Of a stretch of 64,000 nt of DNA, positions 1 to 64,000 are shown piece after piece. The DNA comes from Styela clava (lineage: Eukaryota): NCBI RefSeq assembly GCF_964204865.1, contig NC_135252.1, positions 11,098,001 through 11,162,000 on the forward strand. The letters run 5' to 3'. The translations under genes were made by a program, and so were the position numbers. Below the pieces are notes generated by a model, which worked only from the letters and a program-made list of their open reading frames with translations, searched no databases and was not told where the DNA came from. Each line of letters begins with the position of its first letter. The stretch's first letter is position 1.

Positions 1-201
1 ACGCAATGTGGCCCGCGTGCCAGAGTTTGGACCGCTATGCTGCATTGTATTCACAAATAAACTAGAAGCAAAAGAAAACATTGAAGCAGAAAACAAATAG
101 GCTATTTTAATATATATATATAGCCCGGTAAAGATTGACATTTTATGCATGCAGCACGGAATACCGAAAATAGCTTTAGAAAGTTTTCTACATTACTTCA
201 C

Positions 202-405
202 CTTTACAATTTGCAGTTCCTTCATCCCATTTACCATCACTGTTTGTATCATCATCAGTATTCGTGTCTATGCATGTTGCTTGTTGATTTCCGTCATTAT
301 AATATCCATCCAAGCAAGTAATATCGCATTCATCAGCGAAGTTATTGGGATTACAAGTTGATGTTTGTGAATTTAGAATGGTTAGTGAACCGGGACATGT
401 GATAG
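202..405 (-). CDS. Sushi/CCP domain exon (204 nt, phase 1-1)
   Basis: Flanked by AG and GTGAAG. Open frame ITCPGSLTILNSQTSTCNPNNFADECDITCLDGYYNDGNQQATCIDTNTDDDTNSDGKWDEGTANCK with 6 Cys and the GY and GxW motifs. Confidence 0.85.
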
Positions 406-3400
406 CTGATAAGGTATCGATAACATATAAAACAATAAATCACAACTAACTCTTGAATGGCAATATTGTTTTGATTAGGATTATAATATATTATCGATTA
501 ACGTTTTGAATATAATCGTAATTGTAAAGGCAATGCAATGGTAATATAACTTACGAATTTTATAATGTAATTAAACAAATTTATGAAGCATTTGTTTCTA
601 AAAATCCACGAGCGAGATTTTGAGATTGTCAATGCACAATTGTACAACAATTTTATCAAATATTACTTTGTTAGATTGAACTGACATCTAGAAAATCTCG
701 TTAAAATTGCAATTCTTCCATTACTCCAATTTTTTAAAATTCATTTCATTTATCAATTCAACGAAATGGTAATATCAATCGTTTAGGCCAGTGATTCCCA
801 AAGTGGGCGATATCGCCCCCCGGTGGGCGAAAACGATACAGAGGGGGGCGAAAAAGTCGAAGGGGCGATTTCGCGAAACCTGTTTTTGCTCGGCGCACAG
901 TGCACTTAATTCTGTACTCTGTATGCATTCACAGGCGTGAATCTCGTGGTCGATTATCACACGCGAAAAGATTGCTGGACTCGTCTCCGCAGTAAATACG
1001 GTAGTTTGCGTATCCCAGTGGTCGGCAAAATACGGTCTGAGTAAAATAATCTCGCCCGGGACGATTCACTGAATGGACCTATCCCCGACCTTTGACCGCG
1101 GAAAATTCTTCCTATACTTTACCATTTTAAAATTTTTATTTATAGTCTACGCTCGAGGAGTAAATTACATTTTCTCACGTAACAGAATTTATCGCGAGAC
1201 ACGTTTAGACTAAATTTTATTATATTCTGAAAAATTCTATTGAACAGCTAGCTATTCGTTTAACGAGCCTACATCTTAATTCTGATTGGACAAATGGAAA
1301 CACGAAGAAAAAAAAGTTGATGTTGAAGGCAAGGGTTCAATAGCGCAGTAAATATTCGAATATATTGCAATGCTATACGGAAATATAATTCATATTCTAT
1401 TCGAGAGATTCATCACTGCGTAATTTTTTGTAAGAATGTACCTTCTTGAAGAAAATCTTTATTAAAATTTCACAAACCATGCGAGAATATTCACTTAGAT
1501 GTTCGGAAGTACATATTTGTGCGAACAATTATTTTCGAAAATGGACATTACAAAGAACAAGCAAAAAACTGGGATTAGCCCATTTAGAAAATGTTCCAAT
1601 CTTGGCGTCCTAAAGCTACCAAGCGTGATGCAGCAACAAGACAGTGTCACATTAGAAGTCATTGTAATAATTTTTTAATAAGATGATTAAGTTGAGTTCA
1701 CGAATTGTCGCAATTTTCACGCGCTGTTCCGTTTTTAACTTTTTAAAAAATATATGCGACCCGCAAAAGACCAGCAACCCTAGATTTTGTCTCGCGAGCG
1801 ACATAAAATTTGCCGACCCCTGGGCCGTAGTCGATAGTCGGTCACAGCTTCTTCCACATCCGAGTCCACGAATCCAAAAACAAATAGCTGATTAATTCTA
1901 TGGACTGGTGATCGGACTGGAGGCCGTGGTAGGTTGAGGAATCGGGTATCGAGTATTTTGGTGCCGGTCATCAGGCTGTAGGAATGATGAGATGTACGGA
2001 AATCATTATTATAACTTTGAGAAAATTAACTTTGGTTCATTAATTTAATGTGAAATGAGGTGAATTTAGGCAGTGAAATGCTATAAGACAAGAGTACACG
2101 GCGGTTTTTGAGGAGGTAAAACCCTGGATTCTTTCATTTCCGACCTATTATTATGGTGAAAAGGATTTTTTGAGCCGTGCTACTATTGCTATCAAAACAA
2201 TGAAATCGCCTTTCCATCAGTAAACTGGGTAATTTCAGATATAATAAAAAACTCGCTGAGGAACACCAAGCTCATCCATCTCATTAAAAAACACCATAAA
2301 CTATGATTTGTCTTCTTATTTGGTCTGTAATATATTCGTTTCTGACTTCACATTTTTTTGTAGTGCCGGGGGGCGATGAAGTTGTGTAAACTAGTGTAGG
2401 AGGGCGATGGTCAAAAAAGTTTGGGAACCACTGATTTAGGCCACAAAGTATTTTTCTTTTCCTAATTATATTGGTATTTTGTTTGATGATGTTGTATTAT
2501 AATCACAAATAAAACTAGAGGCAGACGAAAATAATGAAGCAGAAAACAAATAAGCTATGTTAATGCATACAGCATCGAATATAGATTTAGGAGATTTTCT
2601 ACATTGATTCACCTTTACAACTTGCGCCTCCTTCATCCCATTCACCATCACTGTTTGTATCATTATTAGTATTTGTGTCAATGCAAGTTGCTTGTTTATC
2701 TCCGTTATTATAATATTAATCTAAGCAAGTAATATTCATGGTTGAAACTATTGTTGGGAGTGCAGATTGATTGTTTCGAATTTGTAATTGTCAGTGTGTC
2801 AGGTACACGTGGTAGCTAATATATATATTAAAAATTATCAATGTTTGATTAGCTTGATTTGGTAGATCTAACTATTGTTCCCCTAGCCTCTGGAATATTG
2901 TATCGGGGTTCCGAAATGGTGAAAAACATCTGGCCTAAATAGTGAGAATTTCAGTTTAAAATGCATTTCATGCGTATTCATTTAAATTCTAAATTTTTTA
3001 CTTTGTTGTTATGATTATTCCTTTTCTAACATCTATCGTATTTCTTCATAACGATAGTTAAAATCGAATAGTCGGAATTAAATCATTAAACATTACCTGC
3101 GCATGGTAATACAACCAGAAAACTGTTTAACCATAATATTTTCCCGAAAATGAATTGAACTTTCATGATTTAAATAAGTTTTACCATTTTGAACCAAAAA
3201 GCCTATTCGACAACAAATAAACGACTGACAATTAAATAGTTTCAACACAAGAATTGTATACAAAGATCTCAATAAAACGCCAAACACTGGACGAACTATA
3301 TGACAAAGAATCATCTGTGTCTAGACTCTAGACTAGAGGACCGAATACCAATAGGTAATGGAAGTCTCCGCAAATAAAAGGTATATTTGGTTATTGGAAT

Positions 3401-6400
3401 TATGGAGTCGTGCAAAGGACATGGACTTCAAGTAAGAAAGTATGTCACTGGTAGACTACCGACAATTAAATATATGGTGTTTGTTAATTCCAGAAGAAAA
3501 ACACCTAAATTTCAAACTAGTTTTCAATCCAGTGCTCGCAGTAAAAGCTATTTTTTAATGGTGACAACAGAAAAACAACAACATGATTCTAGAAAAACGA
3601 TACACAGGTCAAACTGTCCTCAAATACATTGCTCAATCTTTTATCCAACTGTTGAAGTATCTATGTTTAGGGAATCATACAAATGAATGTATATTTAAAA
3701 AACTTATATATGTAACGCGTTCGCTAGATACAAGCTTCTGTTCTAGTAATATCTAAGATTGAAACGACGTAGTTTCTTTAGTGTTGATATAGCACATCAA
3801 ATTTTGTGCACTGTCAGAGAAATGAGGATGAAGAATTGAACAGCATACCTAAACTCAAAACCTAACTCTCTAGTTTGAATCTCCAAGATCTTATTGCAGA
3901 AACTCTTGCCTCTGATTTTCCCCAAAGCCTTCACACTTTATTACACCTACTTGACGTAAAACTGCTCACTTTGTATTGCTTGTAAGCAAAACTGCAAATC
4001 ATAACAAATATAAAATAACATCAAACAACGAATTCCTACAATTGTTCGGTAGCAACACCTAAAGGAGGGTGTATTATATTGCTCAATTTAAATTTTTGTG
4101 AATCCCTTACATTCTTGAAAATGATATAACAGGTAATACTTCCATGTTTTCAAAATGATCGGACATACAATGCTCTTGTTTAGAATAGAAATAAAGTGAG
4201 AGATACAGCCTATCTGCAGTGAGCTGAATTGAAAGAGTTGAACAGTAAATCTAATCTCAAAACTTAGCTCTCTGATTTCAATCGCCAAAATGCATACACT
4301 CTAGCTATCCTCTTAATACTTTATGTGGATAGCAAGACAAAGTCCCCTCCAAATTCCCCAAACTATTTTTCTACTATGAACAATCCACCCGAAGTGAAAA
4401 ATATCTATTTGCATCCGGATAGCTCTTTAATATATTCTCAAATAAATATCTGTCTTGGATAATTTCCCAAAAAGACAACAACAATGACTTTTCGACAATA
4501 ACAGTGATTTTGAAACTAAATTCAAAAAGATTTTAATTGAATATTATAATCTTTTGTTTCTCTGCTCTTAATTAAAACTAGCTTTGGTTTTTCGCGGTTT
4601 TTCTTCCTCCGTAAAATTTGCTGGCTACATTTTTTCTCGATATTTCGGAAAGATTGATTTTTTTACTGGTTGGAAAAATTTGACTGACATACTGACGAGA
4701 CCCTTTCAGACATTGACATATTACTAAAGCCGGTAACACGAGTAACCTACAACAGATTTGGGCATAATTTTCCTTTTATAGTAGGGTTCTTTGTCGCTTT
4801 GACGCATTTATCAACTGAAATTATTGTTGGGGGTGCAGATTGATATTTGAGAATTTGTAATTTTTTAACGAATCAGGACAAGTGATATCTAAAGTATAAA
4901 ATGGAGATTGTCTATGAATAATGGTTCAAAAATGTCATCAAATATTACTTTATTAGATTGAGCTGACATCTAAAAAAATCTCGTTTAAATTATTAATTCA
5001 TTTCGATTATTTTCCCCTAAATTCTAAACTTTCATTCATCAATTCACCTGAATGGTGCTTTACATCATTCAGGCCACATCGTATTTTGTCACGTGATTAT
5101 TTTGGTATTTTGCCTTGTGATATTGTATTATATTCACAAATAAAACTAGAAGCAGACGGAAACATTGAAGCAGAAACCAAATAGGATATTTTAATGTATA
5201 TAGCCAGGTACAGATTGAAATTTCATGCATGCAGTACTGAATATGGAAAATAGATTCAGAAAGTTTTGTACAATAATTTACCTTTACAATTTGCACCTCC
5301 TTTATCCCATTCGCCATCACTGTTTGTATCATCATCAGTATTTGTGTCTTTGCAAGTTGCTTGTTTAGTTCCGTCATTATAATATCCATCCAAGCAAGTA
5401 ATAACGCATTCATCACCAAACGTGTTGGAGTTACAAGTTGATTGTTGTGAATTTGGAATGATTAGTGAATTGGGACATCTGATAGCTGAAGTTGATTCCA
5501 AGTGATTACAAATACCGATAACATGAAAAAAACACAAATTACAACTAACCCTAGTATATATGGCAATATTGTGTTGATCAGGATAATATATAAGATAATA
5601 TCGAAAACCTTTTTTAATATAATTGGAATGATACATTCAGTGCAACTTTAATTAAATTTTTCGAAAATTTTATGATGTAATTATATAAGTTTATGAACCT
5701 TCTTCTCACACAAAACTCAAGCATATGCTTCTAAAAATCCATGAGCAAATAAAACATAGAAGCATAATACATAGGAAAAAATAGTCCATGAGAGTATGGA
5801 ATTGCGTTAGCGTTTTGAGAAAACACGTTAATTCATGTGAAAGAAAATATCGAAAAAAGTTTTGAAAGTTTTCATTTACGTCACCTGTACAATTTGCACT
5901 TCCTTTATCCCATTCACCATCACTGTTTGTATCATCATCAGTATTTATGTCTATGCAGGTTGCTTGCTTATCTCCATCATTATAATATCCATCCAAACAT
6001 GTAATATCACATTCACCACTGAACGTGTTGAGGTTACAAGTAGATTGTTGTGAATTTGTAATGGTTAATGAATCAGCGCATGTAATAGCTGATGAAGTAT
6101 CGATAACATATAAAACAATAAATTACAAATAACTATTGACCAGAATAATAATTTAATATTGGAAAACTTTTTGAAAGTTTTTAGAATGATAAATCCAATG
6201 CAATGCAATTAATATATTTTATTATTTCACAAATTTTGTGACGTAATTGAAGTTTATGAACTTTCTTCTAACGCAGAACTCAAGCATATGTTTTTAAAAG
6301 CCTCGAGTGAATTGTTAGGGTATAATAGTTGACAATTATTTTTTTTTTAAAATGACTCATGTAGTAGTACCAACTAATAAATCTACCCAAGTTTATGGAA

Positions 6401-9328
6401 TTGCTTCTAAAATAAATCTTGTTGTATGAAATGAAATTAATTGAGATAATATAATCAAGCAGACAAAATGATTAGATCGGACTATTCAATCTAAGCTGCG
6501 TTGAAGACTGCTTTTCGTCAACCCGGACAGAAGTAGATTTTTGACGAAAGAAGTTTTAAAATAGATATTCGTAAACACAAATTTTCAAAATATTCCAAAT
6601 TTCTTTACGATCAATGGGTTCGACATTACAAATATGTATCCGATATAAACTCACATATCAGATCATTGATGATCATTCGTCAACGAAAAAAGAAACATTT
6701 AATTTCAAATGACTAAGATTAGACATTCCTTTTGGGGCAAATAAATCATCGAAGCATACTATGTATAAAAAAAAATGGTTCAAGAAAATATGGCGCTGCG
6801 TTAACCTATTCGGAAAAGAAGTGTAGCCTATTCATCTGTAACAGAATATCAAAAAAGATCTTGAAAGCTTTTACATTACGCCACCTGTACAATTTGCACT
6901 CCCTTCATCCCATTTACCATCACTGTTTGTATCATCATCAGTATTTGTGTCATTGCAAATTGCTTGCTTATCTCCATCGTTATAATATCCATTCAAGCAA
7001 GTAATATCACATGTATCATTGAAGTTATTGCTGGCTGAACAGTCCAATGACTGTGCATTTGTAATATTGAACGAATCAGGACACGTGATAGCTGAGGTAA
7101 AAATAATAGAATGTGATGAATTTACAGAAATCACATAAACTTTTACTTTGGTATCTTCATTTTAACTTAAATCTAGACTAAATTCTAAATTAAATATAAC
7201 ATGTTTTGGTTCAAATGAAGCTGTTTTGCATGTTAGTCATTCAAGATACCTAGTTGATATCTGAAATGGTACGATTTATGAATTTCTCATTTTTATAAGT
7301 AATTTTCTGATGCAGAACTTGTAGATAAAATTTCGAAATCGACTTCGTTTTATGAACGAAAATCCATCCGCCCGTGAGTTGTTTTTCAATTATTTTTTAA
7401 TGATATTTCTAAAAAATGACATGTTCAGTTTAGCAAATATATTCCACAACGGGTGTCTCCAATATGTCGTGTCCAACTTATCCCACTTGTCCCACGTGTA
7501 CAACTTGTAGGACACGTGGTACACGTGGGACAAGTGGGATACGTGGGACAAATGGGTGGGACAAGTGGGACACGACATTTTGGAGACACCGTTCCACAAC
7601 CTAATTAATTTTACAACTTTATCTACTGTTCTGATTTTCCCTTTATTATATTCAACACGTTTCTTTTTAATAATATTTCAAATAAGGTGACAGTCAAATA
7701 TTAGTTTGCAGGAAATTACCAAATATGCATGGCCATGGACATGGTAAAACTGTGTAATCACAATATTATCTAAACGATTTGAGCATTCCTGATTTAAATA
7801 GGTTTTATCATATTTGATGTTAGGAGGTATAGCTTAAAAGAGGTACTGTTTCAGATATTGACAGGTCCGGCTTAAAAATGTGTACAACGTTGTCGACAAA
7901 ACGCCAAGCATTTGTTGAGCTATGTATGACCAAAATTCATCTCTGACCAGAAGGTCAGAGTTCAACAAGTAAAACCGGGTATTGCAAGTTTTCATTATTA
8001 TAATTGATTCATTTATGAATATAGATTCATGTGAAATATATAGACAGTAAGAAATACGGTGCGTCTCCACTACATACTGGAGATTATATATATAGGTGTA
8101 ATAGTACTTTTGTGTAATTGTAACAACAAAAATATATCTGTTTACAAATATAATTGGTCATAACGCTTACTCGCCCAGAAATTGGTTATGTTTCCAAAGG
8201 CTGAAACCCGACTTGGTAAAATATCTAGTATTATTTAGGAGATAGTTGAGTGCCATGGCTTTAGAACCAGTAATATATTAAAAAGTTAAATGACTGATAC
8301 AGCGTGAGCATTCACTTAATTACCATCAAGTCTAAGATCTTGTTATAGTTTATTTAAAACACGAGAAACACTTGATTTGCCACGAAAAAGCACAATGTTA
8401 AATGTTCCCAATAAATAAATTAGTCTGCTATGTTCTGCATATGGGAAGCTGACTTTTTATTAGTTAATCTACAATCTTTCTTTGAGTAAAGGTTTGAGTA
8501 AGATTCTTGACTATTTTAAAGAGGAATCACTTCAGAATGCCATTCGTGATTTATTTGCCTTTGTATCATGATACTTTTCCTAAATATTAATAATAAATAT
8601 TATAATCATTAAATATCCAGTACCCACTGATAATAAGAAATTTGTACACTTCTAATATACCTACGTGCTGTGGTTTGAGGAACTGTAGTTGGACCTGGAT
8701 TGGAATAGACGTTGATTAGTATTCAAATATAAAAACTTTTCACCTGCTATGGTTTGAAATACTGTACTAGATAATATGGTTGATGCTTTGTCAGAATCTG
8801 GAATGGAATAGACATCGAATATAATATAACTATCCAAAATTAAAAACATTGCAATTCTTATATAAACCCACATACCTGCTGTGGTTTGATTTATTGTACG
8901 CGGTGGTATTGCTGATGCTTCGTCGGCCCCTGTGAATAAGAATCAAATAATCATAGCTATATTTGAACGGGTAGTAGGGAGAACCGCTACGAAAGTCAGC
9001 GCATCTAATTGAAAAGGCATGCTTATCCAAAGAGCTTTCTTTATATGTTGTTTTAATCATAAACAGTTTGCATTAGTTATTGTGTCAACTAGTTTTATTA
9101 GCTAAAAGACGAAGTTAATGTGATTAGCGATTACATAAACAATAGTATATTCCCTCAATTATACTGTTAGAAATCAAGCAGTCAAAATTATTGGAATATT
9201 TCAAATACCTGTTACAATCAATTTAGCTTTCATAACGGTTTGTTTGATTTTACAGAGAAAAATAGGAAAGACATACCTGTACATAGGTCGAATAGCAGCA
9301 GACCAACAATAATCAACTTCACATTCAT
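202..9328 (-). CDS. Gene A: sushi/CCP-repeat cell-surface or secreted protein (5' part; continues beyond the left edge)
   Basis: Leader exon 9277-9328 (MNVKLIIVGLLLFDLCT, donor GTATGT). Short phase-1 S/T/P-rich exons 8876-8929, 8744-8797, 8665-8694 and possibly 8171-8224. Intact phase-1 sushi exons 6885-7091, 5885-6088, 5282-5485 and 202-405, e.g. ITCPDSFNITNAQSLDCSASNNFNDTCDITCLNGYYNDGDKQAICNDTNTDDDTNSDGKWDEGSANCT. Joining the leader/mucin exons to the sushi exons is inferred from phase compatibility only. Confidence 0.6.
789..2433. mobile_element. Non-autonomous hAT (Charlie-like) DNA transposon
   Basis: Terminal inverted repeats CAGTGATTCCCAAAGT / AGTTTGGGAACCACTG and an 8-bp TSD GTTTAGGC/ATTTAGGC (7/8 match). 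The paralogous intron near 5067 shows the empty site. Confidence 0.8.
1016..1822 (+). mobile_element. Nested hAT element with a transposase C-terminal relic
   Basis: TIRs CAGTGGTCGGCAAA / TTTGCCGACCCCTG. The + strand at ~1500-1570 reads MFGSTYLCEQLFSKMDITKNKQK, typical of the hAT dimerisation domain. No clean TSD. Confidence 0.7.
2613..2815 (-). pseudogene. Degenerate sushi pseudo-exon
   Basis: Homologous to the neighbouring sushi exons and keeps its AG/GT ends. It has a 1-nt insertion after the first Cys, a small deletion and an in-frame TAA replacing the Gly of LDGYY. Confidence 0.8.
3097..3166 (-). CDS. Second signal-peptide (leader) exon inside the gene A sushi array
   Basis: ATG-MKVQFIFGKILWLNSFLVVLPCA-G|GTAATG, 70 nt, phase 1. 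Clear paralog of the gene B leader at 30037-30106. Confidence 0.65.
4803..4888 (-). pseudogene. Truncated sushi pseudo-exon (5' half only)
   Basis: Acceptor followed by ITCPDSL, a frameshift, then ITNSQISICTPNNNF..DKC, after which homology stops. Confidence 0.7.
5282..7091 (-). CDS. Three intact sushi exons (5282-5485, 5885-6088, 6885-7091)
   Basis: Each exon is 204-207 nt, phase 1-1, AG/GT-flanked, has six Cys and no stops. Confidence 0.85.
7450..7591. mobile_element. Palindromic MITE with 8-bp TSD
   Basis: Inverted ends CGGGTGTCTCCAATATGTCGTGTCC / GGACACGACATTTTGGAGACACCG, internal GTGGGACA repeats, and direct repeat TTCCACAA at 7442-7449 and 7592-7599. Confidence 0.8.
7720..7950 (-). pseudogene. 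Decayed copy of the leader exon and its upstream region
   Basis: Aligns by eye with 3097-3320. ATG has become AGG and the frame contains TAG and TGA. Confidence 0.5.
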
Positions 9329-9959
9329 ATCTGTTTGTCAATAAACTCGATATTTCAAAAAACACACTTAATTTGAAGGTTTCTCCAGTAATTCTAAACT
9401 GAACATAACTAAAATTTTGAAATCTGTCGTGAAATAAAAGGAAAAAAAAGTTGGACGATCAACTAATTCGTAACTGTACGATAACGTTCAGCATTTTAGT
9501 GACACGAGTTGAGCCATAATCAAAAAAGCTGGCCCCGAATTTGATAAAGTTGACAAGCTATCTTACTTGCAATTATTTCGACAACGGATTCAAAATTAAT
9601 GGACTAGTGGAAAATAGAACCACTGCATTACTGGCACATCTTTTCCGCCTAAAATATTTGGTCTGTCAATTCGAAATAAAAGTCATAGCTTCAGAACTTT
9701 TTTCAAAATCCCAGTGCTTGTTGTCAAGCTTGAGATTTCTAGGCTGGAATACCATATGATGAAGCCCAACTGGTGAACTGTGACACAAACTGTGGTACCT
9801 ACATCATGATATTTATTGATGTTCATTGAACAAAAACTGAATGATCGGTAAACTTGCTAACAATTTCTTTTTTCAAAGTTTAATCGCTATTTCAAACAGA
9901 CGACAGTTTTTTTTTTTAAAACTCTTTCTAAACATAGCTGACATATTAGTAGTAAAACA

Positions 9960-10750
9960 ATAACTTTAAACTGTTCAATAATGCATGATAATAATTTTTT
10001 TCAAGTTTTGTTCAACTTTTTGTAATAACTTTTAAATATGTTGGTAAGTATGCCGTAAAATGGTACAAACTATGTTCGAATATTTTCATTACATATTTCA
10101 ATTCCTGGAAAAAAAGTCCTAATCGGAACCTTCAATTTTTTTTTTTATTGATGGTAAATCTGTCAATTTTTTTGATAAGCATTTTGAAAGCTGTTAAAAA
10201 TTTTCTGTCTTCTAGTTAGTTCCCTTTCACAATTTTTAAAACATACTTATTATCACTATAATTGAATTCTGCTATTGGATTCTGCAACAATAAATTTCGA
10301 ACATGAAGTATCTAAGAAGATTTGCAAGTCAAATCAATATTATATATTTTTACGTCTTCTGATTTATGTACTTTGCCTCTTCCATCGAATTCGGTGATCA
10401 GCATTATATTAATAGGTTACTCATTATAATCATAACACACAGTTCTGATACCTCTATATCATAGATCCATATTTATTAGAAAGGACTGTTATCTATAAAA
10501 GTAAATAAGAGCAAAGATACATCTTTTGTTATGCCCTCATAAATTTGGGCGGGCCGTTCTAAATTACATTACTGCTGTTTTTTATGGAACCGTCAGAAGG
10601 TTTCACGGTCACTATCTCAACTATAATTTTTATAGTTTGCCATGCAAATACAAATAAACGAGATGAATTTTCACTTCGCTTTACGAAGGTTTGAAGCAAA
10701 TGAACACCCGAAACTAACATTTTAATTAAATGCTACAACATATAGCCAAT
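9960..10750. repeat. Duplicated upstream (putative promoter) block, paralogous to ~30140-31330
   Basis: Long co-linear matches, e.g. CTGTTCAATAATGCAT..TTGTAATAACT..GTAAGTATG, TCTTCTAGTTAGTTCCCTTTCACAA and GATTTATGTACTTTG. The 30-kb copy carries two extra insertions. Confidence 0.8.
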
Positions 10751-10789
10751 GTGGGACAATGTTAGTAGATAGTTTCCACTAGATAGTGA

Positions 10790-11135
10790 AACAAGAGAGC
10801 TACGCCCAATATATGGACACGTCTGTTCGCAGTACAGTACGGTTTACCGTACCGTCAGATCACAGTCACAGCTGAAGTGCGATCGCGGAACTGTCACATA
10901 GTGCGCCATTTTTAATTTTGATGATGTCACACGAAACTTCGGAGTGAAAACGAATTCTATGGAGCCCAAAATTTTTTTTGAAATATATCCAACAATCTTC
11001 ATCCAATATACAATTGATCCAACAGTTAAAGGGAAAATACACTTTTTTCAAAACAATAATACAACAACAAGAAGAATACTAAGAAGAATAAGAACAACAA
11101 CAATTCAACAAAACGATCCATAGGTCCATATATGC
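10790..11135. mobile_element. Helentron/DINE-1-like non-autonomous element
   Basis: Short sub-terminal inverted repeat ATATGGAC/GTCCATAT enclosing an AAC/AAG microsatellite. The family assignment rests on structure only. Confidence 0.4.
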
Positions 11136-11165
11136 TTTTCAAACAGTTATGGCGTTATCTTCAAA

Positions 11166-26100: not shown

Positions 26101-29100
26101 CAAAAAATTTTTTTAATTTGTGAAGACAATTCGTGTAACTGTGTCCAATTTGTGAAATTTTTGTTTGCCTCTCCACAACATCACTGTACCTGTACAATTT
26201 GCGCTTCCTTCATCCCAATTACCATCTCTATTTGTATCATTATTTTCATTTGAATCTGTGCATGTTGGTTGTTTATCTCCATCGTTATAATATCCATCCA
26301 AGCAAGTAATATCGCATGTATCATTGAAACTGATGCTGGTGCAGTTTGATTGTTGCGAATTTGAAATTATTGTGAATGAAACAGGACACGTGATAGCTAT
26401 GGTATATAGTAAAATTTTAATTACAAATATTTAAAAAATTATAAATCATCACTTTGTTATCTTTATTCAAATATGCAAATGAAGTAACTTTTAATAAACT
26501 TAGACACGTGCGATATTCTTTTATTACCAAAAATCCATCGAGACAAAAGGGGACGCATACATACACCAAAGATAACGATATTCATTTCTATATGTAATAT
26601 GCACTTCTTCGAAACAACTTGAAACAAAAACTAGACATATATTATACTGATACATCTTTTTCGTAATTATTTTGGTATATATTTTTGTGAATATCGCAAT
26701 CACAACCAAAACTTGAGGTATAGACAAAAAGGCTGGAAGCGAATCCGAAAGACAAGTTCATGCACATCGCTACAGATAACAGTTTGTATGAATTTTATGA
26801 ATAGAGAACCAATATCAAAAAAGCGTTTACAAGTTTTTTTTAAGATTACTTAACACAAGTATACATTCAAACACAGCTTTAATATTAAACTAAATGATGA
26901 TCGGTCATCAACAAATAATTCTTGCAATATACATGAAAATAGTCATTCCGATCGGGGGTAATATAACATTACAACACACTATTAAACAAAAATTTTTTTT
27001 AATTTTTGAAGACAATTCGTGTTCATGTGTCCAATTTGTGAAATTTTTGTTTGCCTCCCCACAACATCACTTCACCTGTACAATTTGCGCTTCCTTCATG
27101 CCAATTACCATCTCTATTTGTATCATTATTTTCATTTGAATCTGTGCATGTTGCTTGTTTATCTCCATCGTTATAATATCCATCCAAGCAAGTAATATCG
27201 CATGTATCATTGAAACTGATGCTGGTGCAGTTTGATTGTTGCGAATTTGAAATTATTGTGAATGAAACAGGACACGTGATAGCTATGGTATATAGTATAA
27301 TTTTAATTACAAATATTTAAAAAATTATAAATCATCACTTTGTTATCTTTATTCAAATATGCAAATGAAGTAACTTTTAATAAACTTAGACACGTGCGAT
27401 CATCTTTTATTACCAAAAATCCATCGAGACAAACATTAAATCATCTAAAAAGGGGACGCATACATACACCAAAGATAACGATATTCATTTCTACATATAA
27501 TATGCATTCCTTCGAAACAACTTGAAAAAAAAATCTAGACATATAATATACTGATACATCTTTTTCGTAATTAATTCGGTATATATTTTTGTGAATATCG
27601 CAATCACAACCAAAACTTGAGGTATGGACAAAAAGGCTGAAAGCGAATCCGAAAGATCAATTTTATGCACATCGCTATAGATAACAGTTTGTAAGCATTT
27701 TATGAATAGAGAAACAATATCAAAATAGTCTTCGCAAGTTTTTTCAACATATTTTAACACAAGTATACATTCAAACTTAGCTCTCATATCAAAATAAATG
27801 ATGATAAGCAATCAACAAATAATTCTTACAATATATATGAAAATAGCCATTCAGGCTGGGGGTAATATAACATCGCAACACGCTATTAAACAGGAAACTT
27901 GTTTGATTTGTGAAGACAATTCGTGGTTCCCCACAACATCACTTTACCTGTACAATTTGCGCTTCCTTCATCCCAATTACCATCCCTATTTGTATCATTA
28001 TTTTCATTTGAATCTGTGCACGTTGCTTGTTTATCTCCATCATTATAATATCCATCCAAGCAAGTAATATCGCATGTATCATTGAAACTGATGCTGGTGC
28101 AGTTTGATTGTTGCGAATTTGAAATTATTGTGAATGAAACAGGACACGTGATAGCTATGGTATATAGTAGAATGTTAAATACAAATATTTAAAAAATTAT
28201 AAATCATCACTTTGTTATCTTTATCCAAATATACAAAGAAAGTAACTTTCAATAAATTTAGACACGTGCGATCATCTTTTATTACCAAAAATCCATCGAG
28301 ACAAACATTAAATCATCTGAAACGGGGACGCATACATACACCAAAAATAACGATATTCATTTCTACATATAATATGCACTTCTTCGAAACAACTTGAAAC
28401 AAAAACTAGACATATAATATACTGATACATCTTTTTCGTAAATATTTTGGTATATATTTTTGTGAATATCGCAATCACAACCAAAACTTGAGGTATAGAC
28501 AAAAAGGCTGAAAGCGAATCCGAAAGATCAATTTCATGCACATCGCTATAGATAACAGTTTTTAAGAATTTTATGAATAGAGAACCAATATCAAAATAGC
28601 TTTTACAAGTTTCTTTAACATTTGTTTAACACAAATATACAATCAAACTTAGCTCTAATGTTAAAATAAATGATTATTAGCAATCAACAAATAATTCTTA
28701 CAATATATATGAAAATAGCCTTTCCGATTGGGGGTAATATAACATAGCAACATGTCACTATTAAACAAGAAAATGATTTGATCTGTGAACACAATTCGTG
28801 TAATTGTGTCCGATTTGTGAAATTTTTGTTTGCTTCTCCACAACATCACTTTACCTGTACAATTTGCGCTTCCTTCATTCCAATCACCATATTTATTTGT
28901 ATCATTATTTTCATTTGTGTCTTTGCATGTTGCTTGTTTATATCCATCGTTATAATATCCATCCAAGCAAGTAATATCGCATGTATCATTGTAACTATTG
29001 CTGGGGATGCATGTTGATTGTTGTGAATTTGCAATAAATGACGATTCAGGACACATGATAGCTAAGGTAGATAATAAAGATTATCGATATATAATATTAC

Positions 29101-30106
29101 GAAAACGGAGTTTAATGTTACCTTGTTGTATTCGTTCTACAATATGCTGAGTTTTGAAAATTTCATTTGGGACACTAACTTGATATCCGCTACAAAATTG
29201 TTTTTGATGTTAGTTTTTCGCCATTAAGATTTTATTTTAAAAAATAGTCCGGATGATATATTTCAAAACTGTTATCTACAAATCTTGATAATGGCATAAT
29301 AATGGTCATGAACCGAAAGATATGCCGTGCAATATTGAAACTGTACAAATTTAATTTGCATGTTCAAATCTGCGCCGAATGTCTGCAACTGTAATGGTGC
29401 TCTGTAAGCCATGAATTTTGTTCTTCCCTTTTAGTAATGTTCAACTCAACATCGAACACAGAAAAACACAATTACAAAATATTCACGTGGGGTTGTTTTA
29501 AAGATTTAAAAACATTAAAAAACGTAGTTGCCTTTACAAATCGGACTTTTATTCAAAAAATTATATCCGCCTTACAACTTTTGACAAACGAAAATGACAG
29601 AGATTATTGGAAATTGAAGTACAAAACGCTAACTACAATCATCAAGTTCTGTTTTTAACTTTGTTATATTCAGCATACCTTGACAGGTATCATTCCAATT
29701 ATTGTTATCCCACTCATCTTGTTTGATGCACGCAGCACTTCTTACAGAATTATTGAAATACCCATCATCACAAGTTATGTTGCAAATCGTTCCTACGTCA
29801 ACAGTGCCTATACAGTCCGTAGTACCGTGCAGTGGACTTGAAACAGTGCAGTTCTCGGCTGAATAACATAAGTTAAGTTCAGTATCGTTATGGAGAAACT
29901 TCGCAAGAATAATTGAAGAAGTGGAAAACAACTGGTTTAGAAAGTGAGAATTTCAACATCTATCATATTTCTTCCTAAAGATAGTTGAAATCAAGTTACA
30001 ACCGAATTATAGTTCGAATTAAATCACTAAACATACCTGAGCATTGCAATACAACCAGAAACCAGTTTAACCATACTATTTTCAAGAAAACGGTTTGACC
30101 TTTCAT
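11166..30106 (-). CDS. Gene B: ~1751-aa type I membrane protein (signal peptide, 13 sushi, 3 Ig-like, C-type lectin, FN3, RPTP-like juxtamembrane domain, TM, short tail); two donors are non-canonical, so possibly a defective allele
   Basis: Exons: 30037-30106 (MKGQTVFLKIVWLNWFLVVLQCS); 29679-29858; twelve 207-nt sushi exons within 19029-29061; 18527-18841; 18011-18301; 16408-16716; 16125-16279; micro-exon 15976-15988; 15713-15904; 15413-15642; 14830-15012; 13604-13802; 13325-13439; 12721-12852; 12247-12485; TM 11714-11795 (PYLLWIIGVVIPILVIIAAVLGFLYY); last exon 11166-11232 (TVTKRNIVVYNMFGLGDSTPV*). The phases chain into one 5256-nt ORF. Confidence 0.75.
11422..11532. mobile_element. Small palindromic MITE family (related copies ~33313-33425 and ~57367-57405)
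   Basis: Inverted ends GGTACTCCTGAAGTATGCGTACCAAGATG / CATCTTGGTGCGCATTCTTCGGGAGGTTCC with an internal AACCCTAACC. Related sequence recurs twice more in the window. Confidence 0.65.
12247..15642 (-). CDS. Gene B FN3 and RPTP-like membrane-proximal exons
   Basis: FN3 hallmarks: LNVNWRP..LTPDTQYLIK and ITWSY..NYT|VTI..MEPNSKYTSNIFAVSCAGKG. These are followed by YGPVSCVFVVV..FTITLGKG..YRYYV and an RKKR furin-type site. Confidence 0.75.
15713..16279 (-). CDS. Gene B C-type lectin-like domain exons
   Basis: YYILSDDNLAYTESENKCESVDGHLVYITTEDIQEYL ... YYIGL..EWRW..DCV..GWKNTSCKENYKYICQ. The EPN/QPD and WND sugar-binding motifs are absent. Confidence 0.85.
16408..18841 (-). CDS. Gene B three Ig-like domain exons
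   Basis: 18011-18301 (VVCDAFGVPEPDFKW..DNGTYRC) and 16408-16716 (LTCYMDANP..IYW..VACQANN) are typical Ig domains. 18527-18841 has LTIENLTTADAGEW but no Cys. Confidence 0.85.
19029..29061 (-). repeat. Tandem array of 12 sushi exons with ~0.9-kb exon+intron period
   Basis: Exons 19029-19235, 19935-20141, 20834-21040, 21705-21911, 22611-22817, 23513-23719, 24416-24622, 25288-25494, 26190-26396, 27076-27282, 27948-28154 and 28855-29061. Periods are 871-907 bp. All exons are open and phase 1-1. Confidence 0.95.
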
Positions 30107-30609
30107 GATTTATATAAGTTTTACCATTTAAACCACTTTATACTGTTGAATAATGCATAATAATAATTTTTCACAAGTTTTGTTAAATTTTTGTAATAAC
30201 TTATGAATATGTTTGTAAGTATGTCGTAAATTGGTACAAAATATGTTAGTATATATTCAAGTTGTAAAAAAGTCCCTAATCAAAACCCTAGATAGTTTCT
30301 ATTTTTCTAATTCATATGCACCAAATAAAACGTTGAATACTGAAATTTTATTTGTGATCCCAGGTGATAAAACGTCATTATTTGCGAATATATTAAAACA
30401 TAGCGACATATAAATGAGTATAAAACTTTTCATACAACGAGTCCGTCAGTTTTGGTTGGTGTCATGATGGATAAAATCCTGACAAGTTACAGTATTGATG
30501 GTAAATTTCTCAATATCTTTAATAAACATTTTAAAGCTGTTGCAAAATTTCCCATCTTCTAGTTAGTTCCCTTTCACAAATGTTAAACCTACTTATTATT
30601 ACTATAAAT

Positions 30610-30920
30610 CAGTGATACCTAAACATTTATAAGTCGCACCTCCTTTTAGAAGTTGTCAAATTCGCGCTTCACCTCAAAAACTATCTAGCAGTAAGCTACA
30701 AAGAACAGATAGTAAGGCAAATGTATGTTTTTTTTTTTCAGAAAACACGTTGAAAATACGTGGATGGAAATCTATGCTATCTCTAAACAATAAAGAAATG
30801 TAAATATTCAAAATAAGACGGGAAAGATCAAACCTAACATATATTTCTATTTCCAATAAGCTTCACGCCCCCTCCAAAAAAAAACGTCTACAACACCCCC
30901 ACCCCGTTTGAGAACCGCTG
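30610..30920. mobile_element. hAT-type MITE
   Basis: Ends CAGTGATACCTAAAC / GTTTGAGAACCGCTG, TSD CTATAAAT/CTATAAAC. Absent from the paralogous block at ~10260. Confidence 0.7.
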
Positions 30921-33900
30921 CTATAAACCATCTCTGCTAGAGTGCTAGGTGTCTGCAACAATTACGTTTGAACTTCCGATTTATGTACTTTGTCTCCTCC
31001 AACTAAATTGGTGAACAGCATCATATTAATAGGTTACTAATTTTAATCATAACGCATAGTCCTGATGCCTCTATATCATATTAAAGTAAACAAGAGCAGA
31101 GAAAACAAAGATACATCCTTTGTTACGCTTTCGTAAATTTGAGTGAACCGTTCTGAATTACCTTACTGTTGTTTTCTATGGAAACTCCAAATAAGATTGA
31201 CGGTCATTATTCCAGATATTATTTTCAAAGCTTGCTATGTGAATCAAAAAAGACGAAATGGAATTTCATTTCGGTTTACAGACTTTTGAATAAAACTAAC
31301 ATTATAATTAGGTGCTACTACAGCATACAGCCAGTATTGAGCGGATTGCTATAATTGTGTTGATGAAAATACAGATAAGAGTACTTCATAAATCTGTAAA
31401 TAAATCTGAGTAAATTTACGTGTTACAGTATTCGACTAACGTTGTCAACAATTAATACATATTACTTTATTTTGGGAAAAATGTAGTTCAGTTATCAATG
31501 TTTCGGTTGCATAGTTTAAATTGGACTTTACGGATTATATGGATGAAATGTGTGTATACAAACTCGAACATATAATGAAAACAAAAAGAAACTTTCAATG
31601 GATTGTATAAATCTATCTAGATCATCTCTACTATAGTAAGAAAAAAATTGACTTTGTTAAATTTCTTTCACATGCTTAACAAAGCATGTGATTACTATTT
31701 TGTGTAAAGCAAGATGTTCCAATACAGTTGCAAAACATGAAACTTGGGGAGTCAGGCAGAATCTTGCATTTTGAGATATACCTTAGAAAGCCGAGGAGGT
31801 ATCAATTATGTGCATTAATATTTGATTCTAATTTGAATCGTTAGTAAGAGTTGATATCTTATACGTATACGTCTCATCGTGGAGTCTGTTGTATACAGAA
31901 GCAATGGGACACTTTTGCGTCGTACCAAGCATGATCCATGCTTGAACCTCGTGTTCGTAATCACGGTAAGCGCGTTACGTTTTTTCGCATATTTTCTATT
32001 CTGCTATATGGTGAATTTTACGTTCACGGATGCACTATCAAAACTTAACCGTCTGTAAATAAAATCTATGCTTGACAAATTTGCTCATTTTATGAGTATC
32101 GCTAGGTTTTTGAACTTTAGTGTGTCTACAATTAAAAACTATTGCGTCCAGCAGTAGCCACGATACCACCTCAAGCACTTTTCAACTGAATACAAAATCA
32201 TATCGAATAATGTTAATTTTTAAGTTGTTTTCAAATTTTTACAGTTAACTGTCAGATTGGAAGTGTTTTGACCTGACATTTGCCTCATGTCATCCCTCCA
32301 CGGTACACCAATAATTGACATATACAATATGCTTATACCAAATTTGTTTTTGATTAAAATAGAGACCTCACTTCTTGAAGGAAACGTTGGAACGAAATGA
32401 ATGCATATTTGCAGACAAAATGTCCTGGAACGTGTGTATTCCCATTTGCACTATTTGAATGTTACGCTGAATTCATTCTCAACTCATTGTGCAACATGAC
32501 CTTTGAATGATACTTCCTTCCGATTCAAAATGGATGCTCAATGTACAGAGTTCAATTAATACAAACTATGTAGTTTTCAGCATATAATACAACGGTTTTT
32601 CAATATAATTCTGATCGGGACTCCCAGTTTAAAGAGCCCTTGTATGACTTTACATTGCATCAAACAAACTTTAGAGCAATATTCAGTACCCTAGTACCGG
32701 TACTCCCATATAGGCCTTATGTTGTTTCTTGAATATTAGATTGTTTGAGAATCGAATACCTTTATGTACGTATGGCGTTCTGTATCGTGTTGTTCTTTAA
32801 TCTATTTACATTAGTATAACTTGAAATAAATGCAAAAAACTACTTCACTTTACGGCAGGATAGAACAAGAATACATGTTTTGGATTGAGTTCCCATTACT
32901 TACTTCACTAAAAGTCGATTCGCCACTGGGTTATATTTTTTGAATTGTAGATTTAGGAAAAATTCACGTCAACTTTATAATAACGGTAAAGTTAAAAATG
33001 TTTAGAAGTTATATGGAATCAGCCGCATCAAGACAATTTTTCTGTGATAACCTACCTCACCTTAATTGGGGAACATGTGATCACGTGAGCATGAATCACA
33101 TTTTTGGATTACTTGTTGTTGGCCGGACAGTTTAGCAATGTTTCGACCGATTGCTATCATGCATTCGATAATATAAACAAGATAATTAATTTTATTTAAT
33201 GCAATTTTTAAAATTTTCGTAATATGATATTCAACTATTCTGCCAATGTTCAGAGAGATTTTCACTGGATTACTGTTTTCATTTTTCATCTGCCGCAGAG
33301 TTGTTGTAAAGATGGTGCTGCCGAAGTATGTGCGACAAAATGGCGCACAACCTGAACATAGTATGTGTACCAGCTTGGGGTTATCAGGTTGTGCGCCATC
33401 TTGGTACACAAACTTCTGGAGCGCCGTATAGATAGGGTGCCTGTATTAGATTGAGCTTGTTTGCTAGTAACGGTCCCCTCCAAATGAGGAGATCACACAG
33501 AATGGCGGAGTTGTGTGTGTTTTGAACACAATTTCCGTCCTGGGCTTGGATTAGTGCTGTTGCATTTTTGCGATAGAACGTGGTTTGACAGGTCACTGAA
33601 AAACATTATGCGGGTCAGTGGTTCGCCATCCTTAGTCAGGTGAAATTTGCAATATATCAAGTACGATAATATCTTACTGCTTATGAATGGTAATTATTAA
33701 AACGAGAAAACTATCTCGAAAAATATACTCCGCAACGTTGTCTTTTAAAATATAAAAGCACTATAAGTGAACAAAACGTCGTGGTTTCGCATAAGACAAG
33801 CACATGATAGATTTCAAAAAAATTTGGAAACTACTAAAAAACAGGAATAAACCTTAGGACCGATATCTGAACCGATTTATTATATTGAAAAACATAAGAT

Positions 33901-34065
33901 ATAGATGAGGAACAAAATGGCTACTGAGTGTCTCACGCATTTTTTTTTTCATGCAGCACAAACCCTTATGCAACTTTCTGCCCGCAGTCATATCTAACAT
34001 AAGAACACAATTGCTTTTATTACAGACATTTATTTTCTGTATTGATTCATTATTATCTGCCCAAT

Positions 34066-35196
34066 TTAGGGTCTGAGAGCTTGGCAGGAACCTTCGTAGT
34101 AATAGAATCTGAAAAATTATAAAATTATGCATTTGAAGATCATTTTAAATAAATATGCAAAAAAAAATCATAAATATAGCTATAAAAAAACTAATAAAAG
34201 AGTCAATCATCTGGGACTGTCAAGTGTTTTAGTCGATTATATAGGCCGTGCCCAGATCATACCAATCGAATTAAAACAAATTGAATAGTGATAAACTCAT
34301 AAGCACCGAAACGGTAAGAAGGAACGTAAACTTACATAGGTGCCTCAGCGCATTGCAGACATTTGTTGTTTAGTTCCATCTGTACAACCGGATCAAACTC
34401 GTCTTTTCCGGCATCTATAATGCAGACGCGCCTCAACATTTCGTCACAATATCCCATTATTTCTTCTTCATTACATACCTGTAGAATTAAAAATGCGTAA
34501 TAGTCTCATAATTACCTTTTTGTTTCAAAAGTTTTGTTCTACATTCTCCATTAATCATGGGTTTACGTAAAACACTGATTCAAATCGCAAGTTTCGTATA
34601 CATACGTGTCGATATTTAAAAATTCAAAGCAAAAACAACAAGTCCCATGAAAGATTTTAATGAGTCTCGTGACTTAGATCGTTGTAATGTATTCTCGTAG
34701 CTTGTTTATAGGCAATGTAAAACAATTATTAGTGAGAAAAACTATAAATCAACTAAACGGAGGTGTTGAAATTCTAAAATGACATTATGAGTTACGAATG
34801 ACTTCTATATTGAATTTAAAATTTCGAGTGTTTCTACTTCGCACTCTCACAATGGCCGCACACATACATGTAACAGAAATACCATCAAAAACGTTGCTTC
34901 AATAATGATATGATAAATTACTCACGTAGTGCTGTATATCCAGATGTGGAAAGTAGTACGCACAATCTATAAATAAAATTATTGCTAATTAATCGATTTT
35001 TTTTTATAATATATTTGTTCAGGTATCTACACTTTATTGCTTTCTTAATTAAATGTAGGCGTTTGTTGCGTTTTGCAATATAGGCTACAATTCAAGTTTT
35101 AAATACATTTGGTTACATCCAATCCTAAAATAAAATTGTTTTACTTGCTATTGCGAGAAACATCGCCAAAACAACGAGATGAATCAATTTGTTCAT
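34066..35196 (-). CDS. 92-aa secreted Kazal-like protease-inhibitor protein (4 exons)
   Basis: Exons 35145-35196, 34926-34966, 34336-34478 and 34066-34108, all GT-AG with matching phases. Protein: MNKLIHLVVLAMFLAIANCAYYFPHLDIQHYVCNEEEIMGYCDEMLRRVCIIDAGKDEFDPVVQMELNNKCLQCAEAPIFYYYEGSCQALRP*. It shows the Kazal pattern C-x7-C ... N-x-C-x2-C ... Y-x-G-x-C. Confidence 0.8.
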
Positions 35197-37751
35197 GATT
35201 ACTGTTCGAAAGATTTATTCGGCAACCGGCAAACAGTCAGTCAGAAAGTAGTTTTTTGTTGTGCTTGGTGCTATTTAAGCGCAGCAGAATAAAAGGAGGA
35301 TAGTGTATGGGAAAAAAATCCAAAATTCTATGTTAATTAATAGGGTATACCGAAACTTCAATCCAAAAGAAGTGCATCATATATATCATCAACTGTCAGG
35401 TCATGACATTTCCAGCATAACCTGCTATTATTCCTTAGCACACAAATAAATGAATAACACATGTGATATACTAAACTGGAGTATTCCATTATGAAACGGT
35501 GATCTAATTACTCGGGAGAAATGGTATTGTGGAATGAATGTGCGTTTGCACAAAATATGCGCGGTATGGGCTCATGCTCATGTATTTCCAATTATTTGAA
35601 CGGCACAATCATTCATTAATTACCTTATTGTTTGATATTAAAACCTTTATTAACACGTTATTGCAGAATATTTTCTCTGTTGGGCGCTACTATTCTTCGA
35701 AACGTCTCTTCCTATATACAGCACCATACATTTGATTCAAACGTAGGCATTCAGACATTTGTAGATGTAAGAATTATTACTCTATTTCAACTTTTGACCG
35801 AGTTGTAATGAGAGTTAGTTAGAAAGATGATTGGCTAAAAAATAGCTCTAGACTTGCAATATCATTGTATGGACTATAAAATACTGTTTTACTCTGAACC
35901 TATACTGACTTCGTTGCCCGGTTCCAAAGAACTGAAATTCCATTCCACTAGCTGTTTCCCTGACAATAATAATAATATATATGTATGCTTTAATTCTTGC
36001 TTCAACTTCTATCAATAAAGAATATTTTAATATGATTTAAAGCTAATTTGATGAACGTAATCTACCTACAATGGTATGGAAAAATTTTAAACCAATACTA
36101 AGCCCCTGGAATCGAACCAAGGTTGGCTTGTCCAATCCGCGCCGTCCTGTTTTTTTGCTTCAGACATATGATAATCTTATAACATGTGAATAGCAGAGAT
36201 AAACCTAGAACGTTAAACACCCAGTGGTCACTTTCCACTCTTCTGTCAGTGTCGAAAAGCTTCACCGTTAGTCAAAATAAATAGTCGTTTGCTATCGCCG
36301 AAGACACTTGTATATACCCGTTCTATGAGACAAATCGTCAAACAGAGATCGATTAAAAGTAATGTGCCTTTGGACTGTCTCCTTATTTCCATTTGATTTC
36401 CCGCAAAGAGTTGGATTCGAAGAGAGTACACTACAAATAGTTAAATATAAAAACACATATGGTATCCCCAGGCTTATTTCATGATTCACGTTTTGGGTTT
36501 GGGAAGCTGATCTGTATAATATATAATCTGTATATCTGAATAATATAGGCAATGTATCAGTCAAAAGCGAACATTCACGACTGCAGAACAGCATCGAAGG
36601 TGGCTTACGAGAATCGCGTATCCATATACATGTAGTTGGCCATATTTTATCGCCTCTCTATATTTTGCGTGGCGATTTCAATATCATTGAGTGTCCCGCC
36701 TCTGTAGTACCCGAGCTATACATATAAATAGAACTATAGATTGCGCTTCGCTCTCGTTTTGCATAACCAACTGAGGACTTTGTCGGAATCTTTCCCGTGG
36801 AGGTTATTTCTTTTTTACGATATCCACATCAGGCAATCAGGCTCCAAATTATCAACTTGAATATAATTATATTTGAATATCCAGAAAGTGTGGCATGTAC
36901 CAGTGCAGATGGTCAGTCAAATATTTGTGATTTTTGTTGGGTGACAAATAGTTTTATGGCAAATAGAAAAATATTTACCACCCTTTAAATCTGTAAACAC
37001 TCCCCTAAAATGCATAGCTGACGAGCATATGTATATAGTTGACAAAATTTAAACGCTCTTGATTTTCGTATTGCCATGCTAACCGTCATTTTTTGTATGG
37101 ATCATGTGGTGGAAAGTGTCAGTACTCAGGTCTGTGAGGCCAACCAGGTTTTTCCGAATCGAGCCGCCTCACTGGACCGGTTTTGATGGATATGTAATCA
37201 GGCCTAATGTAATTTCTAACGGTACCATTGAGACACTCTTTATGTATAAGAAAACCAATCTATGGATATCACTTTGATTGTATGTTTATCGCCCAGCTAA
37301 ATGTCAGTTGGGATTTTAATCTGGAGATCTAAGCAATTTTCAACAAATTATTCAAAACTTCTACGGTGACATGTGGTTGTTTGTATAGCAATAAATGCTT
37401 TGATTGACGACTACTAGGCAATCTAGATTATCACAATCACTATGGTGACAAGAAATGATCCAAATGTGGTCAAATGCGTAAGCAATTTTGATCTGAAATC
37501 AGGAATGCCGCAAAGAAGTGTTTCCATCAGTCGATGCTCATGGTCATTTAGTTTTTGCAACGTCTAATTTTGGCATATTCCGTAATAGTAGATGCAACTA
37601 AAATTGAAAGTTTTGCAATAATGTTATAAATCAATGCAAGGGTATTAAATCTAATATGAAAGCGATTTTGCTTATTAAAACTTCGAATCGTAATTGTTGT
37701 GTATTAATTGTTACTCGACATATCCATTGACTATGAGCTTCTATATTTTTT

Positions 37752-37881
37752 TTAATAAAAATGACGACAAAAACAACGGTAACAGTACATGCATTCATTT
37801 GCCGCCACCAATTGTTTGTTCTTTGCAAATTCATCGGAATGTATTACACAGATTGATACGTGTTCGCGAGTGCTTATACGT
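37752..37881 (-). pseudogene. Probable decayed paralog exon of the Kazal-like gene
   Basis: Reads RISTREHVSICVIHSDEFAKNKQLVAANECMYC, aligning with CDEMLRRVCIIDAGKDEFDPVVQMELNNKCLQC. The second Cys codon is AGC and there is no good donor. Confidence 0.45.
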
Positions 37882-38062
37882 CTTAGGAATAATTTTTCAT
37901 TCTTTATCAGGTCTATTTTTTGGTTCATTATGATTTGTTTTTCACTTTGAAATTTTGTGTGAAGACCTCCAAATCAATAAAACTTATTTTTGGTGGTTCT
38001 GCGATCTCGTTCTCTCGTTCTACGCGAAAGTTGAAAGTTTTGGACCGTACAGTACTGTAGGC

Positions 38063-39455
38063 CAGGGCTTCCCAAACTAGGGGCCGCGAAACGAATTTTA
38101 GGGGCCGCAACGAGAACACCAATTTTACAGTACCTTAAAGTACCTTATATACTGTATTTTTTTCAGACTCTTAATTCGAAATACAATTATTATACAAATA
38201 GTGTAAAACAAAGATTTCAAGATTCCGAGTGAATTCATTGTCTTCAATTTTCTTTCGAAAATAACACTTGGGCTTATTTTTGGAATAGAGAATAATGAGA
38301 TTTTTTATTATACAAAATATCACAGGTAAGATCAATTTAATCGTTCTTTTTTCCAGTGAAAGTAGAAGATATGGGTTGTTTGAAAGGTTCACGAATCACG
38401 AAATTTTGCAACATCCTAGCAAAATTGAAACGACGCACTTCCACGAGATTGACTCAAAAAAAAGTTGCGCTATCGACTAAGTCTTTTTTAAAAGCGAGAT
38501 CTTATATTGGATTTTTTTTTTAAATTCAGGCTTGGTCTTATATTCGGGGAAACACGGTAGAATGATCGCGCTTGCATAACAATGCATATTCTGATCGTGA
38601 AACCCGGTTTGCATAACAATGACGGCTTTAATCATTGGGTTAACGATTTCCGAAGACGATTTGCTAAGTGCGCCACGAAACATATTACACATCATATTTA
38701 TTCTAAATGTCTTATTGTTTAAAATGACGTGTTATGAATCAAAGTCATTTTGCCGTTCTATGTGTTTACTTTCTGTACGTAGGGTCTATTGTTACGTAAT
38801 ATAAGAGATACCCCTACATGATGCAATTTCGTATAGGCTGAAGTTTATTCATTTGCTGAACCAAGTTCATCAAACTTGAGTGATTTCTGCAGCATTTTAA
38901 AGAAAAACCAGGCAGAGATAAAAAAAAGAAACGTTAATTTTTTGTCTTTATTTCTCGGGCCTACATGAATAAAAACCTCAAAAGACAGTTAGTACATATT
39001 AACGATGACAAAATTGTGTTTTGTTTCGAGGCAGTATATTTTTCGTGTAGGTGCGCCATGAGTTTTTTCCCTGATAATTTGGCGTCGCACAAAATGCTGC
39101 TTTTTGCTAAGTTTGATCAATAGGAGTGAACAATTCGAGATAAGGACCATGCCGTCGGTAGCCAGACATCGTAATTCGTCATTTAGGCCTGTATAAACAA
39201 ACATACATTGAGCCTTGCTATGCAGAAAAAAGCATTTGTACCCATTACACTGAATAATCGAGAAACGTTAATCTGAATAAATATGTGCTTGTTTTTGTTA
39301 ATGAGTAGACATGTTAAAGTTAAGAAGTAGCTGTGCCAATAAAACATCAAAAATGCATAATTCGAACTGTTTGGCATTATTTAACGTGGACAAGGGACGC
39401 GAAAAATTTTAATATATTAAAAGGGGCAGCGAGCTCAAAAGTTTGGGAAGCCCTG
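38063..39455. mobile_element. Non-autonomous hAT DNA transposon
   Basis: Perfect 16-bp TIRs CAGGGCTTCCCAAACT / AGTTTGGGAAGCCCTG and a perfect 8-bp TSD CTGTAGGC (38055-38062, 39456-39463). Confidence 0.9.
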
Positions 39456-39583
39456 CTGTAGGCTATGTAAGGTAAGGTAGACTATTGCATAAGGTAAGGT
39501 AGACGACTGTTTCGCTTTTGCTTTTGTGTACATACATTTGAGCATCGCTCTTTTGTTTACTTCCAACAAAGATGCATTATAAG

Positions 39584-39990
39584 CAGGGATTCCATACTGT
39601 CTTTATTTTTAAGATTTGTTCTTATTTTTGACTTATTTTTAGCTTGCGTCCTTATTTTTGGCTTGCGTGTCCTTATTTTGTCTTATTTGGACTTCATAAA
39701 GTAAGCTTTGTGTTGTTTGTTTTATCGCCAAAGCTTTTTTTGTGCCACCATAAAAGCAACACAATCTTATTTGGAACACAAAAAAGCAAGGCACAGATAG
39801 GCATGAAGCATTGTTAGTGTGGCGATCCTTAGGTTTTGTCGTGGTGGTGGTTATTTTAGCCTAAATTTAAAAATGAGCAAAAGTAAGAACGTTTTTCGTG
39901 ATGAGTACGGGAAAGAATTCAAAGTCAAACGAAGCTTGAGGGGTGAGTGCTTCGCACACCGTGACGTCTGTAATTGTGACTTATAAGTTT
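39584..39990 (+). mobile_element. 5' fragment of a hAT-like element
   Basis: CAGGGATTCCATAC end, CTTATTT subterminal repeats and a short relic ORF MSKSKNVFRDEYGKEF..AHRDVCNCDL resembling a transposase N-terminal Zn finger. Confidence 0.35.
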
Positions 39991-40535
39991 TTTGATGCAT
40001 AACGAACAGGATACTAAAACTATATAGCTATATATAATATAACTATATATAAAATAAGAAAATTTAAAATATAATATTTATTGCATAATTATATTTCTAT
40101 TTATTTATCTGGCGGAAAACTTAAAAAGAAATTGGCTTTTATATTTAAAATATATAAGAATCATTGCAGCAAATCATAAAAGAACAGTAGTATTAACTGG
40201 TACGTGACCATAATTTTACTTAAACAGAACTTTATATAAAAATATAAAGATTTATATATAAACATAAAATTGCATTTGACGTACAAAATATACTTTACAA
40301 AAATCGTAATACTGAATTAATAGAAATATATAAAAAAAAAATGGTAGAATCGTCACAATAAAGCTATTGAATACTTCAATGTAACATTATGCAACTGATA
40401 TATTTGATTGTGCGGTGAATACTCGATTTAACTTGCTGTTGCTTTAATTGCTGTTGAGCTTATCTAATATACAAAAGCATTATCGAAAATCTGGAACGTA
40501 TTGCTTCTTCATGTTGTCGTTCCTTCAACTTGGAT

Positions 40536-42730
40536 TTAGGCTTCTGTAGATTCATGACGATCATCAGTGCTAGTAAAAATGAATAATTTCATGTCTCCGT
40601 AAACACAAGGATAATACAAACTTGAGACACACAGTTATATAATTTTATCGCCTTCCCAAATATCGTTGATCTGCGTATTATGCATGGAGTTTGGAAAATG
40701 GTCGCAATAGCTGTACTAGAATCTGAGTGCGTATTATCTATGGGTGCTTATTATACAAGAAGAAATACGGTATTTGGGAATGACACATAACACAAGTTAA
40801 AAATTTAATGACTGAGCAATAAGAACATATAGCAAATAAGATATCAAGTTTTGCCATACGCCATTCATCATCTTTCATTCATCGGGATAAATGAGAAAAT
40901 TTAGTCGTTAATAAACTTTGTGATCTACAATGAGGGATGAAAAATAGCACATAACAACTCATAATACAAATTGCTTAATAACTTCGGGTTCAATTTTTTT
41001 AAACATCACTTACACAGATATTGTTTCTTTCTCTGAAATGTCATCATCCTCGACGTCGGTTTGACCAGGAATTGATGACATAGACGTGACAATGGGATTG
41101 TCGTAACTGAGAGATAAAAATGATTTAACAAAGTTTAGTGATCACAAAAGTAAGAGCTATTGTTCCCAATACCAGTTCCCATAATTTCGTGTGTACCATG
41201 GAATTGCTGATCTAATTCAATCGTTCTCGCTTTTATGAGCAATCACTGACATTCATAACCTCTGACCTATTGCGACTTCCGTATTCACCGATGCACAAAA
41301 AGGTGGAGCCTGTGATTCTTTGCTCTAAAAGTTGACTTTAAATATTTGTTCTTTAAACTAATTTTGCTAATACTTTTATACTGCAAATCACTACTGTCTT
41401 AGACGGGAAGCATATGTTTTAAAATACACCTATTTTCAATTTTCAACCATACTTTACATCCCACTGATCATTAACCGTTGGCGCAATATTGTTTGAACTG
41501 CAAATAGAAAAAGGATATATACAACAATGAGTTGTCCTTTTGTATCGTTTGAATTCTTTTTCATGAAAGAAAACACAGATGTTTACAAAGCTCGAATATC
41601 AATGGTAAATTAAGATTCGCAAAGATGATGTTGTTCAATATTTTATCTTGACGGTTCCCAATGAAGGAAAGAATGTTTTCAGAGAAAATATTCCATTTGT
41701 TTTTTATTCGCGTTTGGTATTACAAATATTTTTTATTTATGAAGCACTATTGTAATGAAAATAAGCGAAGACATTGCTGATGCTCTTATACTAAAAATCA
41801 CCACTTTTTCGACTGGAAGCATTTGTTTTAAAATACATCTATTCAAATTTTCAACCTTACCTTGTGCTTGGATTCGTCTGGTTAATAACCGCTGTTGCTT
41901 GGTCATTGTTCGGGCTGTAAATAATAATTATATGTACAATGATCAGTCGTCCTTACATCGATGGATTTTTTTTTTGTGGAAGAAAAAGTAGATGTTGAAT
42001 TTACAAATGGTAAATTAGGATTCGCAGAGATGATATTTTTCAATATTCTATGTCAACGTTTGCCAACCGAGAAGAAATTTCTCCACGAGAGGATTTGAAT
42101 CTTTTTGATGAATTTGATTTTTTATTGCGTATAATATTTCGAATATTGTCAATTATTCAGAACCATTGTAATGTATATATAAGCGATTTAAAATATACAA
42201 ACGTCAGAGTGCAAGTTGCACGTTTCGCAAGCAAATGTCTCATTAAAGATTGAATAACAAATGAAAATGGAGTGTTTATGCGTAAGTTGGGGGAATTAAG
42301 AACTTAAAATAGACTAAGGGAGGAACATAATCTATCTGAAGAGACAAGTGAGAGAAAGCAGACAAAATAGTGAATCGGAGATGCATAGCATTCACTTCTG
42401 AACCACTGAGATGCAGAAAACAGGGGTTTATAAATGCTTCAAATGTTAACAAGTAAAATATTCCGAATGCTGAAACGTGACAAAACCCTAATCAAGCTTA
42501 ATTGAATATGTACCTTATCAATGTGAAAATAGTAGCTAAGAGTCAGGCTTTAAATTTTTCATAATGCTCGGTCGCATTAAAATTCAACTATCACTAGTAT
42601 GTTTTTGAGGTTTCGAATACTTAGTTTCATAAGTAAATGGACTTTTTCCTTTATATATTAAGGGAAGGAATTTTTCAAAAAATTCAAGAATAATCATATC
42701 AGTTTTATTTCAGAACCACGCGGGGATAAT

Positions 42731-42780
<50 letters not shown>

Positions 42781-45700
42781 TTTGAGTATAATATTCAATT
42801 GTATACTGTTTGTACGAAAATTGTCTCTGAAATATTTGCAAAAATAAGAAAACGCTGGAAAAAGGAGACATTGTCAATAACCAAAAAACTTTTCAACTTA
42901 CCCGACCCTGGTTTTTTCTTCACCACTGTGAAAACAAAAAAAGAATATATCGGCCATATATCATGAATGAAAAATAAATATTTGTTAGTTTAGGATACAA
43001 CCATTGAAATTTTGCCAAATATATAAAAACGTGAAGCGTTTAACTAATAGAGTTCATTGTTCTCCAGTTTTACCAGACGGTAATCAATCAACTGTATCTT
43101 TGAGAGTAGTCACAAGCATTCACTTTAATGTATGGTAGTTTTAAAACATGAACAACAACAACAACATAACGAGAATATCGGTGAGAGACCGAAGACTCAT
43201 CGATCGAAAGTCAGGGGATTCCCCAAAACAGCGCTCTTACTCCATAGTGACACCTTGTGTCCCACCACTAATTAAATAATAACTCGCTAATTATACGACA
43301 TAATTTATCCAAAATCAATAGACTTCTTGTACAACATATAATGAATACACATGCAAAATCTTGAGCAGATTCAATCTCGCTTTCGTGAGATATCGCGTGC
43401 ATCTAACAGACAAACAGACATACAGACAAACCGACAAACAGACAAACAGACAAAGAGACAAACAGACAAAAACCTATCAACATATTTACCGAATAAAATC
43501 GATAAGTAATAACAAAACGATCCAGTCCAATAATAAACAATGACAAGATTAGCAAATACCTAATTTTTCTCAGCATGGTTTATGAGAATAAGTATAATGT
43601 TAGTGTTAATAAAGATAGTGGTAAATAGAAAAGTTTTGGATTTAAATTTTAAAGTTAATTAGATATCACGATATGCATTTCACTCACCATTTTTTCAGAA
43701 GCAAGATTATCAAAATAATCACGACCAGAAACAATACAGTTGTGGTCACAATGAGTCCGACTGGTGAAGAATCATTCTCTGACAATATATAGTAGAATGT
43801 ATATTTAAATATAACGAACAAAATGAAGAATTTTGATATTTGATCAACTGCTGAAGCATTTATAATATTTTTATGCTCTTTGCCATGCCCGAATCATGAC
43901 ATTTGTCAAACATTATGTCTAATAAAAAAATCTGATTTGATTTTCAATGCAATGTAAGAATAACTTTGTTTCTAAGAAATGATACACGTGGACTTGTAAT
44001 CGTGTTTTGTGAGCCATTCGTTTGAACCAGGGTTACAAAACTTTTTTTTTTCATAGAAGGGCTGGACAAATACGTGAACTCACAAATGTGTGTCAGATCA
44101 ATGGAGCTGTCAGAAGGTTTTTGACAAACTTAAAAAGACGCTAATAAAGTAGCGTATGCTATAAAGTGTTTTTGGCAAATTGTTTTTGTCAGTGTGAATT
44201 GACTATTTAGCCTGTGAACATGTTTATGTCGGTTTCACAAATTTTCCCGGTCCCGAAAAACTTGTCATTTTTGAACATCGTCATCAGACGTTGTAGACAA
44301 TTAAATGAGTGATTTCAATCACATTTTCCTACTGCCAATGGAGGAATGAATACTAATGAGAACTAAAAAACATTTTTATAATATCGACAATTCAACTGTA
44401 TTTCAGAAAGTGGCCGAGCGTTGACGTTGAAGGCAACTGTTATGACATTCCAAAGTTGGATTACAAGTCGTGGGTTGTATATTGTACAAAAAATGAATAT
44501 CAGCGGAATAAATTTCTGAAACCGTTCTTTTCTTATGAAGACGTGGTTGCGCCCCTGGACGGATACTCGCTTTATAAAAACCAATGTCAATACGATATTA
44601 TCATTTGCAATATCCAGTAGCTTATTTCAATAGTAGTAACGTTAGCCCCGTTCAATTCTTTACTTTGTTCATTTCTACGATACATGGCAGCAAGTTGGCA
44701 GTAGAGAAACAATGACGCTACTGATTCTTTCTTCATAAATCGAACAATGCAATTGAGCAAAAACCGAAAAGTGATCATTATTTACATAAGCAGATTTCTT
44801 CAATTCATCTTTCATATTCGAATTAAGCGAAGTGCGGCGCGCTTGATTCAAACCACAGGACGTAGCTAAGAAACTGTATAGGTTTTGTTATATATCAATT
44901 TGTTTGAGAAACAGTTGAATGTATTTGATTTTTATTGTGATTTTGTTTGATCCGGCAACTTCTAATTTAATTTTATGTATACCATGTAAAAAGACATAAA
45001 CAACCTCACTTCGTATTGCCTGGAAGAACTGCATTTGAAACGATTGCTATCAACGGCACTCGGTACATTACTGATATGCATTCGAGATCATTACCTTTTA
45101 AGTCAATATGGATGTATATTTCGCGTGTTTTTATTCCATCTGCTACAATGGCTGCACATTCGTACACTCCGGACTTCGAATCCAATACAGATTTCGTAAC
45201 TGAGAGTACCGACTTCGATTTGTTTCCGGAATCCGGGTATGTTTGATATATTGTGAGCGAGGAATCTTTTTGGATTTGATCACCGTCTTTGTACCAGGCT
45301 ATCTGTTGACTAGTATCACTCGAAGAGCATTCTATTTCTGTTATTGGTAGAGCTCGATCGATCTTTATTGATTTTTCGCTTTCTGATAGCATTATGACAA
45401 AGTGTCCTAAAAATTGTTAATGATTTATAAATGTAGTTATTTATACTGCAAAAATTTTAGTACCTTTTTTTTGCGTGTAGATTAAAAGATGTTTCCGAGA
45501 GGAAACAGTCTGCCCAATTAAAATTGATAAATTGGTACATTCGGTACTTAACAATCTTCTATATTGAACAATATTGACCCATCGCCATTACTCGTATATT
45601 CGTTCGTTACTCTTAAAACTACGAACAACAATATATTGATGCATACCTTGGTAATTGATACTCCTAAAATCAGCTGTAGTACTATTGGTAACACTCTTAG

Positions 45701-48700
45701 TAGTGCCTATACCAGAGACAATGCAAGAATATTCTCCTTTAGGAACAGACTCATCGTGTGACAGAATCAAATTAGACAATACAGAAGTAATTGTTCCAGA
45801 TTGTAGTTGGAAAACATTTGATGATGAATCCGAGGTAATAAGTACGCCGTCTTTATACCACCCTAGCGTTGAAGATGATATATTTGGTGCTGAGCAAGTG
45901 AATATTGTAGCCGCGCTGTTGGACATCTCATCTATTTCTAAGTTTGTAGATTCTATTGATGAAAAATACACAATGAGCTTACTATAGTATAACCGAGCGT
46001 TTGAAGTTGATCGGAAAAAATACTACCGATTTAAACAATATTCAATTGGCATTTGACAATATTCAATCGATAACTAATGTAATCAGTCTCAATAAACCTT
46101 TACAATTTATTTGTAGAGTAGTCTTGATTTTATTGAATTGCGTCCTTCTATAATATATATATCATGATTGAACCATTTTGTCAACCATAATGACAAAACA
46201 AAATAACGAAATTTTTCAAGAGACATCTTAGACTAAACTTTAAAATTTAAAAAAGAAATTAAAACTGAGTATTTTTTGTCGATAAGATATAACGATGTGC
46301 GGAATTGCCATGAATGACAACTGGACAAGAACTAAATTTATCATATTTATTTTTGCTTCTACTATATATACCCAACATTAGTAAAAAAAAGATCTTGACA
46401 CTAACCTCCTGAAAAAACTTCCAGAATGACAATTTTTTCTGTATTGGCATGCGTAGTTCTTTTGCAAATATATTCACCACCAGCTGACGTTGTTTCCCCC
46501 GACCAGCCAGCTGCCTTCGATATAACGAGTGATTGCGAATATTGTTCGGGGCCAATACTTTGATAAACCGGTCTTTCAGAGTCGGTGTCAATTAATTTGC
46601 CATTGGTGTACCAAGAGAGTGTTACATCATCTTCGGAATAGCACGTAATGATGACGTCATGCTCCGGGTATTTGCCGGATATTATATTAACCTTGCTTAC
46701 ATCTGGGTCGAGATATAATGAGTAGACTCCTATTGCAACACATGATAAATATTATAAGAATAGTACAATATCATATTCCTTCGAGCTCTGTGTATCATAA
46801 AAAGAGCAAACAAACGATGAGTAGATAAATGAACTTGTTGTAATTTGCAAATAAATCGATGTTACAGAAAAAACATTTTAGCTGATGACAATAACAGTAT
46901 CACTTGGAGGGTATTAAATCGATACTTAAACTAAGATTGTAATAAAATGTTAGCTAGTATGCATGAGTATTCAGTCAGAGTCACGGTCATCAGCCATCCT
47001 TATTTGCAATATGCACAAAATTAATAAGCAGTAAATTATACGAGGTAAGGCTAAAAAGAAACGGGACTGACGTCACAGATTGCGCAACATGATTACCCAT
47101 CGGTAATCAACACTTTTGCAGTGTGGCGTAATATGTGTTCTTTGTTTAACAGCTGTTTTGACACAATATCGCAATTATTTTTGCTTTTCAGGATCCATAA
47201 GTGAATGTGATAAATTTTTTGTTGAAAAAAAAATGCTGTGCGAGGTCTGATTGAGTTTTTTTGCGATAGGGGGTTCAATTAAAGAATGACGACTGAGCAA
47301 AGAAGTAACATTAAATTTTGTGTCAAACTTGGGAAAACGGCGACTGAAACTTTGCAGATGTTGCCTGATGTTTATGGAGATTCTTCCATGTCCAGAACAA
47401 GAGTTTTTGAATGGCACAAGCGATTTGTGGAAGGCAGGGAGGATGATCCGAGGTCAGGGAGGCCTTGCACTTCCACTACTGATACAAACATCGAAAAGGT
47501 TTGGCAGTTGGTTCGCAGTGACCGTCGCTTAACAATTCGCGTCATTGCCAACGGAATGGGGATAGACAAAGAAACGGTCCGCAACATTTTGGTTGACACT
47601 TTGGGAATGCGAAAGGTGTGTGCCAAAATGATGCCAAAGGCTCTTGAGTTGACTGAGGAGCAGAAAGCTCAACGATTGAATGCATGCCGAGTTGACGTGC
47701 ATTTTTCCAAGTTTGACACAAAATTTAATGTTAATTCTTTGCTCAATCGAATTGAACCCCCTCAATTGAACCCCCTATCGCCAAAAAACCCAATCATACC
47801 TCGCACAGCATTTTTTTTTCAACAAGAAATTTATCACATTCACTTATGGATCCTGAAAAGCAAAAGTAATTGCGATATTGTGTCAAAACAGCTGTTAAAC
47901 AAAGAACACATATTACGCCACACTGCAAAAGTGTTGATTACCAATGGTTAATCGTGTTGCGCAATCTGTGACGTCAGTCCCGTCTGGTACATGAAAGACT
48001 CATATAAATACTCGCTTTTTCAAAAAGAACGCACACCAAAAAATAGCATTAAAGTTGAAATACCATCGTACACTAAATGATTCTATAGTATTTTACTATC
48101 AGGTTAATTAGTATAGCAATCTTTTGACCTTTACCGACTTAACACAAAAGTTATTTCATCTAACAAAATTTGTTTTACATAGAATGCAGAATGTACACAC
48201 AAAACCCGATATACAATGTAAATTATTTGTTAATTTGAAATTGTATTAACTATCACTATTCGACCTACCTTTAATTTCAATTTCAATTCTTTTCTTTTCG
48301 TCTACTTTTTGGTTAGCTGCAATGCATTCATATACCCCGCCTTCCGAAAATCCGACATCAATTAGTATGTTCAAAATGGTAGTTTTCGCTGAAATGTCTT
48401 GAAAAACTGACAGACTTTGATCCGTCGGAATAACTTCGCCTTCTTTGTACCAGTAGAGTGGAAGAGACTTAATATCGCTAAGTATGCATGATATCGATAA
48501 ATTATTGTCAACACTTTTGTCGAATATAAAATTTTCTTCTGGCGGATATACGAAGAGATGTATGGTCACTGTAATAGAAAAATATGACTTTAGATTGTTC
48601 GTAAACATTGTATTCTCGTGAATTTATAAATATATGCCCACACGTTACTCCTTACTGACGTTCATAAATGTATGCGTAAACCTGATCCTACAACAACAAA

Positions 48701-50984
48701 ACCACAGTCATTATAACGGTATTTCTAGGAATTATATTTCGGAAAAGTGAAAGTACTATTTATTCGGAAGTAAATCAAAATATTGGTGATGAATTTGATG
48801 GAGTCGTCGACAAAAATCATATGGATTGATATATGATAGGATATGAATGTTTATCTACGCTCACCAAAATCGGGAAATTCAAGACAAACTGTTCCCTCGT
48901 CTTCATTGTATATTTCTTTACAAGTAAAGCAGCCAGAATCTGACTTTGTCGCATATTTAACATCAAGTAGAGCCGACTGATATCCATTGATCATCGTATG
49001 GTTTTGATAAATAGATGAACTAGAATCAAAAGTCACTTCATCTTTATCATAATGCCACCACGACACGTCAATACTTTCCTTCGAATAACATAGAACATCT
49101 GTGGAGTTTGAAGTTGGTCGAGAAATAAGAGTAATATTGGACTTGACGTCTGTAAAATTCGATATTGTTAAAACAAATCTGCAATTTTAGCATTTTATAA
49201 GAGAAATAATAAATGTGTAGCCTGCGCTGAGTAAGATATGCAATTTTATTTCGAACCAATAGCGAAAAATTTCAATCATGTTGTTAAGGACATCGTATTT
49301 AATCTGTAACCGTTTCTAGCACTTACAGACAGAAATATTTTTAACTATCAACATAATAAACATGAGTTTAGTCTCTGAAAATAACGAATAACTTTTAGAA
49401 AAAAACTGATGTATTTGCAATTTCTTCTTTCGTTTTTCTCTCAAACCGGAAGCATTATACAACTTTCAGTAATATTAGATTAATATACGTGGCATTTGTT
49501 TTTAGTCCTCAGTTCATATATTTATTCAACTAGGGCGGTTAATACACAAATCAAATTATTTATGATTTTTAAGGTAATTCGAATATTTTTTGCAGTGTAT
49601 TATCTTTTCAATACAAAATAAATATTATACTAAGATACACTATTTACATTGCCATAACGAAGATTCGGTAAAGTGAAACAAGAAATTAATATATACCAAC
49701 GTGTCTGTTCTTGCCTTCCCAAGATAAGGGGCAGTGCGCTAAGCATGTCCGTCTACTTTCGATTGGACTTGTTGTACTCATAATTTTGAATGAATATTAG
49801 ACAATGTGACGAATTAATCATAAATAAGTCATTATTACAAGTTTGATGTTAGACCGCTACAACACGTACTTTTCGAAATCAGATTATCAAATAAAACAGC
49901 TAGATATCAGTAAAATTCCGACAAATAATGTCTTTTGATATCTCTGACTCATAATATATACCACGATTATACAACAACGAAAGTTTGAATAAACTTGCAA
50001 ACTCACCAGAAGACACCACAAACACAGTTATTTCATTTCCACAGATATTATTATTCATTTCCTTGCATGTCAAGTATTTTGGATGTATCGTTTCATTGTG
50101 TGAAACTGCCAACGAAGCTGGATAAGGTTCTCCTGTACTTATTTCATATATCTGATAGTAATTTCTACTGGTATCATTTTCCACCAAGTTGTTCCCTTCA
50201 TACCAAGCTACTTGTGATTCATTGGAACATGAGTAACATACAACAACTTGATATCGAGCTCCTCCGCCGACATCGAACTCAATATTTGTAATATTCGGGA
50301 AAATCACCAGTTCTGTAAAAAAGAATTGTTTACGGAAACGGTGAGTTGGCAGACAGTTACTTGAGATATGTTATTTATTATTATAGAATCTTTTTTTTAA
50401 TTGCACAATAAAAACTCGTAACACTTAAGGCAAGATTATCGACATCTGCTTGCTGCAAACAGAACTCAATTGTACATACATGCGGCATATATGTATGAAA
50501 TAAGTGTTGCTAAATACTGTATTATCGATTGTAATATGCAGAGTGCGGAAAAGGGGCAGGTTGTTTACCGTTTAAGGTGCTGAACCACTTCCCACTGCAA
50601 GCATGATATCCCGGAAAAAATTTTGCAGCGCTCGTAACTATTACATTACAATCGAACAAAAATGACATATAGTTTAATTTCTGACAATAATTCTAAGTAG
50701 AGTTTAAACAAAGGCATTTTTGCATATATACAAGTATAATAACTAGATGCATTGGGTATTCGAAAAAACACAATACAAAGAATTAAATATAGGTTGATAT
50801 ATGAAATCGTATTACAGTTACAACGTTTTGAGTCTTTATCGGTGCAGAATTTTTGAACATTCATATACGATGAAATGAACTCATTCATATACATTACTTT
50901 ACCTTTGTCTACTGCAAATGTATCTTCAGAATAGGTTTCATATAAAAAGACAGTAACTACAATAAGTAATTTTAAAATTTCCAT
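40536..50984 (-). CDS. Gene C: ~643-aa type I membrane protein with five Ig-like domains
   Basis: Leader 50903-50984 (MEILKLLIVVTVFLYETYS..). Ig exons 50007-50312, 48865-49149, 48269-48568, 45647-45952 and 45095-45406 (C..WYKDG..GxYxC). TM 43688-43778. Phase-2 tail exons 42902-42925, 41861-41914, 41453-41497, 41014-41106 (NYDNP) and 40536-40569. Total 1932 nt, in frame. Confidence 0.85.
42737..42776. repeat. (TA)n microsatellite
   Basis: About 20 TA units, seen directly. Confidence 0.9.
43180..43512. mobile_element. Helentron/HINE-like element with an ACAG/ACAA microsatellite
   Basis: Short inverted repeat ACTCATCGAT / ATCGATAAGT enclosing (ACAGACAA)n at ~43405-43470. The family assignment rests on structure only. 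Confidence 0.45.
47039..47983 (+). mobile_element. Mariner-derived foldback element with a truncated transposase (HTH region only)
   Basis: The ORF from 47286, MTTEQRSNIKFCVKLGKTATETLQML..MSRTRVFEWHKRF..RSGRP..LGMRKVCAK, is a mariner transposase N-terminus. The element starts TA|CGAGG. Arms 47061-47337 and ~47702-47983 are inverted copies, and the catalytic domain is absent. Confidence 0.9.
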
Positions 50985-52938
50985 TGTTGTCAGTATTGCT
51001 ATCAATAGACGAGTTGCTTCACATTTGACCGCATACAATACATATCACCTTAATGTTAAGGCTAAAGTATGCAATATGTCTCGTTTAGACAATCCTCGAA
51101 GTGTTCGTACATAAGATATTCGTGTAAATAATTTACGAATTTAAAACTCCTGGTGTTTACTCAAGATAGGCTAACGTACATCTTAGTTATCTTTCTGTAG
51201 TGCATTGTAGAGACTGGAGCGACTCCCCGGGTAGACTGTTTATTTAGCACTTATAGTTCACAAAATATCATCCATCTATGTTTGTTTGAGATAACGTGTG
51301 TACATCACAAGCTCAAAAACTCAAAGTGATTTGTAAACTGAATCTGAAACTTTGTAGTCTACCTAAATTGACGAAAAAGGTCCTCACGAACTGATCTCTT
51401 TCTATTGAGAGTAGAGAGAGATGATACTGTCATTAGGCTTCGGTCGTCAAGTTATATTTTTAATTTCTAAGGGCACCTTTCACAAGAATTTCTCTGCTCG
51501 AAAAGCCAAACAAATAAATCATCAACTTGGTTCACGTAGTTCGTGAACTTGAAACGGAGAATCAAATACAACAATTATTTATTTATATCAAAAAGAAATG
51601 TGAAAAAAATGAAGTTGTATTGAACTGTAAAAAAATGAGACAGGAGGGACACCTTCAGTGATGTCTTGGGAACTGTGATTGGAAATCATGTTGATAACTC
51701 TGTAAAAATCTTCTTATTGTAAGCAGTAGTAACAGATGCAAATACCAGAACTCTTTTTCGACTCATAATATGTTGTACCAAACAAATAGCTTTGACTCTA
51801 AGCTTCTTTTTGAACATGAAATAACTATATAGATGGTTTTCACATAATTGCTGAAAAGTTGGTGCTGTTCCGTTCGAAAGAAGATGCTTTACCCTGCAAC
51901 TAATTATCCAACTAATTATCCAAATTTACCACCCAGATTCTTCACTCGACAAAGCCGGTGCTCAGTTACGATCTTATAGGTAGTGACAAGAATTGCCACA
52001 GAAGTGTACTTGATGTTTAATGGTGATTTGAAGTACCGTATTGGTATGTTCAAATAATATATTTCTGTGTAAATATCATGGGCTACTAACGTACCAAAAT
52101 TAGTCGTGTGATCACCGTTGCTGTATATATAAACATAGCTCTACTATAATTTATTTTGTCAGCTGGCGGTGCAACAACATTATTCACCTACACAAATATT
52201 AGGGTTGGCAAATTTGGGGTTAGTTCTATATTGTTCTATTTTTTCTTCCTTAAGTTCATTTGATTATATTTATCTGTACATTTAATTCCTCAAACCCAAA
52301 GTGTATTACATTTGAAAATTCATGGGTTGCCACACCAAGCTAAGCGTGGATTTGCGGATTTGAATCCCATAGAGGTGCAACACAATTTACTTTAAATTAT
52401 TCTGGTCATGATATTAAGTGGAGTATCAGAAATCAAGGAAACACTATCGACTGCAATAAGACAGCATTTTACATTGTGATAACGTCATCATGGAGCACGA
52501 GAACAGAAAACACTCGGCTGATCCTTACGTACACTGTACGGCCTGGTTTCCCAATAAAATAAGATAGTTATAATAAGAGTTATTGTGCATAATGATCGCG
52601 TAAATAGACTTTTTGTTTGACAAATATCAAGTTATCATGCCTAGATACAAAAAAATAAATACAACTAAGGAATAAATTACGAATTGGTCAAATATAAAAA
52701 TGATACATGTAACCTTCTTTTGGTGGAGTGGGAAGACTTTTAAAATGGCATTAGTAATTTTGCCATTAGTCTTTTGATTGACATTGCGTTATATATTCTC
52801 TACTTAATATTCAAGATAGATTGTTTTGTTAGAAACAGTATAACGACAGTCAATAATACTGGTAGTTGTAATAGAATTAGATGAGTATGATGTACAGTCT
52901 GATTCTTTCTTGGAAATTTCTTCTTCAAGTCACATGCT

Positions 52939-55900
52939 TCAAATTGAATCCAAGTTTATCTGTAAAAAGCAATATGCGGTTCCAGATATGAACGTACAAG
53001 TACACATAGCTGCAAAATATTTTCACACAGATAAAATTATAAATAAATATGATTAAATGGTCTTCACCTCGTCTTTTAGTGGGTCATCGTCATCCGACTC
53101 ATCCGTGGTTTCATCATCAAATGCTTCGTTTGAAAATTCTGTTGCTTTTGATGGTTCGCTTTGATTATTATCATGATTTACGTCTTCATTATTATTTCTT
53201 AAAATAGTGAGCACAGATGTAAATTTTTATAATAAAAACTGGCAAATAGGTACAATTTAGAGAATAGTCGAAACTCAATGCAGTGTTGAAAACTATTTAT
53301 ACTCACTCTGCACATTCTTCTTATTTGAATAGCTTGTATTAATATTGCTAAATTGTTTAAGATTAAGATGCTACAAGAAAATGTATCTGAAAATACTGGA
53401 AAATATGAGCCTTACCTCTTTCTCCAACGTATTATTAATATGATGCCAACAATCAACAGTATTGCGACAAGGACGGCCACTCCGATATAAATTGCTGCAA
53501 GAAGAACAAAATTTACAAAATGTGGTCATTGAATATCAAAAAATAAATATATATTCAGCGGATTCACATCAACGCCGTATATCACATCGAAAATGAGAGT
53601 AAGCAAATTACAGCATTGGTTTACTCATAAAAAATAATACACTCTAACATATTTTCTATATAATCGTTTTCAATATTTATATCATCGTTATATATCTAAC
53701 CTTTATTGCCAGAATTTTCTGTTACACCTGTTGATTCGTAAATGATTTCTGTTGTCACTTCATTTTGCCATGGTTCTGTCGTTTGATTGTCGAAGATTTT
53801 AGAAAAAGGAAAAGTTATGTACAAATATAAAACTTACGTATATTATATATATCGTGAAGATATTGTAATCAGATATGAATTTATATGCAAACTACACCAA
53901 ATATCATCAAAAAACCTTTAACGTTATCGCTGATGACAAGTGAAATAGTCAAGATGAATGGCTACCGAAACAATTATTATATTGAAATGAGTTTCTGGTA
54001 GAATTCTGTACCATATGATCGGTTACCTGTAGTCGGCGGCAAACTTTCATTAGTTGTTTCAACAGGTATTGTCGTTGTTTCTCGTATTGTACTTTCATCT
54101 GCTGTGTACAATATGTGTTTTATATTAATTTAAACTTCTAAATTCAATGGATTTAATATGGAATATATTTCCTAATGAAATTATTCAATTTTCTAATTTG
54201 ATTCGTCAAACAAGAATATCTTTTTATGCAAATTCATGAGTTTTGTTCCTACTTTAGATAATTCAATACGCACCAAAGTTATATTATATAGATCAGGGTG
54301 GTACAAGGTTGTTCTATTCGGGGGCCACAAAATTATTTTCAAATTGTTCGCGGGCCATAATAGTGTCAAGTATAGGTAAACAGCGCAATACAAAACAAAC
54401 ACTTTTATTGTGCAAACACATTGATCATCATCACATTGCAAAAAGTCTTTTTTCTATATCTACCTTTAGTTTTGGATTTCAAACTATTCATAACGAAAAA
54501 AAAGTGCTTCCGCAAATTTAGAACATCGATACGATTCTCAGAGCAAAATCCCTACTTTAGAAAATGCTCACTGATCGGAAGATTGTTAAATGTCGTTTTA
54601 TATTCTTTTGTTATCGACACAACTTGCAAGCATTGTTGTATTTTCATGCCGAAATGCAGTTGAAAATCTGGTTGAATTGGTCAGCGTTCTTTCCAAATTC
54701 ATGTTTACAAAATAACTGCAGAATGATTGATTACCAAATATGAGGTACAGGGAGGTAATTACTGAATTTTCTGTCATAATAGGCATCATTTTTTGTAATA
54801 TTGTCTAGGTTATTTGAAACAAATACATACTGTAGGATTTATAATGTTAGGCTATAACATTATTATCTGGTTATCATGTCAAGAGATTTTTCTGGTTATA
54901 TTATGACTAGACAACATCAAATACGATTCTTTGATTACCTCCCATCAAATGTGATTTTTTGATTATGCCATAGATAATAAGGCTGTGGGCCACATGTGTC
55001 CCGCGGATCTGTGTTCGGACCACCCTGAATAGATTCAGGGCTCTATGATATTTTACTTCATCAACTTGATATTAAATTTGGATATAGTACTTGTAATATA
55101 TGTCGAATTTGTAGCAGATGTTGTTGAGTAGGCTGTTGATATGTCTGTTGTCACTTGCTGTGTAGTTGTATCTGTAAAACAAATCAATTACACAGATCAG
55201 CGACAGCTTATAATAGTAACTATATAGATTAATTAATATTAGAAAAATTGATTTTTGTCAATTTTTTTAATTTTTGCCGATTGAACAGAAAAACTATAAA
55301 ACGATTCATATCCTTGCACAAAATTGGACCCAATATGGAATTGCGATATAAATTTGTCAAATATTACATATCATCTATTAACATATTATTCTCTGATCAT
55401 GTTAGAAAATAAAACAATTAGTCAATGGTTAATTGGCAATAAAACACGCTGAACAAATAATAACGATATTTTTCTCCATTTTATACTTCCATGAACATAA
55501 TATTTTTTACTATTATTGAAAAAACTGTACCTACAAACTCAGTCGTAGATAGCGGTACTGTTGTCTGTGGTGGCAATGTAGTGCCAGTATCTGTAAATTA
55601 ATAGAATGTAATCCACTTCGACTCTTGTTTTTAAATGTTTAAATAAGTGACCTATTTACAGTGAAGGTACGGAATTCAGTTGATTGCCTCTTCACATGCA
55701 TGAATATCTGCCGTTGGTGAATACATACTTACATGCCTTGAAAATTTTTTCATTTTAAAATATATACCCAAATGTTTTTATATGCTATATCGTGCTAACG
55801 TACAATTGATAATGTGGTGCTGCATGCATTCTGGAATTTTTATCTAAGTTATTTTCCTTCTGCTCTTATCGTAGTGTAGGGATGTAAAGATTCAAATTGC

Positions 55901-56829
55901 ACTTCTTTCTATATTCTATAAATCTATAACAATCACAAGATTTCAAGATAGATGTACTATATTGTATAAATGAGAGAGAATATCAAAAACAATATGTAAG
56001 TAAAATTAAATTTTACAGTATTGAAGTTGTGTTTCAAAATGCTTCGTTCTGTAAATCCAGAAACTCACCTATGATGTTCACGGATAAAATTCGGGATCCC
56101 AAATCAGAAGGTGTTTGCACTCTGCAAGTGTAATTTCCCGAATCATTAATTTCTACATAATGCAAAAAGTACAAGCCAACTTCATTTTCGGAAATAGATT
56201 CTTGAAACACTGCTGCTTTACCAGCTTGTGTGATTTGTACTTCAGAATCATCTTTCCACCAAGATATTGTGAACGTAGTAGAGATGTTGTAGATGCATCT
56301 AACAGAATTTTGTGTTACCTCATAGTGGTTGATGTCGATCTCAAATTCATTGATTTCAGGAACAAACTGAATGTCTGCAAAGAAATTGTTTTTATATCAC
56401 ATGAAGCACAAGAGAGCTTTGCCCAAATATATGTACACGAAAATCAAATTATTACGTCCAAGAGCCTCATGAATGAAATTGCCCTATTAGTAGCACCACA
56501 TCCGATTTGGCCTCGTTTTACAGACAAATAGTGTGATTGTTCCATATCACCAAATATCGTGTAAATATTGGAATTGTCAAAATGTGTCGTACTGTAATAG
56601 GACTATTATCTGTCTAACAGTAAAAGCTCTTTTATTTCTTTTATTTTACGCACTGGAAACAATTGCGTTGAGGAGAGCAAGCATTTATTTACAAACCCAA
56701 CAACAGCACGTCCAATAACATGATCCAAGCATGATTGAACAAAGATAAAAGATTCCTACCTGCATTGATATCTGCATTTATCAGCCAACCACAACTAACC
56801 AATACGAAGATCAGAGATACAACAAACAT
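52939..56829 (-). CDS. Gene D: ~298-aa Ig + mucin-stalk type I membrane protein (TIM-like architecture)
   Basis: Leader 56760-56829 (MFVVSLIFVLVSCGWLINA..). Ig exon 56069-56374 (VRCIYN..ISWWKDD..DSGNYTC), missed by the ORF track. Thr-rich phase-1 exons 55531-55590, 55091-55171, 54027-54101 and 53701-53775. TM 53416-53494. Acidic tail 53068-53197 and 52939-52959. Total 897 nt, in frame. Confidence 0.85.
54294..55027. mobile_element. hAT-type non-autonomous element in a gene D intron
   Basis: Ends CAGGGTGGTACAA / TTCGGACCACCCTG, GGGCCACA subterminal motifs and an imperfect TSD ATATAGAT/AATAGAT. Confidence 0.65.
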
Positions 56830-57129
56830 AATACAATTCTTTTTATCTAGTTATTGCACAGCTCTCGCGTTGAAGTTTTAATTTCAAAAGCTCGAATAAA
56901 CTGATTTAGACATAAACAGTTTTACCCTTGTCTTACATTTTGCAATAATATATTATATTCAAACATGGTCACATCGCATCTTAGTTATACATTACCTTCC
57001 GACAATGATAATTGTAAATATTTGAATACCGACGTCATTCAAATATATTATCATCAAATGTCTCGGCGTTTGCTTTGGCACGTGAATGAATACTCTAGTC
57101 TTGTCCAGCATACACCAGTCTGCTACAGG

Positions 57130-57604
57130 AGTGGTGACTCTTCTACGGCCCATGGGCCGGGGCCACGGCCCATCTAATTGGGCCACATGGGCCGTGGCCC
57201 ATCCAGCTATGGGCCGCGGCCCATCAGGAAAAATTCAATTATCGTACCAAAATTTTCAATTATATTCGAACCAAAAAAAATCGCAGGATGCCAGTATGCC
57301 ACCAAACCTTTTTCTTACAATAAGCCTTTACATAAAAATAAAGCAAAATACCGAGCTACAGAAAAGGATACACCTGAAGTATGTGTACCAGGTTAGGGTT
57401 AGGACAAAATTTTGTTCAGATTTTTCACATTGTAGGCCTAGTTCTATTATGAGTTTAGGGAGTGGGTAGAATTTACATATTTATTAGTCTTTATTATTTT
57501 ATCCCTTTCTAAAAACTGATGGGCCGCGGCCCATAGCCTGATGGGCCGAGGCCCATTTCAATGGGCCGTGGCCCCGACCCATGGGCCATAGAGGAGTCAC
57601 CACT
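57130..57604. mobile_element. GC-rich MITE with long TIRs
   Basis: AGTGGTGACTCTTCTACGGCCCATGGGCCGGGGCCACGGCCCAT is inverted at the right end. Internal ATGGGCC repeats. Confidence 0.8.
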
Positions 57605-59668
57605 TCCACTACCAGTCTGGATGCTGTACATTATTTTCAGGACTTACCGTATTCAATGGAATTAAACCCTGCCGTCTCTGAGCGAAGTTGCTCTCTCACC
57701 TGGGAGGTCTGCGGTGCCGTATCGGCAGGGCAATAAAGTAATTCGAAATATTGTTTTTTTTTACCTTTTTATAAATTTTTACCAATTATGGGTAGCAAAC
57801 TGACGGGCATCTCAAACGAAATCAAATTTTATCACGCAGTGAGATAAAATGTTACATTCTGAAATAAAGTTTGTCAAAAAATGAGAAATTTATTTTAGTC
57901 GCAACATATTTTTTTTCTCATTTTCAGTGAGTTATGATCCGAAATCTCGTATTTTATGGAGAAATATTTTACCAATAACATAGAGCTCTTGGTATGCTTT
58001 CAGTTGATACTTGAATTACTTCCTTAGCTATTGTATAACCAAGATTATAGCGAAATATGCAATTCTACATTCTTGTATCGGATGAACAAGTTCAATAATC
58101 GGTCATGACGTTTTGGTCACGTAGCTACGCAATCTCGTGATTGGCGTCACGAGATTGGGACTACGCACAGTCGAGACGATTTGCGTCGCAAATTGCGTAA
58201 GATAACAATTACGGAAAGCTTTGCGATCACATTCTCCGCGGGACATCAACTGACGAGTTGCGATAAAACTTTAACCCTTTTCATCATGTCAACTCCGAGA
58301 CACCGGATGCGTAAAATAAATATCGCAATCGCCTAACAAAACTAGAAATTACCGTTGGAAAACAGCCCAAATTAGTTCAAATATCAGCAAAAATAAGTAT
58401 TTGTTTGCCAGATTTTGTGAAATGTTAGCCGAGGCAAGTAAAGATTACGAAATTCACCGTTTATTGTGTGAATTCATCAAATCGTAAAGCGCCTGACGAA
58501 AACTCAGGAGTTAAACTCAGTTACAAACGCACGTGAAATGTATTGCACACGTTTCGGTCTCATTCGATTCTGGTTGTATCATTACGTTGCAATCTCGGTA
58601 CCGCTTTATATAAAACTATACGAAAACTTTATATAAAAATTAAAGAGTTTTTCTTGTAAGATTCACTAGTATTAGGGCACTAGGCAATCTTCATTTTCGG
58701 AAGAAAAAGTTTGAATTGACTTGAAGCTATCCCTAATCTAGAAGGTAGATTTTCATGCAAATAGTCTGCAACTCCTACCGTATTGTGAATTAATGTTAAG
58801 TGGCACTATATGATAGGACATCCCTTATGGTTTCATGTTTTTTATTGTTCTGTTATGTACTAATAGACCATGATTTGGTTTATGTCCCTTTGGTGCTGTC
58901 ACAGGTTTATGGGGCTTGAGCTGACAGTCAAATTTGAAGCTATACGCATAACATGCGTAACATCGGGTTAATTAACTGGAAACAATTTTTACTAGATCTT
59001 CTCAACGACATAATCGGTATAAACGATGACAATGTTCAATCCAAACAGAATTCTAATCAGAATCATATTGACATGCAGGCATTTGTTAAAACACTACAAA
59101 GCCATGCATGCGAAATTAATATATTATCCATCATATAACAACTTGAGAGAAATCTTTCCACTGAACTTGCGTAACTTTTTATGAGTCTTCGCGTAGCCCT
59201 CACTTTGCACCTTCTTGTCATAAAACTGAGTTATTTATATTCTGTCAGACGATTTAGGACTAATAGCTGTTGGGAAAAATATCGTCAAAAATTACTCTAT
59301 TGGTGAATATGTTTCAACCATTAGGGAACAATTTCGACGGCTTGACTCCCCTGTCCTATAACTATAGATACGTGTTTTCATTTATTTATTTGAATTATGA
59401 CATCATAGAAAACTAAAACATAAATTAAGGTGAAAGGCGGAATGATATGTTGCATAATATACAAGTAATCAAGTTCAAACATTGTATCTTACTAGTATGA
59501 TTCATAGCAATGTTCTTGAAATGTTGAAAATATCAAATAATAATATTAAAAAAATAATAAACAGTTCTGTATAATATATAGTATTCATCTTTGCATTATA
59601 TACTTCTCAAAATAACGAAATTTATGTAAGATTTACAGTTTCTTAATCTTGTCACAAATAGTAGGTTT

Positions 59669-62600
59669 TCAATCATCATTCTCTACGAAACAATTCTTGT
59701 CTTCACTTTTCTTTGATTTCTTTACTCTGGTGAAATGTTAATAAGATATCTTATAATTCATTTTTATGTATCTGTAATTTTTTTTATAATTACACTTCTA
59801 AAAATGAAAATATATATTGATATTTGACTTTGCATCGAAGTATCGATAAATATCAGATATTTTGCTTTAAACCAGTATCTGTATTGAAGTTCATTATCGC
59901 TTAAACGTCCTGTTGCGAATGCAGAAAAGTGTTGCAGTGTATAAAAAATCATTTTAAGTGACATTTCACGGTTGCGAGCCTATCTTTACACAACAACGTA
60001 AGCGATGCTATTGACTGACTATATGTGTCTGGTTCGGCTTAGGCTTACCATGCTATTCCATTCAGGTATAGATCATGGATATGGTGTTCGATATTAAGAC
60101 TAACTCACAAAGTACACTCTATCATTATTTAAACTCCGTTTTTAATTTAATACTTACATGGTATATAAATCGACTGGCTTCGATTCCGTTTGAACTTCAG
60201 TAGGTTGAACATTGGGTTTATAGAGTCTTAAAAGATAACAATTCTATTTTTTATAACATTTATATGCCTATATACAAGCCAGTGTTATTGCACACACTGT
60301 TTTTGTGAAATTGATGAATACAGAAATGATGCATCACCAGTTTCCTCTTTCCCAGTTACCTTCTCGAGGAAGCGTTACCTATACGTACCACAGTACATAG
60401 AAAGAGGTTGACCTACTGGCAGAATTATCTGAACAAATTTCCTGTCGGTGTCAAATACAGGTTTTCCAGCCTTATATGCGGAAATTCTATGACGTAATAC
60501 TGCGCATTGGTAGTGTTTAAATTGTTAACGCAAATTGTATTTCAAACATGTAATTATTGCATTGCACGATATAAATATATATATATAAGTAATAAAGCCT
60601 ATATTCGTGCCATGCGACTGATGAAAGTTTCTGTCATTTTATTATCCATTGTCCATTTATCCATTTATTATCAAATATTGGAGACGAGTTAACTATATGT
60701 TGTGTAGTTCAGTGTTTAGAAACTCGTTTATTTATTTTCAATATCACCTGTCATAAAGTCCATCTTCACCCACATTTTCTTGCCCAGCTTGGGTATGAAC
60801 GAATTTTAAATTCAACTGTTGATACTCTGTATCATCGACGTCACTATTTTTATTCAATACCCTGAAACATATATAATTTTTGTCACATCGGAACAGTTTT
60901 TAGGTTTCAAGTTCGAAATAAAAATGAGTGTAGAATTTTCGATCTAGATTCTAGAATCACAATGCTTTGCTCTAGAATGTATTATGAATATCCATTTAAC
61001 CTATACTATATCCTTTAGGAATTTAAAAATATAACTGTGAATGATACTTTCAACACTAATGATAAAATGCGAGAGATGCACACAGTGTCACCGGCTGTAA
61101 TGTTTGCAAAATTTATAAAATTATGCAAATCCGAAGCTAAAGGTTCCGTTTGTTGTTTTGTTTATCAAATTTTTTGAAAACGTAATCCATCATAAACAAT
61201 CATAACTTATACCGTTATCGGTCATTAAATGTCTATATCTGAATTATTTATATATTGATGTTTGCCCACGCGTATGATGCTTCTTTGTCCTCTGGTGATG
61301 ATGGTTCATCCGCTTCATCAGCTTGATTGTGAACTGGTTGTAAATTTAGCTGTTGGTAGTTTGAATTATCAGGTATTTTATTTTTGTCCAATTCCCTAAA
61401 ATACAAACAAATACAGTTCAAGAAACGTCCAACGTATCCTGGCGATCCCGAAACACGATGTTTCGCACTAAACGTGTTTACTAAAATTTGATTTATCTTT
61501 AGTAGTTCTTTCCAAATATTTCTGTGAAATGGCTTCGAACAATTTATGTTTTGAATAGAAACCACCAACTGGATTATTTAAATTAAAATTATTATTCAGA
61601 TTGATTCGTCATATTCAAGCAAGTGTATGTTTTGTGAAATTGTGTTTGGGCAAAATTCTAATAAAACCGCACGGAAGTAAAATTAAAATATGCATCACAG
61701 TCTTGGTGCTTTATCTTGATAAACTGGCTAAAAACAATTAATTTAGTAAAAGCAATTTTGTGCCTAACCAAATCAGTTGTTAAATTACTATACTGGCCAT
61801 ATATTGGTAGACGTTAGCTCACGCATAAAACATATCTTCGCCCTTTGACTGTTCATTGTCCACAGAAAATCCAGCAACGTCTTCAGCAGGCAAGAAACCA
61901 TCATCATCAATTATTGCGTATTCGCTTCAGAATAAAAATAATCTGATTTGTAAACCATATTTGTATGTTCTTCTCCATTTGAGATATTGATTAAGTGTTA
62001 TTTGAAACGAAGTAAAAACTCAAACCAGAAGTTTAAGTTGAATAGCCTTGGCCAAATAACAAGTTACAGCTAATTTAATTATTCAAGGAATTTTCCGTTT
62101 AATGTATTAGTAGAAACATTGTCATGATCTTGAATAGTCGAACGATGAAACCAAGATGTATGTGCCAAGTGCCATAGTGCATATATGCATGATGTAATCA
62201 ATTTACATAAAAATATATCATCATACTTATTAGGCAAAAAAACGGGCTTTCGATTATGAAGAACAACTTCTTCATATGTTCCATTGAAAGTTCCATTTGG
62301 TACAGGTGCTTTTCTGTAATAAATTGCAATATAGTTAAGTATTGTTGGATACCACATACCAATAGTACATTTTAATATGCGACATGGCAGGCAGTAAGAT
62401 AATAATTCTTGGATAGAATTAGGTCCCGTTACCAGTAGTTAAAAGAGAAAAGGGCGACTTTGGTCCTGTAAACACGAACACAACAACAACTTAAAAAAAT
62501 TGTACTCATACTTTATGTTAGAAATAATGAAATTCAAAAAGAAAAATTTTTTTTCGATTTTGTAAAATATTTGATTGTTGGTAAGGAAGTAAAGAAATTA

Positions 62601-62690
62601 ATAATACGTGACTACCCTTCTTTGATATATGTCTAATTGTCTACAACTTACTCAACATTTCGCTTGTCAGCCGGTTCGTTTGTTTTCTGT
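59669..62690 (-). CDS. Gene E (3' part): tyrosine-motif-rich cytoplasmic tail with tandem ITAM-like motifs
   Basis: Phase-2 exons 62652-62690, 62227-62313, 61823-61924, 61270-61395, 60748-60861, 60158-60226 and 59669-59726 chain into ..GTYEEV..NEYAII..DNEQSKGEDMFYAELDKNKIPDNSNYQQL..EPSSPEDKEASYAVLNKNSDVDDTEYQQL..GEDGLYDRL..DLYTIVKKSKK..DD*. The TM and ectodomain are presumed to lie beyond the right edge. Confidence 0.75.
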
Positions 62691-62867
62691 CTGTAAATGG
62701 AATATTGTTGTGAGTTACTTGTTTGTTCGATGAAGGTAACATGATGTTTATTTTTTGTTTTACCTTATATAGAAAAAATAATATGCAATTCAGATGACAG
62801 CAATTAAAACAAACACTCCTATGACCGCGCCGGCTATGGGACCTACAAATATAAAAAAAAAATCAAC

Positions 62868-62955
62868 ATGGTATATAAATCGACTGGCTTAGATTCCGTT
62901 TGAACTTTAGTAGGTTGAACATTGGGTTTATAGAGTCTTAAAAGATAACAATTCT
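62868..62955 (-). repeat. Near-identical displaced copy of gene E exon 60158-60226
   Basis: About 88 bp matching 60158-60246 with two substitutions. The acceptor is retained and the donor is GTTGAT. Confidence 0.85.
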
Positions 62956-63412
62956 AGAATCACAATTAGGGTTTTGTTTTTTATCAATTCTAAAAAAAAC
63001 ATCGTGTTTTAAATCAAATATTTTCTGTATTATTTGTATTTTTTATTGAAATACCCCCTGCATCGCCGCGAAACTACGCCAAAACGTTGCATTCTGGCAG
63101 ATGCACACGCAGCCGGAATTATAATTTCAAAATATAAGTAAAATTTTATAATTTGACTTTCGCTTCTATTGCGTACATTTATCGCCATGCTTGTATCTCC
63201 ACCAAAGTCATAAGATTATACCCGGAATGTTTAGCCGAGATATCAGAGAGACGTTTTGAGTAAGAAAAATTATGAAAATTAGCTCACGAGCCCACTACAA
63301 AAGCAATTAGATCAAGTGCAGCCCTCCGGCAAAACGAGTGGGTTGCGATAATGAAGAATATGCTCATATCGGCGGTAATCTACTAATATAAACGACGAGA
63401 CACCCTAGCGGC

Positions 63413-63603
63413 TAGGGTCACCATATTTAAAAAAGCAAAATTCCGGACAGTGCATGCTATTTTCATGACCTCGTAGTAAAAAATATGCGCACGGTACGAA
63501 ATAACAATGTTCTGTATTATCAGATTCCGGACATTTGAGCGTTTTTTAAATTCTTTCCGGACGCAAAATTTGACCCTAAATTCTGGACGGTATGGCAACC
63601 CTA
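63413..63603. mobile_element. Small hAT-like MITE
   Basis: Inverted ends TAGGGTCACCATA / TATGGCAACCCTA and internal TTCCGGAC repeats. No clear TSD. Confidence 0.55.
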
Positions 63604-64000
63604 CCCTAGCTTAGCCTATGCTAATTGTAGGAGTCCTCGGATGCAAAGACGCCACAACTAATCTGTTATGACGCCTAAATATGGATTTCGAGTTCATGTA
63701 TTGACATTTTCCTCATAAAATGAGGGCATTATTACGGCTAATACTGTCCGGTTAATTTATGCTTAGCATGCTTTGTTTTCAAGGTTAAAGTGATGGAGCT
63801 TTTCAAGGTTATACGAACTCATTTATTCGATCGCATTTTCGCGATTTCAATTTTGGCAAGATGGTTTCGTCGCAACAGGCTCGTTCAATTAATGGCTTAT
63901 CGGTTGCGTCTTACTGCGCCAACCACTGAACTACAGCTTGAGAAGGTGTACATAAGCCTCTATCGATATTTGTGGCGTTTTGAAAGATTTATTGCAAATA

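What the first reader, a model, noticed from the sequence alone, without database searches (positions are those of the whole stretch)
202..62690. Whole window looks like a co-oriented immune/recognition receptor cluster
Seen: all supported host genes are on the minus strand and encode secreted or type I membrane proteins: the ITAM-tail receptor E, Ig-mucin D, 5-Ig C, a Kazal-like peptide and sushi-array receptors B and A. No housekeeping gene lies among them. The Ig exon of D and the first Ig exon of C are both 306 nt and similar (FxP-I-xxE-xD, C, W, F/YQ). Paralogous leaders, pseudo-exons and many recent TE insertions indicate birth-and-death evolution. Known: invertebrate allorecognition loci (Botryllus fuhc/fester with Ig and sushi domains, Hydractinia Alr Ig receptors with ITAM/ITIM) are clustered, variable receptor arrays. 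Inference: an undescribed leukocyte-receptor-complex-like or allorecognition locus pairing signalling and short-tailed receptors.
Basis: partly seen in the sequence, partly recalled or inferred. Interest (0 to 1): 0.8.

Follow-up and report, generated by a model that had tools for sequence, protein, structure and literature searches.

The report
Sea-squirt cluster of modular surface receptors
This stretch of the sea squirt Styela clava is part of a roughly 155,000-base, one-directional cluster of fast-duplicating surface-receptor genes, some with immune-type tyrosine signalling tails; an immune or self-recognition role is plausible but untested.

Summary
The core observation holds. The window lies on Styela clava chromosome piece C3. 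It carries only minus-strand genes for type I membrane glycoproteins, plus transposon remnants.

Genes present:
- a sushi-array gene A;
- a mosaic gene B (13 sushi, 3 Ig, C-type lectin, FN3-like, TM);
- a six-Ig gene C, not five-Ig;
- an Ig-mucin gene D.

Corrections:
- "Receptor E" is not a gene of its own. It is a 93-94% tandem copy of the TM and tail exons of LOC144421113, whose start lies beyond the window. It has no leader or ectodomain, and its TM exon carries a GGA-to-TGA stop.
- The Kazal-like peptide has no support.
- The D/C Ig similarity is not significant, although both exons are 306 nt.

The cluster runs from about -70 kb to +86 kb around the window. It grows by tandem duplication, unequal crossing-over in sushi arrays, exon loss and transposon insertion. 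One TM/tail cassette, with two ITAM-like motifs and one ITIM-like motif, sits on both sushi and Ig-mucin ectodomains and occurs nowhere else in the genome. I found no relatives outside S. clava, and RefSeq calls the proteins "uncharacterized".

Nothing supports allorecognition. dN/dS is below 1, one Ig domain is identical in two assemblies, and expression data are almost absent. The scan had already noted neighbouring parts of this cluster.

The parts
200..7089 (-). Gene A, in-window part. Four intact 68-69-aa six-cysteine sushi exons at 7089-6883, 6086-5883, 5483-5280 and 403-200, and one degenerate sushi pseudo-exon with a TAA at 2611-2772. The gene continues below the window start: more sushi exons at -830 and -1628, a mucin stalk, a TM at -5.4 kb, and a tyrosine-motif tail at -5.6 to -6.7 kb homologous to the E-type tail.
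8664..8942 (-). Ser/Thr-rich 5' exon ORF of gene A. It is 100% identical in protein to the 5' exon of the upstream paralogue B' (-28280 to -28002).
11641..30433 (-). Gene B, a mosaic type I receptor. From 5' to 3': putative leader near 30433; N-terminal sushi-like exon 29856-29677; 12 sushi exons 29059-19027, of which 10 are near-identical units about 890 bp apart; three Ig exons in ORFs 18863-18444, 18317-18006 and 16726-16403; C-type lectin in two exons 16385-15600; FN3-like exons 15643-12242; TM exon ORF 11871-11641.
34335..34505 (-). It has five cysteines with non-Kazal spacing and no family match. Unsupported as a gene.
43688..50984 (-). Gene C, a single-copy six-Ig type I membrane protein. 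Leader 50984-50903. Ig exons, all phase 1-1: 50312-50007, 49149-48865, 48568-48269, 46729 or 46702 to 46406, 45952-45647, 45406 or 45382 to 45095. TM exon 43778-43688. A possible acidic C-terminal exon lies near 41141-41013 (not verified).
47096..47951 (+). Mariner-type transposon remnant (HTH_48 domain) in the intron between Ig exons 3 and 4 of gene C.
53056..56829 (-). Gene D (RefSeq LOC120341788, 317 aa). Leader 56829-56760, 306-nt Ig exon 56374-56069, four mucin exons 55.6-53.7 kb, TM 53525-53415, acidic tyrosine-free tail 53226-53065. One further short 3' coding exon was not mapped.
57114..57610 (.). A 497-bp element of very high copy number. It is absent from some contigs of other individuals, so it is an insertion polymorphism.
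   Evidence: joint 57113 to 57611; depth more than 1000 times the flanks
59672..60861 (-). Single-copy 3' tail exons shared by the E block and LOC144421113: t3' 60861-60748 (second YQQL), the RLYKP exon within ORF 60243-60157, and the last coding exon 59737-59672 followed by the 3' UTR. Contigs from two probable RNA runs cover t3' and the terminal exon, with unaligned ends where spliced neighbours would be.
60955..62857 (-). The 'E' block, a tandem duplicate (93-94% identical) of the TM and tail cassette at +64149 to +65997. It holds a TM pseudo-exon 62843-62763 with TGA at 62792-62790, a juxtamembrane exon 62692-62651, exon x' 62315-62229 (YEEV), t1' 61926-61822 (YAII ... FYA) and t2' 61406-61263 (YQQL). 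It has no leader or ectodomain of its own.
62866..62953 (-). Copy of the RLYKP tail exon. It abuts the duplication junction, about 25 nt upstream of the TM pseudo-exon.
62967..64000 (.). High-copy repeat that fills the gap between the two cassette copies. It continues to about +64148.
   Evidence: (depth and loose ends at 62967)

Best explanation
The window is the middle of a roughly 155-kb, minus-strand, Styela clava-specific tandem cluster of type I membrane glycoprotein genes. The genes are assembled from a small set of exon modules, each symmetric in splice phase. The modules are six-cysteine sushi/CCP units, Ig domains, mucin stalks, and two kinds of cytoplasmic end.

One cytoplasmic end is a TM with a GxxxGxxxG pattern plus a multi-exon tail. 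That tail carries a YEEV site, two ITAM-like motifs (YxxL-x10-YxxL) and an ITIM-consensus site (VLYNRL). It sits on sushi gene A and on the Ig-mucin or mucin genes just beyond the window end. The other kind is a short tail, acidic and tyrosine-free in D; the C and B tails were not determined.

Shown here: the modules, their duplication and shuffling, and the restriction of the D-type Ig and the tail cassette to this one locus.

Inferred: the proteins are cell-surface recognition receptors. Those with the long tail would signal through tyrosine phosphorylation and SH2-domain kinases and phosphatases. The short-tailed relatives would bind without such signalling. A role on blood cells (hemocytes) in innate recognition is the most likely setting.
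For: - Domains: Pfam hits for Sushi, Lectin_C, I-set/Ig_3 and (subthreshold) fn3.
- Gene models: RefSeq proteins for D and the three downstream genes show signal peptide, Ig and/or mucin, TM and tail.
- Splice-phase symmetry: shown for the Ig exons of C and D (phase 1-1, lengths in multiples of 3). For the sushi exons it is read from the sequence.
- Locus restriction: the D-type Ig has only 3 genomic copies and tail exon t1 only 4, all in this cluster. Sushi units: 38 copies on C3 between -70.6 kb and +29 kb, and only distant ones (29-40% identical) elsewhere.
- Shared tail: gene A's TM and tail exons match the E-type cassette at 42-60% identity.
- Shuffling: B' is about 94% identical to B over Ig/CTLD/FN3, while its 5' part is 90-96% identical to A. 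LOC144421113 has D's leader and mucin exons (79-90% nt identity) without the Ig exon, on the E-type tail.
- Constraint: dN/dS is 0.28 for sushi units (exons 2.7% divergent, introns 10.5%), 0.48 for B against B', and 0.39-0.47 for tails. So the copies are kept functional.
- Look-alikes: the language-model search lists BTLA, the KSHV K1 glycoprotein and pIgR-like clusters. These are single-Ig receptors with tyrosine-motif tails, at scores of 0.88-0.90, so leads only.
- Precedents: the Botryllus FF/FcoR families (PMC12582321) and a Halocynthia hemocyte glycoprotein with two ITAMs (review PMC5465252).
Against: - There is no expression evidence by tissue. The only RNA hints are short, low-depth contigs from runs whose RNA status is a guess.
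- No protein fragments of these genes from assembled public transcriptomes turned up.
- The ITAM-like spacing of 10 residues is at the long end of the accepted 6-12 range.
- Tyrosine motifs are short and also occur in adhesion and endocytic receptors.
- Several Ig matches are below Pfam thresholds, and the structure model of the D Ig domain was poor (pLDDT 49).
- The cytoplasmic tails of B and C were not determined.
Confidence: 0.6

Rival explanations
1. An allorecognition or self-incompatibility locus. The cluster would encode polymorphic self/non-self determinants or their receptors. Comparable systems are the Botryllus fuhc-linked FF/FcoR genes, the hemocyte 'contact reaction' of solitary ascidians, and gamete self-sterility.
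For: - The genomic design matches: linked multigene families with Ig and sushi modules and ITAM/ITIM-like tails. Styela is in the same family as Botryllus.
- Solitary ascidians show allogeneic contact reactions.
- Haplotypes differ structurally: a transposon present or absent, and a roughly 6% divergent haplotype at 59566-60040.
- The tail of LOC120341785 differs at 22 of about 210 residues between two assemblies, in a pattern that suggests gene conversion.
Against: - The Ig ectodomain of LOC120341785 is identical in the two assemblies, and all 23 differences lie from residue 146 onward. D differs at 2 of 101 Ig residues.
- dN/dS is below 1 everywhere tested; the highest value is 0.70, for the Ig exons of the two genes downstream of the window, LOC120341785 (nB) and LOC144420837 (nC).
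- Other individuals share 70-76% of 31-mers, which implies about 1% divergence. That is ordinary for an ascidian.
- No homology to fester, FcoR or fuhc surfaced, and the domain order differs from FcoR.
Confidence: 0.1
2. Non-immune adhesion or mucin-type surface glycoproteins, for example of epidermis, tunic cells, gut or gonad. The tyrosine motifs would serve endocytosis or generic SH2 docking, and the clustering would simply reflect recent tandem duplication.
For: - Sushi, Ig, FN3 and C-type lectin mosaics and six-Ig proteins are typical of adhesion molecules.
- D and its relatives resemble podoplanin- or CD43-like mucins (weak Pfam hints).
- Purifying selection prevails.
- Ciona's CCP-array gene vCRL1 is expressed in follicle cells and needed for blood-system formation, which is not classical immunity.
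Against: - Two tandem YxxL-x10-YxxL units plus an ITIM-consensus site and a YEEV site in one tail are more specific than a sorting signal.
- The family is absent outside the species as far as the searches reach. It turns over quickly, which is unusual for core adhesion genes.
Confidence: 0.25
3. A largely decaying duplicate array, in which many units are pseudogenes or assembly artefacts of a repetitive region and only a few genes function.
For: - The E block has a stop in its TM exon and no 5' end.
- Gene A carries degenerate sushi exons.
- The first CTLD exon of B' matches only in shifted frames.
- Transposons are dense between the genes.
Against: - All exons of B, C and D are open, with canonical Cys/Trp patterns.
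- Exons are four times less divergent than adjacent introns in the sushi array.
- RefSeq predicts intact proteins for D and three neighbours, and those found in the older assembly (D, LOC120341785) are intact there too.
- DNA contigs of other individuals cover the region.
Confidence: 0.05

Closest known systems
Botryllus schlosseri fester family (FF) and FcoR receptor families of the fuhc region (PMC12582321)
   Same: - Same ascidian family (Styelidae).
- Linked multigene families of membrane receptors built from Ig and sushi modules.
- FcoR tails are encoded in many small exons and carry ITIM, hemITAM and other tyrosine core motifs of the YAI[VL] type. Here the motifs are NEYAII and NEYASI.
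- Rapid birth and turnover of genes.
   Different: - FcoR is Ig-Sushi-Ig-Ig-TM and FF is Ig-Sushi-3TM. Here sushi arrays and Ig-mucin ectodomains sit in separate genes.
- No sequence relationship was found, and none could be tested directly.
- Styela clava is solitary and has no colony fusion.
- No high polymorphism was seen.
Halocynthia roretzi hemocyte membrane glycoprotein with two ITAMs (Takahashi et al. 1997, as summarised in PMC5465252)
   Same: A type I glycoprotein from an ascidian of the same order (Stolidobranchia). Its cytoplasmic tail holds two ITAMs, and it acts in hemocyte aggregation and phagocytosis.
   Different: It is too long to have been a candidate in the tail search, which accepted only 219-696 aa. 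Homology is therefore untested.
Ciona vCRL1 (variable complement-receptor-like 1)
   Same: A tunicate type I receptor made of a tandem array of CCP/sushi domains that varies between individuals.
   Different: The sushi units here have six cysteines. They are joined to Ig, lectin and FN3 (gene B) or to a tyrosine-motif tail (gene A). No variability data are available here, and homology was not tested.
Vertebrate leukocyte receptor complex and fish NITR/NILT clusters
   Same: Tandem clusters of Ig-type receptors with ITIM- or ITAM-bearing tails or short tails. They evolve by birth and death.
   Different: - No detectable homology.
- No charged TM residue for adaptor pairing.
- The ITAM-like motifs sit in the receptor's own tail.
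- The ectodomains of short- and long-tailed members are only 39-42% identical.
Hydractinia Alr gene complex (bioRxiv 10.1101/2022.03.04.482883)
   Same: An invertebrate cluster of divergent Ig-like receptors, many with ITAM or ITIM motifs.
   Different: A different phylum and an unrelated domain family. In Hydractinia the allorecognition function has genetic proof.

Membership tests
Sushi/CCP domain (PF00084) | Match to the family profile above the curated cut-off, with the four-cysteine core and a conserved Trp | tested here: met
   Array exon 20760-21074 scores 24 bits against a cut-off of 20.7 over the full-length profile. All units have the conserved Trp and six cysteines. The N-terminal unit is subthreshold at 16 bits.
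Immunoglobulin superfamily domain | Profile match plus the Cys...Trp...DxGxYxC core | tested here: met
   B Ig2 scores I-set 35.7 bits. The D Ig exon scores I-set 24.0 against 23.7. Most C exons are subthreshold, but all six have the C/W/YxC core. The structure model was poor (pLDDT 49), so the subtype (V, I or C2) is open.
ITAM-bearing receptor tail | YxxL/I, then 6-12 residues, then YxxL/I in the cytoplasmic tail | tested here: met
   RefSeq LOC120341785 has YAEL-x10-YQQL and YAVL-x10-YQQL. The same residues are encoded by window exons t1', t2' and t3'. Phosphorylation and Syk binding were not tested.
ITAM-bearing receptor 'E' as a separate gene | Own signal peptide, ectodomain and an intact TM exon | tested here: not met
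   No leader or ectodomain lies between 62.9 and 64.15 kb. The TM exon has TGA at 62792-62790. The block is a 93-94% duplicate of the neighbour's cassette.
Leukocyte-receptor-complex-type paired receptors | Near-identical Ig ectodomains on either ITIM tails or short tails with a charged TM residue | tested here: not met
   The D Ig is 39-42% identical to the Ig of the long-tailed genes. No TM has a charged residue.
Leukocyte-receptor-complex-type paired receptors | Tandem cluster of paralogous Ig-receptor genes | tested here: met
   Three D-type Ig genes and four tail cassettes, all within about 90 kb and nowhere else in the genome.
Botryllus FcoR family | Ig-Sushi-Ig-Ig ectodomain, a single TM and a tyrosine-motif tail | tested here: not met
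   No gene here has that domain order. Only the multi-exon tyrosine-motif tail is alike.
Botryllus FcoR family | Sequence homology and linkage to fuhc genes | not testable with these tools
   Botryllus sequences were not at hand. Searches with the tail, with D and with the Ig profile returned only S. clava proteins or giant multi-Ig proteins.
Allorecognition locus | Exceptional allelic polymorphism or diversifying selection in the ectodomain | tested here: not met
   With two haplotypes only: the Ig of LOC120341785 is identical, and D differs at 2 of 101 Ig residues. dN/dS is 0.28-0.70. The 31-mer share of 0.70-0.76 implies about 1% divergence. The sample is small.
Allorecognition locus | Genetic control of compatibility | not testable with these tools
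   This needs crosses or association mapping.
Kazal inhibitor domain | Profile match and the six-cysteine Kazal spacing | tested here: not met
   No Kazal hit even at E = 0.1. There are five cysteines, with a gap of 20 residues between the third and fourth.

The most novel reading that the evidence does not exclude
Styela clava, a solitary relative of Botryllus, may run a hemocyte recognition system of its own. In it, unrelated ectodomains (six-cysteine sushi arrays, or a private single-Ig-plus-mucin module) are swapped by unequal crossing-over onto one common glycine-zipper TM and dual-ITAM-like tail cassette, with tail-less decoy partners such as D. This would be an independent, solitary-ascidian counterpart of the FF/FcoR system. 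It could underlie the allogeneic 'contact reaction' of solitary ascidians.
Probability: 0.15. Interest if true: 0.75.

Novelty: new variant of a known kind. Interest (0 to 1): 0.45.

Why it matters
Clustered, fast-turning-over receptor families with ITAM/ITIM tails underlie innate self/non-self discrimination in vertebrates, Botryllus and Hydractinia. Yet the families are unrelated to one another, and how such systems arise is an open question.

This locus shows the raw process in a solitary chordate relative. Sushi, Ig and mucin modules are recombined with a single locus-private signalling cassette, and intermediates are still visible: a chimeric gene, an Ig-less gene, and a disabled cassette copy.

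If the genes prove to be hemocyte receptors, they offer a tractable system for asking how new immune-type receptor families are born. They would also be candidates for the unexplained contact reaction of solitary ascidians. If they are ordinary adhesion mucins, the locus is still a clean example of exon shuffling by unequal crossing-over.

Tried and rejected
- Tandem Repeats Finder missed the roughly 890-bp sushi array because its longest period is 500. A regex and BLAST were used instead.
- Rfam found nothing.
- A structure prediction of the D Ig domain from a three-sequence alignment gave pLDDT 49, too poor for a fold search, so none was run.
- The profile search of 1.84 billion representatives was swamped by giant multi-Ig proteins. 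Only three single-domain hits appeared, all from S. clava.
- The word-based searches with the tail, with full-length D and with the Ig alignment found nothing outside S. clava. They are limited by length window and shared words, so a long relative such as the Halocynthia ITAM glycoprotein could not be a candidate.
- The joined-model step was left out, so orthologues of A, B and C were not sought with full-length queries.
It gave only short contigs of uncertain RNA status. Because I allowed 90% likeness, variants inside 60955-62857 are confounded by the 93-94% duplicate and were not used.
- The 6-7% word share of the two probable RNA runs is largely explained by the high-copy element at 57.1-57.6 kb, so it says nothing about expression of D.
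- A literature search for the four LOC identifiers and two of the protein accessions found no paper.

Full report
**Identity and setting.** The window is G000:C3:11098001-11162000. Proteins recovered from it are RefSeq entries of Styela clava, all named "uncharacterized protein". G+C is 30-37% throughout and the window has no N. I fetched 60 kb upstream and 70 kb downstream. Below, flank positions are given on the window's scale: negative values lie before the window start, and values above 64000 lie beyond its end.

**What is in the window.** Six-frame reading shows that every long domain-like open frame lies on the minus strand. Pfam confirms the following:
- Sushi for the repeated 69-aa exons (24 bits against a cut-off of 20.7);
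- C-type lectin (30.7 bits);
- a strong I-set/Ig_3 exon (35.7 and 41.2 bits);
- subthreshold fn3;
- weaker Ig hits for the exons of C and D.

On the plus strand, the long ORFs fall into three groups. Four are antisense shadows of minus-strand exons. Four have no family match. One is a mariner-type transposase remnant (HTH_48). Rfam finds no RNA gene. The statement [quoted passage not shown] therefore holds as far as ORF-level evidence goes.

**Gene by gene.**

- **Gene D** is solid. RefSeq LOC120341788 (317 aa) has a signal peptide, one Ig domain, a Thr-rich mucin stalk, a TM and an acidic, tyrosine-free tail, and it maps to 56829-53065.
  - Its Ig exon is 56374-56069, which is 306 nt and phase 1-1.
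- **Gene C** has a leader, six Ig exons and a TM exon.
  - All six Ig exons are phase 1-1, and each has the Cys...Trp...YxC core.
  - C is single-copy in the genome.
  - Its first Ig exon is also 306 nt. However, its similarity to D's Ig is 27% over 45 residues, with E = 0.15 in a 12-sequence database.
  - Neither exon finds the other in a genome-wide search. The proposed D/C paralogy is not supported beyond membership of the Ig superfamily.
- **Gene B** (30.4-11.6 kb) has, in order:
  - a putative leader;
  - 13 sushi exons, ten of them near-identical units about 890 bp apart;
  - three Ig exons;
  - a two-exon C-type lectin domain;
  - FN3-like exons;
  - a TM.
- **Gene A** has four intact sushi exons and one pseudo-exon with a TAA in the window. 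It continues below the window start with more sushi exons, two broken ones, a mucin stretch, a TM and a tyrosine-motif tail.
- **The "Kazal-like peptide"** matches no Kazal model and has the wrong cysteine spacing. Its only other copy, on another chromosome, is 53% identical with an in-frame TGA. I do not count it as a gene.

**"Receptor E" is not a separate receptor.**
- The block 60955-62857 is a 93-94% tandem copy of +64149 to +65997. That upstream copy provides the TM and tail of RefSeq LOC144421113.
- LOC144421113 is a 285-aa mucin-type receptor, and its leader lies at +69.9 kb.
- The window's copy has no leader or ectodomain. The 1.3 kb upstream of it is a high-copy repeat plus a stray copy of a tail exon.
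- Its TM exon reads ...GCT GTC ATC TGA ATT... where the other copy has GGA.
- The exons downstream of the block are single-copy: t3' at 60861-60748, the RLYKP exon, and the last exon at 59737-59672. They correspond to the last three tail exons of the neighbouring full-length gene LOC120341785.
- Short contigs from two runs that are probably RNA cover t3' and the terminal exon plus 3' UTR. Their unaligned ends sit where spliced neighbours would be. Another contig runs unspliced through the block.
- The simplest reading is that the window holds the 3' end of LOC144421113, with a disabled internal duplication of its TM-to-t2 cassette. This part is inferred. The reads were contigs of low depth, and their RNA status is a guess.

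**The cluster is larger than the window and evolves by birth and death.** Downstream of the window, three more minus-strand genes follow:
- LOC144421113: D's leader and mucin exons at 79-90% nucleotide identity, no Ig exon, and the E-type tail;
- LOC120341785: Ig, mucin and the full tail;
- LOC144420837: Ig, mucin and a different tail, rich in YxN.

Plus-strand genes begin only at about +92 kb.

Upstream lie two more B-type sushi genes, reaching to -70.6 kb.
- B' is about 94% identical to B across the Ig, lectin and FN3 exons.
- The 5' part of B' is 90-96% identical to gene A. B' is therefore a chimera of the kind unequal crossing-over between sushi arrays would make.
- The first lectin exon of B' matches only in shifted frames.

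Transposons are frequent.
- A mariner remnant sits in an intron of C.
- The 497-bp element at 57114-57610 is very abundant and is absent from some contigs of other individuals.

**A locus-private signalling cassette.**
- The D-type Ig exon has three copies in the 377-Mb genome, and tail exon t1 has four. All of them lie in this cluster.
- The cassette has a TM with a GxxxGxxxG pattern. Its tail, in the RefSeq protein, carries YEEV, YAEL-x10-YQQL, YAVL-x10-YQQL, VLYNRL (ITIM consensus) and further tyrosines.
- The same cassette, diverged to 42-60% identity, ends the sushi gene A. One tail type therefore serves two unrelated ectodomains.
- D shares its leader and mucin exons with a long-tailed gene but ends in a tyrosine-free tail.
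It is not LRC-style pairing. Ig identity between D and the long-tailed genes is 39-42%, and no TM carries a charged residue.

**Relatives elsewhere.**
- A profile of the three D-type Ig exons, run against 1.84 billion representative proteins, returned giant multi-Ig proteins and, as single-domain hits, only the three S. clava proteins.
- Word-based searches of 5.8 billion proteins found nothing outside S. clava. The queries were the tail, full-length D and the Ig alignment.
- These searches have length and word limits.
- The language-model atlas lists BTLA, the KSHV K1 glycoprotein, pIgR-like and CEACAM-like clusters at 0.88-0.90. These are leads only.
- No paper mentions the loci.

**Tests bearing on allorecognition.**
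- Two assemblies give two haplotypes. The LOC120341785 protein is identical through residue 145, which includes the whole Ig domain. It differs at 23 later positions, 22 of them in the TM and tail.
- In the tail, the older allele matches the paralogous cassette better, which suggests gene conversion.
- D differs at 6 of 223 residues between the two assemblies, 2 of them in the Ig domain.
- dN/dS values:
  - 0.28 among sushi units (exons 2.7% divergent against 10.5% for adjacent intron);
  - 0.48 for B against B';
  - 0.39-0.47 for tail exons;
  - 0.70 for the Ig exons of the two downstream genes.
- Four DNA runs of the species hold 70-76% of the stretch's 31-mers. This corresponds to roughly 1% divergence (my arithmetic).
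- One roughly 6% divergent haplotype is visible at 59566-60040.
- None of this resembles the extreme ectodomain polymorphism of known allorecognition determinants. The sample is tiny, and many Botryllus FF/FcoR genes are also monomorphic.

**Comparison with what is known.**
- The closest described system is the Botryllus FF/FcoR families. They belong to the same ascidian family and have Ig plus sushi modules, multi-exon tyrosine-motif tails and linked multigene organisation. The domain order differs, and homology is neither shown nor testable here.
- A Halocynthia hemocyte glycoprotein with two ITAMs that acts in phagocytosis and aggregation is an obvious candidate relative of the tail cassette. 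It could not be examined.
- Ciona has LRC-related Ig genes with ITIMs (Zucchetti et al. 2009, as summarised in PMC4016189). It also has the CCP-array gene vCRL1.
- So the kind of system is known. This particular family, and the shuffling of one cassette between sushi and Ig-mucin ectodomains, is not described.

**Verdict.**
- Observation: partly confirmed. The cluster, the domains, the 306-nt exons, the pseudo-exons and the transposons are real. E, the Kazal peptide, the five-Ig count and the D/C similarity are not as stated.
- Interpretation: partly supported. It is an undescribed, lineage-specific cluster of modular receptors with immune-type tails. The LRC-like pairing and the allorecognition role lack support.
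- Interest is moderate.
- The scan had already noted parts of this cluster on adjacent DNA (the tail mini-exons, the Ig-less gene, the sushi accordion). My results agree with those notes, except on the autonomy of "E".

Noticed in passing
window 57114-57610: A 497-bp element with contig depth more than 1000 times the flanks in all four runs. It is cleanly absent (joint 57113 to 57611) from one DNA contig and one probable RNA contig, so it is a very abundant, recently active, insertion-polymorphic small element.
   Followed up: partly
G000:C2:22089571-22156656: A second, distant array of six-cysteine sushi exons on another chromosome. It has 12 or more units, 29-40% identical to those here, and nearly all lie on one strand.
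   Followed up: no
L012, window scale -48789 to -48483, plus strand: An inverted fragment of gene B's N-terminal sushi-like exon (69-73% identical). It is the only cluster module found on the plus strand.
   Followed up: no
P0013 versus P0152 (LOC120341785, two assemblies): The two alleles are identical through residue 145, including the Ig domain. They differ at 23 later residues, 22 of them in the TM and tail. Exon x of the older allele matches the paralogous cassette at +65.4 kb better than its own locus, which suggests gene conversion between tail cassettes.
   Followed up: partly
L003:5063-6181 (minus strand) and window scale +117373 to +118419 (minus strand): Two single-exon ORFs of 373 and 349 aa with several hydrophobic segments. 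They are paralogues of each other. The first has no Pfam match; the second was not scanned. They lie just beyond the receptor cluster.
   Followed up: partly
L002/L007, window scale +92185 to +105656, plus strand: A plus-strand gene with repeated Ig-like exons of about 110 aa that lack the usual cysteine pair. It also has a repeated domain holding a YWYDG..DGG.DMYDRGNY motif that Pfam does not recognise. It marks the end of the co-oriented cluster.
   Followed up: partly
Its nature is unknown.
   Followed up: partly
TM of P0152, P0153 and P0014, and gene A at window scale -5390 to -5488: The shared TM segment reads GPIAGAV(V/I)G, a GxxxGxxxG glycine-zipper pattern of the kind that drives helix-helix dimerisation. 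Pfam gives subthreshold matches to the insulin-receptor and ErbB1 TM models.
   Followed up: no
window 22591-29082: The sushi array has a higher-order repeat. Blocks of three units (about 2.68 kb) are 93-96% identical to each other, whereas single units are 84-92% identical. This points to recent expansion in three-unit steps.
   Followed up: partly

What the first reader, a model, noticed from the sequence alone, without database searches (positions are those of the whole stretch)
59669..62690. Invertebrate receptor tail with two complete ITAM-like motifs built by exon duplication, plus hemITAM-like and Csk-type sites
Seen: splicing the phase-2 exons gives D-x7-D-x2-YAEL-x10-YQQL and E-x7-E-x2-YAVL-x10-YQQL. 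Each motif forms only across an exon junction (..FYA|EL, ..SYA|VL), and exons 61270-61395 and 60748-60861 are paralogs. The tail also has TYEEV, EYAII, EDGLYDRL and a terminal YTIVKK. Known: this matches the Reth ITAM pattern (D/E-x7-D/E-x2-YxxL-x6-12-YxxL) read by Syk/ZAP70 tandem SH2 domains. EDG-YxxL resembles the Dectin-1/CLEC-2 hemITAM, and YxxVxK resembles Csk-SH2 sites. Inference: an activating, CD3zeta-like multi-ITAM receptor whose ITAM number could be tuned by skipping symmetric phase-2 exons. The ORF track does not show it.
Basis: partly seen in the sequence, partly recalled or inferred. Interest (0 to 1): 0.85.

Follow-up and report, generated by a model that had tools for sequence, protein, structure and literature searches.

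The report
Sea-squirt receptor tail with ITAM-like motifs
The stretch is the 3' end of an unnamed single-pass receptor gene of the sea squirt Styela clava; its spliced tail carries two ITAM-like tyrosine motifs, but their function is untested, half of the exons are a spare duplicate behind a dead membrane exon, and similar ascidian receptors are already known.

Summary
Eight minus-strand exons (62842-59669) splice in phase 2 into a 198-aa tail with nine tyrosines, eight of them YxxL/I/V. It contains D-x7-D-x2-YAEL-x10-YQQL and E-x7-E-x2-YAVL-x10-YQQL, each formed across an exon junction.

A paralogue 11.7 kb upstream (gene B, RefSeq LOC120341785) has the same eight exon lengths and splice sites, and its protein model uses exactly these junctions. 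One RNA contig confirms the exon 6 to exon 7 junction.

- The organism is the tunicate Styela clava.
- A transmembrane exon sits at 62842-62764 and carries an in-frame TGA (GGA in the other two copies).
- Window 60955-62857 is the downstream copy of a tandem duplication.

The intact copy, with signal peptide, mucin-like stalk and membrane exon, lies just past the window end and is annotated as LOC144421113, a model that stops by read-through. Only exons 6-8 are unique to the window.

The motifs are ITAM-like, not classical. The spacer is 10 residues, not 6-9, and the intron is phase 2, not 0. The genome does encode a Syk/ZAP-70-type kinase. Precedents exist in ascidians (Halocynthia A74, Botryllus FcoR). 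Function and exon-skipping "tuning" are untested.

The scan's first-stage readers had already noted the same tail design on gene B.

The parts
62957..64000 (.). Dispersed repeat (transposable-element-like). It runs on to about 64148 beyond the window and replaces the part of the upstream duplicate that would hold exon 6.
   Evidence: at least 80 matches across the genome at 80-91% identity; homology between the two duplicate copies stops at 64149/60955 and resumes at 62956/60246.
62868..62936 (-). e7', the copy of exon 7 that closes the upstream duplicate. The frame is open and the acceptor is kept, but the donor is weakened (GTTGAT).
   Evidence: 97.8% identical to 60156-60246. Sequence; two differences from e7.
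62764..62842 (-). TM*, the transmembrane exon of the downstream duplicate, with an in-frame TGA at 62792-62790. It is a pseudo-exon.
   Evidence: PIAGAVIGVFVLIAVI*IAYYFFYI; the upstream copy and gene B have GGA at this codon; 5 of the 6 differences are derived in this copy, dN/dS about 1.3; the DNA contig of X1 (record 7) covers the site without a variant.
62652..62690 (-). e2' (RQKTNEPADKRNV), the juxtamembrane cassette of the downstream duplicate.
62227..62313 (-). e3' (…NGTYEEVVLHNRKPVFLPN) of the downstream duplicate.
61823..61924 (-). e4' (NEYAII … DNEQSKGEDMFYA|). It supplies the acidic residues and the Y-A of the first ITAM-like motif.
   Evidence: an X7 RNA contig covers the whole exon with 0 mismatches, joined at 61924 to upstream e3 (ext 65369). 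The upstream e4 differs by only 1 nt.
61270..61395 (-). e5' (|ELDKNKIPDNSNYQQL … EDKEASYA|). It completes motif 1 and starts motif 2. Its donor is GTGGGC.
   Evidence: three copies in the genome, 98% nt identity to gene B. No RNA contig covered it.
61248..61250 (-). Stop codon reached if the e5' donor is read through (…SYAWANINI*).
   Evidence: ORF 61248-61568. The RefSeq model of gene A, P0002, ends in just this way in the upstream copy.
60748..60861 (-). e6 (|VLNKNSDVDDTEYQQL … GEDGLYD|), a paralogue of e5 and unique to the window for gene A.
   Evidence: two copies in the genome, here and in gene B.. X5 RNA contig record 9 matches exactly 60748-60861 and splices on to e7.
60158..60226 (-). 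e7 (|RLYKPNVQPTEVQTESKPVDLYT|).
   Evidence: joint 60748 to 60226 with GT..AG ends on the minus strand; an X7 contig lies on 60159-60222; 94% identical to gene B.
59669..59726 (-). e8, the last coding exon (|IVKKSKKSEDKNCFVENDD, stop at 59671-59669).
   Evidence: Same length and frame in gene B, and used in the RefSeq model P0004.

Best explanation
The finding is the 3' part of the Styela clava gene annotated as LOC144421113 ('gene A'). Gene A is a type-I membrane protein with a signal peptide, a Ser/Thr-rich mucin-like stalk, one transmembrane helix and a tyrosine-rich tail. It belongs to a three-gene cluster whose other members (genes B and C) carry one Ig domain.

A 2.7-kb tandem duplication copied the block from the transmembrane exon to exon 7. 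The upstream copy, just past the window end, keeps the live transmembrane exon but lost exon 6 to a repeat insertion. The downstream copy, in the window, has a dead transmembrane exon but holds the only exons 6, 7 and 8. A full-length mRNA must therefore start upstream and end in the window.

The tail is most likely a phosphotyrosine docking platform. Src-type kinases would phosphorylate the YxxL/I/V sites. The two YxxL-x10-YQQL pairs could then bind a tandem-SH2 kinase of the Syk/ZAP-70 type, which the genome encodes, giving an activating signal.

Shown: exon structure, duplication, dead TM exon, motifs, the e6-e7 splice, presence of a Syk-type gene. Inferred: phosphorylation, Syk binding, the activating sign, and which copy of e4/e5 is used.
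For: Gene structure:
- All eight exons have the same lengths and splice sites in gene B, and exons are 84-98% identical against 57-85% for introns.
- The RefSeq protein P0004 of gene B equals my spliced model residue for residue.
- tblastn places P0002 (gene A) on ext 69884-64452, directly upstream of the window exons.

Duplication and decay: blastn and alignment, TGA against GGA, lineage counts.

RNA: an e6-to-e7 joint with exact exon ends, and an upstream-e3-to-e4 joint.

Motifs beyond chance. Tail dN/dS between A and B is 0.42. Only 1 of 18 Y and Y+3 positions varies, against 45 of 198 columns overall, P = 0.05.

Reader kinase: a 615-aa ORF with SH2-SH2-kinase whose best full-length solved relatives are SYK and ZAP-70.

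Ascidian precedents: Halocynthia hemocyte glycoprotein with two ITAMs that is tyrosine-phosphorylated (review PMC5465252), and the Botryllus FcoR family (PMC12582321).
Against: - The spacer between the two YxxL modules is 10, outside the 6-9 or 7 given for ITAMs. No motif fits the 6-8 spacing.
- The splitting intron is phase 2, whereas the typical vertebrate split is phase 0.
- Pfam gives no ITAM hit at E <= 10.
- The second tyrosines sit in SNYQQL and TEYQQL, which also fit ITIM and ITSM-like patterns.
- No tail homologue was found outside S. clava, so there is no deep conservation to lean on.
- RNA support is two low-depth contigs from runs only guessed to be RNA. No contig covers e5, so neither ITAM-forming junction (e4/e5, e5/e6) was seen directly in gene A.
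- The RefSeq model for gene A stops by read-through after upstream e5.
Confidence: 0.6

Rival explanations
1. The tail is inhibitory or dual-purpose rather than activating. The two YQQL sites (SNYQQL, TEYQQL), 42 residues apart, would act as ITIM/ITSM-type sites that recruit SHP- or SHIP-type phosphatases, as in PECAM-1-like receptors.
For: SNYQQL fits [S/I/V/L]xYxx[I/V/L] (definition; sequence). TEYQQL is close to TxYxx[V/I]. The spacer of 10 is off the classical ITAM range. Ascidians have SHP-1 and SHIP homologues (PMC12582321).
Against: Each YQQL is preceded at a fixed 10 residues by another YxxL with acidic residues at -3 and -11, twice, which ITIMs do not need. Gene C of the same cluster has the clearer ITIM (LHYHEI) on a short tail. 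That fits a paired arrangement in which the long tail is the activating partner.
Confidence: 0.2
2. The YxxPhi sites are mainly sorting signals (AP-2 mu2-type endocytosis or lysosomal targeting) of a mucin-type surface protein, with no immunoreceptor-like signalling.
For: Eight of nine tyrosines are YxxL/I/V, which is also the tyrosine-based sorting consensus (established knowledge). Gene A has a mucin-only ectodomain.
Against: One or two signals suffice for sorting. The repeated acidic-x7-acidic-x2-YxxL-x10-YxxL pattern and the acidic context typical of Src-family substrates are not explained by sorting.
Confidence: 0.12
3. Window exons e2'-e5' (62690-61270), and so the first motif as located by the reader, are silent relics of the duplication. 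The mRNA uses upstream e2-e5 and joins upstream e5 directly to e6, or stops by read-through. Only e6-e8 of the finding are functional. This concerns structure and is compatible with any of the functional readings.
For: TM* is dead. The RefSeq model uses upstream e2-e5. No RNA contig lay on e2', e3' or e5'. The nearest-acceptor rule favours upstream e4.
Against: The one contig that spans e3 to e4 matches the window copy of e4 with 0 mismatches, while the upstream copy would give 1. Exons e3'-e5' differ from the upstream copies by 2.5% against about 6-7% in the introns and have no stops or frameshifts. Both arguments are weak: one rests on a single SNP, the other could reflect gene conversion.
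Confidence: 0.45

Closest known systems
Classical vertebrate ITAM subunits (CD3 chains, TCR zeta, CD79a/b, FcR gamma, DAP12)
   Same: Two YxxL modules with an acidic residue at -3 of the first Tyr. [quoted passage not shown] Extra motifs arise by adding an exon, as in Xenopus FcR gamma (same paper). A Syk/ZAP-70-type kinase is present in the genome.
   Different: Spacer is 10, not 7 (6-9). The intron is phase 2, not phase 0 (PMC2110893). There is no acidic residue in the transmembrane helix. The protein has its own mucin or Ig ectodomain instead of being a small adaptor. No sequence homology was detected.
Halocynthia roretzi hemocyte membrane glycoprotein with two ITAMs (Takahashi et al. 1997, cited in PMC5465252)
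   Same: An ascidian of the same order (Stolidobranchia, from my own knowledge). It is a membrane glycoprotein whose tail has two ITAMs, and it is tyrosine-phosphorylated and linked to PI3K and calcium signalling in hemocytes.
   Different: Its sequence could not be fetched here, so homology is untested. It is a 160-kDa protein (size from my memory), against about 30-45 kDa of polypeptide here.
Botryllus schlosseri fester co-receptors (FcoR), PMC12582321
   Same: From the same ascidian family (Styelidae, from my own knowledge). They are clustered, polymorphic IgSF type-I receptors whose tails carry ITIM, hemITAM and 'core' YxxI/L/V motifs. Intron retention gives premature stops that remove motifs, which resembles the read-through form of gene A.
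   Different: FcoR ectodomains are Ig-Sushi-Ig-Ig, whereas here there is one Ig (B, C) or none (A). FcoRs are reported with hemITAMs, not paired YxxL motifs. No sequence similarity was found in the databases searched.
Drosophila Draper and Hydractinia Alr tails (invertebrate ITAM receptors)
   Same: Invertebrate receptors carrying their own ITAM-type motif, read by Syk/Shark kinases (PMC9546547). Draper's spacer is also longer than the classical one (11, from my memory).
   Different: The ectodomains are unrelated, and there is no shared exon design on record.

Membership tests
Classical ITAM (Reth motif) | Two YxxL/I modules in one tail | tested here: met
   YAEL…YQQL and YAVL…YQQL, identical in gene B and its second allele.
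Classical ITAM (Reth motif) | Spacer of 7 (6-9) residues between the modules | tested here: not met
   The spacer is 10 in both motifs. There were 0 matches to the 6-8 pattern.
Classical ITAM (Reth motif) | D/E/N at -3 of the first Tyr, with further acidic residues upstream | tested here: met
   D-M-F-Y and E-A-S-Y. The full D/E-x7-D/E-x2-Y pattern occurs twice.
Classical ITAM (Reth motif) | [quoted passage not shown] | tested here: met
   YA|EL at e4/e5 and YA|VL at e5/e6. The feature is stated in PMC4536121.
Classical ITAM (Reth motif) | The splitting intron is phase 0 | tested here: not met
   The intron is phase 2: the codon of the +1 residue is split after its second base. Phase 0 is called typical in PMC2110893.
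Classical ITAM (Reth motif) | Match to Pfam's ITAM profile | tested here: not met
   No ITAM family appears among hits at E <= 10 for P0004 or P0002. This is a weak test, because the profile is short and the filters are strict.
Classical ITAM (Reth motif) | Doubly phosphorylated motif binds the tandem SH2 of a Syk-family kinase | not testable with these tools
   Only the presence of the partner was shown: an SH2-SH2-kinase ORF at G000:C5:24185212-24187059 (-), closest to SYK and ZAP-70.
ITAM adaptor subunits (CD3 zeta-like) | Very short ectodomain and an acidic residue in the transmembrane helix | tested here: not met
   The helix PIAGAVVGVFVLLAVIGIAFYFFY has no D or E. The ectodomain is about 135 aa of mucin-like stalk (A) or Ig plus stalk (B).
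hemITAM (Dectin-1/CLEC-2 type) | [E/D][E/D][E/D]xYxxL, a single YxxL | tested here: not met
   GEDGLYDRL has only two acidic residues, at -4 and -3, and G at -2. Gene B has DDEVLYNRL, shifted by one. The definition is from PMC12582321. This is likeness only.
ITIM | [S/I/V/L]xYxx[I/V/L] | tested here: met
   SNYQQL fits. The other eight tyrosines do not have S/I/V/L at -2. Matching a six-residue pattern is weak evidence.
Botryllus FcoR family | Ig-Sushi-Ig-Ig ectodomain, single TM, tyrosine-motif tail | tested here: not met
   There is one Ig domain in B and C and none in A, and no Sushi. Only the tail type is shared. FcoR sequences were not at hand for alignment.
Halocynthia two-ITAM hemocyte glycoprotein | Sequence homology | not tested
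   The sequence and the original paper are not held. The exon-5 search of 1.84 billion proteins found only S. clava proteins.

The most novel reading that the evidence does not exclude
The tail may be an evolvable cassette system. Every cassette ends in Y-x and begins with x-L/V in phase 2. Any duplication, loss or skipping of a cassette therefore keeps the frame and rebuilds a YxxPhi at the new junction, so the number of ITAM-like units can change in one step. The tandem duplication seen here, and the e5/e6 paralogy, would be such steps. Because vertebrate ITAMs are split at the same Yx|xL place, the design could share ancestry with the vertebrate ITAM exon pair in the chordate ancestor.
Probability: 0.12. 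Interest if true: 0.8.

Novelty: new member of a known kind. Interest (0 to 1): 0.5.

Why it matters
Tunicates are the closest living relatives of vertebrates. The origin of the ITAM signalling module used by antigen and Fc receptors is unresolved.

This locus offers a concrete, small and testable tunicate receptor pair. The long tail has two ITAM-like units, the sister gene has an ITIM-like short tail, and the genome encodes a Syk-type kinase. The motif-splitting intron sits at the same place as in vertebrates but in another phase. If the motifs bind Syk despite the 10-residue spacer, that would widen the working definition of an ITAM and give a handle on activating receptors of ascidian blood cells.

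The work also corrects the public gene model, which stops short of exons 6-8.

If the motifs do not bind Syk, this is an ordinary lineage-specific receptor tail.

Tried and rejected
- **YTIVKK as contiguous DNA.** I searched for it and found none.
- **Tail homologues outside the species.** Exon 5 against 1.84 billion representatives, whole gene B protein and its tail alone returned only S. clava proteins. One unrelated repeat protein (P0003) and a weak Ig hit to Xenopus myomesin were rejected as chance or domain-only matches.
- **Family size.** I checked for a larger family in the genome and found only three copies of e5 and two of e6.
- **tRNA-derived head in the repeat at 62800-64000.** None was found.
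- **Which duplicate copy is constrained.** dN/dS and lineage counts had too few changes (11 in e2-e5) to decide. Only TM* is clearly decayed.
- **Original Halocynthia paper and sequence.** Not held.
- I redid it from coordinates.
- **Joined window model.** It was never sent to a search, fold or family tool. Exons were searched singly by reference, public protein ids were used for whole-protein searches, and the joined translation was made only inside scripts from the held files for motif counting.
- **First thought on the organism.** A cnidarian Alr-type locus, rejected once the organism was identified.
Full report
**What is in the sequence.**

The window has no N and is 33% G+C. On the minus strand between 62842 and 59669 lie eight short exons with AG/GT borders:
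- TM* 62842-62764
- e2 62690-62652
- e3 62313-62227
- e4 61924-61823
- e5 61395-61270
- e6 60861-60748
- e7 60226-60158
- e8 59726-59669

The TM exon starts in phase 1. All other borders are phase 2. Joined inside a script from the held files, e2-e8 give a 198-aa acidic tail with nine tyrosines: YEEV, YAII, YAEL, YQQL, YAVL, YQQL, YDRL, YKPN and YTIV. So are YD|RL and YT|IV. Exons e4-e7 thus each end in Y-x, and e5-e8 each begin with x-L/V.

YTIVKK exists only across e7/e8 (one search found no contiguous copy), and 14 residues follow it, so it is not terminal.

**Is it more than chance?**

I ran 200,000 residue shuffles of the tail:

| Pattern | Share of shuffles |
|---|---|
| Full acidic-x7-acidic-x2-YxxL/I-x6-12-YxxL/I, at least once | 0.06% |
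| Full pattern, at least twice | none |
| Bare YxxL/I-x6-12-YxxL/I, at least twice | 0.04% |
| At least 8 of 9 Tyr with L/I/V at +3 | 0.0005% |

Two caveats apply. The pattern was chosen after seeing the sequence. The two motifs sit on paralogous exons, so they count as one invention plus a duplication.

The e5/e6 paralogy is real but old. BLASTP gives 14/26 identical, pairwise E = 1e-8. In searches of the whole 377-Mb genome, each exon recovers the other as the only extra hit.

**Organism and gene.**

A search of 1.84 billion representative proteins with exon 5 alone, by reference, found two real relatives. Both are RefSeq proteins of the ascidian Styela clava.
- P0001 and P0004 are LOC120341785 ('gene B', 398 aa): signal peptide, one Ig domain (Pfam Ig_2), Ser/Thr-rich stalk, TM, tail.
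- P0002 is LOC144421113 ('gene A', 285 aa): signal peptide, mucin-like stalk with no Ig, TM, tail.
- A third cluster member, P0005 (LOC144420837, 'gene C'), shares B's Ig ectodomain at 58% identity. It has a short, unrelated tail with LHYHEI and YSNV.

The window is G000:C3:11098001-11162000. I fetched the next 20 kb and number it on from the window as 'ext' coordinates.

**Support for the splice model.**

Gene B's tail lies at ext 74417-71380. Aligned with the window tail, all eight exons have identical lengths and conserved splice sites, including the odd GTGGGC donor of e5. Exons are 84-98% identical, while introns are 57-85% identical and full of indels. The RefSeq protein of gene B is identical to my spliced translation of that locus, so the public model uses exactly these junctions. 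Tail dN/dS between A and B is 0.42.

Window 60955-62857 is 93-94% identical to ext 64149-65997. The 91 bases 62866-62956 are a 98% copy of 60156-60246, that is, of exon 7. The duplicated unit therefore ran from the TM exon to just past e7.

In the upstream copy, the stretch that should hold e6 is replaced by about 1.2 kb of a dispersed repeat (window 62957 to ext about 64148, at least 80 matches genome-wide).

In the downstream (window) copy, the TM exon reads …LIAVI-TGA-IAYY…, where both the upstream copy and gene B have GGA. Five of the six differences in that exon arose in the window copy. A DNA contig covers the site without a variant, but it probably comes from the assembly's own sample.

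P0002 maps to ext 69884-64452. It uses upstream TM and e2-e5 and then reads through the GTGGGC donor to …SYAWANINI-stop. Exons e6-e8 exist only in the window.

**RNA.**

No listed run is on record as RNA. Seven are guessed to be RNA. I laid three of those and one DNA run on 6 kb, window 59650 to ext 65649. Two contigs matter.
- **X5 record 9.** It matches exactly 60748-60861 (e6), with 2 other letters. It splices to 60226 downstream (e7) with GT..AG ends on the minus strand. It has 27 unplaced letters upstream. Gene B's e6 is only 85% identical, so this contig comes from gene A. Gene A transcripts therefore reach the window, and the RefSeq model is incomplete or only one of several isoforms.
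- **X7 record 18.** It joins upstream e3 (ending at ext 65369) to e4 at 61924, with 0 mismatches on both sides. The upstream e4 differs from the window e4 by one synonymous base. The contig thus formally favours the window copy, but one SNP in a different and very polymorphic individual cannot settle it. The RNA donor might even carry an unduplicated haplotype.

**How it most likely works.**

The tail is acidic and has repeated YxxL/I/V sites in acidic context. That is the usual look of Src-family substrates that then dock SH2 proteins (established knowledge). The two YxxL-x10-YQQL units have acidic residues at -3 and -11. They are the best candidates for bivalent binding by a tandem-SH2 kinase.

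The genome has one such kinase: a 615-aa intronless ORF at C5:24185212-24187059 (-). It has two SH2 domains and a tyrosine-kinase domain, and its best full-length solved relatives are SYK and ZAP-70.

Conservation gives mild support. Across gene A (both copies), gene B and B's second allele, 1 of 18 Y and Y+3 positions varies, against 45 of 198 columns overall (P = 0.05). Phosphorylation, Syk binding and the activating sign are all inferred.

**Comparison with what is known.**

Classical ITAMs are given as D/E/NxxYxxL/I-x7-YxxL/I, or with spacers of 6-9. Here the spacer is 10 in every copy, which fits only the wide 6-12 pattern.

[quoted passage not shown] That hallmark is met here. However, the vertebrate split is typically phase 0 (PMC2110893), and here it is phase 2, one base away. 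Pfam reports no ITAM hit.

The TM helix has no acidic residue and the protein has its own ectodomain, so it is not a CD3-zeta-type adaptor. EDGLYDRL has two, not three, acidic residues, and they are shifted relative to the hemITAM definition. SNYQQL also fits the ITIM pattern. The Csk reading of YTIV rests on memory and could not be tested.

Two ascidian precedents exist.
- A Halocynthia roretzi hemocyte glycoprotein with two ITAMs is tyrosine-phosphorylated and signals through PI3K and calcium (review PMC5465252).
- The Botryllus FcoR family consists of clustered polymorphic IgSF receptors with ITIM, hemITAM and core YxxI/L/V motifs, in which intron retention removes motifs (PMC12582321). FcoRs have an Ig-Sushi-Ig-Ig ectodomain, which these genes lack.

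No tail homologue outside S. clava was found.

**Exon-skipping idea.**

The design would allow it. All tail cassettes are phase 2-2, and any junction rebuilds YxxPhi. No evidence for it was found, though. The two RefSeq isoforms of gene B differ by a 31-aa stalk cassette, not in the tail. The read-through form (one motif, no C-terminal half) is the only tail variant on record.

**Verdict.**

This is a lineage-specific ascidian receptor tail with ITAM-like, not classical, motifs. Earlier first-stage notes of this scan on the adjoining DNA (s1-829419, s1-829519, s1-829456) describe the same tail design on gene B, the mucin-only gene A and the different tail of gene C. I checked these against the public proteins, and they hold.

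The joined window model was not sent to any search tool. Exons were searched singly by reference.

Noticed in passing
window 62957-64000 (runs on to about 64148 beyond the window): A dispersed repeat with at least 80 matches across the genome at 80-91% identity. Most copies lack the middle part (window about 63410-63602). It sits where exon 6 of the upstream duplicate should be. ARAGORN finds no tRNA-like head.
   Followed up: partly
L005 about 8135-9477 (ext 82135-83477), minus strand: Gene C (P0005, LOC144420837) shares gene B's Ig ectodomain (58% identity). It has a short, unrelated tail with LHYHEI (ITIM pattern) and YSNV (YxN). Next to the long-tailed gene B, it looks like a paired activating/inhibitory receptor arrangement.
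   Followed up: partly
gene B, L004/L005 (ext 71380 to about 76600): RefSeq isoforms X1 (429 aa) and X2 (398 aa) differ by a 31-aa stalk cassette. The allele from the older assembly (P0001) is only 94% identical to P0004, and its exon-3 part is identical to gene A's. This suggests high polymorphism or gene conversion between A and B.
   Followed up: partly
L007 713-2560 (-) = G000:C5:24185212-24187059: An intronless 615-aa ORF with SH2-SH2-tyrosine kinase architecture, closest to SYK and ZAP-70 among full-length solved structures. The lack of introns is unusual for this family and might mark a retrogene.
   Followed up: partly
window 61395-61270 and the intron before it, against ext 73002-72877: Exon 5 is 98% identical between genes A and B, and the intron before it is 85% identical. 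The rest of the tail is about 85% in exons and 57-70% in introns. This looks like a gene-conversion tract, or unusually strong constraint, around the segment that holds the end of motif 1 and the start of motif 2.
   Followed up: no
window 11166-30106: Earlier first-stage notes on this window describe a long mosaic receptor gene with 12 near-identical sushi exons, Ig and C-type lectin parts. I did not examine it. If true, the tail locus lies in a receptor-rich neighbourhood.
   Followed up: no
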